Sequence record: ON286972.1
DNA: 43,765 bases
Strand: one strand, 5' to 3'
The position numbers were made by a program, and so were the translations under genes. The notes beneath the pieces are model-generated. The model did no database searches. It saw only the letters and a list, made by a program, of their open reading frames with translations, and had not been told where the DNA came from. How positions within the stretch are numbered: position 1 is the first letter of the stretch; each line of letters opens with the position of its first letter. Of the stretch, positions 1-43,765 are shown in pieces.

Positions 1-124
1 CAAAACTGATGGCACAAAGGTACGTAATAAGTACAAAGTTATAATTGATGGTATTAACTATCAGGGTTATGACCTGGTAGATGCAATAAATGAACATACT
101 AGTAAGAGTAGAGGTTATTGAAAA

Positions 125-448
125 ATGTATGCTATAATTATCACTGTAATTTGTTGTGCTACTATAATCATCTGCCGTTGTATTGAAAAGAATGCACACA
201 TTCGTGGTATGGAAATTGAAAAAGACCTATATACTGAAAACATAGCAGAAAAGAAACCACAATCTCCATATAAACTTCAGAGAGATATGCATAATGAGTC
301 AAAAACATGGGGTTATTGCATTACTCAAAACGGTAGTCGTCTAACATCAAGTTCTGGACATTATCAAATCATCCATAACATTGATGAAGCAAAAGAACTT
401 GTTTGGGAACTAGAGGATCTTGGTGGCTATGAAAGAACGAAATTTTGA
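125..448 (+). CDS. hypothetical protein, N-terminal membrane anchor
   Basis: ORF in packed + strand run; hydrophobic N-terminus. Confidence 0.7.
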   Translation: MYAIIITVICCATIIICRCIEKNAHIRGMEIEKDLYTENIAEKKPQSPYKLQRDMHNESKTWGYCITQNGSRLTSSSGHYQIIHNIDEAKELVWELEDLGGYERTKF

Positions 449-632
449 AATTTACAAAACAATTCAGGAATTAAACGTAAAGCATGATATAATGCTAGAT
501 GTAGACAATAAGATTGCTTACATGAAAAAAGAAACTGTTTCAATGCTTCAGAGATTTTCACAAAAAGCATTTTTAATGAAGTTCTGTGCAGATGAGCATC
601 TCACGGGACGAAAACTCTATAACGAGGCATAA
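429..632 (+). CDS. hypothetical protein
   Basis: ORF; ATG 429 preferred, overlaps previous gene. Confidence 0.65.
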   Translation: MKERNFEIYKTIQELNVKHDIMLDVDNKIAYMKKETVSMLQRFSQKAFLMKFCADEHLTGRKLYNEA

Positions 633-633
633 T

Positions 634-975
634 ATGGATTTAAGCTCAACAATTAATTTTTTGAGTGATAATTACGAAAAGGTCATATCAAGGGGTGGTA
701 TTATTATCCACCCTGTAACAAATGAAATGTTCATGGTTCGCTTTGATGCAAATTCATATGACCAAGTACTTGTAATATCACAATTTATCGATTATAATGA
801 AGTTGTTCAATTTTGCTGTACTGAATTCGGAATCTATCTTAAAGATGCGGAAACTAATGAGATTGGTCATTACTTATATCAAACTCTGATGGTTACTCTA
901 GATTTTGGACTTACTTTCGAAAATCTGGTACAATGTCACTATATGTTTAAAAACTTTCCCGCGTCTGGGAATTAA
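634..975 (+). CDS. hypothetical protein
   Basis: GAGG RBS before ATG 634. Confidence 0.7.
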   Translation: MDLSSTINFLSDNYEKVISRGGIIIHPVTNEMFMVRFDANSYDQVLVISQFIDYNEVVQFCCTEFGIYLKDAETNEIGHYLYQTLMVTLDFGLTFENLVQCHYMFKNFPASGN

Positions 976-985
976 TGGAGTTCAA

Positions 986-1828
986 ATGTCAAACATTATC
1001 GTATTCAAAACTGTATCATTCAATAAAGATCTTTATTCTCATTCTTATGTGTCTTCCAATAATCTCATCATTGAGTTGACAAATGGGGCAACGTTGGCGG
1101 TAGAATTCGATTCTAGTATTGAATCTAACGCTGCACTAAAAGAACTAGCAATGGTATTAAATGGTGAACCAGTAAACAAATCCAAACCAACTGATGGGTT
1201 GGATATGTTGGTCAATAAGATCCTAAATGGCAAATCTTCTGAAATTGTTGAACTTCTTAAAAATTGTACTGATAAAATCACTGAAACTGTTAGTACTGCA
1301 AAATCTAAGGCTGAAGATAAGCTTTATGAAGAAGCATTTAAAGTCGTGGGGGCCGCAGCAGAATCTAAGTTAAATGGTATGATTAATAATCTTGACCAAG
1401 TGCTGTCTCATATGTTCACAAAAGAATATGAAACTGAAGAACCTGAATCCCAAGAACAACCTTCCAAAAAAGAAGATGTAAAATCTAAAGTGAAATCCGC
1501 ATTTACTGGTGCTAAAAAGAAATTTGGTCTATCTGAAGATATCTTTGGATATTCTGATACCACAGCACAAACCGATGATGATTCACAGTCAGATGATATT
1601 CTGATTGGTGATATGCTTGATCGCCAGTTGCGTGCTGAAATTTCAGCATTCGTTGACAGTGTTGTTAGTTCTGAACGTGCACAAGATATGTTCGAAAGTA
1701 TCAGTAAGAATTTTGGTGAAGAAGAATCGAAAGCTGCTATTGATGGATTTAAAAATCTAATTTATTCCGTTGCAGTGCAGCACCAAGATAAAACATTAGA
1801 ATATGTGATTCGCAATTACTTTATGTAA
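986..1828 (+). CDS. acidic hypothetical protein
   Basis: GGAG RBS before ATG 986; long ORF. Confidence 0.8.
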   Translation: MSNIIVFKTVSFNKDLYSHSYVSSNNLIIELTNGATLAVEFDSSIESNAALKELAMVLNGEPVNKSKPTDGLDMLVNKILNGKSSEIVELLKNCTDKITETVSTAKSKAEDKLYEEAFKVVGAAAESKLNGMINNLDQVLSHMFTKEYETEEPESQEQPSKKEDVKSKVKSAFTGAKKKFGLSEDIFGYSDTTAQTDDDSQSDDILIGDMLDRQLRAEISAFVDSVVSSERAQDMFESISKNFGEEESKAAIDGFKNLIYSVAVQHQDKTLEYVIRNYFM

Positions 1829-1836
1829 TGAGAACG

Positions 1837-1864
1837 AAAAAGCCTCCATATGGAGGCTTTTTTT
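1837..1864. terminator. bidirectional intrinsic terminator
   Basis: AAAAAGCCTCCA-TA-TGGAGGCTTTTT between convergent genes. Confidence 0.9.
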
Positions 1865-3020
1865 ATTGTTTGTCATAACCAATCACTACAATCTTAGCAT
1901 CAAATGCTTCGACAGAAGTAATTGTAACATTCTCATCATCATCAAGCTGAATTTCACATTGAACTGCATCATTGTTAATATCATATACTTGAACAAAAAC
2001 AAATTCTTTCAAGTGTCCAGTACTGGATATATTAATTTCATACATTTCACCATTGCGTGTCCATTCAGAAGAAGAGACATTTTGTACATATGGAGATGTT
2101 TGTAATGTACTACCCAATATACTTAGTTTTATAGGTGTATTATCATATATTGTTACTGTAATATCACCAGTGGAGCTAACATTAATGCCAGCAGATACCA
2201 AATTATTATGATTATCATATACCTGAATAGCTAAGTTATTACCACGCCCATGTACATCACCAGGGATTCTTGCACTATACACATCACCAGGCCCAGTACT
2301 GAATGTAGTTACTGATACAGTAGTGGTAAAGCCGTCATCATCACCAACATCTAATATATTAAAATTAACGCTTTTTGTATTATAAAAATCAGACGTAAGA
2401 GTTATAGTTGCAGTTCCGGTTGACATAATTTCCGGTACTGTTATAATGAATTCATCATTGACTATTGTACTCGTTGAATACTCGGACCCATCTGAAAATT
2501 TTACAGTAATTGTCATTCCTGTTGTGTTGATGGTTTGTCCAGCATTGAACAGTTTACCCGATATTTCAGTATCCCCAACATGAACCGGATTAACTAAAAT
2601 ATTATCTATATCACGATCAATAATTGAACAAGTTGGTGTGTACATATCAAAAGTAACATCGGAGTTTCCAAATATCGTTTTGTGTAATTGGAATTTAGTT
2701 ACAAACCCTGTTGGATCTGTAGGTTTCAATTGATTAGTGTATCCACGAACAAAGAAAGTATTCTTTGCAATAACATCCAATAATTCATCATCGGATTTTT
2801 TATAGTTAAGTAAATTTCCTACCTTATCATAAGAAGTAATTTGTACGCGTCTATATATTTTGTTTGTTACAGGATCTATAATATCAAATAGTTTATAACT
2901 ACGCTGTCTGTAAATTCTTATATTTTTTAATTTGGTTCCATCGATTAGTAAAGCACCATCCACGATATAACCACATTCACCGAACTTGTATTCTCCGGCA
3001 TCAGCTATGGTTCTAGACAT
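1863..3020 (-). CDS. probable virion structural protein with two C-terminal beta-rich repeats
   Basis: two repeats with xQVYDxNN motif; Thr/Val-rich; CATAAATA upstream. Confidence 0.55.
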   Translation of the reverse strand: MSRTIADAGEYKFGECGYIVDGALLIDGTKLKNIRIYRQRSYKLFDIIDPVTNKIYRRVQITSYDKVGNLLNYKKSDDELLDVIAKNTFFVRGYTNQLKPTDPTGFVTKFQLHKTIFGNSDVTFDMYTPTCSIIDRDIDNILVNPVHVGDTEISGKLFNAGQTINTTGMTITVKFSDGSEYSTSTIVNDEFIITVPEIMSTGTATITLTSDFYNTKSVNFNILDVGDDDGFTTTVSVTTFSTGPGDVYSARIPGDVHGRGNNLAIQVYDNHNNLVSAGINVSSTGDITVTIYDNTPIKLSILGSTLQTSPYVQNVSSSEWTRNGEMYEINISSTGHLKEFVFVQVYDINNDAVQCEIQLDDDENVTITSVEAFDAKIVVIGYDKQ

Positions 3021-3055
3021 AAAACAAACCCCTCATTGTTGAAATGCTTATAAAA

Positions 3056-3063
3056 TATTTATG
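3056..3063 (-). promoter_or_regulatory. T4-late-type promoter (CATAAATA)
   Basis: one mismatch to TATAAATA, upstream of 3020 gene. Confidence 0.45.
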
Positions 3064-3085
3064 ATAAGGAGGGTGAAAATCGGCC

Positions 3086-3113
3086 TTGACAGACCTGTAT
3101 TTTTGAGTATAAT
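3086..3113 (+). promoter_or_regulatory. sigma70 promoter
   Basis: TTGACA-16-TATAAT. Confidence 0.75.
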
Positions 3114-3141
3114 GTACATTAATAGTGAAAAGGAGTATTTT

Positions 3142-3726
3142 ATGAATGTATTAGAAAATCGTTTAATTGTTAAAAATGGCAAGATGACTGTGAAACTATA
3201 CTCTGATGAAGCAGATTCTTTCATGGCTAAAGCAATCGAAAAGTCTGAGCGATATCAAGTTCTTGCACCTGAAAACAAATCACCTTATGGGTTTAATCAC
3301 GCTCATAGTCATTTTGTTGGAATGGTTTGTGAACACGCATCGTTTGTATTGTTCTCTGAAATTGAAGCCAGTACTGGTATTAAGTTAAACATTGATCCAG
3401 CATTCCAATGTGATGGACGTGATGGTGAATGTGACATTAAAGTAAATGGGTTGCGTATAGAAGTAAAAGGTATTAAGTATAAATCATGGAAAGACTTTGG
3501 TCCATGTGTCAGTACTCGACAATTGAAAAACATTCAGAAAAAAGCTGATGTTATTCTGTGGGTCTTGTATAATGAGAAAAAACAAGAATTTACGTTTGAG
3601 GGATTCAATTACGTAAAAGACATTAGTTCGATTCCAGTAGTATTAACAGGTGTACCAGGTCGTCCATTAATTGAGAATCACCCAGTTATTAGTATTCTTA
3701 AGCCACTACAGGAGCTACCACTATGA
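3142..3726 (+). CDS. PD-(D/E)xK nuclease-fold protein
   Basis: G-x-x-x-E helix followed by DIKVNGLRIEVK; AAGGAG RBS before ATG 3142. Confidence 0.6.
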   Translation: MNVLENRLIVKNGKMTVKLYSDEADSFMAKAIEKSERYQVLAPENKSPYGFNHAHSHFVGMVCEHASFVLFSEIEASTGIKLNIDPAFQCDGRDGECDIKVNGLRIEVKGIKYKSWKDFGPCVSTRQLKNIQKKADVILWVLYNEKKQEFTFEGFNYVKDISSIPVVLTGVPGRPLIENHPVISILKPLQELPL

Positions 3727-3962
3727 TTAAATGTAATATTGAAGTAAATGAATACACTACTAATCAATATAACGGTGAGAAAGAGTTTTCATTTAGTACA
3801 GTACAACATGTATTGAATTTCCCAGTACTTCCATCTATTGGTTCAGTACTGACAATCACAAATACGTATGATACCCAGTACGAGATCCTTGATATTGAGT
3901 ACAGAGCAAATCTTAGTTCCAGTGCAGATGTTGAAATCTATATCATCGTAGAAGAGGTATAA
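3723..3962 (+). CDS. hypothetical protein
   Basis: ATGA overlap with upstream gene. Confidence 0.7.
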   Translation: MIKCNIEVNEYTTNQYNGEKEFSFSTVQHVLNFPVLPSIGSVLTITNTYDTQYEILDIEYRANLSSSADVEIYIIVEEV

Positions 3963-4288
3963 TGATGTTCAAGAACTTCATTGCTATAGTAGCAGTACTA
4001 TTCTTAACTACGTGCTTCATCAATCCAGTTTATGCTGATAAAGTGCGATGGAAGGATGTTAAATCACCATCCTATTGTGCTGGTTATGCTAAGGTAAAGG
4101 ATGAACAACACAATAAGCAGTACTATAAGGATATGTTTTCATTTTACAATTCTATGATTTCAGAAACTGACTTGATGGCAAAGAGAGTTGATCGTGAAGA
4201 TTTCCTTCAAGGCTATGACATGAATGATGATGAAAAAACATTAGAATGCGTAGAAGTTTTTAATTACATACGAGGGTTTGATGAATGA
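3962..4288 (+). CDS. secreted/periplasmic hypothetical protein
   Basis: signal-peptide-like N-terminus ending VYA. Confidence 0.7.
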   Translation: MMFKNFIAIVAVLFLTTCFINPVYADKVRWKDVKSPSYCAGYAKVKDEQHNKQYYKDMFSFYNSMISETDLMAKRVDREDFLQGYDMNDDEKTLECVEVFNYIRGFDE

Positions 4289-4749
4289 CAGCACTGATAT
4301 GTATTAGTCTATTTGTTATTGTATATCAATTGATTTTTTCTATCATTGATGATGTTGAACATATTGCATATAGTAAATCTATATCTAAGTTTGAGGGCAA
4401 TCTTGCTTTTTTTAAATCATTATTTTGGACATATTTGTTACCAAAAGAATTTTTAGTTGTGTCTTCATATTATTCATCATATAATCTAAACTATAGTATT
4501 AGTGATTTAGCAAACATTGAACTGGTTTGTCGAAATGCTATCAACAATGTTAATGGATACAAAGTTGTGATGAAAAATCCAGGGGTGATCCATTTTATAG
4601 AACCAGGTAACAGCAGTTCTGAACTAAAACTTAGTGATATGTATCTTTCATATAACTCAATGGAAAGATTCGTTTTACCACCGTACTATATTCGTTTGAT
4701 CCTAAAAGCACTACAAAATAAAACTACAGATGTTCTTGACAGGCTATAG
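4285..4749 (+). CDS. hypothetical protein, N-terminal TM
   Basis: ORF with ATGA coupling. Confidence 0.7.
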   Translation: MTALICISLFVIVYQLIFSIIDDVEHIAYSKSISKFEGNLAFFKSLFWTYLLPKEFLVVSSYYSSYNLNYSISDLANIELVCRNAINNVNGYKVVMKNPGVIHFIEPGNSSSELKLSDMYLSYNSMERFVLPPYYIRLILKALQNKTTDVLDRL

Positions 4750-4764
4750 GTGAAGTGATAAGAT
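4736..4764 (+). promoter_or_regulatory. sigma70 promoter
   Basis: TTGACA-17-TAAGAT with TGn extension. Confidence 0.65.
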
Positions 4765-4813
4765 AGTACCAATGAAACACAACACTAATTTATAATCTAA
4801 TGAGGAACCAACC

Positions 4814-5272
4814 ATGACAGTATTAGCTACCCAATTTAAACGAAATACAGAGCAACGTGAAGGTTACTTGAGTATCAGTGAAGTGGTTGAAGGAAACTTC
4901 AAACAGTACATTTTCAATGCTTCTATTAAATTAAAAGCGACAAAATCTGATAAAGATCGTGGCTTTACTAAGTGGGTGGCTTACTGGGAAGATTCACCTG
5001 TTGCAATTGAAATGACAGTAATGACAACAGTACTGGAAACTGGATACATTAAAGCGACCATTGTAGATAAACAAGTACGAACCATTGATGAGATTGGTCC
5101 TTACCCAGCACGAAATTCTAAAGTATTTGGTAACTTGATTGATGGTAAGTTTATGTTGGATAAAGATGCACAAGTTTATGTGATGGATAAGGTAGAAAAA
5201 GCGGCAGCTAAAAAAGAAGTTGTAAATCAAAGTCAAATTGACTTAATCAAACAAGCATGGGGTTTAAAATGA
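4814..5272 (+). CDS. hypothetical protein
   Basis: GAGGA RBS, 152 aa. Confidence 0.8.
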   Translation: MTVLATQFKRNTEQREGYLSISEVVEGNFKQYIFNASIKLKATKSDKDRGFTKWVAYWEDSPVAIEMTVMTTVLETGYIKATIVDKQVRTIDEIGPYPARNSKVFGNLIDGKFMLDKDAQVYVMDKVEKAAAKKEVVNQSQIDLIKQAWGLK

Positions 5273-5712
5273 TTTCTATCAAATCCGTAAAATACATTTA
5301 TCTTCTTGGTATTTTGTCTTGGTTTGCATTACCAGTACTGGACTTCTTTCAAGTCACAGATGATAACAAGTACCAAACAGTAGTTTCAGTGTTTTCACTT
5401 TTATTTTTTCTTGGTGTCTTTTTTTCTAGTGCTTTTATGATCTTTAGTGATGAAGACGATGCAAGACGTTTCTATGCAGTAGTTTTTGAATTTAAACACT
5501 ATGGGTGGTATCTAACACTCCCGTTCATTCCATGTATCATTTATGCTTTCAACTATGAATACTATTCATATATGGGCATGGCAATGATTTTGTTTATTAT
5601 CCTTGAACGTATGCGAACGGTTCAAAACAAGTTTGCACAGGAGTACGAAGACATGCAAACTGCGGAAGAGATACGTAGGAAGTCAATTCCAACAACAAAG
5701 GTAGATTTATAA
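5269..5712 (+). CDS. multi-pass membrane protein
   Basis: four hydrophobic segments; ATGA-type coupling. Confidence 0.75.
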   Translation: MISIKSVKYIYLLGILSWFALPVLDFFQVTDDNKYQTVVSVFSLLFFLGVFFSSAFMIFSDEDDARRFYAVVFEFKHYGWYLTLPFIPCIIYAFNYEYYSYMGMAMILFIILERMRTVQNKFAQEYEDMQTAEEIRRKSIPTTKVDL

Positions 5713-6137
5713 TGAGAACATACTATAAACTATTACTCGCTCCCTTTTCATTTGGTATTTTATGTCTAATCGACGTATTATGCACAAAGTATTCGATTAG
5801 TACAGTACTTAATCCAGCTTGGTTTACTATTGCTATTGTTGGATACTGCCTGTGTGCGGGTATGGCTGCTCTTATTACGTTACTAACAATTGCAATGGAT
5901 AATGACGAGAAAGATAAAAACAGCTTTGCGAATGACTTTGGGTGGAAAACGATCAGTTCAGTAACTATTGTACCATTTGCATTACTGACAGTTTATTTCA
6001 TTCAAATGGGTGAGATCATTCCTGGTGTTGCATCATCAATACTTTTGTTAATGACAATAGTTGTTCGTTCACGACAAAATTCAATAATCCAAGAGTTTCT
6101 TGAACGAGAGGCAAGGGAAGGAACAAAAACATCTTGA
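5712..6137 (+). CDS. multi-pass membrane protein
   Basis: four hydrophobic segments; same layout as the preceding gene. Confidence 0.75.
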   Translation: MRTYYKLLLAPFSFGILCLIDVLCTKYSISTVLNPAWFTIAIVGYCLCAGMAALITLLTIAMDNDEKDKNSFANDFGWKTISSVTIVPFALLTVYFIQMGEIIPGVASSILLLMTIVVRSRQNSIIQEFLEREAREGTKTS

Positions 6138-6162
6138 CATAAAATGTGTTAAGGGATATAAT
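6134..6162 (+). promoter_or_regulatory. sigma70 promoter
   Basis: TTGACA-17-TATAAT; -35 contains the upstream TGA stop. Confidence 0.85.
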
Positions 6163-6191
6163 TATTTTATCAAAACAAAGGAGGGACACAT

Positions 6192-6443
6192 ATGAATCTC
6201 GAGGTGGTGAAATCATTAACTGAAGCTTTACAGAAAAATGAAGTCCAATGTCAAGAACTACGTGACACTATTAAGGTTGAATACGCACGACTCCAAGGTA
6301 TGCTTCAAGAATCAGAATGGGTAGTTACTAAAAGCATCGAAGGTATCTACAAAGATATCGAATCAATGTTCAATAAGAAAAGTAAGATTGAATCAGATTC
6401 TTTTAACAAACGTAAAGAACTAAATGCAGTTTTAGGTATCTAA
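6192..6443 (+). CDS. coiled-coil hypothetical protein
   Basis: AGGAGG RBS; heptad-like pattern. Confidence 0.75.
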   Translation: MNLEVVKSLTEALQKNEVQCQELRDTIKVEYARLQGMLQESEWVVTKSIEGIYKDIESMFNKKSKIESDSFNKRKELNAVLGI

Positions 6444-6447
6444 GTAC

Positions 6448-6485
6448 TTGACAGTACTGAAATATAGGAGTACAATGTACTCCTA
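6448..6485 (+). promoter_or_regulatory. sigma70 promoter with 10-bp inverted repeat over the -10 box
   Basis: TTGACA-17-TACAAT; TAGGAGTACA-A-TGTACTCCTA at 6465-6485. Confidence 0.8.
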
Positions 6486-6516
6486 CTTTAATTGAAAACC
6501 AAAAAGGAAAAACACA

Positions 6517-6792
6517 ATGAACTCTATTCTAGTAGCAGTAAACCTGGTTGCTTCTCCGTCTTTTGATTTTAAAAAAGTTATTTCTAATAATCTTAAAAAC
6601 ATTTGCCCTGATACTGAACTTACTTTTTGTGTATTCGATTCTGAAAAAGTTACTAAAGTAGATCTTAATTATCTCATGAACGATGTTAAGAGTGTTCAAG
6701 GTAAAACTAATTTAGATGTAGTACGTTCTGTTGCTGACGACTACGATGATGCTCTGATCATTTCTGAATCTTTTGAAGAGGGTGTACTGTGA
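6517..6792 (+). CDS. hypothetical protein
   Basis: AAGGA RBS. Confidence 0.75.
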   Translation: MNSILVAVNLVASPSFDFKKVISNNLKNICPDTELTFCVFDSEKVTKVDLNYLMNDVKSVQGKTNLDVVRSVADDYDDALIISESFEEGVL

Positions 6793-7256
6793 ATAAATTA
6801 GTTCAATGGGTAGAAAAAACTAAGGTCTATCCACCGTCTGAATTGTTTTTCCAAGCAGACTCTAAGCAAGCCAAGGCAGAAAAACGCGTTGTAGCCATTT
6901 GTGAAGACCTTTATAAACTTGAAGTACATACTCTTAGTGATATGCATACTGCGTTCACAGTGCTTGCCAACGCAGCTAAACGCGATATTCATAACATGAA
7001 GATGAAGTACATTGAAGAACTATGCGGTGTGCTTGCATTCCATGTTGAATATTCGGTTAATGCATTAGATGCTATGCATAAGAAAGATCCCATCCTCCAA
7101 GCTTATTACAAAGGATGGTCAGTAAAAGCTAAAGAGCTAAAGGATGAAATCAAAGCATTACTTATTGAATCATTCCCTGATATTGATAAGGCAATGTTAC
7201 TTTCGGAGATGCAGTACTATTATGATTCTGAAAAAGATAAGGTACTTTCTAAGTAA
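6789..7256 (+). CDS. hypothetical protein
   Basis: GTGA coupling, GAGG RBS. Confidence 0.75.
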   Translation: MNKLVQWVEKTKVYPPSELFFQADSKQAKAEKRVVAICEDLYKLEVHTLSDMHTAFTVLANAAKRDIHNMKMKYIEELCGVLAFHVEYSVNALDAMHKKDPILQAYYKGWSVKAKELKDEIKALLIESFPDIDKAMLLSEMQYYYDSEKDKVLSK

Positions 7257-7653
7257 ACTAATTCTAAGTAAGCCCAAAGTACAAATACAAGCTCAAGAGG
7301 CTTTTGATATATACGAGGCATTGAATAATTGTAATTATGATTTACTCAATAAGCATTGTAGATCCAAAGTAGCTGTTGATTTGATATGTGAACAAATGGC
7401 AGTTAGTAACTTTTCAAAAAATTACAACATTCACTATTTTGGATTTGATGGTTCACCTACAAAATTTGATTATAATTATGCTTATGCAGAATTGGTTAAG
7501 AGTAAGGAAAACATCAAAATAACTGAATTCATTGCCTTGTATTTTTTCACAAAACTTGGTATAGTAACTGGATGTAAAGATCCCTTCCCATTTGATAAGG
7601 TATTGAAAGGAAGAGAACTTGATATATATTCCGCATTCTTAGATAAGGTGTAG
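7222..7653 (+). CDS. hypothetical protein
   Basis: ORF; internal ATG 7222 preferred over 7144. Confidence 0.6.
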   Translation: MILKKIRYFLSKLILSKPKVQIQAQEAFDIYEALNNCNYDLLNKHCRSKVAVDLICEQMAVSNFSKNYNIHYFGFDGSPTKFDYNYAYAELVKSKENIKITEFIALYFFTKLGIVTGCKDPFPFDKVLKGRELDIYSAFLDKV

Positions 7654-7654
7654 A

Positions 7655-8152
7655 ATGACTACAGTATATGTTGACAAGCGTGTTGGATTATTGCTCACTG
7701 ATTCACGAGTAACAACCACTACTGAGAGGTACTTTCTCGGATTATTCCCGTTAAAACCAAAAAAACAATATGGTGTAGTTACTCAAAAATCATTATACAT
7801 TCATGATCGTCTGTTTAGTGCCGCAGGTTCAGTGAATGAAATCAATAAAGTCTTGATGTATTTGATATATGGTGATATAGTACTGCCCAGTAGAAAAGAG
7901 AACTGCCATTGTGTCTTGTTGTCCAAAGATTATTGTATTCACTTAGGAACAAAGAACGGGAAGTTTTTTAAGTACCTTGAGTTCATGCATGAGGAATATG
8001 TGTTCTTCATGGGGAGTGGTGGAGAGTACATGGTTGATGCTGCTGTGCATGAGAACCAAGACACACTACTTCAAAAAATATTCAGTACTTTCAAAGAGGT
8101 AAAAAACCACGATGAATATACTGACGACAATATTAATGTATACCAATTTTGA
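7655..8152 (+). CDS. Ntn-hydrolase / HslV-proteasome-beta-like protein
   Basis: M-T-T start, DSRVT, AAGS, MGSGG, HDEYT motifs. Confidence 0.65.
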   Translation: MTTVYVDKRVGLLLTDSRVTTTTERYFLGLFPLKPKKQYGVVTQKSLYIHDRLFSAAGSVNEINKVLMYLIYGDIVLPSRKENCHCVLLSKDYCIHLGTKNGKFFKYLEFMHEEYVFFMGSGGEYMVDAAVHENQDTLLQKIFSTFKEVKNHDEYTDDNINVYQF

Positions 8153-8173
8153 TTTTTTCATTAGGAGAAGTAA

Positions 8174-9136
8174 GTGAAGAAACTAGACTTAAACGCAATT
8201 TCCGAAGAAGTACTGGATGAATGTTTTGCGAATGAAGAAGTCAATCCATTGGAAGCAATTGAACCATCAGAAGTTATTGAAGATGATATTCCACATAAAG
8301 TTCGTAGTAAAAGTAACATTAGTCTCAAGCGTCCAGTAGGTGTGACTAATGAATCCATCATCGAAGAGATTCGTGCTGGAATTAATGTAAAAAAGAACAC
8401 TGACCTATTACTTCGTTATAACTATGGTATGATCGTTGATGTTGCTTCAAAGTGTACATGTTATATTCCGTTTGAAGATAAAATTGCATATGGTGTAGAA
8501 GGTTTTATGCGAGCACTTAAAACCTTTGATCTTAGTAAGAATGTCAAATTCATTACATATGCAACAACGTCCGTTTATATGACTATGTATAATGAAAGTT
8601 CAGATGCAAATTACATGGTGTACTTACCACGTTATATGAGCGTTCATAACATCCAAGTACGTCGATTTAATGAATCATATCAACGTGAACACGGTAAGCG
8701 ACCTACACCAGAATTAATCTCTGAGAGTACTGGTATCGAGCTTCAGCACGTTAAGAACTGTTTGTTATACCAGAATGCATATACGACTCTTGATGCACAA
8801 CTGGGTTCAGATTCAGACGGAACCCTTGGGGATATTCTGAGTTCATCTGCTCGTGATTATAACCTTAATGTTGATAGCATTTGTAATCCATTACGTTATG
8901 CAATCACAGAAATCATTGACGAATTGAGTACTAAAGAACGAGAAATTATCATGCGTGTTCATGGTCTTGGGGATTACAAAGCAGAAACCCTTCGTGAAAT
9001 TTCTGATAATGGATATGTTGATGATAAAGGAAACATTGTTAAGTCCCGTTCATCTGTGCACCGAAAATATAGTGAAGCTATTCAAAAGCTTAAAAAAATA
9101 GTACTTGAAAAAGGGTACGAATACGAAGATTTCTAA
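8174..9136 (+). CDS. RNA polymerase sigma70-family factor (divergent)
   Basis: regions 2 (EGFMRALKTFDLSKNVKFITYAT), 3 (GKRPTPELIS..TLDAQLGSDSDGTLGD) and 4 (LSTKEREIIMRVHGL..ETLREI) align with RpoD-type order. Confidence 0.9.
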   Translation: MKKLDLNAISEEVLDECFANEEVNPLEAIEPSEVIEDDIPHKVRSKSNISLKRPVGVTNESIIEEIRAGINVKKNTDLLLRYNYGMIVDVASKCTCYIPFEDKIAYGVEGFMRALKTFDLSKNVKFITYATTSVYMTMYNESSDANYMVYLPRYMSVHNIQVRRFNESYQREHGKRPTPELISESTGIELQHVKNCLLYQNAYTTLDAQLGSDSDGTLGDILSSSARDYNLNVDSICNPLRYAITEIIDELSTKEREIIMRVHGLGDYKAETLREISDNGYVDDKGNIVKSRSSVHRKYSEAIQKLKKIVLEKGYEYEDF

Positions 9137-9137
9137 A

Positions 9138-9170
9138 GAAAAAGGGTTGACTTAGGTCAGCCCTTTTTTT
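9138..9170 (+). terminator. GGGTTGAC/GTCAGCCC hairpin element (copy 1, no -10 box)
   Basis: AAAAAGGGTTGAC-TTAG-GTCAGCCCTTTTTTT. Confidence 0.85.
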
Positions 9171-9179
9171 ATGGGACAA

Positions 9180-9680
9180 AATGGATGTTCATGATACAAT
9201 GATATTGTACAATTCTGTTGGCATGGATGACATGAACCTGATCCACTCGAAAATGTAGAGGGCAGTTGAGCAGTCCAGCAGTGCGAAGTGCAGAAGAAAC
9301 CCGTCAGATGTGGGCATATTATGAACCCCTCACGGCAATGCGGCACTATAAAGAACCACGTTAGGATGGCTGGTGGTTCCTCGATAGACATATAAGGATA
9401 ACACCTTACGAATTATCTAAGGGAGAGTTATCAAATTTTGTACAGGAAAGTTGCGTCCAAAATTTGAGTACTCACATTAAGTATTTGATTGCATAGATAC
9501 TTAATGAAGATACACTATGTTTAAAAGTGTAGACCGTCATATGAAACTGAAGTAGAGAGAAACAGGATGACCCGCTTTCGTACTCATTAAGAGTAATCTT
9601 CAATGCAATAGCTCTGATACCATCAGCGTCAAATTCCCCTCCCAGCGGGGGGAAGAAAAATCCCTTCCTCAAATCCCGTC
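9180..9680. ncRNA. candidate structured noncoding RNA or hairpin-rich cis element
   Basis: no credible ORF, higher GC than flanks, at least 7 stem-loops; TGnTACAAT at 9192-9200. Confidence 0.35.
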
Positions 9681-9694
9681 AATATTAAAAGTCC

Positions 9695-9723
9695 TTGACA
9701 GTTATTAATCATTCGCGTAGAAT
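9695..9723 (+). promoter_or_regulatory. sigma70 promoter
   Basis: TTGACA-17-TAGAAT. Confidence 0.8.
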
Positions 9724-9787
9724 ACGTAGTATTAGAAGCGAACAGACATCTCGAAGAGATGGATGACTAACTATTAAGGAACATTCA

Positions 9788-9997
9788 ATGAATACTACAA
9801 TCTTTTTAATTGTTGCTCTTTCAATGCAATCCGGTGTACAAATTACCCCTATGAATTCATTAAACCAATGTTTTTCTGTACGTGATAGTACATACGAACA
9901 AGTAAACAAAAATTCTTGGATGACAGTTAGTGAAGAACAAATGTGGTGTTACAAAAGTGATATTAAAGCGAAATTTATTGTAGGACAAACTCAATGA
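9788..9997 (+). CDS. small secreted two-Cys protein
   Basis: hydrophobic N-terminus, AAGGA RBS. Confidence 0.7.
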   Translation: MNTTIFLIVALSMQSGVQITPMNSLNQCFSVRDSTYEQVNKNSWMTVSEEQMWCYKSDIKAKFIVGQTQ

Positions 9998-10188
9998 TTT
10001 ATCGAGTGAGGTTTGAAGTTTGTAAAATTGTTTTCAATAGCAAAGGTGAAGCCTCACTAGATGAAACTATGCACATATATAATCTCCAATTTAGGGCAAA
10101 AACAGAAGCTGATGCATTAGTAAACATGTTTAATTTCAACCATAGGTGCGGGTATCATTTAGTAAGAGTTATAGAGGTTAAAAAGTAA
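9994..10188 (+). CDS. hypothetical protein
   Basis: ATGA coupling. Confidence 0.65.
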   Translation: MIYRVRFEVCKIVFNSKGEASLDETMHIYNLQFRAKTEADALVNMFNFNHRCGYHLVRVIEVKK

Positions 10189-10218
10189 TCACCGAATGCA
10201 GTGAAGAGGAAATCTAAA

Positions 10219-10482
10219 ATGAGTACTATCAATGCATTCAAGCACTTAGACAAAGGTATCAAACACTTTGATGTTGAATGTTTAAATTCAGGTATGAATC
10301 GTTTAGTACAAATTTACATGAAATCGTTTATAGGTATTGACAGTGCACGACTACCAGTATATAATTACTTTATTGAAAGCGTAGAAGGTGAATCACTTCG
10401 TGATTATGGTGAAAGATTTAATAAGAAAGTTTTCACTGCAATAGCAAATGAGATTCATTACTATAAACCCTATGTAATTTAA
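10219..10482 (+). CDS. hypothetical protein
   Basis: GAGGA RBS before ATG 10219. Confidence 0.7.
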   Translation: MSTINAFKHLDKGIKHFDVECLNSGMNRLVQIYMKSFIGIDSARLPVYNYFIESVEGESLRDYGERFNKKVFTAIANEIHYYKPYVI

Positions 10483-10496
10483 TTAGAGGAACTATC

Positions 10497-10664
10497 ATGC
10501 AAATCATTATCTTAATCGTTGGTATCGGTTTGGGCATCTATGGACATTCATGGGTAACTGAGAAGTTTCCTGACACCCGTCCAGATTACTGTACAACTAA
10601 AACAGAAAGTACTGAAAGTATTGGAACTAAGATCGATAAAGTAATCGAGGTGATTAAACAATGA
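10497..10664 (+). CDS. small membrane-anchored protein (55 aa, not in ORF track)
   Basis: GAGGA RBS; MQIIILIVGIGLGIYG... Confidence 0.7.
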   Translation: MQIIILIVGIGLGIYGHSWVTEKFPDTRPDYCTTKTESTESIGTKIDKVIEVIKQ

Positions 10665-10741
10665 TGAAACTTAATATATTTCTGGTTGTATTCACTGTCG
10701 TTGTTATCGGTATTGGTGCACTGGCATATATCCAACCTTAA
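10661..10741 (+). CDS. single-TM microprotein (26 aa)
   Basis: GAGG RBS, ATGA coupling; MMKLNIFLVVFTVVVIGIGALAYIQP. Confidence 0.55.
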   Translation: MMKLNIFLVVFTVVVIGIGALAYIQP

Positions 10742-10752
10742 AGGAAAAATAA

Positions 10753-10953
10753 ATGTTTAAATCGAATACAAATGTTGGTAAGCAGGTTCAATTACTTGAA
10801 GACGTATCCACTATGAGTGGAACCTTCACTAAAGGTCACATCATGACTATTATTGCCGAAACATCCCGTGGCTGGGACTTGGAAGATGCTGATGGTAATC
10901 GCATCCTTGAGGCTGGCTTCTATGGTCATCGTGAATATAAAATTATCGATTAA
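10753..10953 (+). CDS. hypothetical protein
   Basis: AAGGA RBS. Confidence 0.75.
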   Translation: MFKSNTNVGKQVQLLEDVSTMSGTFTKGHIMTIIAETSRGWDLEDADGNRILEAGFYGHREYKIID

Positions 10954-10962
10954 GGATATAAC

Positions 10963-11046
10963 ATGATGTTAGAGGCTATCGTTGGTATTATTAGTTTAGT
11001 CGTCTGTGTAGGTTGGTTTGGGTATCTGATGATTTTTGGCGATTAA
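10963..11046 (+). CDS. single-TM microprotein (27 aa)
   Basis: AAGGA RBS; MMLEAIVGIISLVVCVGWFGYLMIFGD. Confidence 0.55.
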   Translation: MMLEAIVGIISLVVCVGWFGYLMIFGD

Positions 11047-11049
11047 TAC

Positions 11050-11077
11050 TTGACATAAGATATCAGTACTGTATAAT
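11050..11077 (+). promoter_or_regulatory. sigma70 promoter
   Basis: TTGACA-16-TATAAT, AGTACT in spacer. Confidence 0.8.
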
Positions 11078-11121
11078 GTTTATATCAACGACACCCACTT
11101 TAACAAATAATAGGAAATATT

Positions 11122-11400
11122 ATGTCTTTTACCAAAGAAGAACGTGACCTTATTAAAAAAGCAATCTGGTTTTATGCTAATGAAGGGGAGTGCGATGAAG
11201 AAAAAGCACGTGAACTGTGTAATATCCTTGAGCAGAAACAAGAACTGAAAGTTTATCGTATCCGTGTTTTGGATGACGGGGATCGTATTGTCCTAGCTGA
11301 AACAAAAGAAGAAGCAGAACAAATCTTCACTGATAAAAACGAAAATCCACATTGGATGGAAGAAGTCTGTGAAGTAAAAAAAGGTACTTATATCGATTGA
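11122..11400 (+). CDS. hypothetical protein
   Basis: AGGA RBS. Confidence 0.75.
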   Translation: MSFTKEERDLIKKAIWFYANEGECDEEKARELCNILEQKQELKVYRIRVLDDGDRIVLAETKEEAEQIFTDKNENPHWMEEVCEVKKGTYID

Positions 11401-11425
11401 CTGTACTGAATAATAGCAGTATAAT
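11397..11425 (+). promoter_or_regulatory. sigma70 promoter
   Basis: TTGACT-17-TATAAT. Confidence 0.8.
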
Positions 11426-11437
11426 GTTTATATCAAA

Positions 11438-11497
11438 GGGAATGCAGTGAAAGGAAAGACAGCATAATCGTACTCGTCACTGCGTTCCCGCCCTTTT
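11438..11497 (+). other. 13-bp leader stem-loop followed by T-run
   Basis: GGGAATGCAGTGA...TCACTGCGTTCCC then GCCCTTTT. Confidence 0.55.
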
Positions 11498-11518
11498 AAA
11501 TTAAATGAGGAATTAACT

Positions 11519-11827
11519 ATGTTTCAAACTAACACTCAAGGTTTTGTAATCATCGATTTGAATCAAAACAGCGGTTATTGGATGAAACCTACTGACGCAT
11601 GTATGCAGTTTGATTTCTTAGGTTACAGAATTAGTGTAAGTACTGGTGCTTCTGTACTGCGTGGTGGTTGTATCGTTGAACATCTGGTAACTGATCCAGA
11701 AGGTCGTGAGTATGAAATCGCAGGTTCAGTACAAGATGCCATTATGTTTGTATGTCAGCGTGAAATGAATGGTTCGAATTCAAATGCACTGACTCATGCT
11801 CTTTCTCAAGAAGTGGAGGTTCGTTAA
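11519..11827 (+). CDS. hypothetical protein
   Basis: GAGGA RBS. Confidence 0.75.
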   Translation: MFQTNTQGFVIIDLNQNSGYWMKPTDACMQFDFLGYRISVSTGASVLRGGCIVEHLVTDPEGREYEIAGSVQDAIMFVCQREMNGSNSNALTHALSQEVEVR

Positions 11828-12072
11828 TGAAATATATTGTAGCAGTACTAATTGCTTTCCTACTCACTGCATGTGATGCTTCAACAAAAGAACGAACTGG
11901 TGAGTTTGTTTTACCAACTGAACTCAAAGAAGCAGGGTGTAAGATTTATCGTATGCAACAGGAAGGTGCAGGTGCAACTTTGTACACTGTTTACTGTCCT
12001 AATGCAAACACTACTACGTCTTATATGAGTGGTAAAGTTCGCGTGGATACATCTGTGGTTCATGGAGAATAA
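11827..12072 (+). CDS. small lipoprotein
   Basis: lipobox LTAC after hydrophobic leader. Confidence 0.75.
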   Translation: MKYIVAVLIAFLLTACDASTKERTGEFVLPTELKEAGCKIYRMQQEGAGATLYTVYCPNANTTTSYMSGKVRVDTSVVHGE

Positions 12073-12074
12073 CA

Positions 12075-12443
12075 ATGAGTCTTGATACTACTCGTTCGGC
12101 AAATATCTTGGAACGTTTGAATGATGAAGAATATCTTGCTAATGCAAAATATCAGCTTGAAAAACTCATTCGAAATGTAAAATATGTTGATATCACTACA
12201 CAGCTTCCACTAGATGAATATCACAAGTTAAACGAAGATATTGTATATCACCCAAATGAAATTTGGATTGAGTGGGAATCATGGACTCATTCGGTTCTCC
12301 GTATCGAAGGATATTGTGTGAAATATGAAAGTTCACCAGGTGATTTTACAAAAAAACTGTCGATATTGTGCACTGACACACATGAAATAGTTGAGGTGAA
12401 TTTGAATCATATGAAGGGTTGCCGTTGGGGAGATGTTAAATGA
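12075..12443 (+). CDS. hypothetical protein
   Basis: GGAG RBS. Confidence 0.75.
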   Translation: MSLDTTRSANILERLNDEEYLANAKYQLEKLIRNVKYVDITTQLPLDEYHKLNEDIVYHPNEIWIEWESWTHSVLRIEGYCVKYESSPGDFTKKLSILCTDTHEIVEVNLNHMKGCRWGDVK

Positions 12444-12715
12444 TTAAAAAACTCTTGACGGTGTTTGTTGTATTCTGTACAATGTTTCTTACAGCATGTA
12501 ATGATGACGGCAGGTTCAGTGCAAAAGACTTAGTTCGTCAGGATTGTACATTCACAGGTAAGTCTTTTATTAACGAATATGAAATATGTACACAAGCAGG
12601 ACGTATTTGTGGGGGTTGGGAAAAACGTCAGGAGCGTCTGTATGTATATGATTGTCCAGGACACCTCAACAAAGTACTAAGCACACACAAACTTGTTTAT
12701 GATAAGGTTGAATAA
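12440..12715 (+). CDS. small Cys-rich lipoprotein
   Basis: lipobox LTAC; four further Cys. Confidence 0.75.
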   Translation: MIKKLLTVFVVFCTMFLTACNDDGRFSAKDLVRQDCTFTGKSFINEYEICTQAGRICGGWEKRQERLYVYDCPGHLNKVLSTHKLVYDKVE

Positions 12716-12924
12716 TGACTACCAATGAAATGATGCAGGTTATTTGGAATAAAGGTTGTGATATTAAAATCACTAGTACTGATGTTCGTGTATTCAAAAC
12801 TGAATACATGGAATACTTGGACCTTGATACTTATAATAATATTGTATCAATTGAACACAAAGGTGCAGTACTGGAAACAATTGACGTTGTTCTCAAGAAA
12901 GCAACGGATTTATTGGGAGCATAA
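12715..12924 (+). CDS. hypothetical protein
   Basis: TAATG coupling. Confidence 0.65.
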   Translation: MTTNEMMQVIWNKGCDIKITSTDVRVFKTEYMEYLDLDTYNNIVSIEHKGAVLETIDVVLKKATDLLGA

Positions 12925-12925
12925 G

Positions 12926-13072
12926 GTGAACAATAAAGAATGGGAAGAGTACCGCAAGAAGTGCCGAGAGTTTGATAAAGAACTCACTGGTACTGTGAAC
13001 GCAGTAATGTGGGTATCTGCAATAATTGCAGTACTGGGACTGTTTGCAGTTATCATTAATAAGTTTTTTTGA
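12926..13072 (+). CDS. small membrane protein
   Basis: GTG 12926 after GGAG; C-terminal TM. Confidence 0.6.
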   Translation: MNNKEWEEYRKKCREFDKELTGTVNAVMWVSAIIAVLGLFAVIINKFF

Positions 13073-13081
13073 GGAATACAC

Positions 13082-13282
13082 ATGTTTACTTTATATCTAG
13101 CTGTAGTACTAACAAATGGTGAAATCACACGTACATTCGGTGATGGTGTATATAAAACACCTGAGCAGTGTTATTCTGCGACACACTGGCCTCGTGATGC
13201 TGGTGACGAAACTCGTACCGAATACAAATGTATGAAGGTCAAAGGTGACTTTGTTAACCTTAAGGTCATTGAGGTGAAGTAG
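13082..13282 (+). CDS. hypothetical two-Cys protein
   Basis: GAGGA RBS. Confidence 0.7.
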   Translation: MFTLYLAVVLTNGEITRTFGDGVYKTPEQCYSATHWPRDAGDETRTEYKCMKVKGDFVNLKVIEVK

Positions 13283-13788
13283 TGAATCTTAGTACTGATA
13301 AGTTTGTAAAGTTCATAGAGTTTATCAATTTCAATGAGAGCTACAATGGTACGTACAATACTATGAATATTGTATCTGATAAAGTATTTGATAGTACAAT
13401 GTTCTATTTGTATGATACAAACGGTGATAAGCTGTGTGATGTTACATTCGGTATTGGTGATCTTTTTGAATCTGCGGTTTATCTATCTAAACCAACGGTG
13501 CGTGATACATATGAAATTCACTTTCATAATAGACCGAATCACAAAAACATTGTAGAATATGATATACCATCATCACACGAACTGTTCATTGTAGATTACA
13601 GTACTGAAGAGGGTGTATTTCAAAGTTCATTGCTATACAACTTTGAACTACACGATCCTGATATTCCTAAAGTACTGGCAATTTCGAATAAGGTATGTGA
13701 ATTGCCATATAACATATACATGTCAGTTCCTGGTAAAAGAGTAGGTAATTTCTGTAAAGCCTTTGACATACAAGCGGATGATAAATGA
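13282..13788 (+). CDS. hypothetical protein (EExxFQxSL family)
   Basis: motif STEEGVFQSSL shared with 18804 gene. Confidence 0.7.
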   Translation: MNLSTDKFVKFIEFINFNESYNGTYNTMNIVSDKVFDSTMFYLYDTNGDKLCDVTFGIGDLFESAVYLSKPTVRDTYEIHFHNRPNHKNIVEYDIPSSHELFIVDYSTEEGVFQSSLLYNFELHDPDIPKVLAISNKVCELPYNIYMSVPGKRVGNFCKAFDIQADDK

Positions 13789-14009
13789 ACAGATACGTGA
13801 TTGAATACGTGGGTATATCTGAATTTGATAACATTCGTGGCTATGAAAAGGTCATGAGTGAACGCACGATATATGTTAGGGGTCGCGATGAAGCCCATGT
13901 TCTCTCTTTACTGTTAAATGACCTGACAAAGTTCAATACAACAAAGACACAACGTTATATTGAAACAATTAAATCTATTAAACTTTTAGACGAGGATGAT
14001 GAAGAATGA
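13785..14009 (+). CDS. hypothetical protein
   Basis: ATGA coupling. Confidence 0.7.
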   Translation: MNRYVIEYVGISEFDNIRGYEKVMSERTIYVRGRDEAHVLSLLLNDLTKFNTTKTQRYIETIKSIKLLDEDDEE

Positions 14010-14218
14010 ATTTATATCTAGTAGAAGGTACAGTGCAGGTTTTCCGTTTTGATGGTGATCGTGGTATGCGTTTCTCACATGTTGAAGAATTTAAATTTGT
14101 CGTACATGCAGAAGGTGAGTACGAAGCTGAGATTAAAGTATCTGAATCCTTTGATAAGAAAGAAACCGTAGATGTACAGTATCAGCAACTACAATTTAAA
14201 GTGTGGCCTACGCTTTAA
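14006..14218 (+). CDS. hypothetical protein
   Basis: ATGA coupling. Confidence 0.7.
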   Translation: MNLYLVEGTVQVFRFDGDRGMRFSHVEEFKFVVHAEGEYEAEIKVSESFDKKETVDVQYQQLQFKVWPTL

Positions 14219-14222
14219 AAAC

Positions 14223-14251
14223 TTGACACGCATGTAAAAAGCGAGTATTAT
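14223..14251 (+). promoter_or_regulatory. sigma70 promoter
   Basis: TTGACA-17-TATTAT. Confidence 0.75.
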
Positions 14252-14282
14252 ATCTGTATTATGAATTAACTGAGGAATACGT

Positions 14283-14948
14283 ATGCTCGCCAATTTAAGT
14301 TACATTATTAGTGATGATATGGTACAAAGTCGTGGGATGTATCTTGAGAAAGTTCCATACGATAGCGATGGTATCAAAGGAACTTTATACGAAAGTCGTT
14401 TTGACAGAAAGCATCCATTCTGGGAAAAGGCTAATCTAACGGAAGAAGATAGTAATCGTTTATTTTGTGCTGTGCAGACACCTACACCTGGTATATTAGC
14501 GGGTTATGGTATAGATAAAGTCATTAACTTTATGACAGACTATGAAGTTATTGAACGTCTTCAATATATTAATACGAACAATGGTGAGTTCTATAATTCT
14601 GATGATTTTCTTGCTATGTGTAGTGCTTCATATGAGAGTGAATTATTGCCAAGTGGTAGACCATTCCCATTGTCAACACATTGTAATTCCCCTTACGGTG
14701 TAGCTGACAACTTACAGCAGATCCTTAAGAAACATAAGAATGTTCTTACATCTGAAATGGAAGTTGTTATTGGATTTCATCCAGTGTACAAGGAAGATCA
14801 ACCTGAACATGGTGGGTGGCGTTGGCATAAGCACGGCACATACATTGGTACTCATAAGAAAAAGCATGAGTACTTGTATGATGAAGAAGGTATTGATGTT
14901 GTTTATTGTTACGAACTAATCCCAGTAAAGAAAAAGGAAACACTATAA
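14283..14948 (+). CDS. phage hypothetical protein (GGWRWHKxGxYIG motif)
   Basis: GAGGA RBS; distinctive Trp/His motif. Confidence 0.8.
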   Translation: MLANLSYIISDDMVQSRGMYLEKVPYDSDGIKGTLYESRFDRKHPFWEKANLTEEDSNRLFCAVQTPTPGILAGYGIDKVINFMTDYEVIERLQYINTNNGEFYNSDDFLAMCSASYESELLPSGRPFPLSTHCNSPYGVADNLQQILKKHKNVLTSEMEVVIGFHPVYKEDQPEHGGWRWHKHGTYIGTHKKKHEYLYDEEGIDVVYCYELIPVKKKETL

Positions 14949-15190
14949 TGTTAATTTTATACGTTGTACTGATTTTATTAGTTAACTTTTCTCCAACTAT
15001 TTTAACTTTAGTATGGGGTAAATTTTATGATGCTGTAAAAGTATTTCTCTTGAATACTGCATGGGTATTGGTAAGTCTGACTCTTTATTGGTCTACTGAT
15101 TGGATGATGATTGTGAGTCATATACTACTATATATTTCATTCCTAATGTTGTTCCAAGAAAAAGAAGTACTTGACAAACTTGAAGGTTAG
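14948..15190 (+). CDS. membrane protein
   Basis: TAATG coupling; hydrophobic. Confidence 0.7.
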   Translation: MLILYVVLILLVNFSPTILTLVWGKFYDAVKVFLLNTAWVLVSLTLYWSTDWMMIVSHILLYISFLMLFQEKEVLDKLEG

Positions 15191-15199
15191 ACCTATAAT
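15171..15199 (+). promoter_or_regulatory. sigma70 promoter
   Basis: TTGACA-17-TATAAT preceded by AGTACT. Confidence 0.85.
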
Positions 15200-15222
15200 A
15201 TCCTTCTACTAAGGGGGATATT

Positions 15223-15483
15223 ATGGCAGTAGGTTTTGGTTCACCTGATAACCACCAAGAAACAATACAAGCAACAATTGATAATGCTATTGACTTTGCT
15301 CGCTCAAATCTGTATAGTGGTGAGTCTGAAGAGTACTGCATCGACTGTGACTGTGAGATACCAGAGAAGCGGAGGTTAGTACTGAAGGGTGTAAAACGAT
15401 GTGTTCAGTGTCAATCAAAGGTTGACAAGGTATATCAAGAGCGTTATAATAGACGTGGAAGTAAAGACAGCCAACTCCGTTAA
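15223..15483 (+). CDS. ybiI: DksA/TraR family C4 zinc-finger protein (YbiI-like)
   Basis: CIDC..EIPEKRR..GVKRCVQCQ and the C-terminus YNRRGSKDSQLR as in enterobacterial YbiI. Confidence 0.9.
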   Translation: MAVGFGSPDNHQETIQATIDNAIDFARSNLYSGESEEYCIDCDCEIPEKRRLVLKGVKRCVQCQSKVDKVYQERYNRRGSKDSQLR

Positions 15484-15503
15484 ATTAATATGAGGAACTA
15501 CTA

Positions 15504-15836
15504 ATGTTATCATTTATTCTTTCTATCCCTTGTTTTGTTCTTCTTTTTGTATTACTTTTTGAAGCATTCCAGAAAGATGAAGAAGTTAAAAATGACCTAC
15601 GTAAACTATTCAATCTGGATAGTCCAGTAGTTAGGATCTTTTATGTTTTAGTATGTGTGTATGCGGTTGTGTGGCTATTGGGCTTTTTATTACCACTATC
15701 TACTGTACTTGCATGGATTTCCGTTGTTGAAAATTTAGTAGCTATTGTATGGTTTATTCAATGTTTGTTTAGTGGTTTGGTTTCTGATTGGATTTTCTTA
15801 CTTAAAATGAAGTTTAAATCAAAATCTGATAAGTAA
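15504..15836 (+). CDS. membrane protein
   Basis: three hydrophobic segments. Confidence 0.75.
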   Translation: MLSFILSIPCFVLLFVLLFEAFQKDEEVKNDLRKLFNLDSPVVRIFYVLVCVYAVVWLLGFLLPLSTVLAWISVVENLVAIVWFIQCLFSGLVSDWIFLLKMKFKSKSDK

Positions 15837-15871
15837 TAACCAAGTACTCATATAAAATACAGAATAGTATT

Positions 15872-15910
15872 AAATACTTGTGTACTAGTTAAGTACGCAA
15901 GTATTTTTTT
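15872..15910 (+). terminator. hairpin with GTAC arms and T-tract
   Basis: AAATACTTGTGTAC-TAGTTAA-GTACGCAAGTATTTTTTT. Confidence 0.6.
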
Positions 15911-15927
15911 ATTATTTTGAGGTTAAT

Positions 15928-16293
15928 ATGGGAAAGCTTACAATTATAATAGCCATGATAATGGCACTTAATGTTATGCCAGTTGAAGCTAACGAGGACG
16001 TTGCGTGGTTCGATTGCATAGGAAATGATGGACAGTGGCATACGTTTTCCAGTGATCCATATAATGGTACTGATATACTAATAGATGGTGAAAATTATCG
16101 TTTTGTTAGTGAAAGTAAAATTGGCAACAAAAAGGTATCGACATTTAGAACTGATTCTGGTATAATTGCTAATGTCATAATGATAGTTGATCCTGAAAAT
16201 AATACAGGGGATATATATGTAGTGGTTTACCGTGATCATTCCAATAAAAGAAGTCTGGATCTTGATAAACTTCATTTACATTGTCAAATATAA
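15928..16293 (+). CDS. periplasmic two-Cys protein
   Basis: signal peptide; IxIDGxxY motif shared with 16679 gene. Confidence 0.7.
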   Translation: MGKLTIIIAMIMALNVMPVEANEDVAWFDCIGNDGQWHTFSSDPYNGTDILIDGENYRFVSESKIGNKKVSTFRTDSGIIANVIMIVDPENNTGDIYVVVYRDHSNKRSLDLDKLHLHCQI

Positions 16294-16307
16294 TTTAAGG
16301 TAAATCT

Positions 16308-16682
16308 ATGTTCAATAGTATCATTGGGTTCTCATTAGTACTTCCACAAATCATTTTTGGTATTTGTTTTGTAACTTTTATGATGGGGTCAATCTATGGT
16401 ATATGGTATTACATTTTAAAACAATCAGATGGAATCATTTTAAAAATAACAATGCATTTTGATGTGGATTCACCAGCATGGAATTCATCTATTATTACCA
16501 ATACATTGTATTTTATGATGATCATTTTGGAACAATTGGGATTTGTATCTAATAGTAATGTTTCTATGACCGCAGGTATGGCAAGTATTTGTTGTTTGTG
16601 GTATATTGTTTATAAGATTGATGTGTTGTATAATATGTATCGTGAAATGGTATTGAACAGAGATATGCAGAGGAAAAAATGA
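16308..16682 (+). CDS. membrane protein
   Basis: three hydrophobic segments. Confidence 0.7.
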   Translation: MFNSIIGFSLVLPQIIFGICFVTFMMGSIYGIWYYILKQSDGIILKITMHFDVDSPAWNSSIITNTLYFMMIILEQLGFVSNSNVSMTAGMASICCLWYIVYKIDVLYNMYREMVLNRDMQRKK

Positions 16683-17032
16683 TGAAAGTTATATTATTTT
16701 TTATGTGTATTATTATGTGTGGTGTCTCTTATGCTGCACCCTTAGCCGGATTGCTTTGTAAAGAGAATTCTGAACAACACATATTCCAAGGGGATTCAGA
16801 TGACCTTGATATCATTTACATCGATGGTACTGAATATACATACGTTAAAGACCATACTGTTGGTGATATCAGTTTCACTGAATATGCAAAAACAGGTGAC
16901 ACTGATTATAGAGCCTACCTTCAAGTGAATATGATAGAGGGTGAAGACGGAACACAAGAAGTCAAACTCGTACTTAAACGTATTGGAGATAAGGAGGCTG
17001 ATTTTGGAGGTGAGTGTACATATGATGATTGA
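16679..17032 (+). CDS. periplasmic two-Cys protein
   Basis: signal peptide ending SYA; IYIDGTEY. Confidence 0.7.
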   Translation: MMKVILFFMCIIMCGVSYAAPLAGLLCKENSEQHIFQGDSDDLDIIYIDGTEYTYVKDHTVGDISFTEYAKTGDTDYRAYLQVNMIEGEDGTQEVKLVLKRIGDKEADFGGECTYDD

Positions 17033-17034
17033 TT

Positions 17035-17072
17035 AAAAAAGGTTGACTAACGTCAGCCTTTTTTGTTATACT
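17035..17072 (+). promoter_or_regulatory. fused terminator/promoter element (copy 2)
   Basis: AAAAAAGGTTGAC-TAAC-GTCAGCCTTTTTT-GT-TATACT. Confidence 0.85.
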
Positions 17073-17081
17073 GATCCCAAT

Positions 17082-17207
17082 ATGCTTGCATTTCTTCAAG
17101 TTGATGTATATGAAGAAAGTAATGGCGAACAGTATGTTAAACTTGTGATGATGCGTAAGGCAGCAAAACAGGCAACATTCGGTGGCTTGTGTAAATATGA
17201 GGACTAA
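17082..17207 (+). pseudogene. 3' remnant paralogous to C-terminus of 16679 gene
   Basis: AFLQVDVYEESNGEQYVKLVMMR..ATFGGLCKYED vs AYLQVNMIEGEDGTQEVKLVLKR..ADFGGECTYDD. Confidence 0.75.
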
Positions 17208-17211
17208 ACAT

Positions 17212-17403
17212 ATGTTGATTTATCAATGTGATAACATTCGTGTTATACAGCATCCCTACTTACAAATCTTTGATGTGCAGCAGTATATGGAAGGTGATGA
17301 CCCAAGAACCTATGGTCGTAAGTATGATTACTTCACTGTAAAGCAGTGTCGTAACATCAAAGAAGTACGACAATTAGTTCAAGAACTTCAAAATAAAGGT
17401 TGA
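17212..17403 (+). CDS. hypothetical protein
   Basis: GAGGA RBS before ATG 17212; stop lies inside next element. Confidence 0.7.
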   Translation: MLIYQCDNIRVIQHPYLQIFDVQQYMEGDDPRTYGRKYDYFTVKQCRNIKEVRQLVQELQNKG

Positions 17404-17429
17404 CTTCGGTCAGCCTTTTTTGTTATAAT
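17394..17429 (+). promoter_or_regulatory. fused terminator/promoter element (copy 3)
   Basis: AAAGGTTGAC-TTCG-GTCAGCCTTTTTT-GT-TATAAT. Confidence 0.9.
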
Positions 17430-17458
17430 CATTTCATCTACTACTGGGGATTTTAATT

Positions 17459-17899
17459 ATGTATGTATATCGTTTTGAACTTAAATTCAGTTATATTGAA
17501 CCTAACTTAGATCCTGCAAAAACAGTAGGACCGTTCGCACGGTACTCTTCGCGATACAGTACTAAAAATGGATTTGAACGTTTGTGTATGACTACACCTT
17601 CGCAATTCCAACCTGAGCCAACTGAAGATGGGATATATTCAATCAAACGTGGCTGGGTATTTGGTTGTCAGAGTTTGAATGATTTGTTTAAGTTCTTTAC
17701 TATGGACTTGGGTAAATTACATCGTGCAGGGTTCGCTGTATCAGTATATGAAGTTCCTGATAACCATGTAGACATTGGACATAACCAAGTGCAGTACTAT
17801 TGTGGTAGTGCAAAACTACTTCGTATTATGTCAGTAAAGGAAGCTAAAGAAGAATTTCGTGCTACAAGATTTAATAAGGAAGAGATGGCATATGAATAA
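17459..17899 (+). CDS. phage hypothetical protein, possible ADP-ribosyltransferase-like fold
   Basis: VYR..GPF, FGCQS, GF.VSVYEV..V.IG..QV pattern; fold call is weak. Confidence 0.4.
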   Translation: MYVYRFELKFSYIEPNLDPAKTVGPFARYSSRYSTKNGFERLCMTTPSQFQPEPTEDGIYSIKRGWVFGCQSLNDLFKFFTMDLGKLHRAGFAVSVYEVPDNHVDIGHNQVQYYCGSAKLLRIMSVKEAKEEFRATRFNKEEMAYE

Positions 17900-18248
17900 A
17901 ACATCAACACGATTTGCAAAGTACTTGAGTTATGAAATACCACAAGATCCGTATTTCGACCAACGTGACGATGAAGATTACATAAAGTTAACTCGTGAAC
18001 TACGAAATAAGTTCCAACAGATTTTAAGTTCATACACTAATACACATCCACATTTAAAGTACTTCATTAAGGCAGATATAGATTCAGATGATTCTGAACT
18101 ATCATTCCTTGAATACACAGTTGAGTGTGTTGGGTATGTACCTGATAATAGTGTAATTAATCACAACAAAATAAAGTTCGACTTGTACGTTATTTGTGTT
18201 ATAATGAACTTAATTGCACAAATGAACAACTATTCAATAGGGGATTAA
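17892..18248 (+). CDS. hypothetical protein
   Basis: ATG 17892 overlapping upstream stop. Confidence 0.65.
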   Translation: MNKTSTRFAKYLSYEIPQDPYFDQRDDEDYIKLTRELRNKFQQILSSYTNTHPHLKYFIKADIDSDDSELSFLEYTVECVGYVPDNSVINHNKIKFDLYVICVIMNLIAQMNNYSIGD

Positions 18249-18512
18249 ATGAAACTGAAATTGAACTATCATGGTTTTCGTCTGCGTGATGATGTGGAGT
18301 TCCTTCGTCGCACACCAGGTGCTGAATTGTTTTTAACTGAAATGGGTGTCCCATTTAAAGTCGAGCACATTGGTGACAATGACTGCCTGGTATATGATAA
18401 TCAACCAGATATCAACGTTCCGTGGTATTCTGAACATATGTACATTGATATGGCGGCTCGCTACAACTGTACGTTTGAAATTACATCTAAAGGTATTGCT
18501 ATTCAATTCTAA
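18249..18512 (+). CDS. hypothetical protein
   Basis: GGGGA RBS. Confidence 0.7.
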   Translation: MKLKLNYHGFRLRDDVEFLRRTPGAELFLTEMGVPFKVEHIGDNDCLVYDNQPDINVPWYSEHMYIDMAARYNCTFEITSKGIAIQF

Positions 18513-18533
18513 TAGTCTGATGGACACGAGTAA

Positions 18534-18758
18534 ATGAAATACATGCTGGTGGCATTAATGTTTGTGAGCACTATAGTACAGGCCAGAATCAAGTACTTTG
18601 TGAAGTGTACAAACGTTAGCGGTGGCTACACAGAGACATATCAGGGTAAGTCGGTTAAGATGGCAATACACAATGATAGAGGAACAGTGATTTTCCTTGT
18701 GAATGATATAATCATTTTGTACAAACCAGATGTACCATGTGAAGTAAAAAGATATTAA
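18534..18758 (+). CDS. small secreted protein
   Basis: signal peptide, two Cys. Confidence 0.65.
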   Translation: MKYMLVALMFVSTIVQARIKYFVKCTNVSGGYTETYQGKSVKMAIHNDRGTVIFLVNDIIILYKPDVPCEVKRY

Positions 18759-18763
18759 ACTAC

Positions 18764-18795
18764 GGGGTTGACATAAGTCAGCCCTTTTGTATAAT
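18764..18795 (+). promoter_or_regulatory. fused terminator/promoter element (copy 4)
   Basis: GGGGTTGAC-ATAA-GTCAGCCCTTTT-G-TATAAT. Confidence 0.85.
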
Positions 18796-18803
18796 GGTGA
18801 CTT

Positions 18804-19382
18804 ATGAACCGTAAAGGTAAGTTTAAAGTATCAAAGAAGAATAAAAGTGGAAGGTTCAATGATATATGCTTAGGTTTTATCAAAGCACACAATAAACTTT
18901 CTGCCCTGAGTAGAAAGATAGTATCTAACAAGATTGATATTAGATATATAAGTACTAACAATAGTACAGGGAAAGATGCACATCCAACTGAAAATATTAT
19001 TTCAGTATCCTTCGTATACGATGGTCTGGACATTACGATAGATGATTACAGACGATACGGTACTGGGTTTATACGTATCTATTGCAGAGATGCATCTGAT
19101 AAGCCGGAACGTATTCGTATTATCGGTACATTGAGTGCTGGTATATTTGAGTGGGAGATTGTTCAACTTAAAACTATCGATGAGTACACCACAAGTTCTA
19201 ATATTATTGAGTTGAATTGCAATGTGAAAGACCTCCCAAACTTGAGCGAAGAAGAATATTTTCAAGAAAGCTTGCTAACGCCAAATTTGGATGATATAAT
19301 TAAACAATATAAGACGATGGTGTACTTCTTCAAATGTATCAAACCTAAGACTTGTTTGATGAATATTGTCCGTGATCTATAA
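18804..19382 (+). CDS. hypothetical protein (EExxFQxSL family)
   Basis: motif SEEEYFQESL. Confidence 0.7.
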   Translation: MNRKGKFKVSKKNKSGRFNDICLGFIKAHNKLSALSRKIVSNKIDIRYISTNNSTGKDAHPTENIISVSFVYDGLDITIDDYRRYGTGFIRIYCRDASDKPERIRIIGTLSAGIFEWEIVQLKTIDEYTTSSNIIELNCNVKDLPNLSEEEYFQESLLTPNLDDIIKQYKTMVYFFKCIKPKTCLMNIVRDL

Positions 19383-19393
19383 CAGGAAAAAAT

Positions 19394-19825
19394 ATGTGGG
19401 TTAACGTTAATAGTACTGAACTTAATGAAATTGATATCTTTGCATTTGTTAATCTGGAAACTGATACCTTTGTTCGTGGACGTTTGTTCATGAGTTCTGC
19501 CTGTGTTCGCAGTATTGCAGTTATGGATGAACTCGGTCAGGTAATTGAGTGCCTACCATTACCTGCATGGGCATATAGCAGTACTGAAGAAGATGTAATG
19601 CAAAAGATCTTTGAAGGGATCAATAAGCTACCAGGTGCAGATGTGAAGAATAAGATATTCAACATTGAGAATAAGAACTACAGTGCAGATGTATTGCGTC
19701 CTTTAGTGGATTCAGTACTACAAGCTGCATTAGCTAAACCTAAGTGCATTATTTTAAAGTACATTCCAGAACTTTCCCTAACTAAAGAGGATATGAAAGG
19801 ATTTATATTCTCATCGGAGTTGTGA
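19394..19825 (+). CDS. hypothetical protein
   Basis: AGGA RBS. Confidence 0.75.
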   Translation: MWVNVNSTELNEIDIFAFVNLETDTFVRGRLFMSSACVRSIAVMDELGQVIECLPLPAWAYSSTEEDVMQKIFEGINKLPGADVKNKIFNIENKNYSADVLRPLVDSVLQAALAKPKCIILKYIPELSLTKEDMKGFIFSSEL

Positions 19826-20049
19826 TGAAAAGGTATAAAATTGAATACCTACTTAAAGTAAGAGAGAAAAGTATTAGTAGTGAGAAATACACCAGTGAGA
19901 TATTCGTCAGAGATGAGTATTACATTGGTGAAAATGAAGTTGAAGTACTGTTACAATGCATAGAAAATGAATTTCAAGATATGACACGTTATATGTCATT
20001 TGAGATATCGTGTGCAAAAGTTACATTCTTGAACAATACTTCATATTAA
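19822..20049 (+). CDS. hypothetical protein
   Basis: GTGA coupling, GGAG RBS. Confidence 0.65.
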   Translation: MMKRYKIEYLLKVREKSISSEKYTSEIFVRDEYYIGENEVEVLLQCIENEFQDMTRYMSFEISCAKVTFLNNTSY

Positions 20050-20093
20050 AAAAGGGTTGACTTTTGTTGACCCTTTTTGCTATTCTATAAATA
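20048..20093 (+). promoter_or_regulatory. hairpin element (copy 5) followed by T4-late-type TATAAATA
   Basis: AAAAAGGGTTGAC-TTTT-GTTGACCCTTTTT; TATAAATA at 20086-20093. Confidence 0.75.
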
Positions 20094-20139
20094 TAGACAT
20101 AGAGAATATATAACATGAAATCTATGGAGAGAAATCAAA

Positions 20140-21678
20140 ATGCCAGGTAAATTCACTGACAAAAACGGCGGCAATATGGCTGGACACTCTGATAAATGGA
20201 GTGATGAGAATCGTCGCAAAAATAGTTTCCAAGCGGGGCAAGGTTCCCGTGGCTCTCGCAACCAAGGAACGGGAGAAGCTGGGAAAGCAAACACAGTTGC
20301 ATCACAGGGTCTTGATACTTCAAACATGTCCCAGCATGAAAAATTGAAGTACTTCAATAGTCTTGGTCTTTTAAATCCGCAGCAGAAGCAACAACTTGCT
20401 GCACTGGATAAAGCACAAGAACAACCTAAAGCAGCACCAGAAGCACCTGCACAGCCTAAAGCGGCTAATCCGGTAAAAGAACTAAGTGATAAACTTGGGA
20501 AGATCTTTGCTAACAAACCACAACTAATTCAAGGTATCGTAAAAGCACTTCAAGCGGTTCCTAAAGAACAACTCAAGGATAAAGCACAAGCTGTTCTTGA
20601 TAGTATGAAAGGGAATACCAGTACTGAACCAACTGAAGTATTCAGTACTATCATGCGTGCACTTGAAGGTAAGCCACAGGCTGATGATGATATTGAGTTT
20701 GATGAACCTGCACAAGAAGTAGCAAATCTTGACTCAATCGTTTCTACATTTGGAAAAATTGGTGCAGAAGATAAGACTAATGCACAACAAGTTAAGAATG
20801 TACAAGCTAAGTTACAAAATCGTCTTGAAGGTAAAGATGAAAAGATTAAACTTGCAGCAGATGCGTTGAAGAAAGCATTAGAATCATATAAACCTGGTGA
20901 GAAATCTCGCTTCATTACTGCAATGAATGCAGTATTCGGTGCAATGAAGAAGTATGAAGCTGAACACGGTGAGAAAGTAACTCCTGATGGATATCTCCTT
21001 CGCAAAGATGAAGAAGGTGCTGTTGACCAGAAGGACGCTGAACCAGACTATGGTAATTTACCAGATACAGTTGATATGGATGGTTACATTCATCGTCCTG
21101 ATATGCAAGAATTTGGTTCAGACAAAGAAGGTTTTGAACATGCTATGGCTGTGTACAAAGCATTAGTCGATAATCCACAATATGCAAATAGTTTTGTAGA
21201 TGAGTTTGATAGTGCATGGAACAACTACCAAGACAAAGGATATGATTTCCCAGCAGAAGCAGCATTCTTTGAACTAGGTAAACTTCTTGCTAAAAATGGT
21301 ATTAATGTTGGTTCTAATGGTGAAGCAAACACTTCAGAAATGGACGCTGAATTGGCTAAAGATCGTGAAATGACTGATAAGTCAATTCATGAACTACAAA
21401 AGCTAATGATGTGGATTGCTGAAATTGGCAAGAAAGCTGGTGCAGATCCTAAGAGCATTAACAGCAATATTAGTTGGATTAAACATAAGGTTGATAACAA
21501 TGCCCGTAAATTACAAAAGGCATGGACCGACCTAGTGAATGGTGCAGACGATGTTGATATCGATTCACCAGAAGCATACGAGTACGCATTGAACACACTT
21601 GATAACTCTTTCAAGGATTACGAAAATGGTAACGTAACTGATTGGGAAAAGGATATCATGCATAAGTACGGTAAATGA
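20140..21678 (+). CDS. 512-aa charged, low-complexity protein; candidate late/virion-internal protein
   Basis: long ORF, GGAG RBS, perfect TATAAATA upstream, high-expression-like codon use. Confidence 0.55.
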   Translation: MPGKFTDKNGGNMAGHSDKWSDENRRKNSFQAGQGSRGSRNQGTGEAGKANTVASQGLDTSNMSQHEKLKYFNSLGLLNPQQKQQLAALDKAQEQPKAAPEAPAQPKAANPVKELSDKLGKIFANKPQLIQGIVKALQAVPKEQLKDKAQAVLDSMKGNTSTEPTEVFSTIMRALEGKPQADDDIEFDEPAQEVANLDSIVSTFGKIGAEDKTNAQQVKNVQAKLQNRLEGKDEKIKLAADALKKALESYKPGEKSRFITAMNAVFGAMKKYEAEHGEKVTPDGYLLRKDEEGAVDQKDAEPDYGNLPDTVDMDGYIHRPDMQEFGSDKEGFEHAMAVYKALVDNPQYANSFVDEFDSAWNNYQDKGYDFPAEAAFFELGKLLAKNGINVGSNGEANTSEMDAELAKDREMTDKSIHELQKLMMWIAEIGKKAGADPKSINSNISWIKHKVDNNARKLQKAWTDLVNGADDVDIDSPEAYEYALNTLDNSFKDYENGNVTDWEKDIMHKYGK

Positions 21679-21680
21679 TA

Positions 21681-21720
21681 AAAAAAGAGGTTGACTTCGG
21701 TCAGCCTTTTTTGCTATAAT
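21681..21720 (+). promoter_or_regulatory. fused terminator/promoter element (copy 6)
   Basis: AGAGGTTGAC-TTCG-GTCAGCCTTTTTT-GC-TATAAT. Confidence 0.9.
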
Positions 21721-21748
21721 ACTCTCATAACCTAAAAGGAGAAACTCT

Positions 21749-22024
21749 ATGAACACATACGAACGTTTAGTTGGCTCAATGCGTTATGAAGAAATTTTAA
21801 GTGATATTGAAGAACTGAAAGACTCTAAAAGTTACATCCACTTAGATGAACTTATCGTGAAGTATGGGGAGGTTGGTGCAAAAGAATTAATTTGCTTTAT
21901 GGTTCATGTTCGAAATTTAAATTACTTTGATCTTTCATCGAAGAACGGTGAACCGAATCTTTATTATCTATATTATTTGAAACATAAAGATGCATGTAAT
22001 AAATTATTCTTAGAACTTTTATAA
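21749..22024 (+). CDS. hypothetical protein
   Basis: AAGGAG RBS. Confidence 0.75.
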   Translation: MNTYERLVGSMRYEEILSDIEELKDSKSYIHLDELIVKYGEVGAKELICFMVHVRNLNYFDLSSKNGEPNLYYLYYLKHKDACNKLFLELL

Positions 22025-22037
22025 CTGGAGATATCTA

Positions 22038-22298
22038 ATGCAAAACCCTGAATTGAAAATGTTTACACAAATCCGTCTTGCTCGTGTTGAACATGACACT
22101 AACTATGTACTGAACGATGGTCCTCCACAACGCGTTGAAGTTGGTTATATTGACGTTGATAATTCACAATCTCTTCTGATTACCATTGGTTCTAACTCTT
22201 ACAGTGTTGCTACACTGGAGAGTGTATTGTCCCTGGCACAATCCGCAAGGATTGCCCGTAACGCTCTTATGAACTGTGATGAACCTGATAATGAATGA
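22038..22298 (+). CDS. hypothetical protein
   Basis: GGAG RBS. Confidence 0.75.
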   Translation: MQNPELKMFTQIRLARVEHDTNYVLNDGPPQRVEVGYIDVDNSQSLLITIGSNSYSVATLESVLSLAQSARIARNALMNCDEPDNE

Positions 22299-22629
22299 TT
22301 ATATGTATGAATTAAACCTGGTATCGTTTATCGTATCAGGACTAGGATGGATGTACTATATGCTTGGGTATATTTTATTATTCTTCCGATACAATACATT
22401 CTACAAACGCTATTGGGATGATGCACCAATTCACTTCTTCGCATTTGTATTCTTAACTATGGCAGTGGGTGAAGTACTGCTAACTGGTATCCAAAGTACT
22501 GGTGGAATGATGTGCACACTAACAACATTCTTTGTTGTTTTTGGGACTGTAGTTTGGTTTTTCGCGTGGGGACTCTTCTCTTTGATTATGAAACTTGAGA
22601 AACTCCGAGACAAATTACCAGAGCGTTGA
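22291..22629 (+). CDS. 3-TM membrane protein, similar to the 27.9-30.4 kb array
   Basis: LLFFRY after TM1, ends KLRDKLPER. Confidence 0.65.
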   Translation: MNDYMYELNLVSFIVSGLGWMYYMLGYILLFFRYNTFYKRYWDDAPIHFFAFVFLTMAVGEVLLTGIQSTGGMMCTLTTFFVVFGTVVWFFAWGLFSLIMKLEKLRDKLPER

Positions 22630-22639
22630 TGAAAAGTAT

Positions 22640-22667
22640 TTGACAAACTCAACTAGTACTGTATAAT
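22640..22667 (+). promoter_or_regulatory. sigma70 promoter
   Basis: TTGACA-16-TATAAT with AGTACT in spacer; short leader hairpin GGGATGA/TCATCCC downstream. Confidence 0.8.
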
Positions 22668-22714
22668 GTTTATCAAGGGGATGAACTTCTCATCCCTACA
22701 ATCGAGGAACTACC

Positions 22715-23266
22715 ATGATTACTTTTAAGAAAACTGCCAACCACATCCATGAAATTTACATTAACGGTCACAAAGCTGGCCTTCTTCGTTTACTCGCCCA
22801 TCATCCTGATGTTACCGTATCTGATAATGAACCTAAAGATTGGCGTGTATTTTTCTTTGGAAAGTACAGTGATTTTCAAGTATCAAACCTGAAGAACATT
22901 CGTTCAGTATGCACGTTAACTGAAATTAAAGAAAAGTTAACCAAAGCATTGAAAACTAATCCAGATGGTGTTCTTCCACCTGATAACTTTGTAGAGAAAG
23001 GATATGCCTTAGCTCATTTCAAAGATGGTACTATTCAATCTATCAGTACTGAATATGAATACCAATGGACTGAGTACTTCACTTATGGCTCCCGTAATAC
23101 TTTGATGGCTTCACGTAGTAAATTGGAAGAAGTACTGACTCGTATGAATGAACGCGAGCGTCAGTACTATGAACCAGAAATGTGGAGTTCAACTTACATT
23201 GACCGTATTGACTATGTTATGATGACTCCAATCTTTGACACTGCTTACTATGATTCTTTGAAATAA
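22715..23266 (+). CDS. hypothetical protein
   Basis: GAGGA RBS. Confidence 0.8.
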   Translation: MITFKKTANHIHEIYINGHKAGLLRLLAHHPDVTVSDNEPKDWRVFFFGKYSDFQVSNLKNIRSVCTLTEIKEKLTKALKTNPDGVLPPDNFVEKGYALAHFKDGTIQSISTEYEYQWTEYFTYGSRNTLMASRSKLEEVLTRMNERERQYYEPEMWSSTYIDRIDYVMMTPIFDTAYYDSLK

Positions 23267-23277
23267 GGATAACTTAT

Positions 23278-23454
23278 ATGAAACTACGTACTCGCAATCG
23301 ACTGATGGATGCCCTATATCATGAACAGTGTTCATTAAATGAAGTAAAGCGTCAGTTAATGTACACATATCAGTTACCCGCTCGTGTTGCAAAACAACGT
23401 GCTAACGAATTGCTGAAAGAAGCAATCGAGTACTGGGAATCTGATTCGTACTAA
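23278..23454 (+). CDS. hypothetical protein (58 aa, not in ORF track)
   Basis: AAGGA RBS; MKLRTRNRLMDALYHEQ... Confidence 0.7.
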   Translation: MKLRTRNRLMDALYHEQCSLNEVKRQLMYTYQLPARVAKQRANELLKEAIEYWESDSY

Positions 23455-23493
23455 TATTACGTGATATGTCACGTTAATTAAGTGAGGCGATAA

Positions 23494-23745
23494 ATGAAAA
23501 TATTATTAGTTCTAATACTACTAATTGTTTTACCATTTACTTTAGTATCCCCTGAACTTGCATGGAATGTGTTTGTGTACTTAGTATGTACTATTGTAGT
23601 AAATGGTATCTTGTTCTTAGTTCTATTCATAAATGGAATAGGACACGGTGGAGGATGGACCAGTACTGCTGATATTGTACATAAAACCACTATGTCTTTA
23701 TTTGTAGTGTGGAATTTATTCTGGACTTGGTTTGTGTTCTTCTAA
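23494..23745 (+). CDS. membrane protein
   Basis: GAGG RBS; hydrophobic. Confidence 0.7.
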   Translation: MKILLVLILLIVLPFTLVSPELAWNVFVYLVCTIVVNGILFLVLFINGIGHGGGWTSTADIVHKTTMSLFVVWNLFWTWFVFF

Positions 23746-23754
23746 TTAAAAAAT

Positions 23755-24126
23755 ATGAATATAGATTTGAAAGGTGCAACACGAACTGTCATACTCATTG
23801 GGGAATATGCTATCAAGATTCCAACCTTCAAAAGCTGGAAGTTATTCCTAACTGGAATGATAGCTAACCTCAATGAACGCTCATGGATGCAGTACTCCAA
23901 GCGTAGTGACAGTGGGATATGTCCTACTCTGTGGTCATCGCGAACTGGCTTAATAACAGTACAGAAACGTTGTAAGCCAGTACAACATAGGGGTTTGTTT
24001 TGGGTGGAGTTGAGTGCATTAGCATTGAATTCAGAGTTGAGTACTGACTTCTTCTATTCAGATGCGAAGCCAGAAAACTTTGGATATTTGAATGGTAAGT
24101 TAGTTAAGCTTGATTATGGAGATTAA
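23755..24126 (+). CDS. minimal protein-kinase-like protein
   Basis: GATRTV (Gly loop), AIK, NLNE, DAKPEN catalytic loop, DYG. Confidence 0.7.
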   Translation: MNIDLKGATRTVILIGEYAIKIPTFKSWKLFLTGMIANLNERSWMQYSKRSDSGICPTLWSSRTGLITVQKRCKPVQHRGLFWVELSALALNSELSTDFFYSDAKPENFGYLNGKLVKLDYGD

Positions 24127-24147
24127 TATGTACGCATTGTATAATAA

Positions 24148-24186
24148 AGAAAAGGATTGACTTCAGTCAGCCCTTTTTTCTATAAT
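24148..24186 (+). promoter_or_regulatory. fused terminator/promoter element (copy 7)
   Basis: AAAAGGATTGAC-TTCA-GTCAGCCCTTTTTT-C-TATAAT. Confidence 0.85.
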
Positions 24187-24214
24187 CATTTCATCGAAAC
24201 GAGAGGATGAATAC

Positions 24215-24652
24215 ATGACACGCATTAACTTAGTACATGTTAAAGAACTTGCTGACCAACATCTGATGGCTGAATATCGTGAACTTCCACGTGTGTTTGG
24301 TGCTGTACAAAAACATGTTCAAGCACGTAAGCGTGTACGTGATTTCAAAATTAACAGTACTTATCTGTTAGGTTCAGGTCATGTAACATTCTTCTACGAC
24401 AAGTTACTATACTTACAGAAGCGTCATATTGATATTGTTAACGAATGTTTGCGTCGTGGTATGAAGATTCAAAACACTGAAGTAAACGACATTAGCGGCT
24501 TCCCTGCTGAGTTTTGTAATGACTACGTACCATCGGAGTCCGAGATTAAAACATCACGCGAGCGTTTGATTGAGAAGCTTCAGATGAAGCCTAAGTGGTA
24601 TAAGTTTACTGATGTTGAGCTACCTATATATTATGTTGATATGATACAATGA
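24215..24652 (+). CDS. denV: pyrimidine dimer DNA glycosylase / endonuclease V
   Basis: [35 protein letters not shown] closely follows T4 DenV. Confidence 0.97.
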
Positions 24653-24876
24653 ATGATGAAGAATTCAAAAAATATGCGATTGCGAAGCTTGATTCATACA
24701 AGTCACGCGAAACGTATAAATTTAATCCTGATAAAACAAAAGCATCTATAAGATGGATGATTAATTCACCCAAATATACATTTGACGAAAAATATTCATG
24801 GATAGTGCAATGTAGTGATTATGAGGATTTGGTATATAATATTAAACTGTGTTGGTATGAATACAACAATAAATGA
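24649..24876 (+). CDS. hypothetical protein
   Basis: ATGA coupling. Confidence 0.65.
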
Positions 24877-24879
24877 TAT

Positions 24880-24915
24880 AAGGGGTTGACTTCGGTCAGC
24901 CCTTTTTGCTATAAT
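24880..24915 (+). promoter_or_regulatory. fused terminator/promoter element (copy 8)
   Basis: GGGGTTGAC-TTCG-GTCAGCCCTTTTT-GC-TATAAT. Confidence 0.9.
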
Positions 24916-24941
24916 CATTTCATCAAATTAAGAGGTGATAC

Positions 24942-25181
24942 ATGAAACTATCTTTTATACGTTTAGCAGAATTCTTCGGTACTGATATAATTACTTTACA
25001 ACAAATTGCAGACAATACTTCATTAAGTACACAAGAAGTACTTGACTTAGATGTGATAGAGTGTGATAATACTTCTATCGATTATAAAGAAGGTCTTGTC
25101 GAAAAAGATAAGATTCAGGCTAAGATTAATGGTGCTGGACGGGTTCAGTACTGGAAAGGAGTTTTAAGTCATGCCAGCTAA
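24942..25181 (+). CDS. hypothetical protein
   Basis: GAGG RBS. Confidence 0.7.
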   Translation: MKLSFIRLAEFFGTDIITLQQIADNTSLSTQEVLDLDVIECDNTSIDYKEGLVEKDKIQAKINGAGRVQYWKGVLSHAS

Positions 25182-26868
25182 ATTAACCCCTAAACAAGCA
25201 AAAGAAAAATTCAACAAAAAAGTATTAGAACATAACGTTCCAATTGAAGCTGATTATAGTAAGTATGAAAATGCCAAATTAAAAAACATCCAAGTAGTTT
25301 GCAATGATGTATTAAAACACAAATCAGGCATATCACAAATATATCTTATGGATCACGCAAACCTCACACACCCATCCAAAAAATTTGGTTGTCCTGAATG
25401 TGAAGACTGGTATAATGGTCATGCTAAAAGTTTAGATATTTTAATTGTTAGGGAAAGAATTAATTCTTGGATTAGTACTTATGGCGGGATTATTGATACG
25501 GTTAGTGGTGAAGTTGAAGTTTATAAAAATAATTCATCCAAAATACCATATATTTGTAAAAATGGAACTAAAAAAACGCTTACTATTTCTTCACTTGGCG
25601 ATGAAATCGGTTGTAATTGTTCTAAATGTAAAGCTGAATTAATATCAGAAATCGAAGATAACAATGAATATACATCCATGACTACTGTTGATGATTGTGT
25701 TACAATTTCCCATTTTAAATTTGGGGATGATGTTGCATTCTCGTGGATTTCACCATTGGAAATGAAAAAACATGGTTACTGTCTTGCCGAAAAAATGAAA
25801 GAAAAAGCATTGTCGGTTGGTAAAAATATTATTGGATATGCAATATCATCTCTTAGTGAATGGAAAAATGAAAAAACTCCTGTAATAACCGAACACGAAG
25901 GAGTATTATATCGTATTTCCAAAGCATCATATTTGATCAATAATAATATAGTACATAGACCACATTATACAAAAAATAATTTTTTATATTATTTTTACAA
26001 ATGTTCACCTAACAATCAACTTATTACACCAATCCTAATACCTGATGATATTGGTACAAAAAAGAAAATTAAAGTATGTTATAAATCATGTGGGTGTGAA
26101 TATGATATATCTGTGGACGTTATAATGAACAGAAATTTAAAAACTTGTGGAAACTGTAAAAATATAGATACTAATAAATTTATAGAACAGTGCTTGGAGT
26201 TCACTTCAAGTGGAGATTATATCTATGATAGAGTAAACTATATAAATCAAAGTACACCTGTAACTATAGTTCATAAAATTTACGGCGAATTCAAAAGTAC
26301 ACCACAAAATCACTTAATACATTTAAAAAACGGTTTGAAATATGATACAGCTAACTTTAAAATAAAAAATTTAACTCAATTTAAAATTAAAGCAAATGAA
26401 GTTCATAATAACTTATATAATTATGATAAAGTTGATTATGTAAATTCTTCAACGAAAGTATTAATAACTCATCCAGTATATGGAGACTTTTGGCAAACTC
26501 CAGCAAGTCACCTTGGTGGGTGTGGTCATCCACTTGCGGCTGGTCATTCTCAGCAATATGCATATATTCATAATATTTTGGATGGTGTTTTATCTGTAGC
26601 ATTGAAATATGGGATTGAAAAGCAGAAAGGTAAGAGGGTGATGCAGCAAAATAAAAAATCCATGTTTCAAGTTCAATCTCTGTATACTTATTTTTTTCCA
26701 TCTGTATACGAATGTAAGCAAGCTGAAAAAGAATGTAAGAAACTATTTGGTAAAGGTGTTTTAACTAAACAAGAAATGCCAGACGGGTATACTGAAACAA
26801 CTACACCAAACAACATAGATAAAATTATTGCCATCTATGAAAAATGGGGTGGGGTGAAACAAAACTAA
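25171..26868 (+). CDS. free-standing homing endonuclease-like protein (DUF723-type repeats, Zn knuckles, C-terminal GIY-YIG-like domain)
   Basis: YDKVDYVNSSTKVLITHPVYGDFWQTP repeats; CPEC, CSKC, CGNC; YAYI..LKYGI..R..AE..DGYTET. Confidence 0.7.
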   Translation: MPAKLTPKQAKEKFNKKVLEHNVPIEADYSKYENAKLKNIQVVCNDVLKHKSGISQIYLMDHANLTHPSKKFGCPECEDWYNGHAKSLDILIVRERINSWISTYGGIIDTVSGEVEVYKNNSSKIPYICKNGTKKTLTISSLGDEIGCNCSKCKAELISEIEDNNEYTSMTTVDDCVTISHFKFGDDVAFSWISPLEMKKHGYCLAEKMKEKALSVGKNIIGYAISSLSEWKNEKTPVITEHEGVLYRISKASYLINNNIVHRPHYTKNNFLYYFYKCSPNNQLITPILIPDDIGTKKKIKVCYKSCGCEYDISVDVIMNRNLKTCGNCKNIDTNKFIEQCLEFTSSGDYIYDRVNYINQSTPVTIVHKIYGEFKSTPQNHLIHLKNGLKYDTANFKIKNLTQFKIKANEVHNNLYNYDKVDYVNSSTKVLITHPVYGDFWQTPASHLGGCGHPLAAGHSQQYAYIHNILDGVLSVALKYGIEKQKGKRVMQQNKKSMFQVQSLYTYFFPSVYECKQAEKECKKLFGKGVLTKQEMPDGYTETTTPNNIDKIIAIYEKWGGVKQN

Positions 26869-26869
26869 A

Positions 26870-26907
26870 CAAAAGGGTTGACTTCGGTCAGCCCTTTTTG
26901 CTATAAT
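26870..26907 (+). promoter_or_regulatory. fused terminator/promoter element (copy 9)
   Basis: AAAAGGGTTGAC-TTCG-GTCAGCCCTTTTT-GC-TATAAT. Confidence 0.9.
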
Positions 26908-26935
26908 TATTTCATCAACTGATGAGGACAACGAA

Positions 26936-27706
26936 ATGACCAGAGAAGCACGCAGCATTCAAATTCAGAAAAACTTCAACTCCATGATGGTTGCTCTTGA
27001 GTGTTTGCTCGATGATAGCAGTACTGTAAAAAGTATGGTTGTCAGCGGTGCTCCTGGTGTTGGTAAGACTTACACCCTCTCTAAACGCCTCCAGAAAGCA
27101 CATGACGCGGCAGAATGGAACGTAGCTACCATCAGTGGTAAAATGACCACTCTGGCTCTGTACGAAGTTCTGTACAAGAATCGTCATAGCACCAACGTGT
27201 TAGTACTGGATGATATGGACAGCATCTTTGATTCAGAAGACGGTATGAACCTGCTCAAAGCAGTACTGGATAGTGGCAAGCGTACTGTTTCTTATATGAC
27301 TAGCTCGAAGTATCTGAGCAGCAACGGTATCCCTAACAGCTTTGATTTTAATGGTCGCATCGTATTCATTACTAACAAAGATTTAGCACTGAATGCTAAA
27401 GCTAAAACTAAAATGTCTGCTCACTATGCTGCTCTTATGTCTCGCTCTGTATACGTTGACTTACAGATCCAGACCAAAAGCGATATCATGATTCACATTG
27501 AGAACGTGATGAACCAGACCAACATTCTGGAATCTAAGGGTATTAACAGTAATGGTAGTAAAGCAATCCTGAACTGGATGTTGAAGCACGAAGATTCACT
27601 TCGTTCACCTTCACTGCGTATGCCACTGTTGATTTCGGCAGTATATAACAACAACCCATACGATTGGGAAGAGCAATGTGAAAACTTGTTCCTGGAGAAA
27701 AATTAA
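26936..27706 (+). CDS. AAA-type P-loop ATPase
   Basis: Walker A GAPGVGKT, Walker B LVLDD, sensor-like FITN, SRS. Confidence 0.85.
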   Translation: MTREARSIQIQKNFNSMMVALECLLDDSSTVKSMVVSGAPGVGKTYTLSKRLQKAHDAAEWNVATISGKMTTLALYEVLYKNRHSTNVLVLDDMDSIFDSEDGMNLLKAVLDSGKRTVSYMTSSKYLSSNGIPNSFDFNGRIVFITNKDLALNAKAKTKMSAHYAALMSRSVYVDLQIQTKSDIMIHIENVMNQTNILESKGINSNGSKAILNWMLKHEDSLRSPSLRMPLLISAVYNNNPYDWEEQCENLFLEKN

Positions 27707-27925
27707 TTGATAACACATAACATCGATAAGGTCATGTTATTATATGCATGTATTAACATGATTGTCGTTTTAGTTAAAGTTTATGGATGGTTTCATACAC
27801 TTGATATTGATACTGAAAAGGAGTATAATCCTCAAGAAGCATCTCTTGGATTAAAAATTATTGTTTTAATTAGCGTAGTATCCGTATACATGGTATTACT
27901 ATCAACTATGATTAAGTTCACTTAA
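27707..27925 (+). CDS. small membrane protein
   Basis: TTG start adjacent to stop; two TMs. Confidence 0.55.
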   Translation: MITHNIDKVMLLYACINMIVVLVKVYGWFHTLDIDTEKEYNPQEASLGLKIIVLISVVSVYMVLLSTMIKFT

Positions 27926-27935
27926 CGAGGAACAT

Positions 27936-28268
27936 ATGATTAATTTATTTTCAACTGAGGTTATGATTAAAATTACATTAGTATACATATGTCTATTCGT
28001 ATACTACCACGCTCTCATCGGAATCTTGTGGTTCTTTAAGAAAGGTCGTATTCTTGAGAAATTGTACCCAGACTATATGATATTGTATACAATTGTCCAG
28101 GGTGTAGGAATAGTACTGGGAATTCTAGTGCACTTGATATATTTGTTTGAACCACACCTTCCGTGTATTACACAATACATTGTATTCGGAACTACTATTA
28201 TGTGGCTTGTAATGATGGGTGTGTATGGTCTGTATTTGTACAGGAAACGTATAGTGGGAGATTTCTAA
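27936..28268 (+). CDS. 3-TM membrane protein (paralog array)
   Basis: WFFKK after TM1; GAGGA RBS. Confidence 0.75.
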   Translation: MINLFSTEVMIKITLVYICLFVYYHALIGILWFFKKGRILEKLYPDYMILYTIVQGVGIVLGILVHLIYLFEPHLPCITQYIVFGTTIMWLVMMGVYGLYLYRKRIVGDF

Positions 28269-28621
28269 TGCAAGAGGTTATTAAATGGTTGACAACCAGT
28301 GATATTGCTAGTACACTGAACTATGTACTCATTATCTTATATCCGTTTTTGATGGTTCTAAACTTCATTGGATGGTATTTCAAACGTCCAATTTACTACA
28401 AGATTAATAATTCAGAGTACTATGAAAGTGTTGTAATTGCAACCTCAATCACGTATACTATGGGTGCGGTTCTTACAGTCATAGGATTAGGTCAAGGTGA
28501 TAATCTTAACTTTATGCTATGTACCTTTGTTATGATATGTATTCCAACACTAATTGTAATTCTATCGAATATTGTGTGGAAAAAAATGTTATTTGCACGC
28601 AACAAAATACCGGAGGCATAA
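28268..28621 (+). CDS. 3-TM membrane protein (paralog array)
   Basis: WYFKRP; TAATG coupling at 28268. Confidence 0.75.
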   Translation: MQEVIKWLTTSDIASTLNYVLIILYPFLMVLNFIGWYFKRPIYYKINNSEYYESVVIATSITYTMGAVLTVIGLGQGDNLNFMLCTFVMICIPTLIVILSNIVWKKMLFARNKIPEA

Positions 28622-28956
28622 TGGAGTACTTTATCAGTTTACTACCGTGGTACTTGAAAGTAAGTACAATTTACTACATCATTTCCGCTGGGTTTTATTT
28701 CTTGATGTGGTTCTTTAAACGTCCAATCAGTGAATTCATCGATAATCATATGATGAGTTTTAAACTTCACTGCTGGTTTTGGTCATCGTCAGTGATGCCA
28801 TTCATCCATTACGGAATTATCAGTACTGGTAAACGTTCTAATGGTGAAATCATTTCCTTGGGTTTTTACTGGATATCGACTATTGTTTACATTGGTGTGC
28901 TTTTGTATCCATTTGTAGTTAAACTACGAAACTCTATCCCAGATCACAGGAAATAA
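28621..28956 (+). CDS. 3-TM membrane protein (paralog array)
   Basis: WFFKRP; GGAGG RBS before ATG 28621. Confidence 0.75.
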   Translation: MEYFISLLPWYLKVSTIYYIISAGFYFLMWFFKRPISEFIDNHMMSFKLHCWFWSSSVMPFIHYGIISTGKRSNGEIISLGFYWISTIVYIGVLLYPFVVKLRNSIPDHRK

Positions 28957-28957
28957 T

Positions 28958-29278
28958 ATGAAGATTCAATTTATTCTTTTCACAGTAAGTGCATTCTACT
29001 TTTGGGTTTGCTGGATTGGTTTTCTCTTTGCACTAAAACCATTTGACTTCTATGCAAAGCAGTGTAAAAATGCTGCTGTTGGTAATGTAGCTTTTACATT
29101 GCTTAGTACATTATGGGTAGTACTGATTATATTCAATCCACCTGATAATGATTTGGAAATGTCATTGTGTACATTATTTGCAGGACTGTGTGTATTCGCA
29201 GCATTCTGTAGTTATATTGGAAAGTTATGTTCTTTGGTATCAAATTTCCATCGTAAACAAAAAGATAAGAGGGTATAA
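28958..29278 (+). CDS. 3-TM membrane protein (paralog array)
   Basis: FALKPF; same TM layout. Confidence 0.75.
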   Translation: MKIQFILFTVSAFYFWVCWIGFLFALKPFDFYAKQCKNAAVGNVAFTLLSTLWVVLIIFNPPDNDLEMSLCTLFAGLCVFAAFCSYIGKLCSLVSNFHRKQKDKRV

Positions 29279-29661
29279 TGTACACAACAATATATGTTAT
29301 TCTTAATATCCTAAGTGCATGTCTAACAATAGGTGCATTAATATACATTGGAAAGTTCTTTTGTGTAAAGTTCGTCGAAGATGTGTATGAGGATATTGAA
29401 TCCGACTACGAATCTAAGTGCTTCTTCCATGTTGGATATATCATTTGCTTAGTAACCACTATCTTCACATGGATTGTATACGTATTCGGGATTGGAATCA
29501 CTTCAATTGGTGAACCAGTACTGTGCATTATTGGATTAGTGTTTTCTTCAATATTCGGGTTATTGTTCATGATTATTCTTATGTATAATTTAATCTGTAC
29601 TGCTATTGTTCCTTTCTTTTATGAAATTCACAATAACATTAAACGTAAGAAACGAGGTTAA
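29278..29661 (+). CDS. 3-TM membrane protein (paralog array)
   Basis: FFCVKF; same TM layout. Confidence 0.75.
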   Translation: MYTTIYVILNILSACLTIGALIYIGKFFCVKFVEDVYEDIESDYESKCFFHVGYIICLVTTIFTWIVYVFGIGITSIGEPVLCIIGLVFSSIFGLLFMIILMYNLICTAIVPFFYEIHNNIKRKKRG

Positions 29662-29663
29662 TT

Positions 29664-30017
29664 ATGTTTTCTCCTGCTGGACAAGTTATATTCATGGTAT
29701 GTACACTGGTATTCTTTATGTTGTCTGTACTATTTGTGATGAAATTCTTTCACATGAAACCATTCAGTACTTGGTATGATAATATTGTGTACTATATTGG
29801 TAATGCTATAACACTCTTTTCAGTTGCATACTATTTCGGTTATTTTGCAATGCTATTTGGGTTATTACTTGAAGCTCGTGCATTGCTTGTAGCTGGTATG
29901 GTGGCAGATTTAATGTGTCTAACACTAGCTTGTATTGGATTTACTGTATGTATGTCGTTAACCATTTTTGACAAATTATGTAAACTACACAAACGTTTAG
30001 GTGAGAGGATGAAATAA
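29664..30017 (+). CDS. 3-TM membrane protein (paralog array)
   Basis: FFHMKPF; same TM layout. Confidence 0.75.
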   Translation: MFSPAGQVIFMVCTLVFFMLSVLFVMKFFHMKPFSTWYDNIVYYIGNAITLFSVAYYFGYFAMLFGLLLEARALLVAGMVADLMCLTLACIGFTVCMSLTIFDKLCKLHKRLGERMK

Positions 30018-30400
30018 TGACTTACCGTGATTACTTTTGTATTTTTGAAATTGCAGTATTCGCTTTAGGTTCAGTCTGGTTACTTCTATACTACTTCTGT
30101 ATTAATCCAGTATTCAATTGGGTTCGTCGTGCTGAACAAAGTAGTGCTGGACAAATAGCAGTTGTTATGGGTATGACATATTATATGTTCGCCGTGGCTT
30201 CTGTTGTTATTGAAGTAATATTTGGTGGCATGAATGGTGATGATGGGGCAACGTTCTATGGATTCGTAACATTCTTTAGTGTGCTGATTCCGTGTGGTGC
30301 TCTTATTATTACTGCGTTCTATTGGCTATATCGTGGTGTTAAGAAGCTGGAATCAATTCACGTAGATATGCGTTCAAAACGAATGGGGATTGACAAATAA
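30017..30400 (+). CDS. 3-TM membrane protein (paralog array)
   Basis: YFCINPV; same TM layout. Confidence 0.75.
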   Translation: MTYRDYFCIFEIAVFALGSVWLLLYYFCINPVFNWVRRAEQSSAGQIAVVMGMTYYMFAVASVVIEVIFGGMNGDDGATFYGFVTFFSVLIPCGALIITAFYWLYRGVKKLESIHVDMRSKRMGIDK

Positions 30401-30951
30401 TGAAACGAAGTTCTAATGTCATTCGCGAACGATTTCGTAAAGTAAAAACTATTAAGTACGGGACTATTGCTCTTGTACTTAGTAGTACTTTTATTATGAC
30501 AGGATGTGAACGCTCTGAAGATATTTCTGTATATCAGAATGTGGACCAATGTAAAAGAAGTGGTAGCAATCCGGTACAGTGTGAAGATGATTATAAAAAA
30601 GCACTAACTGAATCGGAAAAGGTAGCACCAAAATATAGTTCACAAAGTGATTGCTCTAGTGATTTTGGTAATCAGTGTCAACAGCATAGCTCTGGATTCT
30701 TTTGGATGCCAATTATGAGTGGATTCCATAGTAGTGGTAATGGGTTTGCTAGTCAACCACTATACAACTCTAAAGGGAACTACTATGATGCTGGTGGTAA
30801 CTCCTACGGTAGCAGTACTGCAAAAGGTACAACACGTACTGTATCAAGTTCCGCATTAGCTCCAAAACCTCCTACAACGACCACAATCACCCGCAATGGG
30901 TTTGGGTCTTCAGTAGCCAGAAGTGCCGCTCACACGAGTTCTGGTGGATAA
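30400..30951 (+). CDS. ygiB: DUF1190 / YgiB-like lipoprotein
   Basis: MKRS..FRK leader, MTGC lipobox, YQNVDQC, APKY...DC..FG, FWMPIMSG, APKPPTTTTITRNGFG match enterobacterial YgiB. Confidence 0.9.
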   Translation: MKRSSNVIRERFRKVKTIKYGTIALVLSSTFIMTGCERSEDISVYQNVDQCKRSGSNPVQCEDDYKKALTESEKVAPKYSSQSDCSSDFGNQCQQHSSGFFWMPIMSGFHSSGNGFASQPLYNSKGNYYDAGGNSYGSSTAKGTTRTVSSSALAPKPPTTTTITRNGFGSSVARSAAHTSSGG

Positions 30952-30952
30952 T

Positions 30953-30980
30953 AAAAAAGCCCACATTAAGTGGGCTTTTT
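30953..30980. terminator. bidirectional intrinsic terminator
   Basis: AAAAAAGCCCAC-ATTAA-GTGGGCTTTTT between convergent blocks. Confidence 0.9.
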
Positions 30981-30981
30981 G

Positions 30982-33006
30982 TTATTTGTGTTTTATGTGT
31001 AAAGTGTCTAATATTGTATTGAACAATGATTTAGCAGAAATCATGATTACTTGATCAAAATCTTTAGTATAAGAAATATTAGCAGTACTGGAAGAATCTT
31101 TCACCTCATCCGGTAATGCATCAAACTCTTCTTTTTCCATAATCTTTTCAAGTTCTTCACGAGAAATGGCTTTTACGTTTTCAATAGTCCTTAGTTGTAT
31201 ATTATAATCTTTATAATACGAAACTAAGTTCGTTGCGTATGAACCATCTTTAGATGCTGTTCCAGTAAAATCATAACATCCTGTATCAGTACTAACCCAA
31301 TCGATTTTCCCTGAACTACCACTATATACACCTTTGTTGAACTTAATGTTAACAACATCACCAATAGTTTTCAATATACCACCTTTACATTCATTAAATG
31401 CGTTTAATTGATAACTTGTAGTCATATAGAATTTCGGTTCTAATGTAACAGTATCACCTACAGTTGCTTTCATATCAGAAACACTTAAGAACAATTCATT
31501 AAATCCTTTTGAATAAGTCTTGGTAATTGTTGTTCCATCCCTGTTAGTTACTGTGTATTCTAAGTCCAATTCACAAATACTATTCAATGATAAGTAAGGG
31601 ATATCAAATTTATCAGTACTAGCATCATAAGGACATCTTGAGGATGGTAGTATACCAGTAGGGTTTGGTACGTATTGAACTTTTGTTAACTCATACCCGC
31701 TTGCATTCGCTGGTGTAACTGTAATAGACGGTGTAGATATTCCTTTCATTCCACAGAAGTATATGTTATCTGGAAAATCATTTATTACGAAGTCAGTGAC
31801 AGGAATATCATAAGTATCTTTATCAGTCCAATTAAGAACAACATTAGAACTGGTTGGATCAACAATATGTTCACTAGAACCACAGAAATATACTGATTTG
31901 GTATTAGTAATCATTAGTAATGTTTTGGATGATGAGTTCAATTCAAGAACATCTTTCACTTCAAGACCAGATGGTAATGTCAATGGTAACTTCGTAAATG
32001 ATGTTAAATCTTGTTCATCTTTAACACCACTAGTCCCCGCCGGAAACTTACCTGAACCATAGAAAACACCTTTATTCGTCATGAAATACATGAACGGGGT
32101 TGATGTTCCTTTGTCAAATAGTTGAATGTCATCACATGTTAAACCATCAGGTAAATCCACTTTAGATGGAGTTCTATAAACACCAGGCTTAATACCACCT
32201 TCACCATTACTTACATCACCTAGTACATATAAATCTTTACCTAGTTTCAAGAACATTGATTTATTTTTAGCACACAAGAATGTATCATATGATTTATCAT
32301 CAATTGGTAGCTTGGTATATTCGGTGTATGTAGGCATTGAATCATCAATCCACGAACTATCACCACTAATGTAAATGTGATTGTTTCTGTCAATATAATA
32401 TGAATACACATCAGTACTGTTCATATATAAAGCATTTAGTGCATTTGTTTTCACTAAGTGATTGAACTTAAGAACTTGTTTTCCATCGTACTTATGGGAG
32501 TTGACACCAATATCACCATTTAGGCTACTACCAATTGAATATATATGACCACGTGGTAATAGAACTTGAACACCACTTTTGGTTAAATTATATTTGGAGT
32601 GCAAGAGATCGTTATATACAACTCTAACTTTCTTAAAGATATCAGTACATTCAATCCACGATTTAGATGGTGTACCATCCATTCCTATTATTGCCGGATC
32701 ACCATAATAATAAGCTTTATTTTCATATGATATTTTAAAAGATGATTTACCATCTTTTGTATTAGCACTGAAGTACACATCTTTACTATCTTTAATTGGA
32801 TAAGTACTATTCTCTACAAAAGTATTATATGAGATATCGTTGTTAGCACTATTAAGAACAAAAGAAGTAGATGTACTATTGGACTTATAGACTGCTACGG
32901 AAGATGTATCACTGAAATCAATTTTAGTGAACGTATCTTTGTATGTTTCGTTTAATAATCCTACATAAAAAACATCAGTGCCATCCATCAGTAACGAATA
33001 TAGCAT
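30982..33006 (-). CDS. RCC1-like beta-propeller protein, 3' part of a frameshifted gene
   Basis: LYVLGDVSNGEGG, FYGSG, YFCGS blades; joins 33919 ORF if 4 nt are removed. Confidence 0.65.
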   Translation of the reverse strand: MLYSLLMDGTDVFYVGLLNETYKDTFTKIDFSDTSSVAVYKSNSTSTSFVLNSANNDISYNTFVENSTYPIKDSKDVYFSANTKDGKSSFKISYENKAYYYGDPAIIGMDGTPSKSWIECTDIFKKVRVVYNDLLHSKYNLTKSGVQVLLPRGHIYSIGSSLNGDIGVNSHKYDGKQVLKFNHLVKTNALNALYMNSTDVYSYYIDRNNHIYISGDSSWIDDSMPTYTEYTKLPIDDKSYDTFLCAKNKSMFLKLGKDLYVLGDVSNGEGGIKPGVYRTPSKVDLPDGLTCDDIQLFDKGTSTPFMYFMTNKGVFYGSGKFPAGTSGVKDEQDLTSFTKLPLTLPSGLEVKDVLELNSSSKTLLMITNTKSVYFCGSSEHIVDPTSSNVVLNWTDKDTYDIPVTDFVINDFPDNIYFCGMKGISTPSITVTPANASGYELTKVQYVPNPTGILPSSRCPYDASTDKFDIPYLSLNSICELDLEYTVTNRDGTTITKTYSKGFNELFLSVSDMKATVGDTVTLEPKFYMTTSYQLNAFNECKGGILKTIGDVVNIKFNKGVYSGSSGKIDWVSTDTGCYDFTGTASKDGSYATNLVSYYKDYNIQLRTIENVKAISREELEKIMEKEEFDALPDEVKDSSSTANISYTKDFDQVIMISAKSLFNTILDTLHIKHK

Positions 33007-33919
33007 TTCTATTATTACATAAAGAAGTAATATTTTTTACTACTTTATTTGAATTATAGTTTGGTAACTTCTTTAATCCACGAACAAAATTATCACAAAT
33101 AATACCAGTACCATAGAAGTTATAATCTTTATCACAGTATATAAATGCTGTATCATATGGTGAAGTACTTAAATTCTTATAGAATGGGAATGGAGTGAAT
33201 GTGAATTGTAGAACCTTACGCAATTCCCCTACTGTCTCTGTTGGGAATTGTCTGTTTTTATTATTACCAATAAAAACAACTCTATCTGTTAGGAATGTGT
33301 ACATAATTCCATATGGTTTTACGTACAAATCATTATATCCCAATGATAATTTAGTTGGTGATGTTAGTGGTCCTGAGTTTATTTTGGTTTGATTAATTGA
33401 AAACTCATTAGAATTATAACCAGCCCCATATGTATTACCATTAGTACTTAAATAATATACAGTAGCTTCCCCTGCTCCAAGAAAAGTCTTTACATCAGTT
33501 GCTAACGTTTTTTGGAAAGTTGGATAAAATTTATTATATGTTCCCGTTCCCATCATCAGTTCACCATTGCGGTTATGACCACGAGCATATAGAATACCTT
33601 TGTCTGTATCTAAGAAGAACATACCATTATATGTTTTGTAAATCTTACCTTTTGTAATATCGAAATTGGAAAAATCATCACTAATATCAATGAATATTGT
33701 CTCAAGATTATCTTCAAGGGAGTTTAGAGATTTACCACAATACCATACTGAGTTATCTTTTTTAACAGCAACACAACCACACGGACTGGCATCAAAATAT
33801 GTTACATCGGAAAGAACCAGAGATAAGTTCTTTGTACTGCAATAGTTATCCATTGCATATAAATCGGAATCTTTAAGTATATATACGGAATTCCCAACCG
33901 CTTTAATCGAATTTATCAT
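32975..33919 (-). CDS. RCC1-like beta-propeller protein, 5' part of a frameshifted gene
   Basis: GAGGA RBS before ATG 33919; LYARGHNRNGEL, TYGAGYNS blades. Confidence 0.7.
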   Translation of the reverse strand: MINSIKAVGNSVYILKDSDLYAMDNYCSTKNLSLVLSDVTYFDASPCGCVAVKKDNSVWYCGKSLNSLEDNLETIFIDISDDFSNFDITKGKIYKTYNGMFFLDTDKGILYARGHNRNGELMMGTGTYNKFYPTFQKTLATDVKTFLGAGEATVYYLSTNGNTYGAGYNSNEFSINQTKINSGPLTSPTKLSLGYNDLYVKPYGIMYTFLTDRVVFIGNNKNRQFPTETVGELRKVLQFTFTPFPFYKNLSTSPYDTAFIYCDKDYNFYGTGIICDNFVRGLKKLPNYNSNKVVKNITSLCNNRNAIFVTDGWH

Positions 33920-33983
33920 GTTTATATCCTCATAAATTGATACCAATTCTAATGTATTTACCCACTTAAAGTACAAAAAATGA

Positions 33984-34140
33984 TCAATTAAATGGGGAAT
34001 CTTTAACAAATGAATTCATGATGTACTTGATGAATTGCCCATACCAACGGATTCCTCAGTCCCAGCATACCACATGGTATTATCGAACTTTTTATCATTG
34101 TAGTATCATAACCACACCAAACATCATCAACATTAGTATT
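33984..34140 (-). pseudogene. decayed relic of a propeller-array gene
   Basis: NTNVDDVWCGYDTTMI / KFDNTMWYAG (1-nt shift) / SFVKDSPFN* resemble blade 1 and C-terminus of neighbours. Confidence 0.7.
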
Positions 34141-35491
34141 ACAACAATTGTATTTCTGTGAGTGTTTGATATGTTGTACCGTTGTACACACCTCTCCAAT
34201 ATACCCTACCTTCAGTACTAACCACTAATAATCCATATGTTGTAAACCCAAGAGTACCACCAACATACATAGCATCTTTAATTCGAATACCAATGTCTTC
34301 ATATGTAAATGAAGCGACTGCTCCCGCTTGCCACGAAGGACTAGCGTAGTAATCACTATAAACACCATGTGCTTTATATATTGATGTTGTTCCTGGTTCA
34401 AAAATTACAGTTCCACAGTAGTTCATTCGTATTTTAGTACTGGATGAAGTCGGTACATTTATACCTATGCCATCTTTTATCCCTGTAGTTAGGACGTTAA
34501 AACCACCCGCCACACGGTTGACGTCATTCTCACCGATTAAAAACATACCAACGTTGTAGCCCATATAATATACACTGCTACTGCCATTCCAGAAAGAAAA
34601 ACCACCACCATTACCACAGCGATATAGTTGTGAATTTGAGCAGTACATCATACCTTCGTTTGTCGCATCAAATTCATCTGCTGTTCCTATTGTAGCTACA
34701 GTAGTCCACGTTTTAATCACTTGGTTTGTACTAGCTGGTGTTTGTATACCATATCGTATATTATATCCCTTACCAACGATTGTACCATCTTCTAATTTAG
34801 CATAAAGTACAGGTCTATTACCAACAAAATACATATTATTGTGTGACATGTCTATTGTGCATCTTAATGAAACTACTTTTTGTGTCAATTGATTATCTTT
34901 AGTAAAAGAAGTAAAGTAGTAATCCGATGTTGAGTTGTTTATTAAACCTTGTATTGACAATCCCATATACCAGATTTCACCATTGCTGTTTAATGCTGCC
35001 AAAATACAACTATATTTTGAAGTGTATGCTGGTGATGTTGTTGAAGTTGCTGGTCCTTTATCATATCCACCACAGAATACCATCTCCACAACTTCACCTA
35101 CGTTCGAAAAATAAGAAGATACATTGATAAAACCATTTGTTATAAAAGGTGCTGTATTCATACTTGAATGTGTGAATATCCCATTTGCATATACACCACA
35201 AAAATGATATGAACCATCATTATCTTGGACTATTATTCCATTTGATAGTAACCAAAAATTGTTTACATTTTTTCTTACTAATTCAACTCCTGCACCATTG
35301 GTTGGTGTTATACCAAAAGAAACATATTTTGTTTGACCAATACCATATAAATTTCCATTAGTTGCTAGTATTGCACCAAACCAGTTCCCACCACCATTCC
35401 TATCATGACCCATACCAATGGAGTCAAATTTCTTCACAGTAGGGACTTCAACTTTATTCCCATACTCTAGCATTCTAACAAAAGGTAACAT
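34139..35491 (-). CDS. MLPFVRM-leader RCC1-like beta-propeller protein (450 aa)
   Basis: true start at MLPF with AAGGAGG RBS; LYGIG, IWYMG, VYWRG blades. Confidence 0.85.
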   Translation of the reverse strand: MLPFVRMLEYGNKVEVPTVKKFDSIGMGHDRNGGGNWFGAILATNGNLYGIGQTKYVSFGITPTNGAGVELVRKNVNNFWLLSNGIIVQDNDGSYHFCGVYANGIFTHSSMNTAPFITNGFINVSSYFSNVGEVVEMVFCGGYDKGPATSTTSPAYTSKYSCILAALNSNGEIWYMGLSIQGLINNSTSDYYFTSFTKDNQLTQKVVSLRCTIDMSHNNMYFVGNRPVLYAKLEDGTIVGKGYNIRYGIQTPASTNQVIKTWTTVATIGTADEFDATNEGMMYCSNSQLYRCGNGGGFSFWNGSSSVYYMGYNVGMFLIGENDVNRVAGGFNVLTTGIKDGIGINVPTSSSTKIRMNYCGTVIFEPGTTSIYKAHGVYSDYYASPSWQAGAVASFTYEDIGIRIKDAMYVGGTLGFTTYGLLVVSTEGRVYWRGVYNGTTYQTLTEIQLL

Positions 35492-35555
35492 ATATCCTCC
35501 TTTATTCATTATATTATATTTAATCAAAAAAGAAAAGCCAGTACAGAGTACTGGC
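35460..35555 (-). repeat. array junction repeat 1 (hairpin, T-tract, TAAATA, RBS, leader codons)
   Basis: GCCAGTAC-TCT-GTACTGGC TTTTCTTTTTTGATTAAATATAATATAATGAATAAAGGAGG..ATGTTACCTTTTGTTAGAATG. Confidence 0.95.
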
Positions 35556-35566
35556 ATTTAAAATAA

Positions 35567-36742
35567 TCAAAATGTAGGAAGTTTGAATTCTCTCATAACA
35601 GATGAACTGCTTGCAGATACATTATCTGGTGATTTCCCTGCGTAGTATAATTTATTATCAATGAACATATACAATGTTGCATCATTTCCTGCTACAAGTG
35701 ATTCACTTTTCTTAAATTTAACACCACTAGGTAAAATTGCTTCAACAAATGAACCTGATTCTCTTGTAGTATTATTTGCCAATTGACCATTGTTATTATA
35801 ACCAGTACTATAAATTTTACCTGAACTATAATATACGAGTCCACGAGTACTAGTGTTTTCTATTCGAATGAATTCACTATCATCTGGGACTGTAGTTGAT
35901 AGAACTGGGTTTAACTTATAAGCAGATGATACATTATTATTACCCAATTGACCATAACCTTGAAAGCCTAGTGTATACATAGGACATGATTCTGGTGTGC
36001 CTTTTGTTATAATACCAATATAATTCACACTACAAAAAATGTCTATTGCTTCTGTAATAGGTGTACCCTTATATTGAACCCAAGGGAATACATACGATTG
36101 TTGCTTACCATTTCCCAAAGTACCGGAAGTTGTTGTCCCAGTACGCCACATTGTATCATCAAGTTTAATAATCCAGTTAGCTGTCGTTATCGATGAACAG
36201 AATTTTTTAACATTATCCACTAAAAATGTAAATTGATTATAATATGATGCAGTGTTTATACCAAACTTAGCACCAGTATTATCACCTAACAAATATAAAC
36301 TATTATCTGTACCTAAAATCAAAGCATAATCATAACCCACGTATATATCTTTAATTCTTGAAATTCCAAATTGTGTAAAATAGCTTGTACATTCTGTGAA
36401 TGTTGTTATATTATTGGTTGTATTATTACCTAGCCATTTATCTAAACCACTATAAAAGAATCTATCATCATTTGTGCGTATTAGACAAAAAGCGTTCATT
36501 GTACTGCACCAAAAATCTTTAACATTGCTATATATTTTTGTCCATTCAGTTACTGCATTAGTATGACCTAAACCAAAAATTCCACCATTCTGAAGACCAA
36601 TAGCCCATATTGAACCATTTTTATCAAGCATCATTGTACATGTATGTGAATAACCACCCGATGGTGTAACTAATTTAACAAAATTGGGAATATATGGTAA
36701 AACTTTATTTCCATAATCCAACATTCTAACAAAAGGTAACAT
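35567..36742 (-). CDS. MLPFVRM-leader RCC1-like beta-propeller protein (391 aa)
   Basis: IWAIGLQNGGIFGLG, YTLGFQGYGQLGN, YSTGYNNNGQLAN. Confidence 0.9.
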   Translation of the reverse strand: MLPFVRMLDYGNKVLPYIPNFVKLVTPSGGYSHTCTMMLDKNGSIWAIGLQNGGIFGLGHTNAVTEWTKIYSNVKDFWCSTMNAFCLIRTNDDRFFYSGLDKWLGNNTTNNITTFTECTSYFTQFGISRIKDIYVGYDYALILGTDNSLYLLGDNTGAKFGINTASYYNQFTFLVDNVKKFCSSITTANWIIKLDDTMWRTGTTTSGTLGNGKQQSYVFPWVQYKGTPITEAIDIFCSVNYIGIITKGTPESCPMYTLGFQGYGQLGNNNVSSAYKLNPVLSTTVPDDSEFIRIENTSTRGLVYYSSGKIYSTGYNNNGQLANNTTRESGSFVEAILPSGVKFKKSESLVAGNDATLYMFIDNKLYYAGKSPDNVSASSSSVMREFKLPTF

Positions 36743-36809
36743 AATTCCTCCTTTATTCATTATACTATATTTAATCAAAAAAGAAATGCCAGCATCAAGT
36801 ACTGGCATT
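36710..36809 (-). repeat. array junction repeat 2
   Basis: same unit, hairpin with one mismatch. Confidence 0.95.
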
Positions 36810-36813
36810 ATTG

Positions 36814-38004
36814 TTATAGTTGTCTTGGTGTATCAAGTACATATCTATTTGTACTAGGACCACCATCATCATACGTTCCGGTTGAATATATATTTTTCAT
36901 ATCAGCAGTTAGAAAAGTACGATACGAACCGCGATATATTTTTATTTTATCATACATAGAATATGATATTTCTGCTGGCATTGGACATATAGTAAATCTA
37001 CCAATAGTAACATTAGAACCAACACCCAACGAACCAGCATAACTACTCGCATTTAAACCAGTTGCATATACACCAGTACTCGTAACTAGTATACTAGATT
37101 GTGTTGGGTATCCTGTATGAATTGAATACAAAGTTCCAGTTGGTAATGTCGTACTATTGCTCCCTAATACAGCAAGTGCCGAACTGGTTGTGGTATTGTT
37201 ACCCCATGCACCATTACTCGCTAAACCACCAACTAGAAACTGACGTGCACCAGTACTTGGATTCTCAACCAAAGCACTGACTGCACCACTTGAGCATCCA
37301 GTGTATTGTAACGTTTTTGTGTATGTTGTACTTGGTTTATATAAAGTATATTCATTAAATGGTGTCCATGTGGTACTGGTACTTATACCTGACGTACCAC
37401 CACCAATATATAAATTATTTTGTGTATCAAAAAACATTACACAGTTATTTGTTGACTGTATTTGTGCAATATCAACATTAGGCGTGACAGCTTTTACAAA
37501 TGATCCATCTGTTATTTGTTGAGTACTACCAGTACCATCAGCGAATTGTCTAGCCCCACTCCAACCAGTACTCCATATTGTATTATTATCCATTAATACC
37601 GTAAACCACGTAGTACCTCCATACATCTGTTTAATTGAAGTACTTGAACTTTGCGTGTACAAATTTTCAATATATTGGTTATAACTTAAAAACGTAGTAG
37701 TACTAGTTGGTAAACCAATATGATCACCATATCCACAATAAAAATAATTTGAGTCATTATCTTGTACTAACAAAGTTCCTTGTGACACCCAGAAATCTTT
37801 AACATTTTCTCTAATTAAGGTCCATGACTTTACTGCATTACTATTTCCTATACCAAACTTCCCAAAACTATTATTTCCACGTGCGTATAGTTGACCATCC
37901 GTATAAAGAACGACAACATCTAAATCAGTTGGTGTTATTTTCTTAATTTGAATAGGGACTGGTGTTATATTCCCATAATCAAACATTCTAACAAAAGGTA
38001 ACAT
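36814..38004 (-). CDS. MLPFVRM-leader RCC1-like beta-propeller protein (396 aa)
   Basis: LYARGNNSFGKFGIG, VYATGLN..GSLGVG. Confidence 0.9.
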   Translation of the reverse strand: MLPFVRMFDYGNITPVPIQIKKITPTDLDVVVLYTDGQLYARGNNSFGKFGIGNSNAVKSWTLIRENVKDFWVSQGTLLVQDNDSNYFYCGYGDHIGLPTSTTTFLSYNQYIENLYTQSSSTSIKQMYGGTTWFTVLMDNNTIWSTGWSGARQFADGTGSTQQITDGSFVKAVTPNVDIAQIQSTNNCVMFFDTQNNLYIGGGTSGISTSTTWTPFNEYTLYKPSTTYTKTLQYTGCSSGAVSALVENPSTGARQFLVGGLASNGAWGNNTTTSSALAVLGSNSTTLPTGTLYSIHTGYPTQSSILVTSTGVYATGLNASSYAGSLGVGSNVTIGRFTICPMPAEISYSMYDKIKIYRGSYRTFLTADMKNIYSTGTYDDGGPSTNRYVLDTPRQL

Positions 38005-38069
38005 ATTTCCCTCCTTTATTCATTATACTATATTTAATCAAAAAAGAAAAGCCAGTATCAAGTACTGGC
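37972..38069 (-). repeat. array junction repeat 3
   Basis: same unit; hairpin 38051-38069. Confidence 0.95.
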
Positions 38070-38075
38070 CTATAT

Positions 38076-39245
38076 TTAAACTGGTGAATCTAATACAAAT
38101 TCTAAACTACTAATGCCACCATATGTGACATTTGTCCCTGTGCTATATACAAAATTACCATCAGTTATATAAGTTCGGTTATACCCACCTGCCATCTGCG
38201 ACTTACTATAATCAAACCCATCAGGAACGATTGCTTTGGTATATACTAATGCATTATTAGATGTACCAATACCTAACATACCAGCTCCTGAAGATTTATT
38301 GTAGCCGCAACAATATATACCATCTGTTGTAGCAATAACTTGGTTATAATATGAAGTAATGTTAGCAATGCTTACTACATCACCGGGTGGCATTAGTGAA
38401 GCAGTTTGAACCTCAAATGCTCTATAATCACTGAGAGAACCATTTATCCCATCTGCTTGTGCACCAAATATTCTCGAACCGCCATTTGCGATGATGGTTT
38501 TACCAGTGGGATCAGTACCAATTGCCATTGCCATTGAAGTACTATTCTCCATATAGTACTTGATATTAATTGTATTTCTTAAGCTGGTAGGAGCACCATA
38601 ATATATAGTATATAACTTACCTCCTGAACTTGTAACTGCATTTACTCTTCCTGTATAAAATAGCCATCCTTGGTTTGTAACATAACCGTGCATTAAATTA
38701 CTTGCAAACAATTTAACAGGTAATTGATCTGCTGCGGTCGGAACAGTACTTTTGACGAATTTTCTAGCAACATTGTTAGTTGTTGTCCCATCACCCAACT
38801 GACCATCACCCCCTGCTCCAGTACTCCATATTGTTTGGTCTGTTAGTAATACACTTGTAGTCTGATAACTAACTGCTATATCTAATATTGGTAATGTTAA
38901 CGTATCGAATGTTGGCATAGCAGAAGTCCATATTGATACTGCTGCCCCTGGCATACCAACAGTTGTTGAACTTCCACTGTACCATATTTCATCATTGCTT
39001 TTCTTAATAACTATCGACGTGGCTCCCATCCAAAAATCTTGAACATCAGAAGTGCTAAAAGTCCATGTAGTAACAATATTTTTGTGACCTAAACCCAAAA
39101 GACCATTTGTATTCTCACCACGCACATATAAATCACCACTGTTTGTTAAAACAGCAACATTATAGTTGTTAGCTAGTATTTTTTTAATATTTGGTTTAGC
39201 AGGTGCAATATTCCCATACTCTAACATTCTTACAAAAGGTAACAT
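38076..39245 (-). CDS. MLPFVRM-leader RCC1-like beta-propeller protein (389 aa)
   Basis: LYVRGENTNGLLGLG, IWSTGAGGDGQLGDG. Confidence 0.9.
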   Translation of the reverse strand: MLPFVRMLEYGNIAPAKPNIKKILANNYNVAVLTNSGDLYVRGENTNGLLGLGHKNIVTTWTFSTSDVQDFWMGATSIVIKKSNDEIWYSGSSTTVGMPGAAVSIWTSAMPTFDTLTLPILDIAVSYQTTSVLLTDQTIWSTGAGGDGQLGDGTTTNNVARKFVKSTVPTAADQLPVKLFASNLMHGYVTNQGWLFYTGRVNAVTSSGGKLYTIYYGAPTSLRNTINIKYYMENSTSMAMAIGTDPTGKTIIANGGSRIFGAQADGINGSLSDYRAFEVQTASLMPPGDVVSIANITSYYNQVIATTDGIYCCGYNKSSGAGMLGIGTSNNALVYTKAIVPDGFDYSKSQMAGGYNRTYITDGNFVYSTGTNVTYGGISSLEFVLDSPV

Positions 39246-39309
39246 AATTCCTCCTTTATTCATTATATTATATTTAATCCAAATAAGAAAGCCAGTATCA
39301 AGTACTGGC
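39210..39309 (-). repeat. array junction repeat 4
   Basis: same unit; hairpin 39291-39309. Confidence 0.95.
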
Positions 39310-39315
39310 ATTGTG

Positions 39316-40425
39316 TTATTTCGGTAAATCAATTTTAGTAAAGACTGCAACATCCTCGCTTGCACCGGGAATGGCGTAATACGTTCCAGTACTATATACA
39401 TCTCCATTTTTGGTTAATATTGAAGTCAAACCATCACTAAAAAGAACATCCCTAATCTCACTAACTTCAACGGGTAATTGTAAATTTGTAGCACTATATA
39501 TAGCACCAGTTTGAGAATTGTTTAATCCCAAACCACGGTTCGCCCCAACACCCTTCTGATATGTACTGGTAATTACCATTTGTGTAGCAGTATTTAATGC
39601 AGGTGAATTCGTCATAAACAACGGAGAACTATTAGGCAAAGTACTTACAGGAACTGCACGGAATGTAGTCGTACCTGAACTAAGAAAGTTTGGAGTTTGA
39701 CCACATACGAAATATGATGTACCATTATAGTAATTAAATGCATTACCACCAATCGCTGCATCGATTACACCAGAACTACGTAATCCCCAAGTGTTAATTT
39801 GTGTTTGGTCCCCTGTACCATGCTGCCCACTGCTATTCCATCCAGAACTATATAGCTTATTATCTAATGTAATATACATACTATCATTTGCATTAGTCAT
39901 TACTTTACGCACGTTAGTAGCACATTGAGTTAATGTGTAAATCGATGATGAGCCAATACCTAAAGAACCACGATATCCATTATCTCCTGCACCATAGAGT
40001 ACTGAACTAGTGCTAAGTACAAATATTAAACCATTTGTACATACAATATTAGCAATTTCACTCACTGGTATAGCATTGGTAAACCAATTAGTCCTTTCAA
40101 CTAATATAGTACTGTAAGAAGTAGTTGTAGAAGATGAGAACCAGTACGTTTCACCCGATGTCCATATCGTATTATCATTTTTAATAATAACAAGTGTACG
40201 ACCACCCACGAAAAAATTAGAAACATCTGAACTTACTAATATCCATGAAGATACCGTGTTGTTATTACCATTTCCAGATTCACCACCTTGATTTCTACCT
40301 ATGTAATATAAATCATGTGAATCAGTCAATAAGAATTGACCCTGTGTAGAAGCACCAACTTTAATTATATTTTTAGGACCGGGTACAATATTCCCGTACA
40401 CTAACATTCTTCCAAAAGGTAACAT
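39316..40425 (-). CDS. MLPF-leader RCC1-like beta-propeller protein (369 aa)
   Basis: LYYIGRNQGGESGNG, LYSSGWNSSGQHGTG. Confidence 0.9.
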   Translation of the reverse strand: MLPFGRMLVYGNIVPGPKNIIKVGASTQGQFLLTDSHDLYYIGRNQGGESGNGNNNTVSSWILVSSDVSNFFVGGRTLVIIKNDNTIWTSGETYWFSSSTTTSYSTILVERTNWFTNAIPVSEIANIVCTNGLIFVLSTSSVLYGAGDNGYRGSLGIGSSSIYTLTQCATNVRKVMTNANDSMYITLDNKLYSSGWNSSGQHGTGDQTQINTWGLRSSGVIDAAIGGNAFNYYNGTSYFVCGQTPNFLSSGTTTFRAVPVSTLPNSSPLFMTNSPALNTATQMVITSTYQKGVGANRGLGLNNSQTGAIYSATNLQLPVEVSEIRDVLFSDGLTSILTKNGDVYSTGTYYAIPGASEDVAVFTKIDLPK

Positions 40426-40490
40426 AATTCCTCCTTTATTCATTATACTATATTTAATACAAAAAAGAAAAGCCAGTACTCTGTACTGGC
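40390..40490 (-). repeat. array junction repeat 5
   Basis: same unit; hairpin 40472-40490. Confidence 0.95.
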
Positions 40491-40498
40491 ATATTACA

Positions 40499-41641
40499 TT
40501 ATTTCCACGGTAGAAGTGAATCAGGAACTCTGGTTGGTACTCTAACGGCTGGAACATTTCCAAGTTCAGGTAAACCACTCATATACAAATTGTTATTTTC
40601 ATCAATTATCATTGAATAGAAATTATCAATTACGAAGCCTGAAATTCGTCTTCCTTCTAATGCATCAAGAACCATTTCGGTGAAAGTTAGTATATTTTCG
40701 GATGTTTGATTAACACCACATGCACCATAGGTATTTCGACCACAAGTATATAACTTATTATTATTTTTAACAACACATCCATTCCCTTCGTTGTTGGATA
40801 AACCACCCACCAACTCTATTTCACCTTGGAATGATAAATTGGGAATTAATGTACTCATTGGTACTGCTGATACTGTACCTACACCAGCTTGACCATATGC
40901 ATTTGGTGAAGCAACCTTCACTGAACCATCATTAAGAAATATATATGAAGTACGGTATGTATTTACAGCTTGTATAGCATTGGTGATAGTATTGTCTTTT
41001 GTAAAACTTAATATATTTGATGTTTTTGTACTACCAGGAGCAACAGTATTTCCTGCATACCAATAGGAGCCATCATCAAGTACTAACCCAGTACTGAGCA
41101 AAGAACAGCCATAACTTTTAACATTTTCTATAGTGCTGTATCTGAACGATGTGACATTAGCTGTTGACGCGTTACCAAATACACCACCTTCGCCAGAACC
41201 ACAGTAGAACCATTTTCCATTTTTTAAAAATACACGCAAATTCTGCCCAACAGCAATACCATCAATATCATCAGCACTGACACCAAAATCAGTGAAGTAC
41301 TGGGTTACATCAATCCAAACCCCATTTGTATTTGTTCCGATTTGTGGCATTACTATACTAGCACCTGTGAACCAAATAGTTCCATCATTCTTAATGGCAA
41401 TGGAACCAAGAACACCACCCCAGTAACGTTCAATATTATTATTCACACGGGTCCATACGGTGGATGATTGTAATGAACCATTACCACCTTGTCCAAATGA
41501 AGATGAACCATACCAGTACAAGTCACCATTAACATGCAAATAAAAACGAGTATTATAATTTGCTTGTAATCTATTTTTAAATAGAGGTTTTGGTTCCGGT
41601 GCAATATTCCCGTACTCTAACATTCTAACAAAAGGTAACAT
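40499..41641 (-). CDS. MLPFVRM-leader RCC1-like beta-propeller protein (380 aa)
   Basis: LYWYGSSSFGQGGNG, LYTCGRNTYGACGV. Confidence 0.9.
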   Translation of the reverse strand: MLPFVRMLEYGNIAPEPKPLFKNRLQANYNTRFYLHVNGDLYWYGSSSFGQGGNGSLQSSTVWTRVNNNIERYWGGVLGSIAIKNDGTIWFTGASIVMPQIGTNTNGVWIDVTQYFTDFGVSADDIDGIAVGQNLRVFLKNGKWFYCGSGEGGVFGNASTANVTSFRYSTIENVKSYGCSLLSTGLVLDDGSYWYAGNTVAPGSTKTSNILSFTKDNTITNAIQAVNTYRTSYIFLNDGSVKVASPNAYGQAGVGTVSAVPMSTLIPNLSFQGEIELVGGLSNNEGNGCVVKNNNKLYTCGRNTYGACGVNQTSENILTFTEMVLDALEGRRISGFVIDNFYSMIIDENNNLYMSGLPELGNVPAVRVPTRVPDSLLPWK

Positions 41642-41710
41642 AATTTCCTCCTTTATTCATTATACTATATTTAATACAAATAAGAAATGCCAGTACTCTG
41701 TACTGGCATT
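41600..41710 (-). repeat. array junction repeat 6
   Basis: same unit; 11-bp stem 41686-41710. Confidence 0.95.
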
Positions 41711-41713
41711 ATA

Positions 41714-42856
41714 TTATTTCCACGGTAGAAGTGAATCAGGAACCCTTGTCGGTACATTTGTAGTAGACACCCCATCAAGATTTGGTACACCGCATGTATA
41801 TAAATTATCAGCATCGTCAACTAACATCGTATAGTTATATCCCCTACAAAAACTACTAACATTACGACCTTCTAATGCAGTAAGAATCATTTCAGTGAAT
41901 GTTGTTATATTTGTCGAGGTTGAACCAACACCACATTGTCCATTTGAATTAAGACCACATAAAAATAACTTATTATCATTTTTAATTATACAGGATGGTC
42001 CAGTAAGGTTTGTACCAAGCTCACCCACTAACTCTATTTCACCTTGGAATGCTAAATTTGGAATTAATGTACTCATAGGGGCTGGTGTTGTATTCCCAGT
42101 ACCTGCTTGACCACGTTCGTTGGAAGATGCAACTTTAACTGTTCCATCACTAAGAAATATATAGGAAGTTTCAATTGTATTGACTGCTTTAATTGCAGTG
42201 CTGATAGAAGTTTCTTGTGTAAATCTTAGCACGTTTTGTGCTGACGTTCCCGATATAAACGTATTACCTGCATACCAATATGTACCATCATTGAGTACTA
42301 ATGCAGTACTTCGAATTGCACAACCAGCACTTCGAACATTTTCTATAGTACTGTACGTGAATTGTGAAACGCTTGCCGATGAACCATTTCCGAATACACC
42401 ACCACTCCCAGCACCACAGAAGAACCACTTTCCATTTTTCAAAAATACACGCATACACGCAGATATAACAATACTATCAATATCATCAGCACTGACACCG
42501 AAATCAGCAAAGTGCGATGTCACATCAACCCAAACACCGTTAGTGTTTGATGCAATTACTGGAATAACAGAACTTGTACCAGTGTACCAAATAGTACCAT
42601 CTTTCTTTATCGCTATTGTTCCTTGAACACCACCCCAATATCGTACAACATTTGTATTGACGAGAGTCCATGCGGTTGAAGAGTTCAATGAACCATTACC
42701 ACCTTGACCATATGATGAAGAACCAAACCAATATAGATTACCATTGGTGTGTAAATAAAATTTGGCATCTGCCGAGCATTGTAACCTATTTTTTAATCGT
42801 GGTGCGGGTTCCGGTGCAATATTCCCGTACTCTAACATTCTAACAAAAGGTAACAT
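41714..42856 (-). CDS. MLPFVRM-leader RCC1-like beta-propeller protein (380 aa), close paralog of 40499 gene
   Basis: same length, identical first 17 and last 12 residues. Confidence 0.9.
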   Translation of the reverse strand: MLPFVRMLEYGNIAPEPAPRLKNRLQCSADAKFYLHTNGNLYWFGSSSYGQGGNGSLNSSTAWTLVNTNVVRYWGGVQGTIAIKKDGTIWYTGTSSVIPVIASNTNGVWVDVTSHFADFGVSADDIDSIVISACMRVFLKNGKWFFCGAGSGGVFGNGSSASVSQFTYSTIENVRSAGCAIRSTALVLNDGTYWYAGNTFISGTSAQNVLRFTQETSISTAIKAVNTIETSYIFLSDGTVKVASSNERGQAGTGNTTPAPMSTLIPNLAFQGEIELVGELGTNLTGPSCIIKNDNKLFLCGLNSNGQCGVGSTSTNITTFTEMILTALEGRNVSSFCRGYNYTMLVDDADNLYTCGVPNLDGVSTTNVPTRVPDSLLPWK

Positions 42857-42868
42857 AATTCCTCCATA

Positions 42869-43765
42869 TTATTTAAAAACATACTGCGTATTAACACGAG
42901 TGCCATTGTCAAAACCAAGTACATAAAATATCTCAGCACTATTCTTAGAACCAAATAACGCACCAGTACTACTACTCAAAGTAGTATTAACCGCTAAGGG
43001 AATCCATATGTCTTCTTCTGCATCGTATCTCAATAAATTTAATGCACCATACGACACTGCATATATATTTTTATCATATGTACTGTAACATATTTTACTA
43101 GGGTTATTACCACCAACTGGTGCTATGTTAGACCACACCGCACTTTGTATATGATATTTTTGTGCAGTACTAGTACCTTGACCAGTAATATATATGTAAG
43201 TACCATCCGTACACATATCACCACCTCCATTGTTATTTGTTCCATCACTTGTACCTAATGATGACCATGTATTAGTACTTGGAGTATAACTGTATAACGA
43301 ATTATTAGTAGGCGAACCCCACAAATATATCTTATCCCCAGCAGTAATCATCTTACTATACGCCAGTTGACTAGGCTTCCCAATACTGTTAGTGTTCAGA
43401 ATCCATGTATTTGTACTTATATTATATACATAAAAATTATTACTACTATTACCTGAACCACCAAACAAATATATTTTTCCCTGATAAGCACATAACGCAC
43501 TACCAAATGTAGATACAGGTGCATTGGCTAATTGTGACCACGTTCTTGTAGTTAAATTAAAACTCCATAACTGATTATCCGTCTGCACCGCATTCTGTAT
43601 ACCACCAAATATATAAGCAATATTACTTTCCGCATCATACGTATAACCAAAGTTATTTCGTGCTGAAGGTACTGGTGATGTAGTAAATTGTGTTCGTACT
43701 CCACCATTTGGGCCAGGTAATGGACCTACATTCCCGAACTCAAACATTCTTACAAAAGGTAACAT
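42869..43765 (-). CDS. MLPFVRM-leader Kelch-repeat beta-propeller protein (298 aa)
   Basis: YIFGG, IYLFGG, LWSFNLTTRTWSQL, YVYNISTNTW Kelch motifs; ATG is the last codon of the window. Confidence 0.9.
   Translation of the reverse strand: MLPFVRMFEFGNVGPLPGPNGGVRTQFTTSPVPSARNNFGYTYDAESNIAYIFGGIQNAVQTDNQLWSFNLTTRTWSQLANAPVSTFGSALCAYQGKIYLFGGSGNSSNNFYVYNISTNTWILNTNSIGKPSQLAYSKMITAGDKIYLWGSPTNNSLYSYTPSTNTWSSLGTSDGTNNNGGGDMCTDGTYIYITGQGTSTAQKYHIQSAVWSNIAPVGGNNPSKICYSTYDKNIYAVSYGALNLLRYDAEEDIWIPLAVNTTLSSSTGALFGSKNSAEIFYVLGFDNGTRVNTQYVFK

What the first reader, a model, noticed from the sequence alone, without database searches (positions are those of the whole stretch)
1..43765. Highly iterated palindrome AGTACT throughout the phage DNA
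Seen: I counted about 120 AGTACT sites by eye, versus roughly 15 expected for about one-third GC (both approximate). They occur in all three reading frames (AGT ACT Ser-Thr at ~1292, GCA GTA CTA Ala-Val-Leu at ~3994, CAG TAC TAT Gln-Tyr-Tyr at ~4119), so amino-acid bias does not explain them. They often appear as CAGTACT(G). They sit next to promoter boxes (6443, 6453, 11065, 15166, 22655) and form the arms of the array-junction hairpin. Established: phages usually avoid 6-bp palindromes because of restriction, and cyanobacterial HIP1 is the precedent for an iterated palindrome. Inference: a genome-wide mark for a phage DNA-binding, modification, packaging or recombination system, for example self/non-self discrimination.
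Basis: partly seen in the sequence, partly recalled or inferred. Interest (0 to 1): 0.85.

Follow-up and report, generated by a model that had tools for sequence, protein, structure and literature searches.

The report
Iterated AGTACT palindrome in jumbo phages
The 6-base palindrome AGTACT occurs about eight times more often than expected throughout Escherichia phage A4 and its whole group of giant phages. It is written into codons, promoters and terminators, so something reads it on the DNA, but what reads it is unknown.

Summary
The window, the last 43.8 kb of Escherichia phage A4 (Asteriusvirus), has 122 AGTACT sites against 13.5±3.7 expected. The whole 355-kb genome has 922 against 120, and CAGTACTG occurs 224 times against 3.7.

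The excess acts on the DNA, not on the protein. It survives synonymous-codon shuffling (782 vs 228±13), appears in all three frames, and is denser in non-coding DNA. It has also raised Ser-Thr, Val-Leu and Gln-Tyr dipeptide counts. About half of all contexts that can hold the site do hold it.

The same excess (4.6-8.9x), together with a total lack of GCGC, appears in every Rak2-like relative sampled, whatever the host. It is absent from about 50 more distant relatives.

Sites are conserved roughly twice as often as control hexamers, yet they turn over quickly. Early σ70-type promoters carry the motif in fixed registers, and terminator stems use it.

I found no cognate enzyme. The phage C5 methylase is probably a CpG methylase, the target of the Dam-family enzyme is untested, and no restriction enzyme was detected.

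Best reading: a HIP1-like, weakly selected, density-type recognition site for an unidentified phage-encoded factor. The function is inferred, not shown.

The parts
1..43765 (.). 122 dispersed copies of AGTACT, often extended to CAGTACTG. 110 lie inside annotated CDSs in all three frames and 12 lie in or across intergenic DNA.
   Evidence: Spacing is close to Poisson (CV 0.91).
1292..1297 (+). Example of a frame-0 coding copy (AGT ACT, Ser-Thr) in A4_167.
   Evidence: Genome-wide, 52% of all Ser-Thr dipeptides are encoded AGT-ACT, against 15% expected. AGT-ACT is the only strongly enriched Ser-Thr codon pair (3.6x; the AGC pairs reach only 0.9-1.45x, and the other AGT and the TCN pairs are at or below about 1.2x).
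3994..3999 (+). Example of a copy that starts at codon position 3 (GCA GTA CTA) in A4_171.
   Evidence: The Val-Leu codon pair GTA-CTG is 6.7x and GTA-CTA 2.0x over expectation.
4119..4124 (+). Example of a copy that starts at codon position 2 (CAG TAC TAT) in A4_171.
6443..6476 (+). σ70-like promoter in which two motif copies overlap both ends of the -35 box: AGTAC-TTGAC-AGTACTG, followed by N and TACAAT.
   Evidence: TTGACA at 6448, 17-nt spacer, TACAAT, 11/12 match.
11050..11077 (+). Perfect σ70-like promoter TTGACA-N16-TATAAT, with AGTACTG (11065-11071) abutting the -10 box.
   Evidence: The site is conserved in phage 121Q. The same register recurs in 26 A4 and 22 RaK2 promoter-like sites.
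15166..15199 (+). Perfect σ70-like promoter with AGTAC fused to the first T of TTGACA (aaAAGTAC-TTGACA).
   Evidence: This register (offset -5 from the -35 box) recurs 13 times in A4 and 10 times in RaK2.
22640..22667 (+). Perfect σ70-like promoter TTGACA-N16-TATAAT, with AGTACTG (22655-22661) abutting the -10 box.
35537..35555 (-). Terminator-type hairpin GCCAGTAC...GTACTGGC followed by a T-run, downstream of one of seven tandem RCC1-like paralog genes. The motif lies in one arm.
36788..36806 (-). Same hairpin family (second copy).
38051..38069 (-). Same hairpin family (third copy).
39291..39309 (-). Same hairpin family (fourth copy).
40472..40490 (-). Same hairpin family (fifth copy).
41689..41707 (-). 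Same hairpin family (sixth copy).

Best explanation
AGTACT, with best flanks C...G and TTC...GAA, is a highly iterated palindrome of the HIP1 type. It is specific to the Rak2-like jumbo-phage clade.

It is kept at about one copy per 385 bp by a weak, roughly uniform pressure on double-stranded DNA. That pressure fills about half of every sequence slot that can hold the word: permissive codon contexts in all three frames, the two promoter registers compatible with σ70 elements, terminator stems and free non-coding DNA.

The most likely cause is selection for recognition by a clade-specific, phage-encoded, symmetric (dimeric) DNA-reading factor whose effect grows with the number of sites. This would be a density-type mark of phage DNA, about 40-fold denser than in host DNA.

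Within that reading I favour a binding protein over a methyltransferase.

Shown:
- The excess and its DNA-level nature.
- The palindromic cooperativity of the core.
- The clade distribution and independence from host.
- Conservation above controls, together with fast turnover.
- The fixed promoter registers.

Inferred:
- That a trans-acting reader exists, and that the phage encodes it.
- That the benefit is additive.
For: 1. Size of the excess. The window has 122 sites against 13.5. The genome has 922 against 120, CAGTACTG 224 against 3.7 and TTCAGTACTGAA 23 copies.

2. DNA level.
- Synonymous shuffling gives 228±13 against 782 observed, and codon-order shuffling gives 130.
- All three frames carry sites, and non-coding DNA has 4.3 per kb against 2.4 per kb in coding DNA.
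- Copies in promoter spacers lie upstream of the transcription start, so the signal is not an RNA signal.
- The C(-1)/G(+1) preference appears in non-coding DNA and in the two frames where the codons allow it (46-47% C at -1, 52-55% G at +1). In the third frame C at -1 holds (46%) but G at +1 is only 26%.

3. The palindrome is the unit. AGTACT is 7.7x, while AGTACV or BGTACT words are only 1.3-2.4x. CAGTAC followed by T is about 22x, against about 3.6x when followed by another base (my arithmetic). This fits symmetric duplex recognition.

4. Uniform occupancy. Permissive contexts carry the site at 52%, 34% and 45% in the three frames. About 46% of RaK2 early promoters carry it in the slot next to the -10 box. 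The implied log-odds shift is about 1.5-2.1 in each frame (my calculation).

5. Protein sequences have been bent. Ser-Thr occurs 739 times against 481, Val-Leu 765 against 570 and Gln-Tyr 292 against 196.

6. Clade-wide and host-independent. O/E is 4.6-8.9 in 121Q, RaK2, Munch, GAP32 and XaC1 (a Xanthomonas phage). It is 5.1-6.6 in all five IMG/VR contigs at 73% or more DNA-polymerase identity. It is 0-1.5 in about 50 contigs at 37-44% identity and 0.21 in PA5oct.

7. Conservation. A4 sites are kept in relatives 24-51% of the time, against 12-30% for same-composition hexamers. Where the amino acids are identical the figures are 58-78% against 31-43%. For the window against 121Q they are 16/28 against 27.7%.

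8. Turnover with a constant total. In 12 kb there are 16 shared sites; 12 aligned A4 sites are lost in 121Q (4 more lie in gaps) and 22 are private to 121Q.

9. Host contrast. A 50-kb E. coli K-12 sample has 3 sites (0.06 per kb, O/E 0.26).

10. One-mismatch neighbours are not depleted. This argues against a strong converting repair process.
Against: - No reader was identified. A PADLOC scan of 397 A4 proteins found only two DNA methyltransferases and no restriction-type nuclease. The one apparent Type IIG hit is the UvsW helicase.
- The conservation signal is modest and rests on a 53-kb region plus the window. Synonymous sites are not fully saturated (4-fold identity 0.49-0.58). Part of the positional sharing may therefore be shared ancestry or differences in how favourable individual contexts are.
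- Uniform weak pressure with about 50% occupancy and rapid turnover is also what a biased-repair or gene-conversion drive would produce.
- The major capsid gene has 0 of 3 possible sites. So the pressure yields to other constraints, and no single site looks essential.
- There is no periodic spacing that would point to an architectural role.
Confidence: 0.45

Rival explanations
1. The motif is the target of a phage DNA methyltransferase, most plausibly the Dam-family N6-adenine enzyme A4_406. Its abundance would be selected because methylated or hemimethylated AGTACT regulates or marks phage DNA, as HIP1 has been linked to methylases. This is a sub-variant of the reader hypothesis.
For: - A4 encodes a PF05869 Dam-family methylase with an NPPY motif. 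It is conserved in the clade at 60% identity or more in about 50 records, including Munch at 64%.
- Hexameric, all-or-none palindromic recognition is typical of Type II enzymes.
- Sites overlap the -35 and -10 regions of early promoters, where methylation could switch promoters after replication.
- The RaK2 authors report that its DNA resists methylation-sensitive enzymes.
Against: - Characterised members of this family that I recall methylate GATC or are non-specific (my own knowledge, not tested here).
- The clade's other methylase (A4_120, C5 type, interrupted by an intein, with a DNMT3-like N-terminus) is reported to make m5CpG in RaK2. AGTACT has no CpG.
- No partner nuclease was found.
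- Methylation alone does not explain why more sites would be better.
Confidence: 0.2
2. A neutral molecular drive creates the excess. A clade-specific repair or recombination enzyme would convert near-cognate heteroduplexes to AGTACT, by VSP-like or biased gene conversion during the intense recombination-dependent replication of these phages. The word would then accumulate without any function of its own.
For: - Pressure is uniform and weak across all slot types, with about 50% occupancy.
- Turnover is very high with a constant total.
- More than half of A4 sites align to residues that cannot encode the site in relatives.
- Density is highest where constraint is lowest, in non-coding DNA and small early genes.
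- The phage encodes EndoVII, gp46/47 and UvsX/Y/W recombination functions.
Against: - One-mismatch neighbours, including the transition neighbours AGTATT (1.17), AATACT (0.91), AGCACT (1.98) and GGTACT (2.16), are not depleted.
- The size of the effect, 7.7x for the hexamer and 60x for the octamer, is far above what I recall for the known VSP effect on CCWGG (my own knowledge).
- Sites are conserved about twice as often as controls. Xu et al. used the same argument for selection on HIP1.
- No Vsr-like protein was detected, though the search was limited to PADLOC and annotation.
Confidence: 0.17
3. The motif is the preferred site of a phage DNA-transaction enzyme: a type II topoisomerase, junction resolvase, nickase or primase. 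High density would be selected so that a 355-kb genome can be decatenated, resolved, primed or nicked everywhere.
For: - The symmetric hexamer with a GTAC core would suit a 4-base staggered, two-fold symmetric cut.
- The phage encodes T4-type topoisomerase II subunits, EndoVII, primase and several HNH and GIY-YIG-type proteins.
- A density of about 1 per 385 bp matches what a process acting every few hundred bases would need. A hexamer can reach that density only by enrichment (inference).
Against: - T4-type primases, resolvases and topoisomerases are not known to need a specific hexamer (my own knowledge).
- Single-strand readers such as primases do not need a palindrome, yet the palindrome is the enriched unit.
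- There is no direct evidence of nicks or cleavage.
Confidence: 0.12
4. The excess is only a by-product of a duplicated family of early promoters and terminators that contain the word, or of codon, amino-acid or GTAC composition.
For: - Early promoters carry the motif in fixed registers: 26+13 cases in A4 and 22+10 of 48 in RaK2.
- Six paralogous terminators carry it.
- The order-4 Markov expectation is close to the observed count in the window, 104 against 122.
Against: - Promoter and terminator copies are about 5% of the 922 sites; 780 sites lie wholly inside genes and are spread evenly along them.
- Flanks beyond ±3 bases are random, so the copies are not part of a longer repeated element.
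- Codon-aware nulls are exceeded 3.1-3.4-fold.
- AGT-ACT is by far the most enriched Ser-Thr codon pair (3.6x, against at most 1.45x for any other).
- The order-4 control is circular, because most AGTAC words lie inside the motif.
Confidence: 0.02
5. The sites bind a host protein with an AGTACT-centred operator. One candidate is the nucleoid-occlusion factor SlmA, whose consensus I recall as GTGAGTACTCAC. The phage genome would then titrate or activate it, for example to block cell division.
For: - The SlmA site has AGTACT at its core (my own knowledge).
- One near-perfect copy, TTGAGTACTCAC, lies at window 9464-9475 and is conserved in 121Q.
- An additive, sponge-like effect would fit density-type selection.
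Against: - There are 0 perfect SlmA sites and only 2 GT.AGTACT.AC in 355 kb.
- G at -1 is the most disfavoured flank (8-9% against 19% background), and GTG is among the most depleted flanks (0.2x).
- The trait also holds in a Xanthomonas phage and across host genera.
Confidence: 0.03

Closest known systems
HIP1 (GCGATCGC), the highly iterated palindrome of cyanobacteria
   Same: - Both are short palindromes, hyper-abundant at about one per gene or more.
- Both are dispersed through coding DNA in several frames and through non-coding DNA.
- Both are lineage-specific.
- Both are conserved above control words, which was taken as evidence for selection (Xu, Lawrence and Durand 2018).
- In both cases the function is unknown.
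   Different: - The sequence is different and AT-rich.
- The carrier is a virus clade, not a cellular lineage.
- Over-representation is 8x for the hexamer and 60x for the octamer, against 15-300x for HIP1.
- No spacing periodicity up to 130 bp was found; HIP1's 10-90 kb periodicity was not tested here.
- No methylase matching the core has been identified, whereas I recall the HIP1 core being linked to CGATCG/GATC methylases.
- This motif sits in fixed registers in early promoters.
Chi sites, and the over-representation of Chi in genomes such as phage P1
   Same: Both are short words whose benefit is additive in copy number and which are kept by weak selection at many dispensable positions. Both mark DNA as 'own' for a nuclease-helicase.
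   Different: Chi is asymmetric and works in one orientation, with strand bias, whereas AGTACT is a palindrome. Chi is read by host RecBCD and differs between host groups, whereas this motif is the same across host genera.
DNA uptake sequences (USS of Pasteurellaceae, DUS of Neisseria)
   Same: Both occur at about one copy per kb, are embedded in genes and terminator stems, shape codon and peptide usage, and are maintained by a genome-wide bias rather than by site-specific function.
   Different: Uptake sequences are non-palindromic 9-12-mers read by competence machinery. No uptake step exists for a lytic phage.
Dispersed palindromic binding sites of nucleoid-associated factors (SlmA SBS, Noc NBS, ParB parS)
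   Same: Both are palindromes read by dimeric or spreading DNA-binding proteins and scattered over a replicon to mark it. The SlmA core is AGTACT.
   Different: Those sites number tens per genome and are 12-16 bp long. Here there are about 900 copies of a 6-8-mer, and the SlmA flanks are disfavoured.
Restriction-site (palindrome) avoidance in phages
   Same: Both are selection acting on 4-6-bp palindromes as units. The same genome shows it in extreme form: GCGC and 22 palindromic hexamers are absent.
   Different: The sign is opposite. AGTACT is by far the most over-represented hexamer in a genome that otherwise purges palindromes.

Membership tests
Highly iterated palindromes (HIP1-type) | A short perfect palindrome that is strongly over-represented against composition and Markov expectations. 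| tested here: met
   122 against 13.5 in the window. 922 against 120 and CAGTACTG 224 against 3.7 in the genome. It is the top hexamer by z-score.
Highly iterated palindromes (HIP1-type) | Dispersed through coding DNA (several frames) and non-coding DNA, and not part of a longer repeat. | tested here: met
   Frames hold 384/134/264 sites and intergenic DNA 134. Flanks beyond ±3 bases carry no information. Spacing CV is 0.91.
Highly iterated palindromes (HIP1-type) | Sites are conserved between related genomes more than control words. | tested here: met
   24-51% against 12-30% for same-composition hexamers. 16/28 against 27.7% for the window against 121Q. The sample is limited to about 65 kb.
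Highly iterated palindromes (HIP1-type) | The sequence is GCGATCGC and the lineage is cyanobacterial (HIP1 proper). | tested here: not met
   The word is different and the carrier is a phage clade, so this is an analogue of HIP1, not HIP1 itself.
Recognition site of a phage-encoded methyltransferase or R-M enzyme | A DNA methyltransferase is encoded in the genome. | tested here: met
   A4_406 is a PF05869 Dam-family enzyme. A4_120 is a PF00145 C5 methylase interrupted by an intein. These are the only two found.
Recognition site of a phage-encoded methyltransferase or R-M enzyme | The enzyme's specificity is AGTACT, or GTAC, and the site is modified in virion DNA. | not testable with these tools
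   The RaK2 paper reports CpG methylation by bisulfite sequencing and resistance to methylation-sensitive enzymes, with no data for AGTACT. fEgEco12 DNA was cut as predicted by ten enzymes, none of which has GTAC in its site.
Recognition site of a phage-encoded methyltransferase or R-M enzyme | A cognate restriction endonuclease is present. | tested here: not met
   No REase model matched any of 397 proteins. The single Type IIG hit is the UvsW helicase domain. Sensitivity is limited to PADLOC models.
Chi-like recombination or anti-nuclease sites | An asymmetric word with orientation or strand bias. | tested here: not met
   The enriched unit is the palindrome itself. CAGTAC and GTACTG occur in equal numbers (590 and 605), and single-end variants are only weakly enriched.
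SlmA-binding sites | The 12-bp palindrome GTGAGTACTCAC, with GT and AC outer flanks. | tested here: not met
   0 perfect copies and 2 GT.AGTACT.AC. G at -1 is the least used flank, in all lineages.
σ70 promoter element or operator | A fixed register relative to the -35 and -10 hexamers. | tested here: met
   This holds for a subset only. AGTACTG abuts the -10 box (offsets -7 and -8) 26 times in A4 and 22 of 48 times in RaK2. AGTAC is fused to TTGACA 13 and 10 times. The other roughly 95% of sites are spread evenly along genes.
Dispersed repeat element (REP- or MITE-like) | Copies share extended flanking sequence or terminal repeats. | tested here: not met
   Information content falls to about 0 beyond ±3 bases.

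The most novel reading that the evidence does not exclude
Rak2-like jumbo phages have no nucleus-like shell and no bulk base substitution. They may tell their own DNA from host DNA by word content alone. A phage protein would read the dense AGTACT mark (about 2.6 per kb, against about 0.06 per kb in E. coli) as 'self'. GCGC, absent from the phage and present at about 7 per kb in the host, would serve as 'non-self' for a phage nuclease or for evading host ones. The AGTACT reader would spare, organise or preferentially express phage DNA, and would shut early promoters through the two copies that bracket the -35 box. That would be a sequence-density self-recognition system in a virus.
Probability: 0.2. 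Interest if true: 0.9.

Novelty: new variant of a known kind. Interest (0 to 1): 0.68.

Why it matters
Iterated palindromes such as HIP1 have resisted explanation for decades, partly because cyanobacterial genetics is slow.

Here the same phenomenon appears in lytic coliphages that grow on laboratory E. coli; phage Sharanji, for example, is listed with K-12 MG1655 as host. The system has a small proteome to search, a 40-fold contrast with the host, and dozens of sequenced relatives.

If a reader protein exists, it would be a new kind of genome-wide phage DNA mark that does not depend on base modification. It could explain how nucleus-less jumbo phages manage or protect 350 kb of DNA.

There are practical consequences too:
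- The motif and the GCGC-free signature are sharp compositional markers for recognising this clade in metagenomes.
- The motif explains unusual codon-pair and dipeptide usage (AGT-ACT, GTA-CTG) in these genomes.

Tried and rejected
- Codon or amino-acid bias. Rejected by synonymous and codon-order shuffles and by codon-pair tables.
- GTAC-only bias. Rejected because enrichment rises with word length, and because AGTACT is 7.7x while other NGTACN words are 0-2.4x.
- VSP-like C-to-T repair signature. The one-mismatch neighbours are not depleted.
- Promoter or RBS positional signal inside genes. Sites are evenly spread along genes, and the last decile is the poorest.
- Helical or other short-range periodicity. 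None was found; there is only a bump at 18-23 bp caused by the promoter pairs.
- SlmA binding sites. Rejected on the flanks.
They are RCC1-like β-propellers, so the name is an annotation artefact.
- The C5 methylase as reader. It is probably a CpG methylase.
- A phage restriction enzyme. None was found, and the Type IIG hit is UvsW. Only A4_406 has an NPPY motif.
- Motif at recombination or indel junctions. There is a weak, non-significant trend: 21% against 12.5% within 15 bp, p about 0.06.
- GGTACA excess in two distant contigs as a parallel case. This is a trivial Gly-Thr codon effect confined to one strand.
- Literature. Four full-text searches and four phage genome papers (CBB, fEgEco12, RaK2, and the HIP1 paper for comparison) gave no prior description of this motif in phages. 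Papers outside the held library were not checked.
- Phage tRNAs. They include Ser(GCU), which reads AGY, but Thr is UGU. This is only loosely consistent with compensation for AGT/ACT use.

Full report
**Identity of the window.** The window is the last 43,765 bp of the GenBank record of Escherichia phage A4 (ON286972.1, 355,528 bp, genus Asteriusvirus, host E. coli LF82), matched at 100% identity. It holds 83 annotated CDSs. Most are small hypothetical early-type genes on the + strand. There are two σ70-family genes, two DenV-like glycosylase fragments, and a minus-strand block of seven tandem paralogs plus a kelch-repeat gene. I fetched the rest of the genome and regions of relatives to put the finding in context.

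AGTACT occurs 122 times in the window, against 13.5±3.7 in dinucleotide-preserving shuffles, with none of 100 shuffles above 24. It is the top hexamer by z-score, and the next two are its one-base extensions GTACTG and CAGTAC. In the whole genome there are 922 copies against 120 expected. CAGTACTG occurs 224 times against 3.7, TCAGTACTGA 55 times and TTCAGTACTGAA 23 times. Enrichment rises with word length: GTAC about 2.2x, AGTACT 7.7x and the octamer about 60x. This is the pattern of a 6-8-bp motif, not of a GTAC bias. The order-4 Markov expectation (104 in the window, 770 in the genome) comes close only because most AGTAC pentamers lie inside the motif, so that control is largely circular. 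Spacing is near-Poisson (CV 0.91) with no helical periodicity.

**It is a property of double-stranded DNA.**
- Sites lie in all three frames (384/134/264 genome-wide) and are denser in non-coding DNA, at 4.3 against 2.4 per kb.
- Shuffling synonymous codons within each gene gives 228±13 sites against 782 observed. Shuffling codon order gives 130. For the annotated window CDSs the figures are 35±5 against 110.
- Among Ser-Thr codon pairs AGT-ACT stands alone at 3.6x; the next highest reach only about 1.4x. Among Val-Leu pairs GTA-CTG is 6.7x.
- The pressure has also changed proteins. Ser-Thr, Val-Leu and Gln-Tyr dipeptides are 1.3-1.5x over expectation.
- The C(-1)/G(+1) flank preference appears in non-coding DNA and in the two frames where the codons allow it. 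In the third frame C at -1 holds, but G at +1 falls to 26%.
- Copies sit in promoter spacers upstream of the transcription start, so an RNA signal is excluded.
- The palindrome is the selected unit. AGTACT is 7.7x, whereas words that keep only one outer base are 1.3-2.4x. The flanking C and G act independently of each other: 224 double-flanked copies against 208 expected from the single-flank frequencies (and my arithmetic).

**How full the genome is.** About half of all sequence slots that could hold the word do hold it. The figures are 52% of Ser-Thr, 45% of (xxA)-Val-Leu and 34% of (Q/K/E)-Tyr-(Txx) contexts. Relative to codon-usage expectation, that is a log-odds shift of roughly 1.5-2.1 in each frame (my calculation). 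This is a weak, uniform pressure of the size usually associated with codon bias. Occupancy varies by region. It is highest in the small-gene early region at the start of the record and lowest in late structural genes, and the major capsid gene has 0 of 3 possible sites.

**Promoters and terminators.** In A4, σ70-like promoters carry the motif in two fixed registers. AGTACTG abuts the -10 box at offsets -7 and -8 in 26 cases. AGTAC is fused to the first T of TTGACA in 13 cases, and there are 8 cases of TTGAC-AGTACT. In the early region of Klebsiella phage RaK2, a different genus, the motif is 15x enriched (186 in 37 kb). There 22 of 48 promoter-like sites have the -10-proximal copy and 10 have the -35-proximal copy, even though the spacer sequences have diverged. 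The two copies bracket the -35 box about 20 bp apart.

Two readings are possible. The first is that these are operators for a factor that shuts early promoters. The second is that these are simply the only registers where the word is compatible with promoter elements. The upstream copy fits the A-rich UP-proximal pattern plus the T of TTGACA, and the downstream copy supplies a TG next to the -10 box. The slot occupancy of about 46% equals that of coding slots, which favours the second, 'uniform pressure' reading. It does not exclude the first.

In the window, six terminator hairpins between the paralogous genes use GCCAGTAC/GTACTGGC arms. This partly explains the enrichment of CCAGTA and TACTGG.

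**Distribution.** About 43 kb around the DNA polymerase gene gives the following O/E values: 6.6 for A4, 5.3 for 121Q, 6.1 for RaK2, 4.6 for Salmonella phage Munch, 6.3 for Cronobacter phage GAP32 and 8.9 for Xanthomonas phage XaC1. Pseudomonas phage PA5oct gives 0.21. Among IMG/VR contigs found with a polymerase profile, all five at 73% identity or more have O/E 5.1-6.6. About 50 contigs at 37-44% identity have 0-1.5. The preference for C and the avoidance of G at -1 are also shared across the clade, though with varying strength. The trait therefore arose in the Rak2-like clade and does not depend on the host genus, which points to a phage-encoded cause. GCGC is completely absent from the same set of genomes and present in all the outgroups.

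**Conservation and turnover.** In 49 codon alignments, A4 sites are retained at the same position in 51% (121Q) and 24-31% (other genera) of cases, against 30% and 12-15% for same-composition hexamers. Where the amino acids are identical the figures are 58-78% against 31-43%. For the window region against 121Q, 16 of 28 aligned sites are kept, against 27.7% of controls.

At the same time, more than half of A4 sites align to residues that cannot encode the site in the other genome. In 12 kb, 22 sites are private to 121Q, 12 aligned A4 sites are lost in 121Q, and the totals stay similar. This is the pattern of many individually dispensable sites held at a set density. It matches what Xu, Lawrence and Durand described for HIP1 and took as evidence for selection. 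Synonymous sites are not saturated and the sample is modest, so I treat the case for selection as suggestive rather than proven.

**Search for a reader.** A PADLOC scan of 397 predicted A4 proteins found only methyltransferases. The single Type IIG match is the UvsW helicase. The two methyltransferases are these:
- A4_406 is a Dam-family (PF05869) N6-adenine enzyme and the only protein with an NPPY motif. It is conserved in the clade.
- A4_120 is a C5 methylase split by a Hint/LAGLIDADG intein, and its N-terminus resembles DNMT3 enzymes.

The RaK2 paper reports (data not shown there) CpG methylation by bisulfite sequencing, and cutting only by enzymes indifferent to Dam, Dcm, CpG and EcoKI methylation. 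The C5 enzyme is therefore unlikely to act on AGTACT. fEgEco12 DNA is cut as predicted by ten enzymes, none of which has GTAC in its site. The window's 'DNA condensation proteins' are RCC1-like β-propellers and are no evidence for DNA binding. The host factor SlmA, whose operator has an AGTACT core, is excluded by the flanks.

**Conclusion.** What is there is a HIP1-like highly iterated palindrome, specific to a clade of jumbo phages, acting on duplex DNA and recognised as a symmetric hexamer with flank preferences.
- I consider selection for a phage-encoded, copy-number-dependent reader the best explanation, at about 0.45. Within it I lean towards a binding protein.
- The methylation version is at about 0.2.
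- A neutral repair or gene-conversion drive is at about 0.17.
- An enzyme hot-spot role is at about 0.12.
- Compositional or host-factor explanations are essentially excluded.

The 40-fold density contrast with a sample of E. coli DNA makes a 'self' mark attractive, but no step of such a mechanism has been shown. I found no prior description in the searchable literature.

Noticed in passing
Whole A4 genome including the window; L009-L013, L016-L019, L056, L099: GCGC is completely absent from the 355-kb genome (about 340 expected) and from every Rak2-like relative sampled, while all outgroups have it. In A4, 22 of the 64 palindromic hexamers (all with 4 or more G/C) have zero copies and 5 more have 4 or fewer. 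This is far stronger than ordinary restriction avoidance. It could mark a clade-specific nuclease or very broad R-M evasion.
   Followed up: partly
L007:42647-44545 (A4 record 292647-294545), outside the window: The C5 DNA methyltransferase A4_120 is interrupted by an intein (Hint plus LAGLIDADG domains, roughly residues 80-420). Its N-terminal extein resembles DNMT3-type CpG methylases, which fits the CpG methylation reported for RaK2.
   Followed up: partly
L002:4140-6138 (A4 record), outside the window: A 2-kb stretch without genes holds about 25 AGTACT copies, many with the longer palindrome ATGATTCAGTACTGAATCAT. It also holds about 20 tandem 8-bp units (CTAGAYGG) at 5196-5357. It is a candidate origin or regulatory region.
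   Followed up: partly
window 34139-42856 (minus strand): Seven tandem paralogs annotated 'putative DNA condensation protein' are RCC1-like β-propeller repeat proteins, next to a kelch-repeat protein (42869-43765). The product name appears to be an annotation artefact from 'regulator of chromosome condensation'. Each gene has a near-identical upstream region and terminator.
   Followed up: yes
window 9464-9475: TTGAGTACTCAC matches 11 of 12 bases of the E. coli SlmA-binding consensus as I recall it. It lies in the 650-bp non-coding gap after the σ-factor gene, and its AGTACT core is conserved in 121Q. It is one of only four GAGTACTC words in the genome.
   Followed up: no
Whole A4 genome: The E. 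coli Chi octamer GCTGGTGG occurs 21 times on the + strand and 2 times on the - strand (about 1.3 expected per strand). Related words (CTGGTG, TGGTGG) are also top hexamers in distant relatives, so this is probably a codon effect (Ala/Leu/Gly-Gly) rather than functional Chi.
   Followed up: partly
L008:4019-7088 (A4 record 304019-307088): ARAGORN finds six tRNA genes: Ser-UGA, Gly-UCC, Ser-GCU, Met, Asn and Thr-UGU. That is one more (Gly) than the record annotates. Ser-GCU reads the AGT codon that the motif forces into heavy use.
   Followed up: no
window 24215-24652 and 27707-27925: Two genes are annotated 'endonuclease V'. The first has a pyrimidine-dimer glycosylase (DenV-type) domain. The second, at 72 aa, has no Pfam match and may be a fragment or a misannotation.
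   Followed up: partly

What the first reader, a model, noticed from the sequence alone, without database searches (positions are those of the whole stretch)
9138..26907. Nine-copy fused terminator/promoter element: the -35 box is the hairpin arm
Seen: consensus AAAAGGGTTGAC-(TTCG)-GTCAGCCCTTTTT-GC-TATAAT(-CATTTCATC) at 9138, 17035, 17394, 18764, 20048, 21681, 24148, 24880 and 26870. TTGACT/A in the left arm lies 16-18 nt from TATAAT, with the right arm and T-tract forming the spacer. One ~40-bp unit thus ends the upstream transcript and restarts the next. Established analogue: PeSL (promoter-early stem-loop) cassettes that mediate modular shuffling in T4-type phages. Inference: these act as insulators and recombination hubs bounding exchangeable gene modules.
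Basis: partly seen in the sequence, partly recalled or inferred. Interest (0 to 1): 0.7.

Follow-up and report, generated by a model that had tools for sequence, protein, structure and literature searches.

The report
Fused terminator-promoter cassettes, jumbo coliphage
The nine repeats are real: they are compact terminator-plus-early-promoter units between early genes of the jumbo E. coli phage A4, the same kind of element already described as PeSLs in T4-like phages, so this is a new example and not a new mechanism.

Summary
The window is the last 43.8 kb of Escherichia phage A4 (Asteriusvirus, 355 kb). Six have a near-consensus sigma-70 promoter whose -35 (TTGACT/A) is the left hairpin arm, 16 or 18 nt from TATAAT. 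Two have a weak -10. The copy at 9144 has none and is a terminator only.

The RNA hairpins fold at -12 to -21 kcal/mol. Across 66 distinct copies from several phages the stem shows compensatory changes, most loops are UUCG or GNRA, and a conserved T·G wobble weakens the antisense hairpin.

A4 has 13 copies, all in early small-gene regions. The same element occurs in related jumbo phages and in Vibrio phage nt-1, one of the phages in which PeSLs were published. A 2026 preprint describes the same layout in bacteria.

The recombination-hub idea is only weakly supported. Homology with relatives often resumes exactly at an element, but the excess over ordinary gene junctions is marginal (6/9 versus 13/38, p = 0.08). 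The events I resolved used microhomology or in-gene junctions. No transcript data exist.

Verdict: new member of a known kind, low to moderate interest.

The parts
9138..9170 (+). Copy 1, terminator only. A-tract, hairpin 9144-9163 (GGGTTGAC TTAG GTCAGCCC) and T7. There is no -10. It sits 8 nt after the stop of the sigma-70-family gene A4_181.
   Evidence: RNA fold -21 kcal/mol, z -6.5. Orthologues in slurp01 and E9.1 read GGGTTGGC TTAT GCCAACCT, a compensatory A-U to G-C change that alters the '-35'.
17034..17072 (+). Copy 2. Hairpin 17040-17059 (AGGTTGAC TAAC GTCAGCCT), T5, -35 at 17043-17048, weak -10 TATACT at 17067-17072. It lies at the border between a divergent block and a conserved block.
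   Evidence: Fold -16.6 kcal/mol. Absent at this site in relatives. Homology at 87-95% resumes at 17068/17088.
17391..17429 (+). Copy 3. Hairpin 17397-17416 (loop TTCG), -35 TTGACT at 17400-17405, 18-nt spacer, TGT-TATAAT at 17424-17429. The stop codon TGA of A4_206 lies inside TTGAC. It drives A4_207 (ATG at 17459).
   Evidence: Fold -14 kcal/mol. Orthologous copy in all five relatives.
18759..18795 (+). Copy 4. Hairpin 18765-18784 (loop ATAA), T4, -35 TTGACA at 18768-18773, 16-nt spacer, TATAAT at 18790-18795 (12/12 consensus). The annotated ATG of A4_211 is only 8 nt after the -10.
   Evidence: Fold -15 kcal/mol.
20048..20086 (+). Copy 5, variant. Hairpin 20054-20073 (GGGTTGAC TTTT GTTGACCC, two G·U pairs), T5, weak -10 TATTCT at 20081-20086. 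It lies upstream of A4_214 (a virion structural protein in 121Q).
   Evidence: Fold -16.1 kcal/mol. Homology with all five relatives starts exactly at 20048.
21681..21720 (+). Copy 6. Hairpin 21688-21707 (AGGTTGAC TTCG GTCAGCCT), -35 at 21691-21696, 18-nt spacer, TGC-TATAAT at 21715-21720. It drives A4_215 (ATG at 21749).
   Evidence: Fold -16.7 kcal/mol. A 1.1-1.8 kb insertion or replacement in relatives lies just downstream.
24148..24186 (+). Copy 7. Hairpin 24154-24173 (GGATTGAC TTCA GTCAGCCC, one A·C mismatch), T6, -35 at 24157-24162, TATAAT at 24181-24186. It drives denV (A4_222, ATG at 24215).
   Evidence: This is the weakest fold, -11.7 kcal/mol. Just upstream is the remnant of a gene deleted between two 12-nt repeats AATAAAGAAAAG that are both present in 121Q.
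24877..24915 (+). Copy 8, consensus. Hairpin 24883-24902 (GGGTTGAC TTCG GTCAGCCC), T5, TGC-TATAAT at 24910-24915, then CATTTCATC. It drives A4_224 (ATG at 24942).
   Evidence: Fold -16.3 kcal/mol. Homology at 90-97% with relatives resumes at 24862-24872, after non-homologous cassettes.
26869..26907 (+). Copy 9, consensus. Hairpin 26875-26894, T5, TGC-TATAAT at 26902-26907. It drives A4_226 (a P-loop NTPase-like protein, ATG at 26936).
   Evidence: Fold -17.6 kcal/mol. Homology with 121Q, Turkey3 and Ec-M-J resumes at 26848-26871, after unrelated genes.

Best explanation
Each unit is a composite intrinsic terminator plus host sigma-70 early promoter, about 40 bp long. It is a PeSL-type, or 'promoter-coupled', terminator, and it sits between co-oriented early genes of an Asteriusvirus jumbo phage.

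Inferred mechanism:
1. Transcripts from upstream form an 8-bp G+C-rich stem that A·U pairs can extend to about 13 bp. The loop is usually the stable C(UUCG)G tetraloop. U4-7 follows, and RNA polymerase releases there, about 15 nt before the next start site.
2. On the DNA the same bases are used again. The upstream A-tract is UP-element-like. The left arm supplies the -35 (TTGACT/A). The right arm and the T-tract form the 16-18-nt spacer. TGn-TATAAT follows. The start is predicted at the A of CATTTCA. A leader of about 20 nt with GAGG precedes the ATG.
3. The unit therefore resets transcription gene by gene and acts as an insulator. By analogy with bacterial coupled units, polymerase bound at the promoter may also increase termination.
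4. The conserved T·G wobble (TTGAC against GTCAG) keeps the RNA stem but makes both the -35 and the hairpin strand-specific.

A secondary and much weaker inference is that the repeated 40-60 bp of identity marks module edges and sometimes serves in recombination.

Shown here: presence, copy number, placement, folding, covariation, conservation and distribution. Inferred: termination, initiation, insulation and any role in recombination.
For: 1. Nine copies against 0 expected by chance.
2. Promoter geometry holds in 6 of 9 copies, with TGn in 4.
3. The hairpins fold at -11.7 to -21 kcal/mol, z -3.2 to -6.7.
4. In 66 distinct copies, 94.7% of cells pair. Four pairs show double changes. 18 cells have compensatory changes against 5.1±1.8 in shuffles, 0/500.
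5. Loops are UNCG in 60 and GNRA in 6 of 89 copies. The T-run is 4-6 in 73 of 89. The -10 matches at 5/6 or better in 72 of 89.
6. The seven -10-less rows (five copies, two of them picked up in both orientations) are all orthologues of the sigma-gene terminator, and there TTGAC can change to TTGGC with a compensating change in the other arm.
7. The wobble is U·G in 56 of 66 copies. The sense core folds at -9.8 to -12.9 in eight of the nine copies (24154: -5.5), the antisense core at -5 to -8.6 kcal/mol.
8. All 13 A4 copies are on the + strand in small-ORF early regions, and none lies between records 25 kb and 320 kb.
9. The G17 record annotates orthologous hairpins as terminators.
10. The same design occurs in nt-1 PeSL intergenic regions.
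11. PeSL promoter and terminator activities were shown with lacZ reporters in RB49/phi1 (PMC2839356).
12. Bacterial coupled units have the -35 in the stem-loop DNA, and the T-tract boosts the promoter (bioRxiv 10.64898/2026.08.19.745784).
Against: I found no RNA 5'- or 3'-end data for A4 or any Asteriusvirus. An 18-nt spacer is longer than the 17-nt optimum. Copy 24154 has a mismatched, weak stem. Copy 18765 leaves only 8 nt between the -10 and the annotated ATG. The copy set for covariation was collected with a pattern that required TTG and at most 4 mismatches, so TTG invariance is by construction. Many rows are orthologues, so shuffle counts overstate independence. The phage encodes its own sigma-70-family factor (A4_181), so use of the host sigma is assumed.
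Confidence: 0.8

Rival explanations
1. Module edges coincide with the elements for reasons other than element-mediated recombination. Variable genes, several of them HNH or homing-endonuclease-like, enter at the 3' ends of transcription units by their own mobility or by illegitimate or microhomology recombination. Selection then keeps only recombinants that leave the downstream promoter unit intact. On this view the elements are landmarks, not hubs.
For: Only right edges of variable blocks tend to lie at elements; left edges lie at ordinary gene ends. The excess over other junctions is marginal: 6/9 vs 13/38, p=0.08. Comparable breaks occur without any element, at 10189/10232 (an HNH gene in relatives), 13291, 22640 and 27708. 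The deletion next to 24154 used a 12-nt repeat inside a gene. The junction at 17040 cuts into a gene. Relatives annotate HNH endonucleases in the variable slots.
Against: Homology resumes within a few bases of the element start in several independent slots: 20048, 24862-24872 and 26848-26871. A homologous gene plus its trailing element sits in different slots in A4 and Turkey3. 121Q carries a half element at L011:23478. Relatives have element-ORF-element cassettes. PeSL-to-PeSL exchange and mini-circles were shown experimentally in RB49/phi1.
Confidence: 0.5
2. The inverted repeat is mainly a DNA operator. A dimeric phage or host regulator binds GGGTTGAC-N4-GTCAGCCC over the -35 to shut off early promoters, and the terminator look is secondary.
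For: It is an 8-N4-8 palindrome centred on the -35 and repeated at many early promoters. The 2026 preprint notes that terminator palindromes can double as transcription-factor sites (section list).
Against: The repeat is imperfect at the DNA level, with T opposite G in 56 of 66 copies, yet it pairs as RNA. Loops favour RNA-stable UNCG and GNRA tetraloops. Stem positions covary instead of keeping a fixed sequence. A T-tract always follows. One copy works without a promoter, after the sigma gene.
Confidence: 0.07
3. The units are terminators or 3'-end stabilisers only, and the promoter resemblance is incidental in an A+T-rich genome.
For: Promoter-like hexamer pairs are common here: 103 found against 86 expected in 19 kb. 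Copy 9144 is terminator only. G17 annotates the hairpins only as terminators.
Against: TTGAC is kept although stem pairing alone would allow any complementary sequence, and it drifts only in the copy that lacks a -10. The -10 matches at 5/6 or better at a fixed 16-18 nt in 72 of 89 copies, often with TGn. Each unit lies 26-29 nt upstream of an ATG with a GAGG ribosome-binding site. All 20 near-consensus promoters in the window are on the coding strand.
Confidence: 0.05

Closest known systems
PeSLs (promoter-early stem-loops) of the schizo-T4 Vibrio phages nt-1 and KVP40 (Comeau, Arbiol & Krisch 2014, PMC4122927)
   Same: The design is the same: A3-4 G3, a stem that contains TTG(A/C)C, C3 T3-6, then a -10. 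Examples in nt-1 are AAAAGGGTTGCTTCGGCAGCCCTTTTTTGTTATTCT and GGGTTGACAGATGTCAGCCC at 44637. The T·G wobble is at the same position. They lie between small ORFs of plastic early regions, next to indels.
   Different: The host phage belongs to a different lineage (Asteriusvirus, a 355-kb RaK2-like jumbo phage) and is not in Straboviridae. The A4 promoters are closer to consensus (TTGACT and TATAAT with TGn) than the nt-1 consensus (TTGYVH and TAWWAT). No wet-lab data exist for A4.
PeSLs of RB49 and phi1 (Arbiol et al. 2010, PMC2839356)
   Same: These are composite sigma-70 early promoters plus stem-loops placed between a stop codon and a Shine-Dalgarno sequence. They are repeated in hyperplastic regions. 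One of the five published subclasses has the stem-loop overlapping the -35.
   Different: In RB49/phi1 the stem is mostly polyG/polyC and usually lies between the -35 and -10 or over the -10. Promoter and terminator activity and mini-circle formation were demonstrated there. Here they are only inferred.
Promoter-coupled terminators of bacteria (Fletcher ... Grainger 2026 preprint, bioRxiv 10.64898/2026.08.19.745784)
   Same: The -35 coincides with the stem-loop DNA. The terminator T-tract lies just upstream of the -10. Termination and start sites lie within a few tens of bp, between tandem genes.
   Different: The bacterial units have diverse sequences and were defined by Term-seq and Cappable-seq. 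The phage units form a repeated, near-identical family. The exact element is absent from 5,426 complete E. coli genomes.
Hairpins annotated as ARNOLD terminators in Escherichia phage vB_EcoM_G17 and as a terminator in Cronobacter phage GAP32
   Same: These are orthologous or homologous hairpins in RaK2-like jumbo phages.
   Different: The records annotate them only as terminators. In the papers I could search, the overlap with the RpoD-like promoters is not described for this group.

Membership tests
PeSL (promoter-early stem-loop) cassettes | A sigma-70-like early promoter (-35 and -10 about 17 nt apart) inside the repeated motif | tested here: met
   Six of nine copies score 11-12 of 12 with a 16- or 18-nt spacer. 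Two have a weak -10 and one has none. Across phages 72 of 89 copies have a -10 matching at 5/6 or better.
PeSL (promoter-early stem-loop) cassettes | A stable stem-loop within or next to the promoter that could act as a terminator or attenuator | tested here: met
   Folds of -11.7 to -21 kcal/mol, z -3.2 to -6.7, followed by T4-7. Stem covariation is present. Termination itself was not measured.
PeSL (promoter-early stem-loop) cassettes | [quoted passage not shown] | tested here: met
   The hairpin starts 5-10 nt after the stop in 7 of 9 copies. GAGG and the ATG lie 26-29 nt after the -10 in 5 copies.
PeSL (promoter-early stem-loop) cassettes | Many copies concentrated in plastic regions rich in small genes of unknown function | tested here: met
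   All 13 copies in the 355-kb genome lie at record 15-24 kb and 320-339 kb, among small hypothetical genes. None lies in structural or replication regions.
PeSL (promoter-early stem-loop) cassettes | Association with insertions, deletions and replacements between close relatives | tested here: inconclusive
   Six of 9 element junctions are break edges against 13 of 38 other junctions (Fisher p=0.08). Four of 10 right edges are at elements (p=0.11 against the junction share, 2e-4 against the base share).
PeSL (promoter-early stem-loop) cassettes | Exchange between two PeSLs, seen as hybrid elements or mini-circles | not testable with these tools
   This needs inverse PCR or reads. Sequence hints only: a half element in 121Q and a gene plus element in different slots in A4 and Turkey3. 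The two events resolved here were not element-to-element.
PeSL (promoter-early stem-loop) cassettes | Promoter and terminator activity shown by reporters | not testable with these tools
   This was done for RB49/phi1 PeSLs. Nothing is available for A4.
Promoter-coupled terminators (bacterial, 2026 preprint) | The -35 lies in the stem-loop DNA and the T-tract lies immediately upstream of the -10 | tested here: met
   TTGAC is bases 4-8 of the left arm. T4-7 ends 2-3 nt before the -10.
Promoter-coupled terminators (bacterial, 2026 preprint) | A mapped termination site within 35 bp upstream of a mapped same-strand start site | not testable with these tools
   The predicted distance from T-tract to start is about 15 nt, but there are no Term-seq or 5'-end data.
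Intrinsic (Rho-independent) terminator | A G+C-rich stem of at least 5 bp, a loop of 3-8 nt and a U-rich tail directly after the stem | tested here: met
   The core is 8 bp with 5-6 G·C pairs in most copies (4 in 20054 and 24154), a 4-nt loop and T4-7. The simple scan itself picked up 3 of the 9.

The most novel reading that the evidence does not exclude
A nearly identical core of about 33 nt (GGGTTGAC TTCG GTCAGCCC TTTTTGCTAT) occurs in unrelated phage lineages: Asteriusvirus and other RaK2-like jumbo phages, Straboviridae such as Aeromonas phage 65 and KVP40-like Vibrio phages, and Vequintavirinae such as Cronobacter CR9. The most novel reading not excluded is that this is a horizontally mobile regulatory cassette that spreads between phage families and seeds module exchange. 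Its conserved T·G wobble would then be a selected device that makes one palindrome a one-way promoter and a one-way terminator. The alternative is that each lineage converged on the same optimum.
Probability: 0.2. Interest if true: 0.55.

Novelty: new member of a known kind. Interest (0 to 1): 0.3.

Why it matters
The finding extends PeSL-type fused terminator/promoter units from T4-like phages to the RaK2-like jumbo phages. It gives a ready sequence signature for annotating early transcription units in these poorly annotated 350-kb genomes, where records now list at most 'terminator'. The unit is also a very compact natural part, about 40 bp, that could both insulate and restart transcription. 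Its conserved G·U wobble suggests a simple rule for making such parts one-directional. The recombination-hub idea, the more interesting part, remains unproven here.

Tried and rejected
1. Rfam on the whole window at gathering threshold gave nothing. A permissive search of 9100-9800 gave only weak terminator-like sRNA hits.
2. The ORF-free 530 nt after copy 1 was folded and is not unusually structured, z -0.07. It also has no notable repeats.
3. A search of 5,426 complete E. coli genomes for the element found no match, so it was not borrowed from the host.
4. IMG/VR scans with the full element found only contigs of 348-366 kb, the size of this phage group. The hairpin plus T-tract alone also hit contigs of 127, 235 and 247 kb. 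This gave no insight beyond the GenBank phage search.
5. I looked for published descriptions in Asteriusvirus or RaK2-like phages. The CBB paper lists RpoD-like promoters and terminators separately, the Sharanji paper does not mention promoters or terminators, and the PA5oct RNA-seq paper lists TTGAC/TATAATA promoters and terminators without noting overlap.
6. I looked for clean element-to-element deletions with hybrid elements in all pairwise comparisons of six phages. None was found that could be resolved unambiguously.
7. Pfam on the genes next to the elements was mostly uninformative: A4_226 is P-loop NTPase-like and A4_181 has sigma-70 regions 2-4.
8. I had thought the T·G wobble would be universal. 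It is the majority state (56 of 66), but 9 copies have a T-A pair.

Full report
IDENTITY OF THE WINDOW. The window matches Escherichia phage A4 (ON286972.1, Asteriusvirus, 355,528 bp, host E. coli LF82) at 100% identity over the 10 kb searched. By coordinates it is record positions 311,764-355,528. Positions 1-30,951 carry about 75 small + strand genes, nearly all hypothetical. Among them are a sigma-70-family factor (A4_181, 8174-9136; Pfam regions 2, 3 and 4) and denV. From 30,982 onward the genes are on the - strand and include an array of RCC1-like genes. There are no N runs.

OBSERVATION. GGGTTGACNNNNGTCARCCC with up to 2 mismatches gives + strand hits at 9144, 17040, 17397, 18765, 20054, 21688, 24154, 24883 and 26875. 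The reverse-strand hits are the same palindromes. 100 shuffles gave none. Reading the flanks gives the following layout:
- an A-rich run;
- an 8-nt left arm containing TTGAC;
- a 4-nt loop (TTCG in four copies; otherwise TTAG, TAAC, ATAA, TTTT, TTCA);
- a right arm GTCAGCC(C/T);
- T4-7, then G(C/T);
- TATAAT.

The consensus scan and my own scan place TTGACT-N18-TATAAT at 17400, 21691, 24157, 24886 and 26878, and TTGACA-N16-TATAAT at 18768. Four of these have the extended -10 TGn. Copy 17040 has TATACT and copy 20054 has TATTCT. Copy 9144 has no -10 and is followed by about 650 nt without a + strand ORF.

PLACEMENT. The hairpin starts 5-10 nt after the upstream stop codon in seven copies. At 17397 the stop codon TGA of A4_206 is the TGA inside TTGAC. 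At 24154 the distance is 28 nt. In five copies the next ATG lies 26-29 nt after the -10, preceded by GAGG. The window has 20 near-consensus sigma-70 promoters, all on the + strand between 2420 and 27801. This is an early region, and the hairpin-bearing promoters are one subset of its promoters.

STRUCTURE.
- As RNA the nine units fold into the expected hairpin at -11.7 to -21 kcal/mol. Z-scores are -3.2 to -6.7 against dinucleotide shuffles.
- I collected copies from A4, five relatives, G17, IMG/VR contigs, nt-1, Vibrio D480, Aeromonas phage 65 and Cronobacter CR9. This gave 122 instances and 96 distinct 74-mers.
- On 66 distinct 32-mers the 12-pair helix is paired in 94.7% of cells. Four pairs show changes on both sides: G-C to A-U or U-A at the stem base, G-C to A-U at pair 9-24, and A-U to G-C at pair 13-20. 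There are 18 compensatory cells against 5.1±1.8 in shuffles (0/500). Versions with the 3' partner slid by 1-3 columns pair far worse.
- Two caveats apply. The collection pattern required TTG and at most 4 mismatches, so TTG invariance is by construction, although double changes were if anything penalised. Many rows are orthologues.
- Loops are UNCG in 60 and GNRA in 6 of 89 copies. The T-run is 4-6 in 73 of 89. These are RNA-level signatures.

DUAL CONSTRAINT. The -10 matches at 5/6 or better in 72 of 89 copies. The seven rows with 3/6 or less are five copies, two of them picked up in both orientations, and all are orthologues of the terminator after the sigma gene (9144). In slurp01 and E9.1 that copy reads GGGTTGGC TTAT GCCAACCT. 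The '-35' has drifted there, with a compensating change that keeps the stem. Where a promoter is present, TTGAC is kept. Where it is absent, only pairing is kept.

WOBBLE. The fourth stem pair is T opposite G (TTGAC against GTCAG) in 56 of 66 distinct copies and T-A in 9. The nt-1 units (TTGC against GCAG) have the same wobble. As a result the sense core folds at -9.8 to -12.9 kcal/mol in eight of the nine window copies (24154, with its mismatch, at -5.5), while the antisense core has a C·A mismatch and folds at -5 to -8.6. The bottom strand reads CTGAC instead of TTGAC. My inference is that the wobble makes both the terminator and the -35 one-directional.

DISTRIBUTION. I scanned the A4 record piece by piece and found 13 + strand copies. 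Nine are in the window. Four lie at record 15,077, 17,843, 21,152 and 23,911. Three of these four are the variant GGATTGAC TCCG GTCAGTCC, which carries a compensatory change, and the fourth is TGGTTGAC TTCG GTCAGCCA. All four have the -10 TATTAT. No copy lies between record 25 kb and 320 kb, where the structural and replication genes are. Eight to ten copies occur in the syntenic regions of slurp01, 121Q, E9.1, Turkey3 and Ec-M-J. A BLAST search with one unit hits 138 phage records, including RaK2, K64-1, GAP32, Serratia BF, Yersinia fHe-Yen9-04 and Erwinia jumbo phages. It also hits Aeromonas phage 65, KVP40-like Vibrio phages and Cronobacter CR3/CR9. In D480, phage 65 and CR9 the 20-nt hairpin is identical to the A4 consensus and is followed by a T-tract and a -10-like box upstream of a gene. 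The element is absent from 5,426 complete E. coli genomes.

COMPARISON WITH KNOWN ELEMENTS.
- Arbiol et al. 2010 defined PeSLs in RB49/phi1 as sigma-70-like early promoters combined with stem-loops that terminate transcription. They described five subclasses by stem-loop position, one of which overlaps the -35. They showed both activities with lacZ reporters and showed PeSL-to-PeSL mini-circles (PMC2839356).
- Comeau et al. 2014 extended PeSLs to PST/T4 and to nt-1/KVP40. The nt-1 stem-loop consensus is A3-4G3-loop-C3T3-4 and the -35 is TTGYVH (PMC4122927).
- Reading nt-1 itself shows AAAAGGGTTGCTTCGGCAGCCCTTTTTTGTTATTCT and AAAAGGGTTGCACTATGCAGCCCTTTTTAGTATTAT in the published PeSL-rich 51-56 kb segment. 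It also shows GGGTTGACAGATGTCAGCCC-T6-GTATCAT at 44,637. The A4 unit is therefore the nt-1 type of PeSL in another phage lineage.
- A 2026 preprint reports that bacterial 'promoter-coupled terminators' are widespread. In them the -35 coincides with the stem-loop DNA, the T-tract just upstream of the -10 enhances the promoter, and an active coupled promoter reduces terminator read-through in a proximity-dependent way.
- I found no paper that describes the overlap in Asteriusvirus or RaK2-like phages. The G17 record annotates the hairpins as ARNOLD terminators. The CBB paper lists RpoD-like promoters with UP-like elements and 74 terminators separately.

RECOMBINATION-HUB CLAIM. I compared the window with five relatives by blastn and compared all pairs by megablast.

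In favour:
- Homology starts at 20048 in all five relatives.
- It starts at 17068/17088, and at 24862-24872 after non-homologous cassettes.
- It starts at 26848-26871 in three relatives after unrelated genes.
- Two HSPs overlap at 24143-24154, with 238-658 bp extra in the relatives.
- Relatives have element-ORF-element cassettes, for example 121Q 15555/15738 around a 114-bp ORF.
- 121Q has a half element at L011:23478.
- The C-terminal half of A4_225 plus its trailing element is homologous to a Turkey3 gene plus element. The DNA match is A4 26522-26927 with L013 25017-25423 at 78%, and the proteins are 48% identical (E 5e-78). The Turkey3 gene sits upstream of the A4_224 orthologue, not downstream as in A4.

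Against:
- At the level of gene junctions, 6 of 9 element junctions are break edges against 13 of 38 others (Fisher p=0.08). Four of 10 distinct right edges are at elements (p=0.11 against the junction share; 2e-4 against the share of bases).
- The relatives are not independent samples.
- Usually only the right edge of a variable block is at an element. This is what one expects if each element simply stays attached to the conserved gene it drives.
- Strong breaks also occur without elements: 10189/10232 (an HNH gene in relatives), 13291, 27708, and 22640, which is exactly the -35 of a plain promoter.
- The deletion next to 24154 joined two 12-nt repeats AATAAAGAAAAG, one inside gene 216 of 121Q and one at its end.
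- At 17040 a divergent gene (A4_204, 56% identical to its orthologue) plus an element abuts a 3' fragment of the resident version of that same gene.
- Several variable genes are annotated as HNH endonucleases, which move on their own.

I therefore rate the hub idea as possible but not shown.

MECHANISM AND VERDICT. The best explanation, at confidence 0.8, is a fused intrinsic terminator and host-sigma-70 early promoter that resets transcription between early genes. Every segment is used twice:
- the A-tract serves as stem extension and as an UP-like element;
- the left arm serves as the -35;
- the right arm and T-tract serve as the spacer;
- TGn-TATAAT follows as the extended -10.

Termination, initiation and any interplay between polymerases are inferred from sequence, from tested PeSLs in other phages and from bacterial coupled units. 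The feature is real, and it is a new member of a known kind. The one point that may be new is the conserved wobble as a directionality device, together with the near-identity of the core across unrelated phage families, which could reflect spread or convergence.

Noticed in passing
window 2420, 11050, 11397, 22640; L003 (A4 record) 6000-25000: There is a second, more abundant family of intergenic repeats. In the window, plain promoters of the form TTGACA...GTACTG-TATAAT-GTTTAT(AT)CAA occur without a terminator hairpin. In the first 25 kb of the record there are 20 or more copies of AAAAAGTACTTGCA-N-GTATAAT-TTTACATCGAGG, each followed by a 5'-leader hairpin GGGGGAAATGGTTCCCCC upstream of tiny ORFs. 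In these the stem-loop lies downstream of the -10.
   Followed up: partly
L003 (A4 record) 7851, 12572, 12866, 16149: A third design occurs here: a hairpin CAGTACTATTGACATAG...GATAGTACTGG with TTGACA at the top of the stem and CATAAT after it, but with no T-tract (-12.5 to -16 kcal/mol). It is a promoter embedded in a palindrome that does not look like a terminator.
   Followed up: no
window 9164-9690: About 530 nt after the sigma-factor gene terminator have no + strand ORF of 40 aa or more. The stretch is conserved at about 77% in relatives and ends at a promoter (TTGACA-N17-TAGAAT at 9695). It has no Rfam family, and folding is not better than shuffles (z -0.07).
   Followed up: partly
window 15872-15950: This is a non-homologous terminator-then-promoter composite. 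A 15-bp hairpin AAATACTTGTGTACT-AGTTA-AGTACGCAAGTATTT plus a T-run lies after A4_201, directly followed by TTAATA-N16-TATAAT upstream of A4_202.
   Followed up: no
window 24126-24156; L011 22619-22888: Gene 216 of 121Q (270 bp) is missing in A4. Its first nine codons are fused to the element. The deletion joined two 12-nt direct repeats AATAAAGAAAAG that are both present in 121Q.
   Followed up: yes
window 25171-26868 (A4_225), 26378-26502; L013 24062-25360: A4_225 (565 aa, no Pfam hit) contains internal repeats of about 60 aa. A 125-bp segment varies in copy number between phages. Its C-terminal half is 48% identical to a Turkey3 protein annotated DUF4379, which sits in a different gene slot. 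121Q, E9.1 and Ec-M-J have unrelated HNH or other endonuclease genes in this slot.
   Followed up: partly
window 34139-43765, - strand: This is a tandem array of seven paralogous genes of about 1.1-1.35 kb annotated as DNA condensation (RCC1-like) proteins, followed by a kelch-like gene. The number and integrity of these genes differ between relatives, and several are split in 121Q.
   Followed up: no
window 11122-11400 (A4_187): This 92-aa protein is annotated as a sigma-70-family sigma factor, but it has no Pfam match at E≤0.01. The annotation looks doubtful. A4_181 does carry sigma-70 regions 2, 3 and 4.
   Followed up: partly
window 18790-18804: The annotated ATG of A4_211 lies only 8 nt after a perfect TATAAT. 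Either the mRNA is nearly leaderless or the true start is a downstream ATG preceded by GGAAGG.
   Followed up: no
L011 (121Q) 23478-23500: This is a half element: GGGTTGACTTCGGT followed by unrelated sequence and an ATG. It has the left arm and loop only, with no right arm, T-tract or -10. It resembles the 'degraded PeSLs' described for nt-1 and PST.
   Followed up: partly

Follow-up and report, generated by a model that had tools for sequence, protein, structure and literature searches.

Several kinds of large or elaborate non-coding RNA have been described from phages and mobile elements. GOLLD and ROOL (and OLE) are large ornate structured RNAs, often encoded by phages or prophages, that have been shown by cryo-EM to form RNA-only homo-oligomers (PMC12286853). 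Here we describe an element of about 480 nt in Escherichia phage A4 (Asteriusvirus; ON286972.1), within a 43,765-nt stretch (hereafter the window; window position 1 is record position 311764). Like GOLLD and ROOL, the element is several hundred nucleotides long, has many conserved helices and pseudoknots supported by covariation, appears as a stand-alone gene in phage or mobile-element DNA, and is of unknown function; its palindromic or conserved loops could in principle mediate multimerisation. It has no sequence or structure match to their Rfam models, however, its hosts are Gram-negative (Enterobacterales, Xanthomonas), there are 3-4 diverged paralogues per genome, no tRNA gene is associated with it in the window, and the family also occurs as a core part of small integrative islands. 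As a descriptive class rather than a homology family, large ornate phage-associated ncRNAs would include it.

Other described systems share features with the element. ColE1 RNA II and the origin transcripts of phage T4 (oriF/oriG) likewise pair a strong promoter with a transcript of about 500 nt, with a G-rich element and a purine run near the 3' end; there are several copies per T4-like genome, and the element is carried by mobile elements that lack a replication initiator. The tertiary structure here is far more elaborate and conserved. HK022 put RNA, lambda nut sites and the EAR element, all agents of RNA-based processive antitermination, are promoter-proximal structured RNAs at the head of long phage gene arrays interrupted by terminators, but the present element is five to ten times larger. 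The packaging RNA of phi29 is a phage-encoded structured RNA that assembles through loop-loop pseudoknots and serves the phage's own DNA machinery, and is thus a precedent for an RNA part that a satellite might need to match; it is about 170 nt, single-copy and confined to phi29-like phages, there is no sequence relation, and a packaging role for the present element is pure speculation. Finally, Pseudomonas jumbo phage PA5oct, a distant relative of the Rak2-like phages, encodes ncRNA001 and ncRNA002 in ORF-free regions; ncRNA002 is 451 nt and makes up 1.2-5% of phage reads by RNA-seq (PMC7318152), showing that phages of this clade express abundant large ncRNAs. No homology to these was detectable: no shared motif was visible, and neither of our covariance models hit the PA5oct locus.

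Sequence, structure and covariation of the element

The element lies in the longest unannotated gap of the window (651 bp, 9137-9787), between a sigma-70-family gene and the next annotated ORF; the next largest gap is 219 bp. The GC content of 9180-9680 is 0.417, against 0.348 for the window, at the 98.6th percentile of 501-bp windows. A first-pass annotation made from the sequence alone had proposed an undescribed structured ncRNA here, possibly driven by an extended -10, and every stem arm it listed is present (Table 1). Its main inference is supported, with four corrections. The outermost stem, TGGAT-GTTCATG / CATGAAC-ATCCA, spans the promoter and is not part of the conserved fold. CCTTA, which had been nested with GATAAC against a downstream TAAGG-GTTATC, pairs instead with the upstream TAAGG, as shown by covariation to TAGG/CCTA and TGAG/CTCA, and not with the invariant downstream TAAGGGAG; GATAAC/GTTATC is therefore a pseudoknot and not a nested stem. 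ATTGCAT, in the loop of the CATTAAGTAT hairpin, pairs with ATGCAAT to form PK2. Lastly, the conserved element runs from about 9207 to at least 9690, slightly beyond the 9180-9680 first proposed.

Table 1. Features of the element and its borders. Positions refer to the window; features are on the + strand. The last column gives the DNA arms of the first-pass annotation with their positions.
Feature	Position	Sequence or pairing	DNA arms
Sigma-70-family gene	8174-9136		
Terminator-like hairpin, end of the sigma-gene transcription unit	9144-9170	GGGTTGAC-TTAG-GTCAGCCC plus a T7 run	
Inferred promoter of the RNA gene	9173-9200	GGGACA, 16 nt, extended -10 TGATACAAT (9192-9200)	TGATACAAT 9192
Whole predicted RNA	9207-9690	about 480 nt	
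Predicted 5' end and leader	9207-9236	5' end about 7 nt after the -10	
Conserved leader motif	9209-9221	ACAAUUCUGUUGG	
Small leader hairpin	9222-9225 with 9231-9234	CAUG/CAUG	
Domain 1	9237-9432		
Hairpin	9238-9265	CUG.CC.CUC / GAG.GG.CAG, conserved loop GAAAAUGUA	
Hairpin	9270-9284	GCA/UGC	
Long-range helix	9287-9291 with 9343-9347	AGUGC/GCACU	
Enclosed helix	9301-9304 with 9332-9335	CCGU/ACGG	
Near-invariant internal loop	between the two preceding helices	AGAAGAAAC / CAAUGCG	
Hairpin	9353-9379	GAACCAC/GUGGUUC	GAACCAC 9353 / GTGGTTC 9373
Pseudoknot PK4	9364-9367 with 9415-9418	GGAU with AUCU	
Invariant strand	9383-9393	GAUAGACAUAU	
Hairpin	9393-9408 (upstream TAAGG 9393-9397)	UAAGG/CCUUA	
Pseudoknot PK1	9398-9402 with 9427-9431	AUAAC with GUUAU	GATAAC 9397 / GTTATC 9427
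Invariant strand	9418-9425	UAAGGGAG	
Helix P8 with enclosed P9	9425-9473		
Helix P8	9425-9428 with 9470-9473	GAGU with ACUC	
Hairpin P9, conserved apical module	9432-9466	CAAAUUUUG/CAAAAUUUG	CAAATTTTG 9432 / CAAAATTTG 9458
Domain 2	9474-9610		
Hairpin	9475-9506	CAUUAAGUAU/AUACUUAAUG	CATTAAGTAT 9475 / ATACTTAATG 9497
Pseudoknot PK2	9488-9494 with 9603-9609	loop AUUGCAU with AUGCAAU	
Hairpin	9511-9531	UACACU/AGUGUA	TACACT 9511 / AGTGTA 9526
Invariant strand	9532-9537	GACCGU	
Pseudoknot PK3	9536-9540 with 9567-9571	GUCAU with AUGAC	GTCAT 9536 / ATGAC 9567
Helix	9548-9552 with 9598-9602	UGAAG/CUUCA	
Hairpin	9555-9579	GAGAG/CUUUC, conserved loop that includes ACCCGCUU	
Hairpin	9582-9594	ACUC/GAGU	
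Small hairpin, ending in the first copy of the repeat AUCAGCGUCAA	9614-9632	CUGAU/AUCAG or GAUAC/GCGUC; in most relatives GACGA/UCGUC	CTGAT 9614 / ATCAG 9622
G-run hairpin	9634-9654	UUCCCCUCCC-AGC-GGGGGGAA, invariant G-run on the 3' strand	
3' tail	9655-9690	conserved CAAAUC	
Second copy of the repeat	9672-9682	AAAUCCCGUCAA	
Promoter of the next gene block	9695-9723	TTGACA-17-TAGAAT	
Next annotated ORF	9788-9997		

On this sequence alone, the fold is hardly distinguishable from chance. The minimum free energy of the RNA was -122.3 kcal/mol, against -112.5 +/- 6.9 for shuffled sequences (z = -1.43; 8 of 100 shuffles folded as well), and the minus strand gave z = -2.18. By contrast, the comparative evidence is overwhelming. 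Sixty-four distinct homologues (57-100% identity) showed about 100 base pairs with abundant compensatory changes, including at least four pseudoknots or loop-loop contacts. RNAalifold on 19 sequences predicted 58 pairs, 29 of them with compensatory changes. In the 5' half, 88.3% of cells were paired, against 33-38% when partners were slid; 32 of 53 pairs showed changes on both sides, against 8-12, and the covariation score was 0.278, against at most 0.053. In the 3' half, 83.3% were paired, against 39-50% for slid partners, with a score of 0.357 against at most 0.130; PK2 was 97.5% paired with 6 of 7 pairs covarying, and UGAAG/CUUCA and GAGAG/CUUUC were each 100% paired. Helices left out of the alignment model still held at 89-100% paired: the hairpin at 9475-9506 was 89.4% paired with all 10 pairs changing on both sides, and PK3 was 100% paired. 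The small hairpin following domain 2 is only weakly supported (74% paired, with one-sided changes only). Mutual information (MI/APC) on the 64 sequences gave almost only Watson-Crick pairs at the top and revealed P8, PK3 and PK4; the P8 pairs 9426-9472 and 9427-9471 were 97-98% Watson-Crick. Per-sequence tests were also made for PK1, PK4 and P8, and PK3 had at least 5 bp in 64 of 64 sequences, in 9 sequence variants.

The substitution pattern also indicates the strand. G-U occupied 325 cells and A-C 91 (3.6:1), so the + strand is the RNA. In the G-run hairpin, 84.5% of cells were paired and 9 of 11 pairs varied on one side only; these changes are C-G to U-G, with no pair changing on both sides, a pattern that fits pairing on the + strand as RNA. 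The two repeats change together across the family, including in Klebsiella phage RaK2. Three further pairings were considered. That of the leader CUGUU with the AAACAG loop of domain 2 was rejected because the loop changes to AAUACCG or AAACCG without a matching change in the leader, and that of ACCCGCU with AGCGGG in the G-run hairpin loop because the loop is not conserved. Pairing of the leader UUGRY with the RUCAR repeats is compatible in most sequences, with one compensatory case (RaK2), but informative changes were too few.

The comparative data refute the view that this is merely an AT-poor spacer with chance hairpins or short unannotated ORFs, despite the marginal folding energy of the single sequence. 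Small ORFs of 32-79 aa do overlap the region, and some GenBank records of relatives annotate 3-4 hypothetical proteins there. However, the longest stop-free stretch is 68 aa, against 68.6 +/- 16.5 in shuffles, loop indels are not multiples of three and often break the reading frame, and core sequence blocks are invariant across sequences that are only 57-70% identical overall.

The element matches no known RNA family in Rfam 15, among them GOLLD, ROOL, OLE, raiA, HEARO/omega RNA, RNase P, 6S, group I/II introns, riboswitches, EAR and known enterobacterial sRNAs. No hit was found in the window at gathering thresholds. At E<=10 on 9050-9850, only sub-threshold hits appeared: those over 9064-9237 cover the upstream terminator hairpin, where all weak hits align the terminator hairpins of sRNA models, and the few inside the core are at chance level (14-20 bits against 48-88 needed). 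No hit fell over the element in 13 paralogue loci or 6 bacterial loci. ARAGORN found no tRNA or tmRNA gene in the whole window. Resemblances noted by eye to RNase P, group I introns, T-loop/tRNA and 16S (for example, ACAG..ACCCGCUU against the RNase P P4 strand and UCAAAUCC against a T-loop) were not supported by any model. No description of this RNA was found in the searchable literature.

These results bear on the possibility that the RNA is a ribozyme or self-processing RNA, its conserved core catalysing cleavage (or cleavage and ligation) at the two identical AUC-UCGUCAR sites to release the G-run hairpin segment. The size, the pseudoknot density and the many invariant unpaired nucleotides do resemble large ribozymes, and two identical sites that change in concert flank a conserved segment. 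We nevertheless consider this very unlikely, given that no Rfam ribozyme model shows similarity, the flanks are not exons, and the concerted change of the repeats may partly reflect shared ancestry.

Distribution and genomic context

Among 50,697 phage records, 71-73 carry the family, all of them Rak2-like jumbo phages, with 3-4 diverged paralogues in every such phage examined. BLAST conservation covers 9137-9787 at 87-94% identity in Asteriusvirus genomes and about 70% for the core in other genera. Covariance models of the two halves scored 232.9 bits (9234-9472) and 180.5 bits (9456-9688) in the window, and a RaK2 copy that was not in the training set scored 137.5 and 64.8 bits. The core is single-copy in the window, where only the terminator hairpin repeats; similar copies of the latter, part of a repeated terminator(-promoter) module of this phage, lie at about 17035, 17392, 18765, 20049, 21682, 24150, 24880 and 26871, although the consensus scan did not list the hairpin upstream of the element. 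A scan restricted to 4-nt GAAG loops with stems of at least 5 bp, which would miss 5-nt CGAAG loops, found only two such hairpins in the window.

Phage A4 has three paralogous copies, at 65.1, 205.5 and 320.9 kb. The first-pass annotation had suggested an RNA polymerase-related regulator in view of the neighbouring sigma gene, but this link is coincidental, because other copies have other neighbours. The two other A4 copies lie after a hypothetical gene near dam, and between endonuclease VII and baseplate genes; the copies in Serratia phage BF, Cronobacter phage GAP32 and RaK2 have other neighbours again, and island copies follow integrases. No partner protein is conserved next to the RNA: the adjacent proteins in the window, in RaK2 and in the islands are unrelated, and the island core proteins have no informative PHROG or Pfam match.

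Outside phages, the element is a syntenic core part of roughly 10-12 kb integrative islands in Enterobacteriaceae, in the order integrase, RNA, CI-like repressor / HTH_35, two or three unknown proteins, resolvase, and defence cargo. These islands lack recognisable replication or packaging genes. The internal arrangement of the RNA also varies by class: the apical module of P9 sits, in one paralogue class and in the islands, in the ACUC/GAGU hairpin of domain 2 instead, modular behaviour that is typical of large folded RNAs.

The copies appear to be transcribed from their own promoters. The promoter in the window matches 9 of 12 consensus positions, with TG, and homologues carry aTGAAAC-N17/18-TGnTATAAT or TATACT at the same relative place; the TGAAAC box is absent elsewhere in the window. 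In jumbo-phage and island copies alike, the leader motif AAYYCUGWWUGR plus a hairpin is conserved. Downstream, the near-consensus sigma-70 promoter of the next gene block (11 of 12 matches) is not part of the RNA; it is one of 17 such promoters on the + strand of the window, against 0.5 expected.

Possible roles of the RNA

The best explanation for window ~9207-9690 is a stand-alone gene for a new family of large (about 450-550 nt), compactly folded non-coding RNA, to which, together with the inferences below, we assign a probability of roughly 0.6. No transcript data exist for any copy, the start near 9207 is inferred, and a further conserved motif in relatives suggests that the RNA may run somewhat further 3'. 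We infer that host sigma-70 RNA polymerase transcribes the gene from its own extended -10 promoter and that the product works as a folded RNA, not as a DNA site or an mRNA leader. Its near-invariant unpaired strands (the AGAAGAAAC/CAAUGCG internal loop, GAUAGACAUAU, UAAGGGAG, GACCGU, ACCCGCUU, the G-run hairpin and the two CGUCAR repeats) may form a surface recognised by a protein, or another nucleic acid, of the jumbo phage or of the shared enterobacterial host; in the absence of a conserved neighbouring protein, this step is pure inference. The phage would keep several specialised copies, and the islands one copy because it plugs them into the same phage or host machinery, in the manner of a satellite, a status inferred from gene content only. 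The machinery could be that of replication priming, transcription control, RNP or cage assembly, or the RNA could be a decoy. A simple picture of one promoter, one RNA and one 3' end does not explain all copies: some carry a covarying hairpin plus U-run (an intrinsic terminator) inside the conserved region, between the small hairpin and the G-run hairpin, and others have one between the promoter and the leader.

A replication origin, the alternative raised by the first-pass annotation, is neither shown nor excluded, but we consider it unlikely. In this scenario, the strong promoter makes a structured transcript that forms a persistent hybrid and primes leading-strand synthesis, as at T4 oriF/oriG or with ColE1 RNA II, the G-run/C-run hairpin and the purine run that follows being the hybrid-forming or processing zone. 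The jumbo phage would have several origins, and the islands would carry one so that the helper's replisome amplifies them into concatemers that a headful packaging motor takes up. Several dispersed copies per genome, a strong promoter at each, an invariant G6 run next to a C/U run followed by GAAGAAAAA, the place of the element in islands without recognisable replication or packaging genes, and the existence of satellites of jumbo phages (PMC12595487, PMC12772148) are in its favour. However, cumulative GC skew rises steadily through 9-10 kb with no turn at the element, the only sign change in the window, near 31 kb, coinciding with the switch of gene orientation. The element is GC-richer than its surroundings, with no DNA-unwinding element, and it is absent from 72,556 plasmids (PLSDB), which argues against an origin that host enzymes alone can use. 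No known origin transcript needs four conserved pseudoknots, and in one class a terminator sits upstream of the G-run. Spacing of the copies looks even in A4 and 121Q (gaps of 28-39% of the genome) but not in BF.

A cis-acting role in transcription control is about as doubtful. Here the nascent RNA, alone or with a phage protein, would modify RNA polymerase or switch a terminator (put/nut-like processive antitermination, or a giant attenuator) and thereby set the timing of the downstream gene array; in islands, read-through would run antisense into the repressor gene and act as a helper sensor. The window copy does head a 21-kb co-directional array (9788-30951) with many terminator-promoter modules, intrinsic terminators lie inside or just upstream of the element in two classes, island copies are convergent with cI, and the two identical repeats could compete for the same partner strand. 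Yet the A4 copy at 205.5 kb lies between minus-strand genes, the island copy in L038 has no co-directional ORF before the convergent cI gene, and the window copy is separated from the next ORF by that ORF's own consensus promoter. Moreover, conserved sequence continues 3' of the terminator, where it could not influence that termination decision.

A more speculative reading, which we regard as possible but less likely than not, is that the RNA is the shared plug between Rak2-like jumbo phages and a previously unrecognised family of roughly 10-kb satellite-like defence islands of Enterobacteriaceae. The jumbo phage would use several specialised copies as an essential part of its replication or transcription programme, for example as structured origin or primer RNAs or as an RNA-protein switch, and the islands would carry one copy so that the helper's machinery recognises, amplifies and mobilises them, or so that they can titrate that machinery as a defence. 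This would be the first RNA-based hijacking module of a phage satellite and a new functional class of large RNA.

Very few large, intricately folded bacterial or phage RNAs are known (RNase P, group I/II introns, tmRNA, OLE, GOLLD, ROOL, raiA and a few more), and each one has opened new biology. The present one lies in coliphages that grow on E. coli (by its GenBank record, Sharanji was isolated on K-12 MG1655), which makes it unusually tractable. At the least, the family deserves an Rfam entry, which would also stop spurious hypothetical proteins from being annotated across it. The maintenance of 3-4 diverged paralogues across several jumbo-phage genera argues for an important and non-redundant role, and the presence of the RNA as a fixed part of small integrative, defence-carrying islands suggests a molecular link between jumbo phages and satellite-like elements in Enterobacteriaceae, a topic that only opened in 2025 with a Pseudomonas example.

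The intergenic region and its homologues

The window comprised the last 43.8 kb of the 355.5-kb record of Escherichia phage A4 (ON286972.1), a Rak2-like jumbo myovirus of the genus Asteriusvirus, and was 100% identical to that record. The 651 bp between the sigma-70-family gene A4_181 and the next annotated gene were the longest unannotated stretch of the window; the next longest was 219 bp. GC was 0.417 against 0.348 for the window, at the 98.6th percentile. All of the complementary arms listed in the first-pass annotation were present where it had placed them. No tRNA or tmRNA was found, and no Rfam 15 family matched at gathering thresholds. At E<=10 only sub-threshold hits appeared: those over 9064-9237 covered the upstream terminator hairpin, and the few inside the core were at the level of chance. 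Taken alone, the sequence did not fold convincingly better than shuffled versions of itself (z = -1.43 for the + strand, with 8 of 100 shuffles folding as well; z = -2.18 for the minus strand), and the case for a structured RNA rests on comparison.

BLASTN located the region in 71-73 phage records, all of them Rak2-like jumbo phages of Escherichia, Salmonella, Klebsiella, Cronobacter, Serratia, Erwinia, Pectobacterium, Yersinia, Xanthomonas and Stenotrophomonas. Identity was 87-94% in Asteriusvirus and about 70% for the core in other genera, with several places per genome. In Escherichia virus TH47 the orthologue of the window's copy matched in three pieces spread over 1326 bp instead of 651 bp, so that an insertion of about 670 bp seems to interrupt the RNA gene in this phage. 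Pattern scans of IMG/VR, GTDB genomes and metagenomes were followed by searches with two covariance models built for this purpose, R1 for the 3' half and R2 for the 5' half, which together gave 64 distinct full-length members. The copy in Klebsiella phage RaK2, which was not used for training, scored 137.5 and 64.8 bits. The window held exactly one copy.

Coordinates of the features described (window positions unless a record or locus is named)
Feature	Position	Strand	Detail
Sigma-70-family gene A4_181	8174-9136	+
Hairpin plus T7 run ending A4_181	9144-9170
Promoter of the window copy	9173-9200		GGGACA-16-TGATACAAT
Leader	9209-9221		ACAAUUCUGUUGG
Match to model R2	9234-9472		232.9 bits
Match to model R1	9456-9688		180.5 bits
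Pseudoknot PK4	9364-9367 / 9415-9418		loop GGAU / AUCU
Helix P8	9425-9428 / 9470-9473
Hairpin module P9	9432-9466
Hairpin of ten pairs	9475-9506
Pseudoknot PK2	9488-9494 / 9603-9609
Pseudoknot PK3	9536-9540 / 9567-9571		GUCAU / AUGAC
Direct repeats	9622-9632 and 9672-9682		AUC(A)UCGUCAR
G-run hairpin	9634-9654
Downstream consensus promoter	9695-9723
Next annotated gene	starts at 9788
Short ORF annotated as a sigma-70-family sigma factor	11122-11400		92 aa
Composite terminator-promoter modules	17400, 18768, 21691, 24157, 24886, 26878 (also 9144-9170)		GGGTTGACTTCGGTCAGCCC plus a T-run
Convergence of + and minus gene blocks	30951-30982
Seven tandem paralogous genes	34139-42856	minus	about 370-450 aa
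Locus L122 of A4, with the class-III copy	A4 record 205446-206355	+	908-bp gap
Orthologue in Escherichia virus TH47	MT446416.1 145951-147276
Island of Citrobacter amalonaticus P55	L116:5211-14916
Island of a Buttiauxella MAG	L119:5054-~16700
Island of E. coli LR-29-1	L114:2959-13303
Pseudomonas phage PA5oct ncRNA002	L025:14452-14902		451 nt
Pseudomonas phage PA5oct ncRNA001	L025:764-999		236 nt

Covariation, strand and coding potential

Near-invariant blocks, including CGGCAAUGCGGC, UAUAAAG, GAUAGACAUAU, UAAGGGAG, GACCGU, GAAAC, ACCCGCUU, GGGGGGAUGAAA and CAAAUC, alternated with helices that change by compensatory substitutions. RNAalifold predicted 58 pairs, 29 of them with changes on both sides. 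With a hand-refined structure, the 5' half was 88.3% paired, against 33-38% when partners were slid by 1-3 columns; 32 of 53 pairs showed double changes, against 8-12 for slid partners, and the covariation score was 0.278 against at most 0.053. The 3' half was 83.3% paired against 39-50%, with 35 of 62 pairs showing double changes and a score of 0.357 against at most 0.130. A mutual-information scan of the 64 joined sequences placed almost only Watson-Crick pairs at the top, recovered every helix, and revealed three more contacts: helix P8 and the pseudoknots PK3 and PK4. When tested on an alignment whose model did not contain them, the 9475-9506 hairpin was 89.4% paired with all ten pairs covarying, and PK3 was 100% paired. 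PK3 had at least 5 bp in 64 of 64 sequences, in nine sequence variants, while PK1 (another pseudoknot), PK4 and P8 exceeded shuffled-loop controls and occurred in about 30 variants each. PK2 was 97.5% paired, with six of seven pairs covarying. The hairpin module P9 sat in domain 1 in some classes and in the ACUC/GAGU hairpin of domain 2 in others, a swap that is typical of peripheral elements in large folded RNAs.

Within the core helices, G-U occupied 325 cells and A-C 91, and the G-run hairpin varied only by C-G to U-G, with the G strand fixed. Pairing is therefore selected on the + strand, as RNA. Stop-free stretches were no longer than in shuffled sequence (68 aa against 68.6 +/- 16.5) and loop indels ignored the reading frame; the hypothetical proteins annotated over this region in some GenBank records are most likely spurious. 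A chance or coding origin for the signal is accordingly given almost no weight.

The two direct repeats changed together across the family, reading CGUCAA twice, CGUCAG twice, UGUCAG twice, and CUUCAAG twice in RaK2. No third, complementary partner was found. A self-processing ribozyme acting at the two repeats is considered very unlikely. A further motif, GUURAAC, followed the second repeat in most members.

Promoters, copies and neighbours

Nearly all copies were preceded by aTGAAAC-N17/18-TGnTATAAT (or TATACT), followed by a conserved leader AAYYCUGWWUGR and a small hairpin. The TGAAAC box occurred nowhere else in the window, whose general promoters are TTGACA-N17-TATAAT. In all, 17 TTGACA-N16-18-TAnAAT promoters were counted on the + strand, against 0.5 expected, and none on the minus strand. 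The long downstream array has many repeated composite modules, in which an intrinsic terminator hairpin overlaps a consensus sigma-70 promoter, the -35 TTGACT lying inside the stem and the -10 TATAAT following the T-run. One of the consensus promoters stood downstream of the window copy, so the next genes do not depend on read-through.

Three copies were located in A4, all on the + strand, at 65.1 kb, 205.5 kb and 320.9 kb, the last being the window copy. The 65-kb copy lay between two hypothetical genes upstream of dam, as in RaK2. The 205-kb, class-III copy sat alone on the + strand between minus-strand genes for endonuclease VII and baseplate proteins; locus-tag numbering of the A4 record restarts (A4_590 to A4_1) immediately after it. 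Copies in Serratia phage BF and Cronobacter phage GAP32 had yet other neighbours. The sigma gene, which the first-pass annotation had taken as a possible clue to an RNA polymerase-related role, is therefore an accidental neighbour, and that link is rejected. The short sigma-factor ORF, 2 kb downstream of the full-length gene, may be a region-4-only protein or an anti-sigma-like fragment. The paralogue classes were conserved across genera; the multiplication is thus old and each copy has been kept.

Terminators were observed in and around the element: conserved sequence continued 3' of a covarying intrinsic terminator in the island, RaK2 and class-III copies, and one class had a terminator between the promoter and the leader. 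Together with the long downstream array and its many terminator-promoter modules, these could point to a cis-acting antitermination or attenuation element, but some copies have no co-directional gene and we regard this reading as doubtful.

Integrative islands and interpretation

Unexpectedly, the scans also found true members in chromosomal contigs (R1 at 124-200 bits; R2 at 127-175 bits for the genome loci and L114, the E. coli LR-29-1 locus, and 153-177 bits for the metagenome island loci searched). These came from Citrobacter amalonaticus, Enterobacter chinensis, Silvania hatchlandensis, Buttiauxella, two other Enterobacteriaceae assemblies (strain RIT714 and an uncultured MAG) and many metagenome contigs; two of 5426 complete E. 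coli genomes also carried a copy. The RNA always followed an integrase on the same strand, of the tyrosine type or the large serine type, interchangeably, and in most of these loci a convergent CI-like S24 repressor gene faced the RNA. Extended loci showed islands of about 9.5-12 kb inserted in ppdD, between ytfL and msrA, or next to ffs. Their layout was as follows: integrase, RNA, (p165), CI-like repressor facing an HTH_35 protein, two or three proteins of unknown family, a small resolvase, and variable defence cargo (GmrSD in one island; nSTAND3 with AbiGi in another; DUF4326, DUF488 and a dual-OB protein in the third). We could recognise no replication, capsid or packaging genes. At least 22 loci shared this synteny, whereas no isolated temperate phage and no plasmid among those searched carried the RNA. 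Satellites that exploit jumbo phages were first demonstrated in 2025, in Pseudomonas (PMC12595487; commentary PMC12772148), in papers that do not mention an RNA; the islands described here may be satellites of Rak2-like jumbo phages.

A replication origin, the alternative offered in the first-pass annotation, remains a minority possibility. The dispersed copies, the strong promoters, the G-run followed by a purine run, and carriage by islands without replication genes would be in keeping with an RNA-primed origin of the T4 or ColE1 type. Arguing against it are the absence from plasmids, a terminator upstream of the G-run in one class, a fold far more elaborate than any origin transcript needs, and the lack of a skew signal: GC skew changed sign not at the RNA element but near 31 kb, where the + and minus gene blocks converge. 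Beyond that point, the minus strand carries the seven tandem paralogous genes annotated as putative DNA condensation protein, followed by a kelch-like protein gene at the end of the record. On balance we consider an origin unlikely.

By description the RNA belongs with GOLLD, ROOL and OLE, being large, ornate, mobile-element-associated and of unknown function (PMC12286853), but it is not homologous to them or to anything in Rfam 15. The distantly related jumbo phage PA5oct expresses an abundant 451-nt ncRNA, ncRNA002 (PMC7318152), which is GC-rich at its 5' end and ends in a terminator; it and ncRNA001, both supported by RNA-seq and located in the terminal repeat, are unrelated to the present family, ncRNA002 in sequence and structure alike. 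No publication describing this family was found within the limits of the literature that could be searched.

The observation of a hairpin-dense noncoding region is confirmed, and its main interpretation in the first-pass annotation, an undescribed structured ncRNA, is supported. The region encodes a member of a new family of large, multi-pseudoknotted, non-coding RNA, read from the + strand and preceded by its own conserved promoter sequence; for the bare claim of a structured RNA gene we estimate a probability of about 0.9. The finding is a real, apparently undescribed and experimentally tractable large RNA with an intriguing distribution, kept in several copies by Rak2-like jumbo phages and in one copy by a family of small integrative islands. 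We infer that it acts as a folded RNA whose invariant unpaired strands are recognised by a factor of the phage or of the common host, and that the islands keep it to connect to the same machinery, a statement to which, as a whole, we assign a probability of about 0.6.

Follow-up and report, generated by a model that had tools for sequence, protein, structure and literature searches.

The gene A4_221 lies in the genome of A4 (ON286972.1), a 355-kb Escherichia jumbo phage of the genus Asteriusvirus. The window analyzed here (43,765 nucleotides) matched the final 43.8 kb of this record at 100% identity, and positions are counted from its first nucleotide unless stated otherwise. A4_221 was found as an intact ORF of 123 amino acids plus a stop codon at positions 23755..24126 of the + strand. 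It is annotated in ON286972.1 as a hypothetical protein, and no long ORF competing with 23755..24126 was present when both strands were checked. A4_221 is the last gene of a packed four-gene run at positions 22715..24126. This run is headed by a promoter-like site at positions 22640..22667 (+), located 5' of the ORF at 22715, which agrees with the sigma-70 consensus at 12 of 12 positions (TTGACA-16-TATAAT) and was identified solely by matching that consensus. Further near-consensus sigma-70 sites were present at positions 24157-24186 and 24886-24915. The first of these, an 11/12 consensus match on the + strand (24157..24186), is located 5' of denV and suggests a separate transcription unit 3' of A4_221. 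The clustering of near-consensus sites suggests that the region around A4_221 consists of early transcription units read by the host polymerase, and judging from the promoter-like sites A4_221 itself is probably expressed early. No Shine-Dalgarno sequence was visible in the 9 nt between the preceding stop codon and the A4_221 ATG, indicating a weak ribosome-binding site.

Two small ORFs located 5' of A4_221, at positions 23494-23745 (+, 83 aa) and 22276-22629 (+, 117 aa), encode strongly hydrophobic products that look like membrane proteins; the 83-aa product had no PHROG match. On the 3' side, the neighbor of A4_221 is denV (24215..24652, +), which encodes endonuclease V, a pyrimidine-dimer glycosylase. 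In other Asteriusviruses an 89-aa gene (121Q gp216, PHROG 8563) is present between the mini-kinase gene and denV. This gene is missing in A4 due to a deletion of approximately 250 bp that is bounded exactly by two copies of the repeat AATAAAGAAAAG (24127-24214 compared to L002:2228-2497). The deletion is marked in A4 by a single copy of this 12-nt repeat at positions 24143..24154 (+); it left a 10-codon stub of gp216, and the promoter-like site of denV is intact. A 565-aa ORF at positions 25171-26868 (+) matched the phage endonuclease and HNH endonuclease PHROGs phrog_681 and phrog_559 and is probably a homing-endonuclease-like gene; other endonuclease genes occupy the same spot in relatives.

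The initial annotation of this locus had described a protein carrying the core motifs of a kinase in their usual order, and all of these motifs could be read from the A4_221 translation. Their conservation was determined in an alignment of 146 sequences assembled from homology-search matches. Alignment and structural model place G7-A-T-R-T-V12 (23773..23790, +) in the strand 1/2 loop, where it replaces the glycine-rich loop; among 144 sequences G7 and R10 were each found in 142 and V12 in 135, and position 9 was T in 122 and S in 15. The strand 3 lysine, K21, belongs to A19-I-K21 (23809..23817, +) and was invariant in all 146 sequences. In helix C (residues 38-41; 23866..23877, +), E41 was invariant and is the salt-bridge partner of K21. 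The "NE" noted there in the initial annotation is N40-E41, yet the conserved asparagine is N38, present in 142 of 144 sequences. The catalytic loop D103-A-K-P-E-N108 (24061..24078, +) was assigned by HMM alignment to D-L-K-P-A-N of TTK/Mps1. The metal-binding motif D120-Y-G122 (24112..24120, +), equivalent to DFG, contains the invariant D120 and is followed only by D123 and the stop codon. The protein had previously been said to end two residues after DYG; it does stop right after this motif, with one residue rather than two.

K21, E41 and D120 were the sole invariant columns among these divergent members and correspond, by alignment, to the classical ATP/Mg triad. Positions conserved in at least 90% of the 146 sequences were G7, R10, V12, P23, F31, G34, N38, G65, G110 and Y121. 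Two coupled versions of the catalytic loop were seen: 74 sequences carry D-K-N and 41 carry E-K-S, and only 5 of 144 have a mixed D/E-N/S form. In one third of the family the catalytic aspartate is replaced by glutamate. Since the D-K-N and E-K-S variants are coupled and mixed forms are rare, these positions appear to cooperate. A4_221 has the strand 3 Lys, the helix C Glu, the D-x-x-x-x-N loop and the DFG Asp expected of a protein-kinase-like enzyme; none of the canonical elements K, E, D-x-K-x-x-N and D-x-G is missing.

A4_221 matched PHROG 4301, a family of unknown function, with an E value of 3.4e-43 over profile positions 40-167 of 225, and this was the sole PHROG returned. No Pfam, NCBIfam or PADLOC model matched A4_221, kinase models included. 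When the 146 members were scanned against Pfam, weak PIP49_C matches were obtained in 4 members only (best E 1e-3). The family has no Pfam model, and its members are mostly labelled hypothetical; no experimental study of it was found in the literature searched. When 1.84 billion cluster representatives were searched with the family profile, 1217 proteins were retrieved at E<=1e-3, 641 of them at E<=1e-10. Among the best 150 of the 1217 representatives, nearly all were 110-135 aa in length, matched to their last residue and ended in D-Y-G. Among 160 retrieved proteins, 105 stopped 0-1 residue past D-x-G, and the median length was 123 aa. The same short form ending at D-x-G was found at 34 IMG/VR loci, and the orthologue in Asteriusvirus relatives (121Q, SHEFM2K and others) is 123 aa in length with 92-97% identity. 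It had been proposed that a longer gene in relatives would reveal the A4 ORF as a truncation; when this check was run, the relatives were not longer as a rule. These findings show that the short form is the family norm in close and distant relatives alike.

The family is scattered across jumbo, T4-like, N4-like, Felix-O1-like, Vequintavirinae and YuA-like phages. A genome-contig scan with one exact peptide pattern returned no relatives in cellular genomes, and the family appears to be largely phage-restricted. A protein of 1073 aa with 16 matched stretches (P0037) was rejected as a member because it is a tandem-repeat translation artefact. Longer relatives were found in Kc263 (267 aa), OBP_197 (273 aa), RP12 (209 aa), AH04 (163 aa) and YuA-like phages (142 aa). 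A further PHROG 4301 protein, 194 aa long, is encoded by A4 itself outside the window, at positions 20552-21136 of the record (L014:1501-2085). This paralog has the loop G-A-G-S-S-R-I-V, the catalytic loop D-I-R-K-Q-N and a 22-residue tail past DYG, and gave a weak match (E 2e-4) to the PD-T4-6 defence kinase model; a protein of equal length is present in RaK2 and CBB. The tails of the long forms past DYG were mostly unrelated to one another, with only those of Kc263 and OBP_197 matching each other, and kinase C-lobe models did not match any of the long-form tails. Such tails, mostly unrelated and without a C-lobe match, appear to have been added in individual lineages to a core that lacked a C-lobe, and do not resemble an ancestral C-lobe. 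A 257-aa long form (P0124) modelled without an alignment gave a pLDDT of 44.

The AlphaFold2 model of A4_221 built from the 146-sequence alignment was compact, with a mean pLDDT of 95.2 and a pTM of 0.86. It contains strands at residues 2-4, 10-15, 18-23 (with K21), 58-61, 68-71, 109-112 and 115-118, a long helix at residues 28-43 (with E41), a helix at residues 79-92 and a short one at residues 97-101. The loop at residues 103-108 precedes the last two strands, and DYG follows strand 115-118. In the model these elements are ordered as in a protein-kinase-like fold: the N-lobe comes first, with its five-stranded sheet and helix C, and then helix E, the catalytic loop and finally the DFG strand. 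The helical C-lobe, comprising the activation segment and helices F to I, is absent, as strand 115-118 is the last element of the model.

When the model was compared to the PDB with Foldseek, the best 50 matches were all kinase-like, among them TTK/Mps1, Legionella Lpg2603, WbdD, PRPK and CK2, with a probability of 1.0 and TMq values of 0.55-0.65. In a VIA-align comparison to 48,161 chains, kinase-like folds accounted for 49 of the best 50 matches (Z 8.3-6.3); the sole non-kinase row was SAICAR synthetase. These matches span model residues 1-123 and include ULK4, BRAF, Rio1, Rio2, APH(2''), Bud32, the RNA kinase Ark1 (173 aa) and OspG (169 aa), and their Z-scores did not separate protein from non-protein kinases. 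The match to human Mps1 (6gvj) stops at Mps1 residue 667, which we take to be one residue beyond the Mps1 DFG motif. Searches of the PDB by sequence gave no match with either the single sequence or a 14-sequence profile. The 146-sequence profile returned only TTK, at sub-threshold E values (best 0.064), with the catalytic loop and DYG aligned in the correct register to D-L-K-P-A-N and D-F-G. Alignment, AlphaFold2 model, Foldseek and VIA-align thus all bear out the earlier description of a stripped-down kinase domain without an activation segment or C-lobe helices, and the resemblance goes far beyond what chance would give.

Within the genus A4_221 is under strong purifying selection, as dN/dS was 0.085 compared to 121Q and 0.046 compared to SHEFM2K. 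The orthologue looks split in CMSTMSU (MH494197.1) and is partial in TH47 (MT446416.1) and SD-1_S14 (OR699183.1). These broken copies consist of two pieces or of the C-terminal half only, and may reflect either real disruption or sequencing error. Because the gene is split or partial in a few Asteriusvirus records, it is apparently dispensable, at least in the laboratory. In Tequatrovirus G4507 (L049:2501-2881) a member has inserted by the tRNA cluster, with homologues of trna.3 and trna.2 on either side, and T4 has no family member at the same position (L053, 72628-73328). The broken copies and the absence from T4 indicate that A4_221 is an accessory gene with a sporadic distribution.

The genomic surroundings of other family members were also compared. 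In three YuA-like siphovirus contigs (L036:2888-3436, L038:3264-3830 and L040:3500-3994) a DenV homologue is encoded directly 3' of the family member; these homologues are 37% identical to 121Q DenV (E about 1e-28). The recurrence of mini-kinase and denV could mean that the two genes move together as a module or that they are functionally linked. In the T4-like phage JS10 the family member is located directly 5' of the RNA ligase 2 gene rnlB, in a Felixounavirus it lies between the DNA ligase and DNA polymerase genes, and in a Vequintavirinae phage it occurs in a DNA polymerase gene context. No neighbor gene conserved across lineages was found, downstream genes included, which leaves no gene that could be proposed as a separate source of the C-lobe. 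The possibility that gp216 encodes such a C-lobe was considered and rejected, as it belongs to PHROG 8563 like gp210 and is cleanly deleted in A4.

A4_221 would be a stand-alone protein-kinase-like enzyme that comprises Hanks subdomains I-VII only. We infer that it binds Mg-ATP through the K21-E41-D120 triad and that D103, K105 and N108 would carry out the transfer of the gamma-phosphate. Lacking an activation segment, A4_221 would not be subject to control through activation-loop phosphorylation and probably remains permanently in an active-like state. Since the P+1 loop and helices F to I are also absent, substrate choice must come from elsewhere; intrinsic specificity may be low, or a substrate or partner may dock on the face that normally lies under helix F. 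D-x-K-P-E-N is the signature of Ser/Thr-specific protein kinases under the Hanks subdomain VIb rule, and because A4_221 has this catalytic loop, protein serine or threonine is the most likely acceptor. As the product of an accessory gene that is probably transcribed early from a host-type promoter, the enzyme most likely has a host protein as its target, and its role may be in host take-over or counter-defence. We give about an even chance to the reading that A4_221 is an active, constitutively "on" minimal kinase of the Ser/Thr type, of low specificity or with a docking partner, and probably early. Several features count against it, namely the replacement of the glycine-rich loop by G-x-T-R-x-V, the lack of a library kinase match, the weak ribosome-binding site and the broken copies. 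Moreover, helix F anchors both hydrophobic spines in canonical kinases, and since A4_221 has no helix F, it may need a partner in order to be stable and to catalyze phosphotransfer.

The same motifs and surroundings can be read differently. The acceptor might be something other than protein, such as nucleic-acid ends, tRNA, a nucleotide or a small molecule, with A4_221 working together with the neighboring repair enzymes. The gene lies directly 5' of denV in Asteriusviruses (apart from the 89-aa gene where this is retained) and in the YuA-like contigs L036, L038 and L040. It is adjacent to rnlB in JS10, is found by a tRNA cluster in G4507 and lies at DNA ligase and polymerase genes in a Felixounavirus. 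In addition, the archaeal RNA kinases Ark1/ArkI and aminoglycoside phosphotransferases match the model at similar Z, and a substrate rich in phosphate might be bound by the arginine of the strand 1/2 loop. However, no neighbor is conserved across lineages overall, and the nucleic-acid-enzyme contexts are ordinary early or middle phage regions, where such genes are common, although these contexts do keep a nucleic-acid role alive as a rival explanation. The fold Z-scores do not discriminate protein from non-protein kinases, and a D-x-K-P-E-N loop characterizes Ser/Thr protein kinases and not APH, choline-kinase or RIO-type enzymes. A non-protein acceptor is considered unlikely on this balance. 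It is similarly improbable that A4_221 binds ATP without being a phosphotransferase, acting as a pseudokinase-like switch, a Bud32-type ATPase or a decoy, or binding a protein of the host or of a defence system as a scaffold and thereby inhibiting it. Such a role would suit a protein that is missing the substrate-binding half of the kinase fold, belongs to a family with Glu for the catalytic Asp in one third of its members and has Bud32/PRPK, which are chiefly regulatory ATPases, among its structural matches. Against this, A4_221 itself retains the full K, E, D-x-K-x-x-N and D-x-G set, and the coupled change from D/N to E/S suggests that catalytic geometry has been maintained and has not decayed. 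The strong purifying selection fits both the catalytic and the switch or decoy readings.

The abrupt stop after DYG, the longer relatives (Kc263, OBP_197, RP12 and the 194-aa A4 paralog) and the broken copy in a few Asteriusvirus records would also be expected if A4_221 were a functionless, decaying remnant of a full-length kinase gene. Nevertheless, the end point is identical in hundreds of divergent clusters, dN/dS is 0.05-0.09, the fold is compact and confidently predicted, and the long forms have tails that are for the most part unrelated and match no kinase C-lobe model. The length distribution and the selection analysis speak against a remnant, which is thereby effectively refuted and can be given only a very slight probability.

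If A4_221 is active, it would be the smallest kinase of this type known. In kinase structural biology, helix F and the C-lobe are regarded as the scaffold that organizes the catalytic and regulatory spines, and a conserved, selected family of approximately 120 aa that retains all catalytic residues but ends at DFG would test how much of the fold phosphotransfer needs. We propose only tentatively, as a possibility that we hold to be somewhat doubtful, that the members of approximately 120 aa are self-sufficient, constitutively active protein kinases, that subdomains I-VII suffice for phosphotransfer without helix F or an activation segment, and that many unrelated lytic phages use such proteins as motif-independent host-modifying or counter-defence enzymes, in parallel to but independently of the T7 kinase (T7K, gp0.7). 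The family would also offer a very small, crystallizable model kinase. Its spread among phages suggests that small kinases may be a far commoner phage tool than annotation shows.

The family was compared with several known kinase systems. The RIO kinases, Bud32/PRPK and ArkI/Ark1 are likewise small and have no activation loop, and they matched the model at Z 7.8-6.5, with PRPK also found by Foldseek. They differ from A4_221 in that they keep C-terminal helices past the DFG equivalent, reach 170-270 aa and showed no sequence match; their catalytic-loop motifs are D-L-S-E-Y-N in RIO and D-L-T-T-S-N in Bud32. OspG matched the model at Z 6.7 with 14% identity, model residues 1-123 aligning to chain residues 30-160. 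In contrast to A4_221, which ends one residue after DYG, the solved OspG chain of 169 residues continues past the end of the model, and its additional C-terminal helices make the partner site. No sequence homology to OspG/NleH was detected in the PDB sequence searches, and the Z-score was no better than for many other kinases. OspG requires a bound partner (E2~Ub) for full activity (PMC11078946).

The closest parallel in concept is provided by Kinase-PolyVal (PF18762), a phage and mobile-element domain that belongs to the Ser/Thr/Tyr kinase superfamily. According to the prediction made for it, this domain retains the residues for ATP binding and phosphotransfer although its C-terminal subdomain has been lost completely, and it also occurs in stand-alone versions (Iyer et al. 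2017, PMC5512222). For the most part it is embedded in giant polyvalent proteins encoded by (pro)phages of Bacteroidetes and Verrucomicrobia, whereas the hosts of the A4_221 family are mainly Proteobacteria. In Kinase-PolyVal the catalytic His and Asp are separated by an insert, while A4_221 is contiguous at Y101-S-D103 and has no His. The conserved Gln in the last N-lobe strand of Kinase-PolyVal corresponds to Met in 118 of 144 family sequences and to Gln in 16, including Q70 of A4_221. The PF18762 HMM matched nothing in the A4 record at E<=10 and none of the 146 members at E<=1. Because PF18762 was not matched and the His-Asp insert is absent, the A4_221 family is treated as different, being either parallel or very distant.

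The initial annotation had pointed to T7 gp0.7, and this comparison stands as an analogy though not as a relationship, because no sequence link was detected. The PHROG scan returned phrog_4301 only, the hhalign probability to T7K (PHROG 2828 / PF27024) was 0.2%, and no phrog_2828 member was present in the A4 genome. T7K is an early phage kinase whose construct 1-242 is active in vitro without motif preference and ends 27 residues past the DFG-equivalent at residues 213-215 (PMC13645617). The enzyme phosphorylates hyper-promiscuously and in this indiscriminate way disarms many defence systems, and a protein of G17 or Munch has been called its homologue (PMC13645617). T7K differs from A4_221 in having approximately 213 residues up to the DFG-equivalent compared to 120, in carrying DPV instead of DYG and in possessing a DNA-binding shut-off domain. 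T7K 1-242 thus demonstrates that high activity is possible in a phage kinase that has hardly any sequence beyond DFG. The missing C-lobe may itself be linked to promiscuity, a suggestion of ours that goes beyond the T7K study. In language-model features the nearest named clusters were T7-kinase (0.92) and Kinase-PolyVal (0.91), values that serve as leads only, and about 150 features were shared with them, below the 170 typical of one family. Precedents for A4_221 are found in OspG/NleH, in the T7 kinase domain and in the Kinase-PolyVal domains without a C-lobe that were predicted in 2017.

Follow-up and report, generated by a model that had tools for sequence, protein, structure and literature searches.

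A GATG tandem duplication divides a long RCC1-like gene of Escherichia phage A4 that is intact in its relatives

Escherichia phage A4 (ON286972.1) is an Asteriusvirus jumbo coliphage with a genome of 355,528 bp, which originates from farm animal faeces in Ireland and has E. coli LF82 as its host of isolation. It was sequenced from Nextera XT libraries with Illumina MiSeq and assembled with MetaSPAdes at 98x, and the reads are deposited under PRJNA828263 (PMC9355613). The stretch analysed here, referred to as the window, comprises the final 43.8 kb of the record (43,765 nucleotides), and each window coordinate equals the record coordinate minus 311,763. Window positions 30900-34200 match the record with 100% identity. 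A disrupted gene is located on the minus strand at 30982..33919, as the final member of an array of RCC1-like paralogues encoded on that strand (34139-43765), and it is convergent with a gene for a 183-aa DUF1190 protein. Between these two convergent genes lies a GC-rich hairpin at 30954..30980, with an 11-bp stem that includes 5 GC pairs and with T/A runs on both sides; judging by its sequence, it is probably a bidirectional terminator. In another part of the window, the label "endonuclease V" is carried by two separate GenBank CDS, A4_222 (145 aa) at 24215-24652 and A4_227 (72 aa) at 27707-27925.

The neighbouring array displays a recurrent upstream cassette. The sequence TATAATGAATAAAGGAGG combines a -10-like box with a strong Shine-Dalgarno sequence and occurs on the minus strand in six exact copies (35496-35513, 36747-36764, 38010-38027, 39250-39267, 40430-40447 and 41647-41664), each of them directly preceding a single-propeller RCC1 paralogue, while 0.02 copies are expected by chance. 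No exact copy of the cassette was found at the disrupted gene or at the 42856 gene. The equivalent position in phages Turkey3 and EC.P1 is occupied by other single-propeller paralogues. The array also varies between isolates, as an 811-nt indel polymorphism was located at window 34016/34017, in a remnant ORF of the minus strand (34003-34191). The 811 extra bases are present in the related assembly L004 and in sequencing run X3, encoding most of an additional RCC1-like gene of 307 aa, and they are absent from A4, from assembly L008 and from runs X1, X2 and X4; the remnant of A4 consists of 62 codons and ends in a blade-like motif. Concerning EC.P1 (L003), one array member at 14158-15337 is annotated as two overlapping CDS of 1032 nt and 180 nt, and this split paralogue may be a second frameshift-split case in this phage group.

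The break itself consists of GATGGATG, which occupies window 32989-32982 of the minus strand and reads CATCCATC on the plus strand. The first-pass annotation had described this site (32982..32989, minus strand) as a tandemly duplicated GATG, and the sequence is as it described. The minus strand around the break reads GTT ACT GAT GGA TGG CAC TGA, and the second GATG amounts to a +4 insertion with a frame shift of +1. Two ORFs result. The N-terminal one (A4_237, P0001) spans 32975..33919 on the minus strand and encodes 314 aa ending in RNAIFVTDGWH, followed by a premature TGA at 32977-32975. The C-terminal one (P0002) spans 30982..33006 on the same strand and encodes 674 aa; its frame is already open from 33036 and starts with MLYSLLMDGTDVFYVG at the ATG of 33006. 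GenBank presents a shorter version of this second piece (A4_236, P0008, 668 aa), starting at the ATG of 32988 (window 32988..30982), and lists A4_237 and A4_236 as separate hypothetical proteins. The offset between the two frames is +1. When the in-frame quadruplet TGGC is read as X, a reading device that makes no claim about the genetic code, the resulting read-through sequence (P0003) has 978 residues and zero stops.

Translation signals are distributed unequally between the two ORFs. A Shine-Dalgarno-like GAGGA is located on the minus strand at 33927..33931, with a 7-nt spacing ahead of the true start at 33919, and the first three residues of the N-terminal ORF (M1, I2 and N3) are invariant among the orthologues described below. 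No Shine-Dalgarno-like sequence was found upstream of either the ATG at 33006 or the one at 32988, in accordance with the earlier remark that the 33006 ATG has no good ribosome-binding site. In the non-coding stretch upstream of the start of the disrupted gene, runs X2 and X3 carry an extra T behind window 33996. As for the repeat, non-trivial tandem 4-mers occur in the window at 2.6 loci per kb, and 0.16 are expected in the 62-nt overlap of the two frames; the repeat alone is therefore unremarkable, and its significance derives from the comparison with orthologues.

Orthologues were drawn from a large protein collection and from Logan contigs. Eleven distinct orthologous proteins were identified in other assemblies, every one of them encoded by a single ORF, with 34-99% identity and a length of 977 aa in nine cases, 969 aa in one and 1332 aa in one. 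Word search with P0003 led to P0004 (977 aa, 99%), P0005 (977 aa, 83%), P0006 (969 aa, 64%) and P0007 (1332 aa, 34%), and cluster look-up added P0009-P0015, each of 977 aa. The whole A4 gene is the orthologue of the intact 977-aa P0004, P0005 and P0009-P0015 and of the 969-aa P0006. The most distant protein, P0007 (L010, 262-4260), shares the layout of two propellers and Ig-like domains and adjoins a DUF1190 gene as well, and it bears an extra C-terminal extension of 340 residues. Synteny is also retained, since the gene occupies the same position in L004, L008, L009 and L010 as in A4, convergent with the DUF1190 gene. The intact copies P0009, P0010, P0011 and P0015 are found on contigs of 351-359 kb filed as E. 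coli assemblies, O157 included. Such contigs of jumbo-phage size agree with a report that genomes of Asteriusvirus persist in isolates of bacteria (bioRxiv 10.1101/2024.12.31.630880). Among 50,697 phage records, megablast, blastn and tblastn found the long gene only in A4, and tblastn at 1e-5 with the long gene, which is strongly diverged, matched neither another phage nor the paralogues of A4 itself. Likewise, the long gene had no match in the E. coli genome and plasmid collections, and no relative was confirmed when the viral contigs of IMG/VR and the genome contigs of GTDB were scanned for patterns.

Across the break, the motif VTDG-TDV is continuous in 11/11 orthologues, and D311 and G312 are invariant. 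The DNA of A4 and L004 (SRR30543657) is 99% identical, differing by 30 substitutions and by one gap of exactly one GATG, which is the sole indel in 2.9 kb. L008 and L009 read ACA GAT GGA/GGG ACT at this site, also with one GATG, and the adjoining codons vary freely. Four studies each contributed the contigs of one run (X1-X4); aligned to 30950-34050, all four sets lack 4 nt at 32981. The close relatives thus have an uninterrupted ORF, the duplication is the sole non-triplet indel, and each piece of the A4 gene retains its homology in the frame it occupies. Apart from the A4 record, the split proteins P0001, P0002 and P0008 were encountered in a single Logan contig and nowhere else. The proposal that one extra GATG splits a propeller gene of about 977 aa is hence borne out by orthologues that are single 977-aa ORFs with one GATG, and the two-gene state was found in none of the 11.

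A rival explanation would be that A4 truly carries a single GATG and an uninterrupted gene, the second copy being an artefact of sequencing or assembly, as the first-pass annotation had also suggested. The two-copy form is indeed confined to the A4 record and a single Logan contig, both of which may come from one laboratory. This contig (SRR18825480_2584, L005, 8,647 bp) is 100% identical to window 26878-35524, GATGGATG included; SRR18825480 probably belongs to PRJNA828263 and may be the read set of the GenBank assembly itself, in which case the match would exclude an assembler artefact but would not represent an independent library. A second assembler, working on a public read set, arrived at an identical 8,647 bp, duplication included. 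To our knowledge, Illumina MiSeq does not produce 4-nt tandem insertions at consensus level in non-homopolymer sequence, and the coverage was 98x. Because the duplication is repeated by the second assembler and the platform was MiSeq at this depth, we consider an artefact very unlikely.

Both halves of the gene are under purifying selection. Nei-Gojobori dN/dS of A4 was 0.095 against L004, 0.12 against L008 and 0.20 against L009; the ratio was similar for residues 1-312 and 313-977 (0.10-0.20), with dS of up to 1.4, so that both parts evolve together, as a single coding sequence under constraint. Private amino-acid changes number three in A4 (F175I, N235K and I528M) and 0-2 in its near relatives, and the A4 gene shows no additional stop or indel beyond the GATG duplication. 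With no other lesion and only three private changes, the break is recent; its origin may lie in nature or in propagation of the phage. Of the three readings initially offered for the duplication, namely a switch, a recent inactivation and an assembly error, the second fits best with a single lesion, three private changes and purifying selection, inactivation being the probable outcome.

The architecture of the intact protein was predicted from profiles and models. The 977 residues would fold into a pair of RCC1-like propellers and, C-terminal to these, a pair of Ig-like domains. Profile comparison (hhalign) with the seven paralogues in the window that have one propeller gave two separate matches, one from residues ~10-170 onwards and one at ~393-698, and no match to these paralogues at residues 700-977. 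The first propeller region extends over about residues 10-390 (32746..33892, minus strand; hhalign probability against the paralogue profile 97.8-98.2) and the second over about residues 393-700 (31816..32739, minus strand; 97.3-97.7), both of them with matches to PF25390 and phrog_4219. In the second region of P0004, PF25390 covers protein residues 455-683 and phrog_4219 (PHROGs, E = 1.4e-30) protein residues 385-698; the PF25390 match reaches 54.5 bits and is sub-threshold (cut-off 150), as are the RCC1-like Pfam matches obtained on both halves. A blade motif (D/N-G-x-hydrophobic-Y/F-x-x-G) returns every ~50 residues from 54 to 716, and these ~14 motifs suggest a pair of propellers with seven blades each. 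At residue 312/313 the break interrupts the seventh and last blade motif of the first propeller (DGTDVFYVG; DG-x-x-V-F-Y-x-G), about 80 residues before the second propeller, and is located inside the propeller region and not between domains. The first-pass annotation had noticed that the fused blade resembles one in the 38076 gene, and the last blade of that gene does contain RTYITDGNFVYSTG.

The full-length AlphaFold model, built on an alignment of 11 sequences, is poor (pLDDT 54, pTM 0.34) and served solely to confirm the RCC1-like matches; its best Foldseek matches are the RLDs of HERC2 and RPGR, with E-values of ~1e-9 but TM scores below 0.4, and sequence search of the PDB gave only weak matches to RCC1, RPGR and HERC2. 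The C-terminal region of ~265 residues (31021..31818, minus strand) is predicted to contain two tandem Ig-like beta-sandwich domains, as seen in a model of acceptable quality for the last 278 residues (m15eccd901cd6, pLDDT 74.8, pTM 0.69). The matches of this model to Ig, cadherin, Rib and filamin-like domains were all generic (Foldseek, VIA; Z up to 7.5), and Pfam and PHROG searches of the region gave no significant match. Its folds resemble domains of adhesins, S-layer proteins and some phage tail proteins, a common arrangement that is no proof of function.

The location of the break also bears on a functional split, in which a +1 ribosomal frameshift would restore the full-length protein, or both fragments would be made and would act separately or reassemble. 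A single quadruplet reading would suffice for the former, given the +1 offset of the frames. Regarding the latter, the duplication creates the ATG at 32988, which overlaps the end of the upstream ORF and makes termination-re-initiation conceivable. However, the frameshift is not conserved, all orthologues being in frame, and GAT GGA TGG CAC TGA offers neither the slippery context nor the rare-codon/stop context of the known +1 type; programmed frameshifting is disfavoured on both grounds. Production of a separate second fragment is opposed by the missing Shine-Dalgarno sequence of the downstream piece, and the cut inside a propeller blade should destabilise the N fragment. Taken together, we regard a functional split as very unlikely.

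A different role was initially proposed for the repeat itself, namely a slipped-strand on/off switch (contingency locus) by which the phage population would toggle between one and two GATG and turn the protein on and off. The unit of 4 nt is suitable for this purpose, since each copy gained or lost alters the frame, and the ancestral ACTGATG-GC-ACTGATG already contained two GATG, which could favour misalignment. Known tetranucleotide contingency loci carry many copies, and slippage is frequent only at tracts far longer than two. Against a switch, the one-copy, in-frame state prevails in 11/11 orthologues and in the contigs of 4/4 runs, the repeat tract exists in no relative while the neighbouring codons vary freely in diverged orthologues, and no intact protein with the private residues of A4 is on record. 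A4 has only two copies and each relative a single one, so there is no tract and the proposed switch is not supported; we give it hardly any credence, although a minority of one-copy molecules may be present in the A4 stock. The lesion is most probably an ordinary strain-specific frameshift rather than a genetic switch.

We therefore consider it highly probable that the duplication is a genuine and recent mutation of the A4 lineage, which breaks a gene intact in all relatives and most likely inactivates it. GATG would have been duplicated in the 977-residue gene most simply by replication slippage or misalignment, and the +4 insertion changes the reading frame within the final blade motif of the first propeller. 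Ribosomes that begin at the true start reach a stop 3 codons past the insertion, giving a fragment of 314 residues without the end of the propeller, which is probably unstable. The remaining 665 codons stay open in the +1 frame without a ribosome-binding site, and a C-terminal piece would be made, if at all, only by inefficient re-initiation at the ATG of 32988 or 33006, 11-29 nt upstream of the stop. Because the propeller is truncated and the downstream piece has no ribosome-binding site, the gene is most likely inactivated or, at best, expresses a C-terminal piece weakly. We infer from these features a loss of function, the mutational mechanism outlined above and dispensability on E. coli LF82, where the intact form is apparently not needed for propagation since A4 grows there with the split gene.

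A further reading would see the 977-residue protein as a virion-surface or host-interaction protein of an Asteriusvirus sub-lineage, its loss in A4 as adaptive and the GATG as revertible, serving as a low-frequency toggle. Growth on the adherent-invasive LF82, or the non-lytic, persistent infection reported for A4, would be examples of such an adaptation; we see only a slight chance that all of this holds jointly. The recent frameshift mutation already has practical consequences. Together, A4_236 and A4_237 make up a single gene, and their annotation should be that of a disrupted gene instead of two hypothetical proteins. Our comparison further identifies a long type of jumbo-phage RCC1-like protein that had gone undescribed, with two predicted propellers and two predicted Ig-like domains, which appears to be limited to one Asteriusvirus sub-lineage and is under purifying selection. 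Moreover, with its gene split and growth on LF82 maintained, A4 could serve as a natural knock-out for probing the role of phage RCC1-like proteins.

The closest known systems are the RCC1-like paralogue arrays of Rak2-like phages and Asteriusvirus (GAP32 gp1, 121Q_234-248, PBECO4, phAPEC6), which share the propeller repeat together with PF25390 and phrog_4219. Array members have ~370-450 aa and one propeller, whereas the long gene has 977 aa, two predicted propellers, two predicted Ig-like domains and an upstream region of its own. Multi-copy "DNA condensation/RCC1" genes have been described in 121Q, PBECO4 and phAPEC6 (eleven copies in the latter), and the homologue gp1 of GAP32 was detected in virions by mass spectrometry (PMC5259590, PMC7247149). 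The name "DNA condensation protein" is an annotation by similarity only. Eukaryotic RCC1-like domains (RCC1, the RLDs of RPGR and HERC2, UVR8) give the best structural and profile matches of the propeller parts, but sequence E-values are only 1e-3 and the structural matches come from the low-confidence model; these matches do not support a GEF or chromatin function. The tetranucleotide contingency loci of Haemophilus and Neisseria resemble the A4 site in having a four-base unit within a coding region, whose copy number sets the frame. Their tracts are long, conserved and polymorphic in length, whereas the A4 isolate alone has two copies, against a single copy everywhere else. A further parallel is provided by the strain-specific frameshift pseudogenes and split genes of phage accessory regions, where an out-of-frame indel occurs in one isolate, the relatives are intact and the fragments are annotated as separate hypothetical proteins, exactly as in A4. 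There is no essential difference between those split genes and the one presented here, except that the mutation of A4 can be identified exactly, as the tandem duplication of 4 nt, and assigned a recent date.

What the first reader, a model, noticed from the sequence alone, without database searches (positions are those of the whole stretch)
34139..43765. Cassette-like array of eight beta-propellers sharing a portable MLPFVRMLEYGN N-terminal peptide
Seen: eight tandem genes start with near-identical 12-residue leaders (MLPFVRMLEYGN, ..LDYGN, ..FDYGN, MLPFGRMLVYGN, ..FEFGNV). A Pro-rich linker follows, then highly diverged propeller bodies of 298-450 aa. The leader is not a Sec or lipoprotein signal (no hydrophobic core, no lipobox). 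Established: RCC1/BLIP-II and Kelch propellers are binding scaffolds. Inference: the leader is a docking or loading tag that plugs interchangeable binding domains onto a common hub, such as a virion appendage or a packaging/ejection route. That would give a modular repertoire of receptor-binding or host-protein-binding heads. The array probably continues past the window end.
Basis: partly seen in the sequence, partly recalled or inferred. Interest (0 to 1): 0.9.

Follow-up and report, generated by a model that had tools for sequence, protein, structure and literature searches.

The report
Shared N-terminal tag on virion proteins
A giant E. coli phage carries a row of eight genes for unrelated binding domains that all start with the same flexible 12-residue peptide; the peptide stays on such proteins in a relative's virus particles and most likely plugs them onto a common, still unidentified site of the particle, an arrangement I did not find described in the papers I could search.

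Summary
The window is the last 43.8 kb of Escherichia phage A4 (Asteriusvirus, 355 kb). On the minus strand lie eight genes, seven RCC1-like and one Kelch propeller. All start with MLPF[VG]RM[LF]x[YF]GN followed by a Pro-rich linker.

The array does not continue. The record is cut at the first ATG, and the next gene is divergent.

The tag is portable. In Rak2-like jumbo phages, 140 distinct ORFs carry it on RCC1, Kelch, ConA/LamG-like and glycine-rich bodies. It was absent from 185,579 bacterial and archaeal genomes.

AlphaFold2 leaves residues 1-20 unstructured, so the tag is not a propeller strand. Tag-bearing proteins were detected in virions of phAPEC6, GAP32 and CBB. CBB peptides cover tag residues 7-13 and 10-20, so the tag is not cleaved off.

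Tags follow the genome rather than the body. Paralogs are 26% identical in body and 85% in tag. One ortholog pair is 327/328 identical in body DNA but 30/36 in tag DNA. This indicates cassette exchange or 5' gene conversion.

Best reading: a retained virion-docking tag for interchangeable binding heads. The hub and the location (outside or inside the capsid) are unknown. The label 'DNA condensation protein' is unsupported.

The parts
42869..43765 (-). A4_245, Kelch-type six-blade propeller, 298 aa. Tag is codons 1-12 (43730-43765); the linker follows.
   Evidence: Pfam Kelch families above cut-off. AF2 pLDDT 87.3, with residues 1-21 below 50. Leader confirmed.
41714..42856 (-). A4_244, RCC1-like seven-blade propeller, 380 aa. 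Tag at 42821-42856. It follows A4_245 after 12 nt that hold only a ribosome-binding site.
   Evidence: Pfam RCC1/RCC1_2. AF2 pLDDT 89, residues 1-20 below 50, first strand at residue 25. Foldseek match to UVR8/RCC1, TM 0.76.
40499..41641 (-). A4_243, RCC1-like, 380 aa. Tag at 41606-41641.
   Evidence: Body 98.9% identical to phAPEC6 gp001 while the tag is 75% identical.
39316..40425 (-). A4_242, RCC1-like, 369 aa. Tag at 40390-40425 (MLPFGRMLVYGN).
   Evidence: Body 97% identical to phAPEC6 and 121Q orthologs.
38076..39245 (-). A4_241, RCC1-like, 389 aa. Tag at 39210-39245.
   Evidence: Body 79% identical to phAPEC6 gp003, which was detected in virions.
36814..38004 (-). A4_240, RCC1-like, 396 aa. 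Tag at 37969-38004.
35567..36742 (-). A4_239, RCC1-like, 391 aa. Tag at 36707-36742.
   Evidence: No close ortholog in phAPEC6 or 121Q.
34139..35491 (-). A4_238, 450 aa, the most diverged RCC1-like body and the last tagged gene. Tag at 35456-35491.
   Evidence: No Pfam hit. PHROG 4219 at E 2e-16. Body 94.6% identical to an ortholog in metagenome contig OERM01000102.1.
41642..41713 (-). Conserved 5' unit upstream of A4_243: terminator hairpin GCCAGTAC-N3-GTACTGGC plus T-run, a late-promoter-like TTAAATATAGTATAAT, and the RBS AAAGGAGG.
40426..40498 (-). The same 5' unit, upstream of A4_242.
39246..39315 (-). The same 5' unit, upstream of A4_241.
38005..38075 (-). The same 5' unit, upstream of A4_240.
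36743..36813 (-). The same 5' unit, upstream of A4_239.
35492..35566 (-). The same 5' unit, upstream of A4_238.
32975..33919 (-). A4_237, a weak RCC1-like gene without the tag, directly downstream of the array.
   Evidence: Pfam WD40_RLD at E 1e-6. PHROG 4219. No leader.
30982..32988 (-). A4_236, 668 aa: an RCC1-like N-terminal half plus about 280 aa of unassigned C-terminal sequence, without the tag. It overlaps the end of A4_237.

Best explanation
The array encodes a set of interchangeable, small, single-domain binding heads: RCC1-like and Kelch propellers here, and ConA/LamG-like and glycine-rich domains in relatives. All are built into the virion.

Each head starts with a 12-residue peptide, M-[LI]-P-F-x-[RK]-[IML]-hydrophobic-x-Y-G-N, on a Pro-rich tether of about 8-12 residues. 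The peptide is not part of the fold and stays on the mature protein. I infer that it docks into one common site of a virion protein, most likely an external appendage such as the hair-like fibres of these phages. One hub could then carry many different heads.

Seven of the eight genes have their own late-type promoter and ribosome-binding site, and six are preceded by a terminator hairpin. A4_244 follows the Kelch gene after only a ribosome-binding site. The nearly identical 110-nt 5' unit (terminator, promoter, RBS and tag codons) also serves as the homology through which whole heads are exchanged between phages or homogenised within a genome.

Shown: the tag, its portability, its disorder in models, virion presence, its retention in CBB virions, and recombination at the tag/body junction.
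Inferred: docking to a common hub, external display, and binding of host-surface ligands.
For: 1. Portability. The tag occurs only 8 times in the whole A4 genome, all in the array. It is found on 140 distinct ORFs in Rak2-like jumbo phages and metagenome contigs. The bodies are RCC1 (88), several ConA/LamG-like groups, Kelch (7), Gly_rich_2 (6) and a few orphans, all 170-450 aa. There were no hits in 185,579 bacterial and archaeal species genomes. Cellular RCC1 and Kelch relatives lack it.

2. Not part of the fold. AF2 models of A4_244 (pLDDT 89, pTM 0.87) and A4_245 (87.3, 0.86) leave residues 1-20/21 below pLDDT 50 with no secondary structure. The first strands start at residues 25 and 24.

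3. Selection acts on the peptide. Conserved P3, R6, Y10 and G11 use 2-4 synonymous codons each. The 5'UTR plus tag RNA shows no structure, z +0.85.

4. Virion association. phAPEC6 gp003, 005, 006, 007, 009 and 010 (PMC7247149 Table 1). GAP32_001 by mass spectrometry; GAP32_002 only through its RefSeq label 'virion structural protein' and its mass-spectrometry-detected CBB homolog CBB_553. CBB_536, 537, 548, 549, 551, 552 and 553 (PMC5259590).

5. Retention. The CBB peptide table holds LLQYGNK (tag residues 7-13 of CBB_553, preceded by R) and YANVIVEYATK (residues 10-20 of CBB_548, preceded by K).

6. Late expression is likely. ATAAATA lies upstream of 14 of 16 structural genes, against 0.005 expected per 70 nt. 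The array units carry TTAAATA.

7. The tag tracks the genome rather than the body. Within-genome paralogs are 26% identical in body and 85% in tag. Between-genome orthologs are 93% in body and 87% in tag. For A4_243 against phAPEC6 gp001, body DNA is 327/328 identical, tag codons 30/36 and linker 32/36.

8. The design has a precedent in the same phage group. K64-1 tailspikes with different bodies share conserved N-termini.
Against: - No partner was identified, and no co-fold could be run with the tools.
- Nothing here places the heads outside rather than inside the capsid.
- Virion mass-spectrometry coverage in phAPEC6 is low (1-4 peptides, 3-17%), so stoichiometry is unknown and carry-over cannot be formally excluded.
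- The hexapeptide MLPFxR itself was not seen by mass spectrometry. It is short, and the search database used longer ORFs, so the extreme N-terminus is unverified.
- Retention was shown only in CBB, not in A4 or phAPEC6.
- Within-genome tag uniformity could come from gene conversion alone, without a co-evolving partner.
- The array is not more variable between Asteriusviruses than the neighbouring accessory region.
- The late-promoter assignment rests on a motif with one mismatch.
Confidence: 0.55

Rival explanations
1. Internal-cargo tag. The peptide targets the heads to the scaffolding core or inner body of the prohead. They would then be packaged with the DNA and ejected into the cell, where they bind host proteins. 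This works like the T4 capsid-targeting sequence but without cleavage.
For: The tag is short, N-terminal and shared by unrelated virion proteins. phAPEC6 has an inner body of unknown composition, and its authors suggested the RCC1-like proteins for it. Propellers are protein-binding scaffolds.
Against: The tag is retained in mature CBB virions, whereas the T4 sequence is removed by the prohead protease (established knowledge). The position that would be the acidic cleavage residue is not conserved: position 9 is K, E, N, Q, T or S. The A4 proteins are weakly acidic to neutral, pI 5.3-8.0, not basic DNA binders. The body classes (ConA/LamG-like, Gly-rich, Kelch) match PHROGs of tail, baseplate and very large virion proteins. 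Peptide counts are too low for a body of roughly 19 MDa, which is my own rough estimate from the rod dimensions.
Confidence: 0.15
2. Hitch-hiker of a DNA unit. The 36 tag-coding bases are conserved because they belong to the 110-nt promoter/RBS/recombination unit that is homogenised by gene conversion. The peptide itself would have no docking role and would at most favour translation initiation.
For: Within A4 the first 21 coding bases are identical apart from the two wildcard positions of the pattern, and the upstream 70 nt are near-identical. Tags are genome-specific. The breakpoint lies at the tag/linker.
Against: Across genera the peptide is kept while codons change: CCA, CCT and CCG; TAC and TAT; four Gly codons; AGA, AGG and CGT. 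The tag is kept on bodies only 20-30% identical. There is no RNA structure. A disordered, invariant N-terminal motif retained in the virion is typical of a binding motif.
Confidence: 0.1
3. Assembly or quality-control handle. The tag is read by a phage chaperone, or by the phage's Clp-type unfoldase/adaptor set, during folding or incorporation of beta-rich heads. It would not be bound by a structural hub.
For: A4 annotates a ClpA-like protein, ClpP-like proteins, a 'protease adapter protein', two GroES-like proteins and tail-fibre chaperones. The tag is exposed and N-terminal.
Against: There is no evidence of any link. The tag persists in the finished particle. A Met-Leu start is not expected to lose its Met, so no classical N-degron is exposed (established knowledge of methionine aminopeptidase specificity).
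Confidence: 0.08
4. Self-polymerising beads. The N-terminal strand of one head inserts into the next head, like donor-strand exchange in chaperone-usher pili. This would build the 100-nm hairs from the heads themselves.
For: CBB has hairs about 119 nm long. Four of the six mass-spectrometry-detected structural proteins that GAP32 lacks are tag-bearing: CBB_536, 537, 551 and 552.
Against: Four unrelated folds would each need an acceptor groove. AF2 shows complete, closed domains. Peptide counts are modest. CBB heads ran in a gel slice together with other proteins of 24-26 kDa, consistent with monomers.
Confidence: 0.05
5. The leader is simply the closing ('velcro') strand of each propeller.
For: N-terminal strands close many propellers (established knowledge).
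Against: Two confident AF2 models leave residues 1-20/21 unstructured. The same tag sits on non-propeller ConA/LamG-like and Gly-rich bodies. It is far more conserved than any blade.
Confidence: 0.02

Closest known systems
Conserved N-terminal anchor regions of tailspikes and tail fibres in phages with several receptor-binding proteins. Examples: Klebsiella jumbo phage K64-1 / RaK2 group; from my own knowledge, also CBA120- and G7C-type adaptors.
   Same: Tandem genes for virion proteins with a shared N-terminus and unrelated C-terminal bodies. The same phage group is involved: five K64-1 spikes start M..L[IT]Q[PA]KGS.S and three start MSL.[NQ]L.[SP][ST]N. Evolution is mosaic, cassette by cassette.
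   Different: Known anchors are folded, usually trimeric domains of tens to hundreds of residues on long fibrous or beta-helical enzymes. Here the shared part is 12 residues predicted to be disordered, and the bodies are small globular, apparently monomeric domains. There is no sequence similarity, and the attachment site is unknown.
Capsid-targeting sequence of phage T4 internal proteins
   Same: A short N-terminal peptide shared by unrelated proteins that end up in the particle.
   Different: The T4 sequence is cut off by the prohead protease (established knowledge). Here tag peptides are found in mature virions and no conserved cleavage residue exists. Location inside the head is untested.
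Dockerin-cohesin assembly of cellulosomes
   Same: It works alike: many different functional modules carry one common plug, joined by a Pro-rich linker, that fits a common socket.
   Different: Dockerins are folded, roughly 70-residue Ca-binding modules. There is no homology, and no socket protein is known here.
Head and tail decoration adhesins such as T4 Hoc (Ig-like domains displayed on the capsid)
   Same: Non-essential-looking, lectin- or Ig-type domains on the outside of virions, thought to give weak adherence to surfaces.
   Different: Hoc binds through a folded C-terminal domain and is a single gene. Here a repertoire of 8-17 heads shares an N-terminal peptide.
RCC1 / UVR8 / BLIP-II and Kelch beta-propellers
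   Same: The fold: Foldseek TM 0.76 to UVR8, and Pfam RCC1 and Kelch hits.
   Different: Nothing supports Ran-GEF or chromatin functions. The database label 'DNA condensation protein' is a name transfer. The proteins are not basic.

Membership tests
RCC1-like repeat propeller (Pfam PF00415 / PF13540 / PF25390) | RCC1 repeat signature above the family cut-off | tested here: met
   RCC1 and/or RCC1_2 score above their gathering scores in five of the seven (A4_239, 241, 242, 243, 244). A4_240 scores just below (18.9 against 22). A4_238 has no Pfam hit but matches PHROG 4219.
RCC1-like repeat propeller (Pfam PF00415 / PF13540 / PF25390) | Seven-bladed propeller fold | tested here: met
   AF2 model with pLDDT 89. 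The best PDB matches are UVR8, RPGR, HERC2 and RCC1, at E 2e-23 and TM 0.76.
Regulator of chromosome condensation / 'DNA condensation protein' (functional label) | Basic, DNA- or chromatin-binding, or a Ran partner | tested here: not met
   pI 5.3-8.0 and about 6% K+R. Bacteria have no Ran (established knowledge). The label is a name transfer.
Kelch propeller | Kelch motifs above cut-off and six four-stranded blades | tested here: met
   Kelch_1, 2, 3, 4 and 6 and PF24681 all score above cut-off. The AF2 model has 24 strands and pLDDT 87.
T4-type capsid-targeting sequence | Short N-terminal peptide shared by unrelated virion proteins | tested here: met
T4-type capsid-targeting sequence | Removed by the prohead protease in the mature particle | tested here: not met
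   Tryptic peptides covering tag residues 7-13 and 10-20 are present in CBB virions.
T4-type capsid-targeting sequence | Protein located inside the head and ejected | not testable with these tools
   The published proteomes give no localisation data.
Tailspike / tail-fibre N-terminal anchor modules | Conserved N-terminus with variable body in tandem virion genes | tested here: met
   Virion mass spectrometry.
Tailspike / tail-fibre N-terminal anchor modules | Folded (usually trimeric) anchor domain with a known docking partner | tested here: not met
   The tag is 12 residues and unstructured in the models. The partner is unknown, and no solved phage structure contains these proteins.
Sec / Tat / lipoprotein signal peptide | Hydrophobic core of 10 or more residues, with a cleavage site or lipobox | tested here: not met
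   Direct reading of the 8 leaders: charged R6 and E/D9, followed by Pro-rich sequence. The tag is retained in the virion.

The most novel reading that the evidence does not exclude
Rak2-like jumbo phages own a minimal plug-and-display system. A 12-residue peptide lets any small binding domain be hung on the hair-like fibres of head and tail. Whole heads are traded between phages at the conserved 5' unit, while the plug stays matched to the resident socket. Each particle would then carry a mixed, quickly renewable wardrobe of lectin-like adhesins. A second, different plug (M-[NI]-E-[MIL]-[LM]-[MI]-x-G) on homologous heads in Certrevirus would mean the principle arose more than once.
Probability: 0.3. 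Interest if true: 0.85.

Novelty: new variant of a known kind. Interest (0 to 1): 0.72.

Why it matters
- It gives a testable identity to a large, mislabelled gene family ('DNA condensation proteins') that fills 10-20 kb of many jumbo-phage genomes.
- It offers a handle on the unexplained hairy appendages of these phages.
- It describes the shortest shared virion-attachment signal I know of: 12 residues serving four unrelated folds.
- It shows a concrete route, a conserved 5' unit with a breakpoint at the tag/linker, by which binding modules are shuffled in nature.
- For annotation, start codons and product names of these genes need correcting in many records.

Tried and rejected
- Closing-strand idea. 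Rejected by the two AF2 models and by the non-propeller bodies.
- Array continuing past the window. Rejected.
- Tag on other A4 proteins. A six-frame scan of the genome, in pieces and allowing up to 4 mismatches, found none outside the array.
- RNA element in the 5'UTR plus tag. No structure, z +0.85.
- Array as a special hot spot of divergence. Not supported: the neighbouring accessory region is covered just as poorly by relatives.
- Synteny with the K64-1 depolymerase array. Not syntenic: that array follows nrdD. No MLPF tag was found in the 58 kb of K64-1 that I read.
- Solved structures. No phage entry holds these proteins.
- Literature. The papers on phAPEC6, CBB, 121Q and jumbo-phage genomics note the paralogs but not the shared N-terminus. 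phAPEC6 has no peptide-level supplement on hand.
- Hub search. Not achieved. Co-folding is not possible with the tools, and no conserved neighbour gene flanks the arrays.
- Slip. I stopped, used them in no search, alignment or argument, and do not repeat them here.


Full report
WHAT THE WINDOW IS. Megablast places the region at 100% identity on Escherichia phage A4 (ON286972.1, 355,528 bp, genus Asteriusvirus, host E. coli LF82). The window is the last 43,765 bases of that record, so window position equals record position minus 311,763. A4 is a Rak2-like jumbo myovirus of bacteria.

THE OBSERVATION. Eight consecutive minus-strand genes (A4_245 to A4_238) start at 43765, 42856, 41641, 40425, 39245, 38004, 36742 and 35491. 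Their leaders are MLPFVRMFEFGN, MLPFVRMLEYGN (four times), MLPFGRMLVYGN, MLPFVRMFDYGN and MLPFVRMLDYGN. The 21-nt pattern ATGTTACCTTTTGNNAGAATG occurs eight times in the window, against none in 100 shuffles.

Pfam calls six bodies RCC1-like and one Kelch. A4_238 has no Pfam hit but matches the PHROGs RCC1 family. Residues 13-24 hold 11% proline against 2% further on, measured over 91 complete tag-bearing proteins.

The longer ORFs in a mechanical list (MPVL..IKYSIMNKGGI-MLPF) are a read-through of the intergenic unit. Several database proteins and one phAPEC6 gene carry that spurious extension.

THE ARRAY ENDS AT THE WINDOW END. The GenBank record was cut exactly at the ATG of the Kelch gene. 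Its promoter/RBS unit lies at record bases 1-30 on the minus strand, and the next gene, A4_246, is divergent. Downstream of the array lie two weak RCC1-like genes without the tag, A4_237 and A4_236.

CASSETTE ANATOMY. Six intergenic units of about 70 nt are nearly identical. Each holds:
- a hairpin GCCAGTAC-N3-GTACTGGC with a T-run, scored as a terminator on the minus strand (12 terminator-like sites in the region against 5.4 expected);
- then TTAAATATAGTATAAT;
- then AAAGGAGG and the ATG.

ATAAATA lies upstream of 14 of 16 A4 structural genes that I inspected. The genome-wide frequency predicts 0.005 per 70-nt window. A4 encodes a late sigma factor. The array units carry TTAAATA, one mismatch away, so late transcription is likely but not shown. 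The second gene, A4_244, follows the Kelch gene after only 12 nt and has no promoter or terminator unit of its own.

THE TAG IS PORTABLE.
- Within A4. A six-frame scan of the A4 genome, in pieces and allowing up to four mismatches, finds the tag only in these eight genes.
- In protein searches. All phage-type relatives of the Kelch and RCC1 bodies carry it, even at 25-34% body identity. Cellular relatives do not.
- In other genera. Munch has 17 tandem genes, all starting [MV]IPF. Serratia phage BF has nine, all starting MLPF. CBB has seven plus two. GAP32 has three, and phAPEC6 twelve.
- In collections. A degenerate DNA pattern found 25 stretches in IMG/VR, 22 of them on contigs of 348-378 kb. 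A stricter version of the pattern found 19 stretches in metagenomes and none in 185,579 bacterial and archaeal species genomes.

Altogether there are 140 distinct tagged ORFs. Their bodies cluster into:
- RCC1-like (88);
- several ConA/LamG-like groups (Pfam Laminin_G_3);
- Kelch (7);
- Gly_rich_2 (6);
- a few orphans.
All are 170-450 aa. No enzyme or large fibrous protein carries the tag.

THE TAG IS NOT PART OF THE FOLD. AlphaFold2 with alignments gave confident models: A4_244 with pLDDT 89.0 and pTM 0.87, and A4_245 with 87.3 and 0.86. In both, residues 1-20/21 have pLDDT below 50 and no secondary structure, and the first strands begin at residues 25 and 24. The RCC1-like model matches UVR8 and RCC1 (E 2e-23, TM 0.76).

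SELECTION IS ON THE PEPTIDE. In the 100 ORFs of the first set, the shares by column are as follows.

| Position | Residues (share) |
|---|---|
| 1 | M 99% |
| 2 | L 64%, I 36% |
| 3 | P 100% |
| 4 | F 100% |
| 6 | R 80% |
| 10 | Y 86% |
| 11 | G 82% |
| 12 | N 86% |

Positions 3 and 4 are fixed partly by the search pattern. However, all consecutive array genes that I listed by position rather than by pattern have P-F there: 8 in A4, 17 in Munch, 9 in BF and 9 in CBB. The conserved residues use several synonymous codons: Pro CCA 50, CCT 44, CCG 5; Tyr TAC 47, TAT 39; four Gly codons; four Arg codons. The 5'UTR plus tag RNA is not structured, z +0.85.

THE PROTEINS ARE IN VIRIONS AND KEEP THE TAG.
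- phAPEC6 virion proteome. It lists gp003, 005, 006, 007, 009 and 010 with 1-4 peptides and 3-17% coverage (PMC7247149 Table 1). These are tagged array members.
- GAP32. GAP32_001, a tagged RCC1-like protein, was a mass-spectrometry-identified structural protein (PMC5259590). GAP32_002, a tagged ConA-like protein, is labelled 'virion structural protein' in RefSeq.
- CBB. CBB_536, 537, 548, 549, 551, 552 and 553 were detected with 2-8 peptides and 9.5-50.7% coverage, and all carry the tag.
- CBB peptide table. It holds LLQYGNK, preceded by R, which is residues 7-13 of CBB_553. It also holds YANVIVEYATK, preceded by K, which is residues 10-20 of CBB_548.

The tag is therefore present in the mature particle. 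The first hexapeptide was not seen. That is uninformative, because it is short and the search database used longer ORF models.

TAGS FOLLOW THE GENOME, NOT THE BODY. Mean tag identity is 81% within genomes and 60% between genomes.

| Comparison | Body identity | Tag identity |
|---|---|---|
| Paralogs within one genome | 26% | 85% |
| Orthologs in different genomes | 93% | 87% |

At DNA level, A4_243 against phAPEC6 gp001 is 327/328 identical in the body, but 30/36 in the tag codons, 32/36 in the linker and 63/70 in the promoter/RBS.

Neighbouring cassettes differ widely in their distance to phAPEC6 and 121Q: 99%, 97%, 90%, 80% and 64% identity, and three have no close ortholog. Either bodies are exchanged between phages with a breakpoint at the tag/linker, or the 5' unit is homogenised within a genome by gene conversion. 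Both make the 110-nt unit a recombination module. Whether the genome-specific dialects also reflect co-evolution with a partner is open.

WHAT IT IS NOT.
- The A4 proteins are weakly acidic to neutral (pI 5.3-8.0), so the labels 'DNA condensation protein' and 'regulator of chromosome condensation' are name transfers.
- The tag is not a secretion or lipoprotein signal, by direct reading.
- It is not a T4-type cleaved capsid-targeting sequence, because it is retained and has no conserved cleavage residue.

MOST LIKELY MECHANISM. This part is inferred. The exposed, invariant peptide on a Pro-rich tether is a short linear motif that binds one socket on a virion protein. The socket could then carry any of the heads.

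The head classes (lectin-type jelly rolls, propellers and a glycine-rich domain) match PHROGs of tail, baseplate and very large virion proteins. These phages bear unexplained hair-like fibres on head and tail. I therefore favour external display of adhesin-like heads.

The same phage group offers a precedent for a shared N-terminus with variable bodies. Five K64-1 tailspikes share one N-terminal motif and three share another.

Internal packaging without cleavage is the main rival. I could not identify the hub. Co-folding is not available, no solved structure contains these proteins, and no conserved neighbour gene exists.

A PARALLEL TAG. In Certrevirus (Vequintavirinae), two RCC1-like proteins of phage F4M1E begin MIELMMTG and MIELMLAG. 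The ConA-like virion proteins of F4M1E and PBES02, homologs of GAP32_002 from residue 15 onward, begin MNEIMIIG and MNEMLMLG. With only four examples this is a lead. It suggests lineage-specific tags on shared head families.

NOVELTY. The papers I could search record the paralogs and their presence in virions, and they speculate on DNA organisation. None mentions the shared N-terminus. I class the finding as a new variant of a known kind, namely modular virion proteins with a common attachment end. It is unusual for the 12-residue size of the tag and for the four unrelated folds it serves.

LIMITS AND SLIP.
- Two tagged ORFs in relatives, one in 121Q and one in a metagenome contig, are cut short by one premature stop each. 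A 269-aa RCC1-like gene in phAPEC6 and 121Q is shorter than its relatives. I did not analyse these further.
- I stopped and used neither for anything.

Noticed in passing
window 30982-33919 (-): Two RCC1-like genes without the tag (A4_237, and A4_236 with about 280 extra C-terminal residues) sit directly downstream of the array and overlap each other. phAPEC6 has no counterpart next to its array.
   Followed up: partly
L011 2811-5140; L040 2462-3112; L062 4995-5645: Certrevirus phages F4M1E and PBES02 carry a different shared N-terminus (M-[NI]-E-[MIL]-[LM]-[MI]-x-G) on RCC1-like and ConA/LamG-like virion proteins. The latter are homologous to the tagged heads of jumbo phages.
   Followed up: partly
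L042 21594-46472 (Klebsiella phage K64-1): The tailspike/depolymerase array shares two kinds of conserved N-termini: five genes start M..L[IT]Q[PA]KGS.S and three start MSL.[NQ]L.[SP][ST]N. The array follows nrdD and is not syntenic with the A4 tag array.
   Followed up: partly
L014 1-14200 (phAPEC6): The annotation misses four tagged ORFs, which start at 3, 2434, 6063 and 7325. Its 'gp004' is a wrong-frame ORF lying over a 244-aa tagged glycine-rich gene, and gp002 starts too far upstream.
   Followed up: partly
L012 (Serratia phage BF), L030 (Yersinia phage fHe-Yen9-04), L026: Eneladusvirus genomes hold a second tag dialect, MLPFPIISNT..., which lacks R6 and YGN, on most heads. The canonical MLPFARIVEYGN is kept on one ConA-like head. 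This would fit two sockets in one phage.
   Followed up: no
window 1863-3020 (-), 20140-21678 (+): Two genes match 'virion structural protein' PHROGs. The first is the only other minus-strand gene in the left part of the window, and it has an ATAAATA late-type motif upstream.
   Followed up: partly
window 42180-42626 (+): A 148-aa antisense ORF lies inside A4_244. It is most likely spurious.
   Followed up: no
window 8174-9136 (+), 11122-11400 (+): The record annotates two sigma-70-family factor genes in the early-looking plus-strand block. HNH and endonuclease genes lie at 25171-26868.
   Followed up: no
L032 (121Q), L043 (metagenome contig OERM01000102.1): One tagged ORF in each is cut short by a single premature stop. 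These look like decaying cassettes inside otherwise intact arrays.
   Followed up: no
record ON286972.1 bases 1-4200 (L001): Divergent from the array lies a long run of small plus-strand ORFs of about 60-70 aa. This is probably the large tandem family noted for 121Q by Hua et al. (PMC5646251).
   Followed up: no
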